From Macrostomum lignano (Eukaryota): a DNA stretch of 48,067 bases. The stretch covers positions 1-48,067 of the forward strand of contig NIVC01004376.1 in assembly GCA_002269645.1 (NCBI GenBank), given 5' to 3'. Both the position numbers and the translations under genes were made by a program. A model generated the notes under the pieces. It worked only from the letters and a program-made list of their open reading frames with translations. It ran no database searches and was not told the origin of the DNA. Within the stretch, counting starts at the first letter, position 1. Each line of letters opens with the position of its first letter. Shown in pieces: positions 1 to 48,067 of this stretch.

Positions 1-370
1 GGCTTGAATATTGTCCACCGCACAGTATTGGCGGAGGCGGTTGTGTTTGAGAAGGTGGAGTCGCAGCAGATCCACATCAGGGCGTCAGTTCTATACCCAT
101 ACCTGTAGTACGCCGTACTGAACTCATTGAACTGCCAATCTAGAAAAGCGCATGTGACTGCCTCCATGACCAGCAAAGCAGCCAGTGTGGTTGTGAAGTA
201 GTTTAACACAGTTTCTTCACTCGTCCATGCAGTATAGCTAACGTATTCACTGTGGGATGTGCTCGTATGGCCAGGAAAAATGTTCAGCCTTCGCTCAAGT
301 AGCGGGGCATCGACTCGGCATGGAGCGGCAGTCTGAGTTTTGAGTTGGATGGGCTTGTGCTTACAATGTC
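1..370 (-). CDS. Possible further exon (CTL-like second half) running off the left edge
   Basis: Stop-free frame: ..YVSYTAWTSEE..TCAFLDW..LMWICCD... I could not join it in phase to the 1152 donor. Confidence 0.3.
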
Positions 371-656
371 ATGCTTACGAGTATAATTCTGCTGATAAGC
401 TCTTATAGCTAGCTCTTTTAGTCGGGCCCTCAGTTGGCGCCCTTAGTTGGGGCACCCCACAATTTACCCAGCGAAAGCAAAATCTGAGTGCACTACTTTT
501 ACGACCTAGAGGAGATGGACAGAGATATAGGATAACTGTTGTATTTTAAATTGCTTTTGACTGGTCAGGGTGTTTGTGATTGTTTGTTTGACGCTGTTTT
601 AGTGATACGACCCGTAGCTTTTCTCACGTGCTTTCTTTCGGAGCCAGTTTCTGAAA

Positions 657-851
657 TTGAAGACTGCGTCTGGTTTGTCTGGTTGGTGTTTAGCAATTAA
701 ATTGGCCAATCTCCCTCACCTCCAGCTCATTCTGCTTCTCTCAAGAAGCAGGGCAGCTCATAACGTGCTCAAGCGTCTCCTAGTCTACCCTGCAGTCGCG
801 GTACAGGCGAAGGCCACCAGCTCAAGTGAATGCCAGTGCGGAATCTCCTAA
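657..851 (+). mobile_element. Probable degenerate non-LTR retrotransposon fragment (APE endonuclease N-terminus)
   Basis: LQL..LSRSRAAHNVLKRLL..AVAVQ resembles the ILQ.NL.RSRAA..LL..IALIQEP start of R1/I-type ORF2; no RT seen. Confidence 0.4.
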
Positions 852-1151
852 AGTTGACGCCTCGTTGCTGGGAAATAACTATCCCATTGACCATCATCCA
901 CCACTGGGCATCATCCACCAATTTACTTTGCAACTTTGCAACTACCCTATCTAGGATCGAAGTGTGATAAACAGGATCGAACGTTGACGGCCCAACAAGC
1001 AGTATCGGCAGTGGGACTCATTCTTTGGAGAGATATATTAAACAAATTTCGCGTCGTCGGAAGACAAAAAGTTAACTCTTCTACGCACTACACTGTTCTT
1101 TAACAAGTAAATATTACACCACGACCGCACATACAGAGAAAAAACACTTAC

Positions 1152-1894
1152 ACTTGGTGTATGGTGCACACTCCCTGTGCGCCCAGTGGCTTTGGTGGAC
1201 ATCAAATGACAAAGAAAACACTTGCAGACAGAACAAAAATCCGTGGCTTCCGTTTCCAAACACTAGCGACTCGCTGAAATAGGAAAACTTCATTAATGTC
1301 ACGTGATATCTTGATAACTTGTATAACAATACCTATAATACAGCCGCAGTATCACACACCTATCAAGTGATCGAACCGGGTCATCACTTGTGACCGGGGA
1401 TGAAAAAACTGTTCGGTGACCTTCGATCACGACCACCTGGGCAGGCGATCGAGTCACCGCCACACAGAAATAGTGCCAGAAGTAGGGAGCTTTTAGAGTT
1501 CCTGTGACCACCGTGGCAGCTCCGGATTGTCGAATGACTCGAGCCTCAAAGTTGTTGACGTCAGTGTATCGGAACTGTAGACTGTCTCCAGACGATTGCA
1601 GAACCGGCATTGTGAAGTCATAGCTTTGGTTGAAGTAGCTGTAGAAGCACACTGTGTACTCATTGCCATCCATTTCCAACGCCCCGCTTGCTGGAACTTG
1701 CAAAGTGCTGTTTGCATTACCAAGCAAATATAAGGCACCGTTTGTCTTGAAGGTCGGTCCGCTGGCCCAGCTCACATTGGAGCCGAGGTCGCCATGTCGC
1801 ATGCCCTGTTGAATGTCATTTGCTTGAGTTTCTTGTACCAGCGGCCAGAAGCCAACACGGTACCGATCAAGCTGAACTGTTTGGGACTCGGGGT
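1152..1894 (-). CDS. Gene B exons: LamG / concanavalin-A-like domain
   Basis: VGFWPL..G..GSNVSWASGP..GALYLLGNANSTLQVP..YTVCFY..WHYFCV.. | LVFG..FLFCLQVF..C; exons 1360-1894 and 1152-1273. Confidence 0.8.
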
Positions 1895-4800
1895 CTGTGG
1901 GTCATTGTTTGTATATTTTTTACTAGTTTTGCGACAATCTGTAGATTTAACTCGAGTATGTTGTACTCACCCCAAGATTGGACCTTGTACGATACGCTCT
2001 TTGCTGTGTAGCGGAACGTTTCAGACTTTGATGTTACATTCGTCGTCAACAGTCCTGGCACACCGTTCACCAGCCGAAGATCGCACGAAGTGTCTAAAAT
2101 ACAATATTTAAATTGACAAATAATTGCGTGCATTATTGAGCAGGTTTTGATTCCATCAATTAAATGCGTACGTACTGTAAGGCAACCACTGAAGCATGTT
2201 GTAATTGGTTCCATATCGATTGATCATTCCATCGCTCGTGTGAGTCGCATTTTCATCGCTGAACTTGGAAACCACGGAACCTCCGGTAAAAACGGACTTG
2301 CATGTGGGTGCCAGCTCACGGAAACAGTCAAAAAGCTGACGCAAGTGACTGAGTCCGCTGTATGACGCTATGTAGTAGTTGTTGTCGTAGTACATCATGC
2401 GCTTTACGTACACCTTCTTTGCCTGTCTTTCCTGTTGCATATCTGTAAAAGAAAGATTAGACCGCTTATTTCCATTGTCCTAATTAAAATAACACACATA
2501 ATTAAATCTGCAAACCTACATCTCCTTGTGTACACCACGACTTCGGCCAACGAGAAGCAGCAGCCGATTCTCTCCCGTCTGAGAATCACATATCGTCCAG
2601 AGATTCCGCACATTATTTCAATTACCTCCCCAGGATTGAATGTTTCGGTTCTCTTCTGACACAGTATTGAGTAAAACATTGATGTTGTGTATGGATTGTC
2701 AGCCGTCGTTTGTGAGATCCAGGCTTCATACAGTCGAGCATTCTCTAAAGGAGTTACAATGGATTCGATGATAAAATCAATTTGCAAGCAGCATCGTGAA
2801 TATGCAAAATACACTATTTCGTTATCAAGTTACAGCCCGAGATACATTTTGGTAGCGCTACTTTAAATAACTGCCGTACACTTTTTGGTTTAATATGAAA
2901 CTCACCGTTGACATCGCTGCGCAGGTAAATCCACACCTCACTGACATACTGAACAGTCCGCATGTCGACGCGCCACCAGTCGAATGTTGATGCTGATGTG
3001 ACCGGAGTTGACGAGTAAATCTTTGACACAACATTCAGAGTAAAGTATCCATCATTGGCGGCAGAGGCGCTGTATCCTGATCGGAGATTGTAGTAGTTGA
3101 CCGGATTTCCAGTGATGTTGATCGGCTCCGAAACCATCGAGTATCCTGTGTTGAGTGCATTCACCTCACAGATGAACTGGTAGACCGACTGATAGGTGTC
3201 GCATTTGATATTGCGCCACGTTCCGCCGTGTTCCAAGTCCATCATGAGGCACTCCTTGCCTGGACTGCTGTGGCGCCAGAACTTCCAGTCAACTGGACTT
3301 CCATCCCACCACTTCCACTGACCGGATGATCGATTGTACTGGCCATCGATGTGGACAAACTTGTGCAGATTTTGACCACTGAAGATTTAAGCAACGAGCG
3401 ATACATTTTTCTGTCCTCTTATATTCGTATGTTTATATATATTTCAATATGCTCAAAGATACTAGACATAAATACTCTCGTACCTGGTGATGGAGTTGTA
3501 GAACATGTAGTAGAAGAGCTGGTTTTCCAGCACGGTCTTCGGACTGGCCAAATGTGCGCTGCCGTTCCAGTGCATTGACTCGCAAATCTCTTTGGCCAGC
3601 ATCGGCGGCGCGACCGTGTGAGGGAATGAGCTGTTCATGCCGTAGGGAACCCAGAAGCAGCTGTCCTTGTGCCGGAAGAAGCCGAACGGGCATTCTGGAT
3701 ATTATAATGACGACGCAACTTGTACATCTACTTTATTGTTTGTTTACTACTTGGAATCCTATTAAACGACAGGTATAAAAGCATGAACGAAACTCTGAAA
3801 ACACAGTCATGCAGTGCCTACGAGCTCGTACCCTCTTTGATCATGCAGCCTCGGAACAGAACGGACATCGTCGATGCGGAACCGTTCAGAATGACAATGC
3901 GAATCTCATTTGTTCGGATCAGGTGCGGCAGGGCTTGGTGGCGTCCGTTGGATGATGCAAATATCTGCAGTGGGAGAGTGAGTTGTAAGCTTATTATTAG
4001 AGTAAATACTTTGTATTCGAATTTGCATATTTGTAAGCTGATCAGCGACAAGGACGAACCGTTGCTTCCCCGAGAACTGTAAAGTTCACAAGCTGCCAGG
4101 TGCGCATGTGCCTGTACTGCATTAGGAACTTCACTGGGTCACCGCTTGTGTTCAACGAGAAGCCCGAGAAATGGTAAAAGTCCTTGAATAGGAAGTTCCT
4201 TGTGTTTGACGTTGGGCTTGACAGCGTTGCCTGGTCACCAGAAATTAGACCACAATCTGCGGGAAATGAGAACAACAAATTGCATGAATTACTACTATGA
4301 ACCATTGGATCAACGTACTTTGACTTATCAAGGTAAAATGGGAGAAATAATTGCGAGTCTCACCATCCGGATAGCCAAGGATTTCCAGCTTCGCCACTCG
4401 TCTGTTGTAATAACTGACGGGACGGAACTGAATTATTTTTGCTTTGAATGGCACTGAGACATCCATTCGAAGCTGCATCATGTCGTTGTAGTACTGGTTG
4501 AACTGGTGCTGCAATGGATAACAAAGCACTGCATTTTAAGAACCTGAGTCTTTAGCGTAGAAATACGAACTGATTTCGATCAAAAGGCATCTTACATCAA
4601 CGTAGCTGTTGCTCGTCTGATAAGACCTCACTGGAACCAGAGTTCTCGGGTCATCGCCGTAGAATATCTTGAAGCTCCTCACATAGGCTCGCCAGTAATT
4701 CGTTCTGTCCATCATTGATGAGCCTTGGATCACGAATCCAAGGATGGTGTGACTCACAGTCAGATAGATGTTTATTGGGTATTCTGAAACAGTTGTGAGC

Positions 4801-7800
4801 TTCTCTTGTGAGATTCAGCCATGCAATAGTCAAGATTTCATCACTTTTTCATGAGCATATTTGATATCTGATATTATCAACACAGGAAGCACTTCTGCCA
4901 CTCACCGGAGTAGAAGAACATGCCAGGAGGCTGCCGAGGCTTCTTTGGGGTGTTGAGCCGAAACATGTACGGTGACGGGTACTGACTTGGATCCGCGTTT
5001 GATGGTAGCGGAGTTGCTTGCGGGTCCAGCTGGTTCACCTCAATAATGCCGTCCTCCATGCCGATGGGATTGCCAAGCAAATGCAGCTGACCTGAAAAGA
5101 AAGCAGTTAGAGAATAATTGAGGTAAGGTCTTTCATTAAAGTATATTCTCCGAATTGCAGTCGTATTGTGCACACTGCAGGAGAGCCAGACCAAGTAAAT
5201 TTGAATGAAAATGATGAGAAGGAAGTAAGTCTTAGAAAATGAATAATATTATCTCGCTTAATTTAAGAACTTATTATCTAACGAAAAATGTAAAACGTAA
5301 AACGCTTTCAACTTTGGGTCATTCCGTGCGAATTTTTTTCGACTAACTTTTGCAGAGCAAAGTTTTTTTCAGTACATGACCCCTCATTTTAGGACAGTGC
5401 TAGTGATTCACTCGTCGCTGATTTGAAAAGCAGTGCGCAGCAGACAACTGTACGGCCTTCCAATAGGAAAGGGGGCCCATCGAACCAGCCCATTTTGCTT
5501 GAATCGATCAGTTCCTACTCGACCGTTGTTAGGATTTTTCGATAAAAATTGCTCTTCACTTACCAACAGCCGGAAAGCCGTAGGCTTCAAACTCGCAAAG
5601 CTGAGTCGCCTTCTGTAGTCCGACACCTTGCGGATTCCAGCATAGTTTGCGACCTAAAATTCCCAGGCAGAAACTTTAGTCGCAGAGCAAGAACTGATCT
5701 CGCATATTGCATATTACCTTTATTCTCACCTTGTCGATGTCAACAGCCCACACGTGCTCTCTCAGATAGCCGCTGCCTCGGCTTTGAATGACCTGTACGC
5801 TGGAATGCGTGATGGATGACGAGTTCGACACGAAGATCTCTGCGAAATCCAACTCTTCGTAGTCTGCAAAGAGAAGAAAAAGGAATTCAAATACAAATAG
5901 ATGACCCTTTAGAGAGCGGATCCCAAATCGGGATAATCGGGATCAGCTAGTTGAATCCCACCGTAGCGCAAGTTGGTCCTAGAGCAGCTAGAGATCTGGC
6001 ATGTATCCAGTGTGACACTTGGATTTGTTGTGTAACACCAAAATCTGTTTGTGTTGTCGCAGTTGCGGCAGTAGTTTTCGGAAGCAGTTATATTGCTGGC
6101 TGGAAAGTAGCCAGCGTATTGACAGTCGGAATTCGGAGCATGCGGACTGCTAGTTCCCCACTTCTGACAAGTGTATCCAGATGACGTCACATTCTGCCGA
6201 CCAAAGTAGCTCGTCCGACTGGCTGCGTTGCCGCACACGTCTCCACCATATTCATCTGTTGAAAGAGAGTCAGCATGGATAATGCACTGTGGTGATTTTG
6301 AGAATTCAACTCTACTAGCAATCAGCCTGTGTTACCTAGCTCTTCAATCAGGTCAACGACTCGAATTCGCTTAATTACTGTCGGATAGCCAAACGAGATC
6401 ATCCAAAAATGATATGGGTCACTGTAGTCTTGCAAGTTCGTAGCAAAGGCTTGATTATAGTTATAAAACATGTGAGCGTCTCCATCGTTGCCTCTCTCAG
6501 GATAACTTCCAGAGCTGTGGATTCGCCACTTGAAGTTTGATACGATGTAGGGCAGTGTTGAACCTTTGGTCTCTGAAAAAAGTTAGTATTATTGTATTAT
6601 TGTTAATAAAAAACATCTAAATTAATAGAGGCCAAAAATCGCATACCATATGGGCATCCATAGAGCTGCAGCTTCATTTCATTTAGTGTTTGATAAGCAG
6701 ACGGGCACACTCTGAGAGCCAGGGTCAGCAGATCCGGTAGGAACCGCAAACTGGCTGCTTGGCGAGTCTGCCGTGGACCAACTAGAAGCTGGAGTGAGTG
6801 AGTGAGTGGGTAAGTTTTGGTGTTTTGCGTGCCTCAATTGCAAATTGCGTGCATCAATGGCAAATTGCGTGCATCAATGGCAAAAGCAGGAGTGCGCAAA
6901 GCCTCTTCAGCCTGCTGGAATCATGCACTCCTACACTACGAGCTATACTACATTTCGACTAGAGTTCCGCTTGCGGATTAGACGGATATTAATTATGTGC
7001 CAGAATGATTTCTATAACATTCAATTATTCACAATCATAGATTTTAGGGAAAAGCAAGCAGGTAAATTTTTTCCGCAAGAAATCGTGGCAAAAATGGTGT
7101 ACAGGCAATTAAAACGCCTTCATCACTACTTACCATTCCATTGTAAAGCGATCTCCAGTACCGTGCATTCTCACTGTAGTATATATAGTAGCTGAGCACG
7201 GTGGTCCATGCATCAGAGACCACGTTGATGCCTGAACCGCCCTGCAGTGTTATCCACTGCAGCTTCACAAACTTGTCAAAAGTAGCCTAGAAATGCAACA
7301 ATGCAGAGTGCTCAAGTATGCCAGTAGGGAACAAAGCCAAATATGAAATAGATTTACCTGTAGATATACTCGTTCTTGGTGGAAGTAGTACTGTGGCCGA
7401 TACGTTGACAGGGTCTTTGTGCTCCTCACATCAAAGTACATCTGTATGCTTGTGCCAGTGCTGTATACGTCGTTTGAGTAGCCTATTTTTCTGATCGGGA
7501 TGGCGTGACGGAAGTCCGTTGACTGACCAATCAGCTGGCCATCTACGTAAGTGAAAAACGTGGTTGCATTGTCGTCGGTTGTCCAGGTGATGCAGACCTT
7601 GGCAAAGTCCTGAGTATTATGAGTTGCTGTCCGGTTGAGTGAGCTGTTCAGCATTTCGAGCACATATGCGGCCGGGCTGTTCACAGAGTAGTCTTTGTTC
7701 TCGATTTGCCTCCGACATATTTGATCAGGCTCGCTCCGTCTCCTTGCAGCATCAGCACGTAGCGAGGCTGGAATGCATGAGTATTGACTGGTTTTTTGGA

Positions 7801-10800
7801 AATGGGTGCTTTACTGGCATGAAAATTGGACATTAAGAACTTGTTTCCTACATTGGTCATTGCCTCCAAGTAGCCATACTGATCGGTGAACCAGATCTTT
7901 GCCAGTCTGTTGCGAATGAGCAAATTGAATGTGACATTGTTAGTCTGCAGAGCCTTCGAGATCGTCTCATCCGGCATCCAACTGACTCGCATGTCCACCT
8001 CCGAGTCGTAGTGATAGTCTGAGGATAGAGAGAAAAAATACCGCTTCGATTATTAATAAATTAATTTCATTACAATTTATGCTCTACTATATTTTAGCAC
8101 CAGTGAGAGTTAGAAAGCAACTCGGAAGCATGTTAACAACACATACGATGCATACGATGCACTTTTGAGTCTGATAGTGAATAAAGTAAAAATATTTAGA
8201 CTTCCTAAATGTTCTCGGACTCTACCAACTTTGGCTGCATAAACAGTGCAGAATCATACCACACCATGCAATACGGGTTTCTAACAGAACACGTTGGTAC
8301 TTTGTTTTGAGAAAATCACTTTCTGGGTTGTAATTCCTTGCACTATTAGTTGTACCTAGCATCTTGTATTCCTTGAATTTTATCACTTTTAATTCGCATT
8401 TTACGCTCATATCTTTCCTCCGTACTAATTTGTAGAATATTGTAGCCGTACATAGCTCGTAAAAGTGGATTTAAGCATGACAAAAATTAAGTTGCGTATA
8501 TTAGGCAAAAAATACTTTTAAATTTAACTCAAGCTTACACTCCTCTGCGAACACAAAGATTTGATCAACTCGAAAGAAACCCAAATCAGCTGACTTGGTG
8601 AGAACGAGATATCGACCAAGCATGACGCTGGAGCAGGTGAAGCTGTACTCGGTGAGGCTGCTGACAGATAGCTCCAGCGAGTCGCACAGAGGCCAGTTGA
8701 TAAAGGCGCGCTCTCCCAGAGATGAGTCATAGCTGCTGCTGACGCGCACGTGGATCGGGTACTGGCCACTGGTTGCTGTGGGCCGTGTGGGATGAGACGG
8801 GATGTGAGGCATTTAAAATGGGCATAAGTGCCGATGATGCGTTATTAAATATTGAGGGCAGTTTCTCACGGCTCTGGAAGTCGACACCCGAAATTGTATG
8901 CAGCAACTTCAGGTCCACCAGAACATAATAGTATTCAGTAGCATCCACATACGATGCCTGATTGTTGGTGTCAATGTTGAGAAAACCGCCAGATGTGGCG
9001 GTGTTGGACACTTCTCTATTGTTGAACCAAACTGTTTTGTAGATAGCAGCATTGTGGCCCTGCAGCTCCGCAACATTCGGGTGGTAGTAGTGAACTGAAA
9101 GTAAAGAAATTGGTACAGTTGTATTTCACTCGCTCGATCCAGAAATTGGACAAAATAAAATTCATTATCAAATAAGCTTACAACAACTAGCTGTTATGCA
9201 TGTCCCAATCCCACCAGTAACTTTATTGCAGAGCGGCTGTTCTGATGTTGACCCTGATAGTTAAATGAGTAAAATTAGGCACTGAAAACTTTATTCTAAA
9301 TGTAATGCACACAACTGAATTGATGGCGAGCAGGCCAAATAATTCTTACGGCTTATGCATTGCGAGCCGTAGTTCAGACTTGCGGGAACTCCTGAAGTCC
9401 ACGGGGCACAAGCGATGCCTTCCCTCGTTACATTGAGGTCGTGGATGAAGTATGCATGATCTCCCCTGCTGTGCACGCACGGAACTGAAAATATAAGAAT
9501 CTAGCAGACATGTTTCTCTCATACTTTTTGAATTACTGCTTTCAAATGATTTTACCTCCCGTGCGAACTGCGTTGCCCACAATTGCATCCTCGGGCTTGT
9601 TGAAGGAGGACCGGCCGTGGCCGCTCAGTGAGGCCGTCAACTTTCCAGGAATTCCAGGAAGCAGTGGTTGCATGCAGCCTAAAATTCAGCATCTTGTCCT
9701 TATTTATACGGGACACGCTATTAGTGAAATTATTTGTTTCAGTTTCTTACCGTGTTCAACACAGGGAAAATGTTGAATTGTGTTCGATGCTGAGAGTTGG
9801 GGTGGAGACGATAGAGGATTTGAGGTGAAAATCCAGACTTTGTTGGTATCAGACCGGAAACTGGTTGATTGATTTTTGAAGAAGTCGTCCACAAATAGAA
9901 GGTCGTTGTGCGCCACTCTCTGGTTGTGATCAGTCTCAGTGCTCCACCAAAAGTCATCGTTGCATCCCGAACACATTCCCGGGTGCATGTAGTAAACTAG
10001 TGGTCCCTTCGTGCACATATTTGGTCCTGAAAGATTACAAAGAATTAAAGTACGATGCAACTATTCTTATTAGAAGTAGAATAAAAATAAAGGACCTCTT
10101 TTTAAACAGTTGTTGGGAGCATGTTCGTTCAACTTACGCTTGAAGAGAGGTAATTCGCACACAAAGTAAAGGCGAGTCGAGGCAGTCGAATATGGAGTCA
10201 GTCCATTGAGCCAAGGACGCCACACAGCATACAAGTTCCCTGCCTTCTCAGCAGCCCAAGATCCATCGCTGACTGGCTCTCCATCAAACCATTCCCAGAT
10301 GCCGGTGCTTGCGTTTCTCCTGACACCAACATGCAACTCCCAATTGTAGCTGGAATGACAACAAGGTACAGTGAGCGATTCTTCATGCAATTCATTGGTA
10401 GAAACTTAGAATTATAGTTCGATAGAATTAAAATTACGCTAATGACTTTGCATCAGCAAAGACTTGAACGAAGAGTTCAACTTACAACTTCCCTAGGATG
10501 AAGTTCATCTTCATGGCGTCCTTCGGCATGAATAATGTTCCCCTCTGCCCAGCCCACCGATAGCTTTGGCAGTGTTTCTGCGCCACTTCTTGAGTTGCCA
10601 CCACTGTAATGGTTCGCAAGCAAACGTCAAAATGCGGGGTAAATCCATCCGGGCAGTCGTTGGTCATCTTCCCGAGCAGACTCAGCTCATCAGGAGACAG
10701 GCTGCCATTGACAATGTGGAATGTCAGCTTGAGCGGCTGCAGAACTTGTGGAAAGTACAGACTTTGGTTTGCAGACTGGACATTAAACTGCAATCAAGTT

Positions 10801-13800
10801 AACAGTATCCAGGTAAATAACTAGGGCCAATGTAAAAGATATCAAAAAGTTAAAAGACGATAGTCGTACCATCCACGTGTTGTTGTACACCTTGAAGACC
10901 TCATCTTCTCCAGCCAGCTCCTCAAAGCTCAAATAGAACCGGAGAAGACCGGCTGACTTTCTATTGAACTGCATGAAGTTCAGGTGGTAGAAGTACTTCA
11001 GTGTCACCCGCAGCGTTGAGCTGTCCACCATCGTCTTGTTCATATGCTCCTCCGGAATCTGGGTGCTGTCTGTAATATTAACACTGATCTATAGTTTCAA
11101 TAACAAAAACAAACCCATTTTTGCTATCCTTACTGGTGTCATTTGGAAAGCCGAGCAGATCGAACTTGATGGCTGTGCGGCCAGTCGATGACAGAGTGTC
11201 CACTCTCACGATTTGTGCTTGGAACGGGTTAGTGAAAACTTCCTTTCGCCGCTCGACCTCGTCGCGTGGTCCGTGAAAGCTTATCTGTTAATTCAATACG
11301 AAAAATTCAAAACTAGAGCCGACAGTAGATGACGATTGGCAGTGGAGAACTGAAAAAATCTGATATTTTAGTGCAAAACCCAGTAATCTTGGAAGTAATT
11401 GGTGCTGATTAAAAAACGCACTGCCTTGCTTCAGTCACATGCACGGTGGGCTCGGCATGCTTCCTCCCCATCATCTATTGGTATCAACACATCAACTATA
11501 GACAATAAAATTTGAACTGTACTGTACGCTTCGTACGAGTATTAAGCCTCGACCTCGAAGATTTATCCAAAAATATACTCTTCACTGAGCGCTATAACTA
11601 AGTGAAGCTTTAAACTCCTAGATAATAGCTACACACTATCCACTCGGGCCTCACGCAGCGCGCGAAACAGCTGCTGTACAACGCTAAGGACGAAAAAAAC
11701 AACAGCCCTAAGATACCACTGCGGCTACCTTGAAAAACCGGACCAAAAACGCTGCTGCTGGCTCTCTGACAGCCCTGCCCTCGACAAAGGAAACCTCATG
11801 ATAGGAGCCCATGGAACTGGAGCCAATCAGTGAGTCCGGAGAGTCAGCTCTCCTGCAAAACTCGCCCTAAACCACAGAGCACCTGCGCGGACCACCCGTG
11901 GACTCCCGGGAGTGGACATCCTGCAGCTCAACCTGCACAACTGCATCGCAAACAACCAGGCGCAGATATCGGATTTCGTAAAACCGAGCATTTTATTGAG
12001 CCCTGGACGAAAAAAGGTAAGATCCTGAATATCCCTGCTGATTTTAATCGGCTTTCAGGACCCTCAGAACCCCGTAAATCCAACGCTTAAGTATAGCCGG
12101 CCCTGGTCCTAAAGTGGCTAATCAATTTATGAGACTTACAGCTCCGTTAGTCTCCAGGTCCCTGTAGTACATCAGCATATCGTGGCGCTTTTCGTAGGCG
12201 TACAGAATGCGCAAGGAAACGAAGCGCCCATAGTAAGGATAAGTCATGGATGAGCCTTGTATAATGAAGCCAGTGACAGTGTAGACGCAAGGAAGGTACA
12301 CATCAAAGTAGCCGTTCCCGTACAGGTATAGGGCAAAGTTAAAGGCCTCGTCACTAACGAACTCAAGCGGCAGCGAATACACATCGCCGGTGAGGCCGTT
12401 GTACGGGTACACCCGGCTGGCTCTCGCAGCTGTGGCCGGATACCGGGAGCCCAGGCCGGTGCGGACTGTCACCAACTCTGACAACTGGTCACCTGGGCTG
12501 CCTGATTGATTCAAAGATGGGCATAATTTATATTGATGTTGTTTATAGTATTTTGTTTAACTTAGGCGAAGCCGAAATGGGCAAACACAAATCGAACTTT
12601 TGAGGATTTAAAATTATATTTTGATAGCTACAGACAATTTTGTCTGTCAGACAAAAGACAGACAGCAGATGTAGACAGCCAGTGTTTTTCGCTCTGGTAG
12701 ATTAGCTACCAGAAACTGCAACTCACCAAGCGGGTACCCGTAAACTTCGATCTCGCAAATCGTATAATAAACTGTGCTTCCAGAGTAGCTGCCAACTCCG
12801 ACGAATCTTGCCGGCTAAAGTAAATTTTGGTGTTCAAAATTCTCGATCCGTCGACAACACAGTCGGCTCTATAAACAGTTTAGTAAGAGCAACAGAACTG
12901 AGAGCACAGGAAACTTACCCGAGCCACCTTGACGAGCCAAGGCTGGGGCACGACAGCATCGCCGATTTTGTCAACAACGATCCCAGAGCTTCCAGAATAT
13001 GACGAGTTTGAAACATACAGCTTGGAGAACTTGTTAACTTCATTCGTTATCACTCCTGAAAGTTTTATAATTAACTTATAGTTGGATGTCTTGTTGGTTT
13101 TAACTATTGGCTGAAGAACACAAAATTGGTTTATTAGCTCACCACTGTCATCATTGGTTTGAGCCCATACATACACTTTGTCAATGTATCTTGGATATAC
13201 AAGATCGATAGTGATGTATGCATTGACATGGTAGTGTCTCCAGCACCCCGACCCGAATGATGGAGACCGATTCTGGTCAATAACTCCTCTCTCACTGTAG
13301 GAAGTCACTCCTGAGCTTCGAACAGTCTGGTAGTTTGAGATGATGACTGGCTGCTGGAACTGCACGTTGTACTTGGCTGAAGTGGAAAATTGTTTTCATA
13401 TTTAGGTCAGTTTTTCGTTTGATTTGACAGCTGAAAATAGCTACGAGTACAACTACGAGCTGCATTAAAACCAGGCAGCCGTACTGAAGCTTCAACAGAA
13501 AGCACTCCACCAATATATCACTCGATCACAAAGATAGCAGAAGCAACACCAAGTTTTATAATTAAAACAATGCACAGTCTCACATCTCTTGCAGCCGTAA
13601 AGCATCCAGCGAATCTCGGCACGGCTGTTGTAATCGTATGCGTAGACTCGGAATGTAAGCGCGTGAATCTCTGGAACCAGTCGGTAGCTGGACACCATAT
13701 CTCCCTTGTTGTACGAGCCGGAAATGTACTGAAAGACAGTGTGGTAACGGTAACTGACGCACTCTTACACTGATCGAAGTGAAGTTTCTGCGGCAGAATC

Positions 13801-16800
13801 AGCGCAAGCTAAAACAACTTACGTGAGGATAAGCTGAGTAGGCCAAGTTATCAGAGCTATAGGTCAGCTGCACATGATGCATGTAAGCTATGCAGGCGGA
13901 GCAGGTATCAAAACGGCTACTGCCGGCTTGAATGCTGAGTACGTACAGAGTCACGAAGTCGTCAAACCACGCCTAAAGCACAGAAGTATGATTACGATTG
14001 TACGTAACTTGATGTGTTCAATATTGTGCCACAAAACTGTGAACAAGTGTGAAAGCTTGTGTTTCACCTGAATATAATCTCGGTAACCAGTTCCCGCGCT
14101 TATCCCATATACTGTAGGCGGGCTCCAAAATCCGAGGTATCGCGAACCTAAATACAGTGGATTTTTGTGATAAATTTCTGTATTAAGTACTGCAGTTTGA
14201 GTTACTAGCAAAGAGACTTTGATGGATTTCTCTGGCTCACTTGGCATGTCGTACATAACTCGAGGTCCAGTGTACACACTTTCAGAAACCAGAGCAAGAT
14301 ATGAAACTGAGGTGAAGTTGATTGAGTCACTGGCCAAGACCACGCCAAAGCCAATGTCCTGTCCGTTGCAAGTGAAGTAGATGGAGCAGTTGAAGGTATT
14401 GCAGTCAGTCCAGGTGATGGTGAGAGGCAGGTATTCCTCTGTGTCAGCAGCCACAGGTGCCAGCTGCCTAAGACTGATATCCCCAACTGTTTGGCGGTTG
14501 GATCCGTAAAAATCACCCTGGCGAATGGCAGCCGCCGCCAGCCACAGAGCGGTTCCATTGGCATTGAGGTCGAACTCGTAGCGTTTCTGCGGGTCACAGC
14601 ACAACCCGATGAACTTTTTACGAGGTATCGGTAACGAGAAACAGCAAATCACTTTCGCTTTATTGATGCAATGAATATATTATCGTATGTGAACGAATGC
14701 ATTTGAGTAGAAAAATGTACTACATGCAAGGTTGGTGATGCTTTTTGGTAGGTTTTGGGAGCTTAAAGATTTATTTTAATAGAACAAAAGACGGGAAAAA
14801 CATACCTGTCTCATGATGTCAGACTCGGCATAATAAGCAGAGAACAGAAGCTGAAGTCCCGCACTGTTTAATCGAATGTAGAAAGTCAGGTTGCCAGTCC
14901 GCAAGGCGCTCTCAACCAGCGACTTCGGAAGTCGGTAAAGCTTTCTGAGATCGGCCTCAGCTCCCATCTCATTCACTGGAATTGAGTAAGAAGTATTAGA
15001 CGTCACGAATTCGCTTTCTTCTATTAATGATTCTTAACTAGCTCGTATATTATGTGGTTAGTGAGCTTACCTTCATCTCCCATTACATTGATGTAGTTGA
15101 TGTCCATGCGAGCACTCCCAACGTTATTGACAGGGCTAACCAGCACCAAATAGCGAGCAGTCTGAGGCGTGTCGCAAGTAATAAATGAGGCGTAAATTGA
15201 CAGCGGTTCCACAAAGTTCCAGTTGAAGCAGGTGTCCCAGTTCTCAAAGGCCAGGTCACCGAGGCTACGATTCCACGAGTTGCTGGTCCTGAAGCTCACA
15301 TTGTATAGGTTTCGATCTGCAATGATTTTGCAATACTTTAAAGCACTGTTTTCGCTTCTTACAATACGTTTTAAGAGGATGAAATCACTTTAAACATAAA
15401 AAACAATTTTAATGGCTCAATGTGACAATAGATAAGCTTACACGGGTCGACACGGATTGCTGAAATTCGGTACTGCAACTTGAGATCAGCAAGGAGCCAC
15501 CAATTATTGGGCGGTGTTGCCACGGATACGCCGACCGTGTGCACATAAAATCCATAATTAATATTTATGCTATAAGACTGCATGATCCCAGTAAAGTACA
15601 GCACTTTATCGACCAGGATGTTGCCGATGTAATTATAGCTTGCCGGCGGATGGTAGTACTGACCTGAGTCACGAAATTTTAAAACAATTCGAGCTGTCAT
15701 TGTTATCAAGCATCATGAATAGGCGCATATGGTTTCAAACAGGACTTCGGTGCTAACAAACTATTTCGCTTGAATAACTATTCGCTACTACCATCCGTAG
15801 GGATTTTTAGGAAGGGCAGGCCAGCGTAAAAAATAGGTTGCAAAAATGCGAGTTCCGCACAATCTGCGGTACTATATTTGTATCTTTACTTCATTTTCTT
15901 AGTAAGTGTGAAAATTTTTTCTATATGTTTTCATAGTAGCAGCCTGCTAGTTAAGTATTGCTAGTTAAACGGAAAATATGGACATTGATAATATTATGAG
16001 CCCGATTCGTTTCAACTACATGTAAATCAGGCATCTCAACTTACTGCAGTAAGCTTTTTGGAGATCGTAGCAGTCTCTGATAACGCCTCCCTGATCGTAG
16101 CAGCTGGAGTATCGACTAGTTATATCTGCAAGAGGGTTTGCGGAATTACAATGTTTGTGCAAAAACTTTAGATATAGCTGAGTAAATACGCCCGTAAATG
16201 GTCAATTTTCCAAAGAAATGTCGGCCGATAAACTCACATTCCAAGCACGTGTTGTTGTAGTCCTTGTAGGTGCTGGTCACAGTGTCCCAGTTTGCACAGG
16301 CGAATCCCTGCTCAGTGACCGACCACTGCCCGTCGTAGAACTGGTAGTCAGCTCGGCTTAGTGCGCACTGCACGTGCTCTGCAAATCATTTTTATGAGAG
16401 CTAATCACTTTTTAACATTTTCCCTGCTTAAGGTAAACAATAAATATCTCACCCTCTTTTGACATGACCGATCCCAGGAATGCCTTCTCGGGACCTCTTC
16501 TCGAGTTTGATGTCGATGCATTAACGCGAACTCCAACTATACCGGACTCCGGGTACAACAGGGGCTCCAGGCAGCCTGCAAAGCAGTTTATATTGAGCAT
16601 TGGCGAATATTTTTTATGTTTTATTCCTCATAATTCGGATTACAGTTGTGCATAAATTCGGTTCATGCCGTCATAACTTAAGTCACTCACCATTTTCTAT
16701 TTGGGTTTTTTGGTACACTGAGTACTTTCCGGTCACACTTTGGACGCTCTCAGTGCCGATTGAGATGGCAAAGTTGTTCAGATTTGCTGAGTGCCAAATG

Positions 16801-19800
16801 TCATAAACAGCTGGTATGTATGCGAGCGATTCATCCAAAGCCCACAGGCTAAGCAACTCGTGCAAAGGTCCCTGTGTGTACTGTATGTTGTCATCTTCTG
16901 ACCCAACGTTGTTGTGATAGAATGTGTTGAGGACAACTGTCTGCTGTCGATCAGGCCCTAGAATTGCATTGCAGCTTCGTGAGCAGAATTTCAATTTGAT
17001 AGGGTCAAAGCATAAAGTCCTACTCACAAATCTTCTTGGGAATTTGGCACAAGAAGTACAAACTAGCAGAGCAGTCGATCCTATACAGCCCATTGTAGTC
17101 CGTAGACAAGTACACACACGAGCTGCTCTGAGTCTGGCCCATGTAGAATGCTCCCTGCTCAACTTCTTCTCCATCCAGCCAGTACCAGCGGCCGGTTGAA
17201 GAGTTTCGGTATGCACCGACGTGGAACTGCATGTTTCTAAATTAATGGGAAGGCAAGATTTGTTTGAGTGAAATTTCTTCTTTTATTTCTCATTGAACGC
17301 ATCAGTACCAGGCTAACTGACGGCCTAAGAAGATTGGCTTGATTTTTTTCTTGAATTAAGTAAAACAGAAGAAAGCAGGTTTTTTCTCTCTGGCGCTGCA
17401 TATTGACAATAATATTGAAGCTTTGAGTATACAGTATTTCGTTTTTCATTGAAAATAAGCAGTAAAGATAGGAATATTGAACAGGCTCGATACCCAATGA
17501 ACTTTCTCAACCACAGTTCACCTCATGTGACCGAAGTTGCGCAGCACGGCACTCTTGGGCATGAACAGAGTGCCATTCTTGCCATTCCAGTAGCGGCTCT
17601 GGCAGTACTGCAGCGAACTGTTCCAGTCCAGAGCTGACGGGACGATCCTGAGGCAGATGTTGTAGAGCGGCCGCCAGCCTTGCGGGCACTCGTCTTAAAT
17701 TCGTTAGCAAATATCAAGTTGAAAGAGGGTAAAAATGCAAAGGACTCTCAGCTTATCAGTCTGTTAAAATCCTCAATATGTACTGATTGATCTATTTTAG
17801 AAAAAAATTCAGAACTAATAATAGCTACAGTTCTACAGACCACCGATTGTCTAACTGAATCGGAATTTCAAGACATCGGAAGTTTTGCAATAAGTAGATA
17901 AGCAAAGTTCAAGGACAGACCAGTAATCTCGATGCCACAAATATTCATGATGTCAGCGGTCTCAATGGTGGCGTTAAGGCTAAAGTGCAGCTTGACACTT
18001 GACGGCGTGAGTATCAGCGGGATTAGAAAGTCTTCAACTGTGTTGTAGGTTGAGAACTGGAATGCCAGGGATATCAGAAAGTATGAGAAAAGCAATATAA
18101 AATACTAGCTGCAAGAACAATTGCATGCCTATTATAAAATACGAGTACGAGCTATAACAAAACTAAAAAAATCAGATCAACGAAATCTATCAACAGAAGA
18201 CCTACCTTGAACACGGTATCGTACCAGGGTGAACGCAACTGCTTGTCTGAACTATTGAGAGTGACTTGATATGTTATGTAGAATTCATCTTTGGTCTCCA
18301 AATCAGACAACTGAATGGAAGTTAAATAGTGAACCTCCTTGAAGTCAATGCGAATAATCTGTTCTTTCTCTGTCACGAATTTCTCAACTGAATAGTTGCT
18401 CGTGGCAATGGTACTGCGAACTGAAAATAGAAAATGATTGGTTTGTTACGCTCGTAGCCGTGATTGCTCATGTCTTAGCAGAATTCGTGGCTTTATATGT
18501 AGGATGCATATAATCAATAGATCTCATTGCGTATATATGATATTTGATGTAAACTACGTTCTGACAATAAACTTAACTTAAAAATGAAACTATAAAACTA
18601 TAAAGCAGAGAAAATTTCACCACTCTTGGATCATCTCCCCGTATCGAAGGGAAATGGCGAACATGTGTCTAAATTTCCCTTCTGCATAAATATTGCATCA
18701 TTTATTCAGGCGGTTCATCAAGCCTAAGCTTCAGAACGGTTGAGTGGCTTTCATCAAGTTGCTCTCCAGTCTGCTCTCAGATTGGAGTTCAGTTTTTGTT
18801 GAGCTTTTTGCATTTTTAACTCTGAGTCCCTCATACCTTCTTATCCCGCCGTGTTGTATCAGCGGCCGCAATCGGAACGTACTCCTACGGTGGCGAATCA
18901 GGACGAAGTAAAAGCGCTTTCTGCCGCTCTGGCCAGACTGGGTTCGAGAGAAGGTGCGAGAGGTCGCTTTGCGACTTGGCGCCAGCCTGTCCCTTGAATA
19001 CAGCACTTACTTGAGCTGAGAGCAGTGCACTCTGGGCGCAGAGCGCGACAAGTCGGAGAGAGCCGCTTACATGTAGGTTTCCTGTCCTGTCCTGATTTTT
19101 TACTCAGATTTGTTGATACAAACCGCGGACGGCTTTCGTTCACACAAAACATGTATGGGACCACTAGCTAAGCCCCAGGCTACAAAGGTCCAATGGTGCT
19201 GGTGTCCAATACTCGTAAAAAATGAAGATAAAATATTATCAATTCTCAATTCTCTAAGTTTGCCCGGGAAACGCAGAAACACAGAATTTGGTACGCAGAG
19301 GCCGCTGTAGAAAGAATGGGGAGATGGAGTGCAACTATAGATAGGTTCGGCTCAGACGCGGTGGGGAGGGGAAGAGTGCGATTCCGGGCCCACCAGACCG
19401 AGAGCCAGGTATTGCTTCTCGGTGCCCGAGGTAACAGCCGCGTATCCAAAAATCTCCTTACTGGCCTAAGTTTTTTTGTATACTGAAATACTAAATCTGT
19501 TTACAGAATAGTCAGTACTTGAGTGCGAATGGTAAAATTACTCTTTTTGTGACTGATGTATCACATATAGAACCACGAAGCAACACAAAAAATTGATGCG
19601 GTACATACATGTACAAATACAATCCAAGGACCACTAGAAGTTACCGTTATATCAGGACGTAACACTTGTACATTTCAGATCGTTTTGAAGACTCGCTTTT
19701 GTAATACGACTTTGAGCGTGCTACGTCCTGATACCATAGTAACTTCTAATGGTCCTTGTTACAATCCCAACATTTTTTACTGAATTGTAATATGCTCATA

Positions 19801-22800
19801 AGAACTTACGAGTAGCCGATGGAAATCCCAGTATCTCAAGCTTCCAACTATTCGAACTCCAGCTGCTGGTCAGAATTGCCTCGAGCAGCTGTGTCTCTAT
19901 TGGTCTCGGCAAGTAGTTTATTCCAGAAATGGTGTCAGCGTAACGAATCGTTTGGAATGTAATCTGAAATTCAGGTTTCAGATTTATGAAGATTACTATT
20001 GTCTTCGAACAGCTTCATTCAAATTACGCTGCAGGGTCTAATACATTTATGAATTATGCGTTACGCTACTAAAACTACCAAATTTATTTAGTGCTCTCGC
20101 AAGGCAACATTTCTTTGCCCGCCCTGTAAGTTTTTCGCGCCATAGTCTATACTTTCTACTTATCAGTAGACGAAACCGGACATGGCTCACAACAAAAAAT
20201 CTCTCACTATGTTATTTGCCTGGTCCAGTACGTTTTGCATTTGCAAATAGTTTTTGCTCAATGAATAACGAAGCCTGTAGCTATTAGGGCTGCCGCGCAA
20301 GCCTTTGGAGCGCTTGCCGCTGCCCTGAACAATCATGCCGGTGACAGTCATGCTGATGGGGAAGTAGAATCGAACATAGGATTCTGTCGTGCCAAGTGAC
20401 TCAAATCGCAGGGAACTTTCTACGAACGGAGTCTCGGCAGCTGACAGGGGCAGGGAGAAGAGGCCTCCCAGGTTCTGCGTGTTGCCTGACACCATCCACT
20501 CGAAGTGAACGAACTCGCCCAGCCCCATCGGCATCTGGGCCAGGGCGTTCAGCTGCGGATCGGCTAAAAGAAATTGAAGTCAAATAGTGAGCTATCAAAT
20601 TTTTTTGTTAGAGTACGAGTACCCTACGCTTATTTATTAAGTCACGCAAAACTAACCATGCAGAGTTCCGAAAACCTCAATTTCAGCGATGCTCAAGTAC
20701 TCCGAGATTCCATCGTTTTTGCGTACCGTAAGGTACTGCGCGCTCTGAATAATTCACCAGGTGAGAAAAAGCGCTCAAAATAAAATACTCTAATTACTAT
20801 TCCACTCAATAAGTTGAGTGCAAACTCACTTTCTGACACGGAAACATCAAGTAGTCAATGTACTTTAAATCATCGGGCTTTTGATACGTGTTGCCCTGAC
20901 GATAGCACAGGTCAGCTTCAGCAAATGTGGGAATTCCAGCCATAAGGGACAGTTGAGCAAAGTACTCGGTGTTCCGGATAGTGTAAATATCTGCAATGCA
21001 GTTCAAAACGCTTTTCGTTGAGAATTAGTCTGCTTGAAAGTTTTCAATGAAGCATACTCGTATTATGAACATATAGTTATATGTATGATAATTTTCACGG
21101 CTCTATCAAACTAAAGTAAAGCCATCTTACGGGCATCTCCAGCGTTCCTTGTGTAGACAACGACATAGGAGAAGTTCCTTGGTACAATCATGTCCACATA
21201 GGCCCATCGCAGTACACTGCTCGATGTGACGATGAAGTAAGAATGTGTATTACCGTAGGTATTTGTCACACCATCCGTGGCCCTGTATCCAGGATGGGTG
21301 CTGCTGTATTGAGAAGAAAGCTGGACCGGCTGGTTTCGAGAGATCAGCCATGGAAATTGAGCGCCTCCGTTTATCTCTGCAGGGATCAGTCGACGGAGTA
21401 CATGAAATTTTAAAAGTTTTTATGACAGGTTACTAAATTTTTTAAAATTTCAACAATCAATCTGCATACAAAAAGCAGTTTGACTGGAATTTCCAACTCT
21501 ATAGATATGGACATCCTTTAACATGCAACTACTTTAAATGATACTATTGCTCAAATATTATTACTAAGTATGAGTATTACTAGCAGTATTACTCAAATTA
21601 TTTCAGTGCCTATTAGACAGGAAAGCCCTCAAAGCGAACAAATCGGAACTTGTAAATCCAGAAGCAAAGCTTACCATCGGCTAGCCTTCCATACAGCATG
21701 AACCTTAATTGGTAGTTCCCGCTGAGCTCTGCTTGAATATGCCGCATCGCCAGTAATAGCTTTGGCGGCTTCATCGAAATAAAATTTGTATGCCAGACAC
21801 TAGTGCTGATGAAAATTGGCACGCTATAGCCATCGACACCGATGTCAAGAGGAATCCAAGTTTTGAGGTCAGCTGAACAAAGTCGGTAAGCTTCTCTGGC
21901 TCCCAGGTCTTGATCAGCAGAGTCCGAGCCCCGGCCGTACCCAGCGTAGTAAACCCATACCAGGGATGTGAAGGTTACCTGAAAAATGTATCTATTCTAT
22001 ATAGCTTTTCTTTAGTGAAATGTAACGGAAAAAGAGAAAAAAAGCCAACCTGATGCCAGTCTTGATAGTCTTGAAAAAAAGAAGACGGCTGCCAAAACCC
22101 AGAATTGATTGAGTCTGAAATAAAAGAGTACATGAGGATACCATGAAGATAATAATATTTTAGTACAAACAAGCTCAAATTGCTCACTCGGCACGCCAGG
22201 GAACTGCACCGCCACTCCGTTGTACTCGGTGTCGCTCGGCTTCTTGGAGAAGCCGGCAGAGTTTATGGTGAAGTTGACGGCATCGCTCGGGTCGGAAAAC
22301 ACGCCCACTAGAGTCGAATCGATGTAGGCTTCAATGGTGAGGTTCTCATCAGCGCTGCTGTTGTACTCAAACTTGAACGACAAATCGTGAAAGTCGAATC
22401 GACGTTCTGACTTCCCATCTGAGCAAGGGTGCTCGTCTTGTTGAGGAGAAACACCGCGTTCAGTGGGATCTCGCTGGAGCTGATGGCTTTGTTCAGCACC
22501 CAGCCGTTCGAGATCCACAGCACGTTCGATGCGGAGTCCCCAGTGAGTCGAAACCGGATTCTCTGAAAACAGTTTCGGTTTGGAGTAATTGCTGATTTCT
22601 GGGAAAATTGTAACTACGAGCGAATCGAGTGAATCTTTGAAAATTTCATAGGAAAGCGCTCGCTGTCAGAACGAATAAATGAAGCCCGTGAGTTCCTTCT
22701 ATTTCCTTGATGCTTCGATCAGGCTTAACCAGCTAAATAAAATAAAAGTCAACTTATGTGCATCCTAGATATTTAGGTAAAGTATACATTGGGGCTTCAT

Positions 22801-25800
22801 GAGCTGTGGTGCTTTATTAAACGTATAAGCAGAAAGAATTTAAAATTGAGGTGCATTCTAGCTGTGCTTAAAGATAAGGCTCTTACGACAGTCGATACAA
22901 TTTTGAGAATTTTTGATGATACTACACTGCATGATTAGCTGCGAGATATAGAAGTCATTGCAATATCATTTGAACTTTTCTAAGGCATTCCTTCCAGAAA
23001 GTTAAACCAATACAACTCGTACCTGATCAAGCATGCTGCTGTATGTTGTTCCCGCGGTGAGGAAGAAGTCTGCGTATGTGTCCCGAATCAGGGTGGAAAA
23101 GGTGACGTTCCTATTTGTCTGCAGGTCCTTTTCCATTGACTCAGGGATCCGGTTGACGAATGAGCTTCCCGGGATGAAGTTTACGTCGTAATCTAAAAAA
23201 AATTGTTTTAATTGAATTCCCACTTTTCTAATTTTACTTGAAGCATCTGTCCCTATTTTTCTGCCTGAACAGACTTACAGTGATCTCCGTAAATCTTCAC
23301 ATGGTCAACAGTGTGGTAGCCGCAGCTCTTTCTCCTAGTAATCACCACGTATCTGCCGATGGTGCCAGGCGGGCAGTGGAAGAACAAATGGCCGTCGCTT
23401 GGGTCAGCTCTCTCTTGCACACCGCACGACGTCCAACCGTCGAAGGCCGCTTCGTCCAGACTGGAGTTCCACGTGTTCGACACTCCGGTCCAGATGCATT
23501 TCATTTGATTTACTGAAAACATAATTTGCATATTTTACACTAGCTGTTTGTGTCCTGTGCCTGACTTCAAAACACTGTTAGGCAAAACATACCTGAGGTA
23601 GTGTAAGGAATTATGAGTGTAACAAACGTTGGAGTCTTCAAGTCAATCAGTACGTAGTAGATGCTTTCAGCTGTCACAGTTGACTCGTAGTTGCTAGTCC
23701 GAATAAGACTGAAGCCGCTGGTTTCGTATGTGGATGACAGCTTCACTTTCTTGTTCATGAAAAACTCAGCGAACATGCTCTGCATCCCCCTTCCACTGTA
23801 GTAGTTCACGCTTGAGTAGGTTCTGGTTGCTGGGAATTATAGATAAGCTTGTAAATAAAATTTTACGTTTGCACTGCAACAACCAACTAAATTGATAAAT
23901 TTAAATAGGTTTGAGTTGATTTTGAAATAAATAAGTATTGATTCTTACAGCAATCCGGCACTTCACAAGCTACCCGGGAAACAGCACTGTTAACGCAAGT
24001 TATCGACAAGGATGCTGAAAAATATGGTTTTGCGGTATTTATAGCCAAAGTGCGCCTGCATAGGTAGTACTAAAATAGTTGACAAATGATGCCAGCTCAC
24101 ATGTCCTGCACTTATTTGTGGCAGCGGGCCAGGCGCTGTACGGAATGCAGGCTTCGCCGTTCTGGTTCACGTCCAGATCGCCGTAGTACTCCCGGTACCA
24201 TTTGCACACTCGGTGGCCTGCGTTAGTATGAGTATAAAAAATGTATTCGAACGCCCGCGCGTCATACATTCGGATGAAATTGTGAAAAATTTGTGATGCT
24301 TACTTCCAGTCCTAAAGGTGTTATTTAGTAGCACGTACTCAGGTCTGGCGTAGTTGATAAAAGATGAAGCGGTGAAGCTGACAGTCAGTTTTCCTGGGAT
24401 GCCAAAGAGCAGAGGAATTCGTTCTCCATCTTCTGCAATAGAAAGTATTTTTAGTCATAGGCCAGGTTTAAGCGTAAGAACGAAAAATATAATGCATTTA
24501 TATTGATTTTTGTAGAAAATGCTCAGAGAATAGGATACAGGATACAGGATAGGATATAGGAATAGGGTATAAACTCATTTCAATCGTCTGTCTAATCAGC
24601 AAGGGATCAGGGGTTAGAGGTTAAGACTGATTTTCGAAGTACGCTCGAGACCTTTATTTCCCTGAATGAGCCCCCAATCCCGCTAAATTGACCCCAATTC
24701 TTTGAATTGACCCCTCATTCCCTTGAATTGACCCCATTCCTTAGAATTGCCTTAGAATCGATTACCTTAGAATTGAATTATCATTCAGTTTTAACCATGC
24801 AGAATGGCTCACTGGCTTATTTATAGTCGAAATTCAAAATGCATTTCAGCAATTCCCCTTTATGATCTTGTACAGTCGCTTTTGTTAGTGTCTAAGGGAA
24901 AATGATGTTCTAAGCAAAAAGCATCAGTCCTTACGAACTTTGACATTAAAGCGTCTCTTTAATCCCAACTCTCCCTTTGATGCTTGGCCTACCAACAACT
25001 CCCAATCGATCCCTGGCATCCCCCATGAGCCAAAGGATTTCAGTAATCACCTCATAAGTCTTGAAAAATCTCAGCAATTCCCTCGTGAGACTTGACATCT
25101 CCGCCATCCCGCCATGAGCAGCAGCATTTGTCAGGGTTCCAGTGCCGTTCAGGCAATGAATCCATGTGACAAATGAAGGTGTAAAACTTGTCAGAAAACA
25201 GGAATATACTAATTCTGCTACTTACAAATAATTTTTTGTTTGTTTCAAAACTGGATCTGAATATGGTTTAAATAATGAAACCTAACCTAGATTTAGATAG
25301 GGAAAAATGACTCTAACATAAATTTGCAAAAATCCCTATACATTACTGAAATAAGTTCCAATGGCTGTCAACTGCAGTGTACAGATCAGGTTCGACAAAG
25401 TAAATTCAGAGTTTGGAAATTGACAAGCGTCTGGCTCGTAGATAATAAACAAATTGATATTAAATAAACTTTTTTTCTAGGAAGTAAAATATCTAGAAAG
25501 CTTTGCGAATTTTGCACACTTATGGCAATCTCGGAAAAGCAAGCTTTAAAGGAACTTTTTAAGTGTCTTTCAATTCAGAAAAGGCAAACCATATCTTCTT
25601 GGTAGCAACCAAACAAGCTATGAAGTTGCGCTTTGAATTACCAAGGTCATTTTTATCTCTAATATAATCTCTAAACAGTTTTAGTAAAAGATCCTTGTCA
25701 TTTAGTGCAAGCTTTGCCGATGAAAGTTTTTTGCCACCCTTTTTATTAGAAGCTGTGTGCGCCCTGGCGCACTTTAAGCCTCATTGTCACACAACCGGCG

Positions 25801-27953
25801 AGAGGCATTGCTGCCCATTCTGCCGACCCCCTGAAGAGGCACACAAGCGCGCGGATACGTACGCAGTCATACGCACAGGCACACACTCACACGGGAGTTT
25901 ACAGCGGCCCTGACTTTATTTATCGTTACGCATGTACACTTCACTGCGCCTTGGGGGTTGACCCATATATAAGCAAGGAAACTTTTATCTGCTGGCTTAC
26001 TCAAACAAATATATTCGTACGCCCTCCAGCTCGATGACCCTGTAGTAGCCAATGGATACGAGGCACCGCTGGTTCGCCAGAACTTGTATCTGTCTCTCAC
26101 AATCGAACCGCACGCACTTGCCTGTCCAGTTTTTCATTGGTAATTAGTAAAATAAATAAATTGTAACAAGCATAAAAGTTGCAAAATAATTTTATTGTAC
26201 GTTCACGCATTTCTGGAACTCACTCCACAGTACGTCATTCCAAAAGCATCAGAATTTCCGTTTTGAATTTGATAGAAAAAATACAGCGGACCGTAAGATG
26301 CCAATCCTGTGAATTCGTTTATGCCATCATCGCTTCCACTAACGTCGATATCGGTTGCGAGTGTCAAAAATGATGGAGAGCATGTATCTGGAACATTGTA
26401 TATTTTGGGTAATATTGGGTATTGTTTTTCAAAGCTGCATTGTACATACTAATAGTTTTCTCACCATTGGTAGTCATAGCCGGTGTCTGGCACAGAAAAT
26501 ACTGCTTCATTGAGCAGTTTTGAAGGTACAAACGGCTAAAATCCGTGTTGTAGGAGGCGCAATCGAGCCCACCTCCATCGGTCAACCCGAGATAGAACAG
26601 ATCGTCCGGAACTGGATTTCCCTCAGAGTCAAAGAACCGGTTGTTATGCGAGACGTTCCTGGTGACCCCAACCCAAGTGTTCCAGTGGAGCCATTCGACT
26701 TGACCAAGTATTGTAAGATCTTCCCTCGATCTCGGGGCAAATAGAGTTCCAGATTTTCCCATTCCGGCACAGCTGGCTGCAGCGGCAGGCTGGCCGATGC
26801 CGCTGGTGAACAGACGGATGCAGCGTTCGAAGTGCTGAGTCCACGGAGGCGTGCAGACTGCGGGTTTCAGAGCAGTGACAAGTGGTGGATAGAGAACTAG
26901 TCATTTCAAGTAGGTTATACTAATTGAATAAGATCTACTGGGTTGCTAGCTAAGTAGGGTAGCGTATTCTCCCTATTCTAGCATATTAGAGTCATCAAAC
27001 TTTAAAATAGGCATCGTGAGCTTAGTAGGACAAATAAGGAAGACGGAAATGACTAGCACTTAAAGCTAAATTTAGCAACAGGCGGTCGTGAAGTCGGAGA
27101 GAGATAGAATGAAGGCAATAAACCGAGGCGAGGGGCAGACTATATATTTAAAGCAATAGCTCGTAAACTGGACCTCTCCGTTCGCCACGCGCACGCAGAT
27201 GTCTAAAATATCGATCGTGAGAAAATTATACGCTCTAAATAGATAGAGCACCCAACAGGAAAGTAAAACGGCCCAATTGGGGACAAAATTTAGTTGTCTA
27301 AATGGAAATTAGGAAGAAAGGATAATTATTGTCAATTCTGTGGATAAATCTGACAGAAAGTTTTGCTTCGCTTCAGCTCAATCTGTGATAGAAAAGCGGA
27401 GTTGGAGTTAGGATTGACAACAGTTTTAACACTGCAGCGCATAGCACAAACAGCGCTCAGATGCGCTGCACAATCGCAGCGGATGTGCCGTTGGCTGCTC
27501 ACCTGACCTCCTTACAAAATGCTAGTTGTGACTATTGACTATATAGATACAAGTATGTTTAATAGATTACCCTTTCATGATATAACCACGGACTACTAAA
27601 GTAGACCGACGGGACTATAACGTAATCTTCAAGTGGTCCTTGGATATACTCTTGTAGCTTCAGTAGTTGTCGTTTTTATTGAAAAGCTTAAGTCACGAAC
27701 TTCAAATTATTTAAAAGATACTTTTACCCAAACCTGTTATGTATTAACATTCTGCAATCAGTAGACTATGCAGTAAAGCATTATTCTTACTTGTAGTTTA
27801 CATGTAGATAGCTAGATTTAGCCAATTTGAAGATTTAGCCATCTATTTTTAAAAAGAATCTCAGCAGTACTTACAGTACTTAGCCTGGCTTTCCAGTACG
27901 ACTGCCAGCAGTAGCAAACAGGTGAATAGCAGTAGAAAAGTGGCGCGCAGCAT
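1152..27953 (-). CDS. Gene B: giant signal-peptide-bearing mosaic lectin protein (4 CTL, ~7 F-type lectin, multiple F5/8C, kringle, LamG); about 4,500 aa to this point (hand estimate); 3' end unresolved
   Basis: Dozens of GT-AG exons join with matching phases from ATG 27953 down to the exon 1152-1273; two apparent single-base frameshifts (~22410, ~5610). Confidence 0.92.
1965..3694 (-). CDS. Gene B exons: fourth CTL, F-type lectin, unassigned module and discoidin-like stub
   Basis: ECPFGFFRHKDSC..WKWWDGSPVDWKFW..EC..WRNIKC..FICE; AANDG..WWRVDM..V.EVWIYLRSD..C..GRYVIL..LAEVVVY; CDLRLVNGVPGLLTTNVTS. Confidence 0.85.
3832..10658 (-). CDS. Gene B cassette copy 3
   Basis: CTL from 10658 (DCPDG..RGTLFMPKD); Y ~9750-10020; stub (GCMQPLLPGIPGKLT); half-kringle 9350-9484; F-type lectin ~8540-9095; X ~7360-8020; F5/8C ~6650-7290; split F-type lectin 5564-6572; F5/8C ~4360-5090 (LGNPIGMEDG..FVIQG..LEILGYP); short F5/8-like 3832-~4255. 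Confidence 0.88.
5962..6255 (-). CDS. Gene B exon: complete kringle domain
   Basis: CGNAASRTSYFGRQNVTSSGYTCQKW..NYCRNCDNTNRFWCYTTNPSVTLDTCQISSC; 294 bp, phase 1-1. Confidence 0.95.
6840..6884. repeat. 20-bp tandem duplication in an intron
   Basis: GCAAATTGCGTGCATCAATG x2 plus GCAAA. Confidence 0.9.
10659..17693 (-). CDS. Gene B cassette copy 2
   Basis: CTL ~17030-17693 (ECPQGW..NGTLFMPKS); Y ~16690-16960; stub (GCLEPLL..); half-kringle 16238-16378; F-type lectin ~15070-15700; X ~14240-15010; F5/8C ~13590-14150; F-type lectin ~12725-13376 (ICEIEVYG); F5/8C ~11135-12510; short F5/8-like to 10659. Confidence 0.88.
11830..12090 (+). mobile_element. Degenerate non-LTR retrotransposon fragment (APE endonuclease N-terminus) in a gene B intron
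   Basis: VDILQLNLHNCIAN (from 11912) and, one frameshift later, FIEPWTKKGKILNI match the ILQ.NL.H / QEPW..G.I motifs. GC-rich sequence from ~11640 may be the preceding part of the element. Confidence 0.6.
17921..26896 (-). CDS. Gene B cassette copy 1
   Basis: CTL 26465-26896; Y 26001-26387; discoidin stub 24304-24432; half-kringle 24101-24217; F-type lectin 23279-23829; X ~22190-23192; F5/8C ~21670-22170; F-type lectin ~20660-21380; F5/8C ~19810-20560; short F5/8-like 17921-~18420. Confidence 0.88.
18731..19450 (-). mobile_element. Possible decayed LINE 3' fragment (RNase H / C-terminal region) in a gene B intron
   Basis: GC-rich insert in an AT-rich intron; weak echoes of VP.H..GNE (VPYM..VNE), W..RQ.K (GWRQVAK) and R..R.L..GH (RSTFRLRPLIQH) across broken frames. 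Confidence 0.3.
19625..19758. mobile_element. MITE-like inverted repeat
   Basis: 41-bp arms 19625-19665 and 19718-19758 (35/41 complementary); TACAATCC repeated at 19618-19625 and 19760-19767. Confidence 0.6.
24528..24780. repeat. Degenerate low-complexity repeats in a gene B intron
   Basis: AGGATAC-like run at ~24530-24570 and TTGAATTGACCCC / CCTTAGAATT-like units at ~24685-24780. Confidence 0.6.
27875..27953 (-). CDS. Gene B first coding exon: signal peptide
   Basis: aaaaATG then MLRATFLLLFTCLLLLAVVLESQAKY; phase-1 donor gtaagt joins the phase-1 acceptor at 26897. Confidence 0.9.
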
Positions 27954-28150
27954 TTTTGCTCGCCGAATTTTTTGTCTCTCTACAGCAACTTTTCAATTTC
28001 AATTTTTTCAATTGAATAAAACGGTTTTGTAGTGGTTCAGTTGGTTGAACACGTATGCACGACTGCGTCGGGTTGCATGAGCTCTATATAGCATTAGGCT
28101 AACGTTTACCAGTTGACTATATAAATAAAAAGGGTGTACAAATGGTTGCT

Positions 28151-28247
28151 AAGGTAACTGAATGTGAGCTATCCATCCCTCTCGCTCAAACCCAGGAGGG
28201 CGGACAGTCAAGAGAAGTGGCCGCATACTCAATTGGTCGATTAAATT
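28151..28247. repeat. ~100-bp dispersed direct repeat, copy 1
   Basis: AAGGTAA..ATGTGAGCTATCCA..CCTCTCGCT..GGAGGGC.GACAGTCAAGAGAAGT.GCCGCA.ACTCAATTG..TCGATTAAATT also at 29711-29814. Confidence 0.9.
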
Positions 28248-28661
28248 GGCTTCATCTGTTTAACTCCCGTCGGGGCATGAAAAATATTTTTATTGTCTTT
28301 TGCGCTGTCACAGACGGAGGGTTGCCTCAGCTGAGAAGGAGTTTAAATTTGACAATGTAGCTTCCTGCTGCGATAGCCTACATGTATGAATGCATATATT
28401 ATTCTAATATATATATTACACATTATATTACAATACAATTAGTTTTACAGTGGAATAATTATGTGCTTGCAAAATAGGACAGAGAGGCAACAGGGGATGC
28501 TAGAAATTTTATACCTGGAAAGATAGATAAAGTAGGGATAACTGAATTACAACCCACAGTGAGGAGCGCCAGCAAAATTAGAGCAAAGAGATGGGGCGGA
28601 CTGCAGAACCACAGAGATCACGGAGATGAGGAAGGCTAGAAATGCATTGAACGTGACGTAT

Positions 28662-28817
28662 AGCCAGTCCAATACCGGTTCTGAGGGGACGAAGCTCCAT
28701 TTTGCCTAACCGAGCCAGTCCAATACTTGTTCTGAGGGGACGAAGCTCCATTTTGCCTAACCGAGCCAGTCCAATACCGGTTCTGAGGGGACGAAGCAAT
28801 TTTGCCTGCCCGAGCCG
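28662..28817. repeat. 51-bp minisatellite x3, upstream of gene B
   Basis: Unit AGCCAGTCCAATACCGGTTCTGAGGGGACGAAGCTCCATTTTGCCTAACCG at 28662, 28713 and 28764 (third copy 49 bp). Confidence 0.97.
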
Positions 28818-29710
28818 ATTTCGTACTAGTTTCGGGGAGAGCGGAGCTTTTTCTTGCAGGGCTTAGAGCCTGAGGCAACGGGCAAACATTTAGACAAATA
28901 CCAAATAACGACTCAACTTAATGACCTAAATCCCACGACTGTAATGTACGATCCCAGGGCCAGTTTTGCCTGCTCTGTAATCGGTTTAACTGGCTGAGGC
29001 CGGTGCCTCTGTCCCGCTGCGAAGGTGGTAGGGGTGCGTTATGCGTCGTGCATTGGGGATGAGATGCTCCGGGTTTTCTATTCATGTGCTCTGTCTGCCT
29101 TGCTTTGGCTTTAAAATACCAAATGTGACACTATCCCAGGATTGTCAACAGCACAGACTGCGCATGAAATTCCAAAAACTCCCCCTCCACAAGTAACATT
29201 GCAGCGGCAACAGGCTTTGCCACTCAACTGTTGAATCTTAATTAGCTTAATTGACTGTGTGGAAAATGCGGATATTTTTCTTTAATTGATTGATCACGTC
29301 ACTACGCTCAATAATAGCTTACAATGATTTAAAATTTAATTGGCAGTTTTGGCTCAAAAAGAATTTGTCGTCAATTACGAGATAAGCTTATTGTCGATGG
29401 GAACTTTAGCTGATTGGCTACCTACCCCTGCTATTACAATATATGGTTGCGGTATACAATATTCTAGTGCAAATAAAGTGTAAATACGAGTGTACGAGGG
29501 TATAATTAAAAATATGGTTTTAGCGGTAATATCCGGTTAAGAAACTCAATTTAATTGGCAGTCGTGCGAGCATTATACGGATTTAAGGTGAAGTAGGAAA
29601 AACGGGTGTTGAAGTTTGTTTGTTTGAATTTTATAAAGGGCATTTAGTGGCCCATGCTCGTTTTCCGATCGCTTTTCCTCTCTGTCCTCGCTTAAAGACG
29701 GTACCTCGCA

Positions 29711-29814
29711 AAGGTAAATGGATGTGAGCTATCCACCCCTCTCGCTGCAACCCTAGGAGGGCAGACAGTCAAGAGAAGTAGCCGCAGACTCAATTGATCA
29801 GGGTCGATTAAATT
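29711..29814. repeat. ~100-bp dispersed direct repeat, copy 2
   Basis: Aligns to 28151-28247 with scattered substitutions and a short insertion. Confidence 0.9.
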
Positions 29815-31620
29815 CTGTTCACCATGCATGCGGGACATTCACGCAGGGAGCGCCCAACAGTCCCTCACCTTCACTCCCAATAACTCAGTGGGTGTTTTAT
29901 TTAGCCATACTAAATCGGCTTCTTGGATTGATTGATCACACCTGGGGATAGCTAAACAATAAAATAAAATATAATTGGCGTTTGTAGCTCAAAAGTAATT
30001 TAACGCTAATTCAAATTGCTGTCCTTTGCTCGGGCTAGTAAGTCTATATGTAGAGCATTGTAGTTTTAATCCGAATGTTGGAAATCTGAGCCAGAATTAT
30101 CTTGAGCTGATTGACTAAATTCGATTGGTTCTTTCTAGTGGTTCATGAGTACAGTTATAGAGTTGTCAAACACTCAGTAGTACTAAAGACTGCGATCCAG
30201 ATCTTTGCACCTCTAACTCAAAATTATTGTAGCCAAATGAAGAAGCATTCCTGTGCAGAGCATCAGCGACATACCTTCTATTTACATAGCCCCCTGCTTT
30301 ATTGAAAATCAGAGCGGTGTGCTGCTCTCCCCGCTGTGATCGGATTAGAAATCGCGGCTTTGCGATTGACTTAGGGATGCTACACAGCATCCTTGTGTGG
30401 CATCCTTGAGAGCTTTTCGGCACTAATTGTCAACAGCACGTACTCATAGGCTGGTGAGGAAAGACCGTCCTGCCAGCAGTCACGGGTTTAACAGACAAAT
30501 AACGTGAAAAAGTCGTATGCAGACCACGGCAGTGTCCTCGAAAATCATTTGTAGGAAAATTTAGCTTTAAAAAAAGATTATTGATTTTTAGTTGTATTGA
30601 TAAAATGGCTCCATTGCTTATAAAAGACTCGTAGACATAATTCTGAATAAAATAGATCAAGGAAAAGTACACTTCTAATTAATGTTCCGCAGTACTACGC
30701 GCGTACTATAAGTTATTCGCATCTCCGCATAGATTCTAAATTCGAGGAAATTATTTGCATACAAGAATTTTCACTCGCTCAACGCTAGTAGTTGTAAACA
30801 TAAATCGCAAGTTCAGAAGAGAGTTAAAAATGAGTTTTTTTCAGAATTAGTTCAAAATTTATAGATTGGTTTCAAGCAAAAAGCAAAAAAGGCATCTTTC
30901 TATCAGCCAGAAAAATATCGCTTTTATTTGACTTTAGATCAAATCGATATCGCGGATAGAAAAAAGTAGCAAAACCAACACAGCCATAGGTTTGGTCACG
31001 TAGCTCTATTAACCCAAGAATCTGGTTCAGATATAAACTTTAATAATCTACAACATAGGCTCATTGTCAAGACAAATCACTGAAATATGTGTGCCTAAAA
31101 AAGGTTAAATTTTCGATAAGATTCATAAGAAAAGGCATATTTTTGGTATTACTCAAGTTTTGCCATTACGATCGAGGTTACTAAACTGGTTGATACGAGT
31201 TAACTGGTTGATCCCGCCCTAATTACGAGGAAATCTGTATTGGATGAAAAAATTAAATTATTTATTCATATACTCGTATTTTACAACGTAACTGTTCTGG
31301 AGGTTCATTTTTTGTTATATTTTTGGGGTTTCACTTATTTAATTGTGCATTTATTTTTCTCTCCTTTAGTGTACTAATATGGGCCAACCCCCCTCTCTCT
31401 CTGCTTACTTCCCTTTTTAAAGAATAATAAAAAGGGCGTGATTTTGGTAAGCGGGTATTTTGCTAAGTGTTTTGTTTGCCTGCGCGAGAACGCAGTGGTG
31501 TTCATGGCTATAACCATTCGATTTTGCCTACTTAATTATTTTTTGGTTTTTAAGAGATAGTCGATTTAACATAATAACTGATAAAAAAATTTTTTTGAAA
31601 CCAAATAAACAAAAACACGT

Positions 31621-31626
31621 TTTATT
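31621..31626 (-). terminator. Candidate polyadenylation signal of gene A
   Basis: AATAAA on the minus strand about 65 nt after the stop, in AT-rich sequence. Confidence 0.4.
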
Positions 31627-31690
31627 TTAGTAAAAATTCTTTTTTTTAACACTTGACTCACTGTTTTATAACTAGCTCATAAAGCAAAAG

Positions 31691-48067
<16,377 letters not shown>

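Follow-up and report, generated by a model that had tools for sequence, protein, structure and literature searches.

A predicted giant mosaic protein gene of Macrostomum lignano with a ten-module cassette in three diverged tandem copies

Multi-domain blocks repeat in tandem in the 7- and 11-domain super-repeats of titin, the 7-module super-repeats of nebulin, the eight repeats of reelin and the four ligand-binding clusters of LRP1 and LRP2. Gene B, the gene described here, lies on the minus strand of a 48,067-nucleotide stretch of the flatworm Macrostomum lignano (contig NIVC01004376.1; hereafter the window), and resembles these proteins in carrying a multi-domain block of around 1,000 aa in tandem within one gene, with positional partners closest to one another. 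It differs from them in its content of lectin-type beta-sandwiches, a kringle and unclassified modules, in having three copies only, and in the far greater divergence of those copies (22–26% identity). In apolipoprotein(a), a single two-exon kringle, kringle IV, is repeated many times at near identity; gene B shares with it exon-block tandem duplication, frame-compatible phases and kringles, but its unit is ancient and comprises around 18 exons and ten modules.

Other proteins share domain families with gene B. Sea urchin nectin has six discoidin domains, and contactin-associated proteins combine discoidin, laminin G and fibrinogen-like domains; these proteins and Sfp1 are secreted or surface proteins that bind multivalently. 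Gene B resembles nectin, sea star Sfp1 and the contactin-associated proteins in its discoidin and lectin-type build, a comparison that draws in part on the discussion in PMC6410801; none of them is known to have the cassette order, module X or the short module, and the likeness extends to shared domain families only. In the same species, the giant secreted proteins Mlig-ap1 and Mlig-ap2 have Lys/Arg-rich regions, von Willebrand D, EGF, TIL and thrombospondin repeats, and internal repeats of 221–255 aa; Mlig-ap1 also contains a C-type lectin domain (PMC6410801). An assignment of gene B to Mlig-ap1 or Mlig-ap2 was rejected, as Pfam scans of gene B show none of their other domain families (PMC6410801). 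We found no description of the domain combination of gene B in the flatworm literature.

Three similar cassettes in gene B

The spliced model of gene B was built with our own exon-chaining program and then corrected against a paralog from the same species. Given three single-base frame corrections, it stays free of stops over at least 4,382 codons, and the predicted protein contains 56 N-glycosylation sequons. Exon 1 (27875..27953, minus strand), located by reading the sequence, carries the start codon and a signal peptide called by eye (MLRATFLLLFTCLLLLAVVLESQA/KY); its phase-1 donor joins the acceptor at 26857, and the peptide that it encodes matches the P0009 paralog at the N-terminus (MPSVSRQLIFTIVLATVVPELQA/RYFC). 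A separate, polycystin-1-like gene lies upstream of gene B and ends at ~32.4 kb.

In the exon model, three minus-strand cassettes follow exon 1: cassette 1 (17921..26857; aa 28–1208, 1,181 aa, 18 exons), cassette 2 (10659..17693; aa 1210–2422, 1,213 aa, 20 exons) and cassette 3 (3832..10658; aa 2423–3672, 1,250 aa, 21 exons). A first-pass annotation of this DNA had proposed a ~1,300-aa cassette repeated three times in gene B. The repeat is borne out by collinear, end-to-end blastp matches between all three copies, and the proposed coordinates are correct to ~40 nt (the first cassette exon begins at the acceptor 26857, not 26896), but the cassette is smaller than had been thought, at ~1,200 aa. 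Off-diagonal similarity, which the same annotation had predicted for a self-alignment, was found as collinear blastp matches among minus-strand stop-to-stop reading frames, at offsets of ~6.5–7.0 kb (copy 2 versus 3), 14.7–16.2 kb (1 versus 3) and 8.2–9.5 kb (1 versus 2); a plus-strand blastp control gave low-complexity matches only. Between spliced cassettes, residues 1–1160 of cassette 1 aligned to residues 2–1195 of cassette 2 (22% identity, E=2e-40), residues 1–641 of cassette 1 to 3–647 of cassette 3 (26%, E=9e-38, with a second segment also matching), and residues 1–814 of cassette 2 to 2–757 of cassette 3 (26%, E=4e-59), together with residues 926–1212 to 966–1247 (E=8e-14). These identities of 22–26% agree with the earlier view of highly diverged copies and an old duplication.

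The similarity follows position. Shuffle z-scores for matching modules reached 39, and just one of 270 non-corresponding pairs was at a z of 5. The likeness to positional partners is weak for three modules of copy 1 (F5/8C-a, FTP-b and short; z 1.4–5.1), and module Y has no significant similarity between copies (z <1.3). Between module types, hhalign gave nothing above 4% probability except for the C-type lectin-like module (CTL) against the CTL of the gene B tail.

Gene structure follows the same pattern. At least 12 intron positions share both place and phase across all three copies, extending the matching phases that had been noticed at some junctions, and several further positions are common to two copies. 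Exon sizes are near-equal between copies (for example 170/170/167, 129/123/123 and 88/88/90 nt). The short motif echoes reported earlier are also present: PLLFGIPGKLT occurs in copy 1 and PLLPGIPGKLT in copy 3, and VTFTSLVWV, AWFDDFVTL and ATFDKFVKL each stand at an exon start behind a phase-0 intron.

After the third cassette, the tail of gene B (19..3694, minus strand) contains a fourth CTL joined without a gap to a domain of F5/8C type, followed by an unclassified stretch and a weak laminin-G-like region (Lectin_C 30.6 bits; F5_F8_type_C_2 29.2 bits, cut-off 27.8; Laminin_G_3 19.7 bits). The tail is not a fourth cassette: its CTL is the sole part that aligns to the cassettes. The gene may extend beyond the end of the window.

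Module identities and relatives

The first-pass domain labels hold for the CTL, the second discoidin and the N-terminal half-kringle, are weak for both F-type-lectin-like (FTP) modules and the first discoidin, and lack detectable support for the module that had been called short F5/8-like. The CTL (26857-26465 in copy 1; 17693-17522 and 17236-17028 in copy 2; 10658-10486 and 10349-10138 in copy 3; all module coordinates are on the minus strand) matches Pfam PF00059 Lectin_C with 38.2 bits in copy 2, 30.5 in copy 1 and 30.6 in the tail (cut-off 22.6); the copy 3 CTL, which lacks two conserved cysteines, falls slightly under the cut-off at 21.5 bits. Reading the cassette sequences in the alignment, we found neither the EPN or QPD nor the WND calcium/sugar motif; the corresponding positions read GQTQSS and LYRID in copy 2, LTDGGG and LYLQN in copy 1, and AEKAGN and LTPYS in copy 3.

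Module Y, a spacer (26387-26224; 16957-16691; 10026-9751 in copies 1, 2 and 3), and a stub of 41 aa (24432-24304; 16575-16453; 9678-9556) precede the half-kringle (24217-24101 in copy 1; a kringle-like 16378-16238 plus an extra exon, 16125-16045, in copy 2; 9484-9350 in copy 3). Against Pfam PF00051 (cut-off 34.3) the half-kringle scores 13.8 bits in copy 2 and has no match in copies 1 and 3, yet 49 of the 52 PDB matches of a five-sequence profile are kringles, always over just the first 30–35 residues. The predicted module is a truncated kringle with three cysteines in copies 1 and 3, which hold half a kringle only, and a degenerate six-cysteine kringle in copy 2, where an 81-nt phase 1-1 exon (16045..16125) found in no other copy supplies the last three cysteines. 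The paralog has this exon in its cassette 2 and not in its cassette 1. A complete kringle exon (5962..6286, minus strand; Pfam Kringle 53 bits, E=4e-14, cut-off 34.3) lies inside the second FTP module of cassette 3 and is missing at the same place in cassettes 1 and 2; this insert alone scores above 34.3 bits as a full six-cysteine kringle.

FTP-a spans 23829-23593 and 23512-23279 in copy 1, 15663-15442 and 15316-15071 in copy 2, and 9094-8870 and 8775-8539 in copy 3. Its profile reaches E=0.13 against eel agglutinin (1k12), and its Pfam score of 18.2 bits (F5_F8_type_C_2) is below the cut-off. FTP-b occupies 21376-21131, 20990-20830 and 20744-20657 in copy 1, 13376-13143, 13055-12919 and 12814-12727 in copy 2, and 6572-6379, 5863-5730 and 5653-5564 in copy 3; against F5_F8_type_C it scores 20.4 bits, and 24.2 in the paralog, both below the cut-off. 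Among FTP-type domains only the tail copy clears its cut-off (F5_F8_type_C_2, 29.2 bits). F-type lectins bind fucose through a His...Arg...Arg motif; reading the sequences, we found the full motif in no FTP-a or FTP-b copy, and FTP-a of copy 2 alone retains HT ahead of the WW..DL strand.

The first discoidin module, F5/8C-a (21978-21675 in copy 1; 13972-13823 and 13728-13584 in copy 2; 7286-7134 and 6788-6647 in copy 3), matches discoidin-2 (E=0.02) and neuropilin-1 (E=0.03) as a profile, in alignments confined to the domain's C-terminal 100 aa, and is sub-threshold in Pfam (13.6 bits). The second, F5/8C-b (20563-20208 and 19963-19810; 12492-12140 and 11284-11134; 5091-4906, 4783-4596 and 4508-4364 in copies 1, 2 and 3), as a three-copy profile matches lactadherin C2 with E=3e-8, as well as factor V, factor VIII and the neuropilin b domains; single sequences stay under the PF00754 cut-off (16.8 bits), and paralog P0009 has a precomputed PF00754 match.

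Module X, of ~170–200 aa, is encoded at 23192-23023, 22562-22188 and 22114-22050 in copy 1, 14975-14806, 14586-14241 and 14147-14068 in copy 2, and 8018-7852 and 7699-7358 in copy 3. It has no Pfam match, and its sole PDB match, to CD8 alpha, is at chance level (E=0.21). The idea that X is laminin-G-like, which came from its strand pattern, was rejected, having no Pfam support and no hhalign likeness to the laminin-G-like region of the tail. The short module, of ~100–115 aa (18420-18206 and 18056-17921 in copy 1; 11069-10870 and 10787-10659 in copy 2; 4256-4090 and 3964-3832 in copy 3), showed no F5/8C likeness in Pfam, a PDB profile search or hhalign: its Pfam matches were chance-level hits to unrelated families (E 0.02–0.12), and it had no PDB match at E up to 10.

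Among public proteins of M. lignano we found a 226-aa fragment of the locus and two partial computational models of the paralog. The fragment (UniRef, P0001) is 100% identical to cassette 2 exons between ~14147 and 12727. The paralog, represented by P0009 and P0010, has the same module order; a single protein, P0009, spans cassettes 1 and 2, and its alignment to gene B covers 1,864 aa at ~80% identity, with 7 gaps. Neither P0001 nor P0009 had a record as an encoded gene in contig look-ups. A protein search with the whole model, at 4,332 aa, returned no match and missed even the known fragment, which we read as a word-index limit for very long queries; a 1,214-aa cassette 2 query retrieved the paralogs. 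A search with an alignment of single X exons gave seven matches; the one genuine relative among them is P0006, a 106-aa protein from a JGI metagenome contig. The other six are bacterial or repetitive, resemble X only over a ~30-aa motif (LTWT..D....Y.VY.DG..IG) and were treated as motif-level noise; in these matches the motif looked like fibronectin-III-type repeats. A metagenome scan for P0006 found nothing. Apart from this one environmental fragment, X and short had no relatives among 1.84 billion representative proteins, and protein searches found no relative with the same domain string outside Macrostomum.

Frame breaks, kept order and gene boundaries

Three frame breaks of +2/-1 type, seen against the paralog or the other cassettes, interrupt gene B. 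In the X module of cassette 1 (22403..22406), the window reads CAG AAC GTC GA TTC GAC where the paralog has QNVFDF, which would reflect a single base lost in the assembly or else a genuine frameshift. The intron at 24432..26224 has mismatched phases at its ends, with a phase-0 donor after 26224 and an acceptor before 24432 that needs phase 1; one added G at the 26224 donor would give ...TYCG-E-DGERIPLL, like ...SYCG-D-DERTPLL in the paralog. The third break lies at 5651..5730, where exon 5863-5730 ends in phase 0 and the homologous exon from 5653 is two bases too long; here LCEFEAYGFP, the counterpart of ICEIEVYGYP in cassette 2, sets the frame. Either these are assembly indels or the copy is decaying. 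Decay would make the window copy a pseudogene and the paralog the functional gene, a reading in line with the absence of most of the protein from public sets; we consider it unlikely, given that no in-frame stop occurs across ~13 kb of coding sequence, that splice sites are intact, and that all three breaks are of one type, consistent with a one-base deletion. One-base deletions are typical errors of long-read assembly.

From the kept order, the first-pass annotation had suggested that the cassette forms a unit of structure or function. This does not follow: a block copied whole inherits its order and intragenic rearrangements are rare, so block duplication is enough to explain the order and no selection on a unit is needed. 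Selection could still have kept the cassette because its ten modules form a single packed structure or function jointly, and the order is indeed identical in the paralog and in three copies at ~25% identity, with all reading frames open. We nonetheless hold this to be improbable. Conserved order is the default outcome of block duplication, the cassettes differ (a kringle gained, a kringle halved, Y unrecognisable), no relative was found in other taxa, and AlphaFold applied to X and the first discoidin of the paralog, with a six-sequence alignment, gave a pLDDT of 33.6 and no confident structure. A somewhat longer shot still is that all ten modules, among them X, short, the stub and the truncated kringle, make up a novel composite unit for binding whose parts co-fold and cooperate, with three such units to a chain; if so, X and short would represent new extracellular folds confined to macrostomid flatworms. 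Judging from domain types only, the protein is probably, at low confidence, an extracellular string of beta-sandwich binding modules for multivalent, low-affinity glycan or matrix binding. Because the canonical sugar-binding residues are absent, its ligands need not be those of C- and F-type lectins.

That the cassettes are instead three separate tandem genes, or alternative transcripts, might be suggested by public protein sets that hold just fragments of the locus such as the 226-aa P0001, but this is very unlikely. Exon 10486..10787 (minus strand), within the open reading frame 10793-10485, runs from the short module of cassette 2 into the CTL of cassette 3 with neither intron nor stop (...SLLGKMT/NDCPDGF...), and because it crosses their boundary, it marks cassettes 2 and 3 as one predicted coding unit. 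The boundary between cassettes 1 and 2 is a compatible phase-1 intron, and both P0009 and P0010 read through the corresponding junction. Copies 2 and 3 have no start codon or signal peptide at their head; the lone signal peptide is the one at 27953. Least credible of all is independent assembly of the cassettes by exon shuffling of common domain types, with likeness in composition only: internal domain boundaries all lie at phase-1 or phase-0 introns, as for mobile modules, and copy 3 did gain a kringle by insertion, but modules are significantly similar to their positional partners only, hhalign finds no likeness between modules inside one cassette, the family-less modules X and stub also recur in place, and introns within domains share positions.

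We put at roughly 85% the probability that gene B is one M. lignano gene, that its product is secreted and is a giant mosaic of 4,382 aa or more, and that its core arose by tandem duplication of a block.

Origin and meaning of the triplication

The first-pass annotation had set random exon shuffling aside, and we agree: position-specific similarity, together with exon lengths and the places and phases of at least 12 introns common to the copies, shows the predicted cassettes to be duplicates of a whole block rather than products of repeated exon shuffling. The ancestral block would have had ~18 exons in 7–9 kb, coding in turn for a C-type lectin-like module, a spacer, the 41-aa stub, a kringle, an F-type-lectin-like module, the unclassified all-beta X, a discoidin, a second FTP-like module, a second discoidin and the short unclassified module. 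Two rounds of tandem duplication, putatively by unequal crossing-over, would have produced the core of gene B; cassette block boundaries are of phase 1, and because a block that begins and ends at phase-1 introns keeps the frame when duplicated whole, such events would have left the reading frame intact.

Copy 1 most likely diverged first, because two extra introns are common to copies 2 and 3, which also resemble each other more closely across most modules; against this order, the stub and FTP-a of copy 1 are nearer to copy 3 than those of copy 2 are. After duplication, the copies would have diverged to 22–26% identity, copies 2 and 3 would have lost the intron that separated them, the second kringle exon would have gone missing from copies 1 and 3, and a new kringle would have been gained inside the second FTP-like domain of copy 3. 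The triplication would be older than the gene duplication that gave the ~80%-identical paralog.

Growth of a gene by internal tandem duplication is a well-known phenomenon that will not surprise specialists, and this locus is a clear but fairly ordinary case. Public M. lignano protein sets lack most of gene B (>4,300 codons); the species is a tractable laboratory animal in which RNA interference and in situ hybridisation have been used (PMC6410801). The locus offers a clean and well-resolved example of how a giant extracellular protein grows, in which a frame-neutral block of ~18 exons was duplicated in two rounds and later reshaped through loss of introns and exons and the insertion of a domain within a domain.

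Exon model of gene B and its paralog

The window is intron-rich, and all relevant features lie on its minus strand. We modelled gene B, the large gene carrying three tandem copies of a ten-module cassette and a tail, with our own exon-chaining program, which uses codon log-odds, splice-site matrices, phase bookkeeping and iterative training, and we curated the result by hand and against a paralog. The final model comprises 66 exon pieces spanning 27953–19 and runs for 4,382 codons without a stop, given one base added at each of three places. Exon 1 (27953–27875) encodes MLRATFLLLFTCLLLLAVVLESQA followed by KY, matches the paralog N terminus and ends in a good phase-1 donor joined to the acceptor at 26857. 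Cassettes 1, 2 and 3 then occupy 26857–17921 (aa 28–1208), 17693–10659 (aa 1210–2422) and 10658–3832 (aa 2423–3672), essentially the spans proposed in the first-pass annotation. Cassettes 1 and 2 are separated by a compatible phase-1 intron, exon 10787–10486 bridges the last module of cassette 2 and the C-type lectin (CTL) module of cassette 3 (...SLLGKMT followed by NDCPDGF...), and neither a start codon nor a signal peptide was found at the heads of cassettes 2 and 3. Exons at ~14147–12727 match at 100% identity a 226-aa Macrostomum lignano UniRef fragment of the locus (P0001; A0A1I8JCQ5, 'F5/8 type C domain-containing protein'), so the DNA almost certainly belongs to this flatworm. One short tandem repeat lies just upstream of exon 1 (28662–28816, 51-bp unit × 3) and another in cassette 3, within the intron that splits the first discoidin (6825–6884, 20-bp unit × 3).

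In the tail (3694–19), a fourth CTL (30.6 bits against Pfam Lectin_C) runs straight into an F5/8C-type domain, whose 29.2 bits exceed the cut-off; beyond it lie unclassified sequence and a region weakly resembling laminin G. Because its CTL alone aligns with the cassettes, the tail is not a fourth cassette.

A query with cassette 2 returned two UniRef Macrostomum lignano proteins, P0009 (1,868 aa) and P0010 (795 aa), both computational models named 'C-type lectin domain-containing protein'. Their tblastn identity to the window is 53–97% per exon; they derive from a paralog and not from the window itself. The paralog aligns to the gene B model with 79.7% identity over 1,864 aa and seven gaps only. 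P0009 comprises a signal peptide, cassette 1 and cassette 2 up to module X in one protein and, albeit as a computational model, independently supports both the exon model and the joining of cassettes; it also shows that the triplication predates the duplication yielding the two loci. Identity between gene B (27953–14242) and P0009 is strongly mosaic by module, at 96–100% in the half-kringle, FTP-a and X of cassette 1 and 94–98% in the CTL and X of cassette 2, and only 55–62% in the CTL, Y, first discoidin and short modules of cassette 1 and the Y of cassette 2. This mosaic points either to gene conversion between these loci or to chimerism in the paralog model.

All three frame breaks fit a one-base deletion. 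In the X exon of cassette 1 (~22404) the window reads ...CAG AAC GTC GA TTC GAC..., against QNVFDF in the paralog. The intron that follows 26224 has a phase-0 donor, and its acceptor at 24432 requires phase 1; one added G at the donor gives ...TYCG-E-DGERIPLL, matching the paralog. At ~5652, exon 5863–5730 ends in phase 0 and the homologous next exon, from 5653, has two bases too many; its LCEFEAYGFP, which aligns with ICEIEVYGYP of cassette 2, sets the frame. We favour assembly error, because one-base deletions are frequent in long-read assemblies and the coding sequence, some 13 kb, is free of stop codons. The same breaks could mark gene B as a decaying copy, a less probable reading against which the stop-free coding sequence also speaks. 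The breaks at 26224, 22404 and 5652 are a possible sign of uncorrected assembly indels, which would touch other gene models too.

Duplication of the cassette as a block

The threefold repeat proposed from the sequence alone was borne out by self-comparison. All-versus-all blastp of minus-strand stop-to-stop reading frames gave collinear off-diagonal matches of 26–48% identity at offsets of about 6.5–7.0 kb, 14.7–16.2 kb and 8.2–9.5 kb, whereas the plus-strand control gave low-complexity matches only. Pairwise, the cassettes align almost end to end (22% identity, E = 2e-40 for cassettes 1 and 2; 26%, E = 9e-38 for 1 and 3; 26%, E = 4e-59 for 2 and 3).

We then split the cassettes into the ten modules of the first-pass annotation and scored pairs by Smith–Waterman against 200 shuffles. 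Cassettes 2 and 3 were significantly similar in nine modules (z 5.9–39), all but the spacer Y (z −0.4). The CTL, FTP-a, X and F5/8C-b of cassette 1 were clearly significant against both other copies (z 7–29); its stub and half-kringle were clear only against cassette 3 (z 18 and 6.6, compared with 3.6 and 3.0 against cassette 2), its F5/8C-a, FTP-b and short modules were weak (z 1.4–5.1), and its Y was not significant against either copy. As a control, one of 270 comparisons between non-corresponding modules across cassettes reached a z of 5. Profile–profile comparison found no similarity among module types within one cassette, its sole positive being cassette CTL with tail CTL. Each module therefore resembles its positional partner only.

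Gene structure follows the same pattern. At least 12 introns agree in phase and, to within two columns, in alignment position across the three cassettes, several more are common to two, and exon sizes are nearly equal across copies 1, 2 and 3 (stub 129/123/123 nt; first X exon 170/170/167 nt; last FTP-b exon 88/88/90 nt). Independent exon shuffling cannot explain position-specific similarity, shared intron places and phases and near-equal exon sizes together; duplication of the whole block does. The block is bounded by phase-1 introns at start and end, and its duplication therefore preserves the reading frame. An origin by two tandem duplications of this frame-neutral multi-exon block is well supported: the first and second duplications would have produced the three cassettes, with long divergence and local remodelling afterwards.

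Such remodelling is visible in the differences among the copies. In cassette 3 the second FTP-like domain is interrupted by a complete kringle (exon 6286–5962, Pfam 53 bits), which is accompanied by a new phase-0 intron; the last two X exons of this cassette are joined without an intron, and its second discoidin has one extra intron. The CTL and first discoidin are single exons in cassette 1 and carry an intron each in cassettes 2 and 3, and these two cassettes have lost the intron that separated them. Copy 1 probably branched first, a reading that fits this intron pattern and the stronger similarity of copies 2 and 3 in most modules. Two modules, stub and FTP-a, place copy 1 nearer copy 3, implying unequal rates or a mosaic history.

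Identity of the modules

Among the labels of the first-pass annotation, CTL, second F5/8C and, as the N-terminal part of a kringle, half-kringle held. The CTLs of cassettes 1, 2 and 3 score 30.5, 38.2 and 21.5 bits against Lectin_C (cut-off 22.6 bits); the EPN/QPD and WND sugar- and calcium-binding motifs are absent from every CTL in an alignment read by eye, and the cassette 3 CTL lacks two conserved cysteines. Single sequences of the second F5/8C module fall under the Pfam cut-off, and their three-copy profile matches lactadherin C2 (E = 3e-8) and domains of factor V, factor VIII and neuropilin (b); the module is a genuine discoidin domain. The first F5/8C module matches discoidin-2 (E = 0.02) and neuropilin-1 (E = 0.03) weakly and over no more than the final 100 residues of the domain, so its N-terminal part must, on this alignment, lie in the end of the annotated X.

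Kringle proteins made up 49 of 52 PDB matches to a profile built from five stub-plus-half-kringle sequences (among them plasminogen, 1e-6, and hepatocyte growth factor, 3e-6), always over the first 30–35 kringle residues only. An extra 81-nt exon in cassette 2 (16125–16045), absent from cassettes 1 and 3 and from paralog cassette 1, adds three cysteines and completes a degenerate kringle. The stub exons (24430–24302, 16573–16451 and 9676–9554; 41–43 aa) share PLL.GIPGKLT.S....S......PE.A..GN..RTG, which by eye resembles the opening of an F-type-lectin or discoidin domain, with its initial strands and A.DGN motif; the stub could be what is left of a domain truncated by the kringle behind it, which would parallel the kringle inserted in cassette 3 FTP-b.

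Both FTP modules remain sub-threshold: FTP-a reaches 18 bits for F5_F8_type_C_2 and, as a three-copy profile, E = 0.13 for eel fucolectin 1k12, and FTP-b 20–24 bits for F5_F8_type_C. They have the C-terminal LSIAEIEVFG-type strand typical of this fold class, and fucose-binding residues are not conserved in them. Y is a spacer exon of 56–92 aa at a fixed position, retaining a short SGS-DD-like motif only. X (169–203 aa) and short (99–116 aa) had no credible match in Pfam or PDB sequences, with chance-level hits only (X to CD8 alpha, E = 0.21; short to unrelated Pfam families, E 0.02–0.12). An exhaustive HMMER search of 1.84 billion representative proteins with an X-exon profile yielded a single true relative, a 106-aa fragment on a JGI metagenome contig (P0006); six other matches were rejected as motif-level hits to bacterial or repetitive proteins. 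AlphaFold returned an unusable all-beta model for the paralog X plus first discoidin (mean pLDDT 33.6).

Genomic neighbour and predicted product

A separate polycystin-1/REJ-like gene with an unusual ectodomain lies upstream in the same, minus-strand orientation (about 48.0–32.4 kb) and leaves the window at its right edge. Pfam places an F5/8C-like piece at 47957–47412, a CTL at about 47050–46880, Fibrinogen_C at 44525–43851 (84 bits), PKD repeats and REJ at 43589–39388 (REJ 60 bits), Polycystin_dom at 33766–32985 (77 bits) and PKD_channel at 32867–32475. Within its span, presumably in an intron, is a very long pure microsatellite, (AAGT) × 187 with 97% matches (37115–37863), and a 15-bp unit × 8 repeat (33831–33953) adjoins the Polycystin_dom exons.

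The gene B product would be a secreted, multivalent binding protein, judging by its signal peptide, the 56 N-glycosylation sequons and the string of lectin-type beta-sandwich domains; because the classical sugar-binding residues are absent, its ligands may be other than the usual lectin sugars. Identity with a known Macrostomum lignano adhesive protein was rejected. The retained module order had been taken to suggest that the cassette is a structural or functional unit; retained order does not imply one, and no analysis we ran supports it. The super-repeats of titin, nebulin, reelin and LRP receptors are the same phenomenon, with which we group gene B, although its content is unusual by comparison; by this analogy, gene B is a new example of an already known phenomenon.
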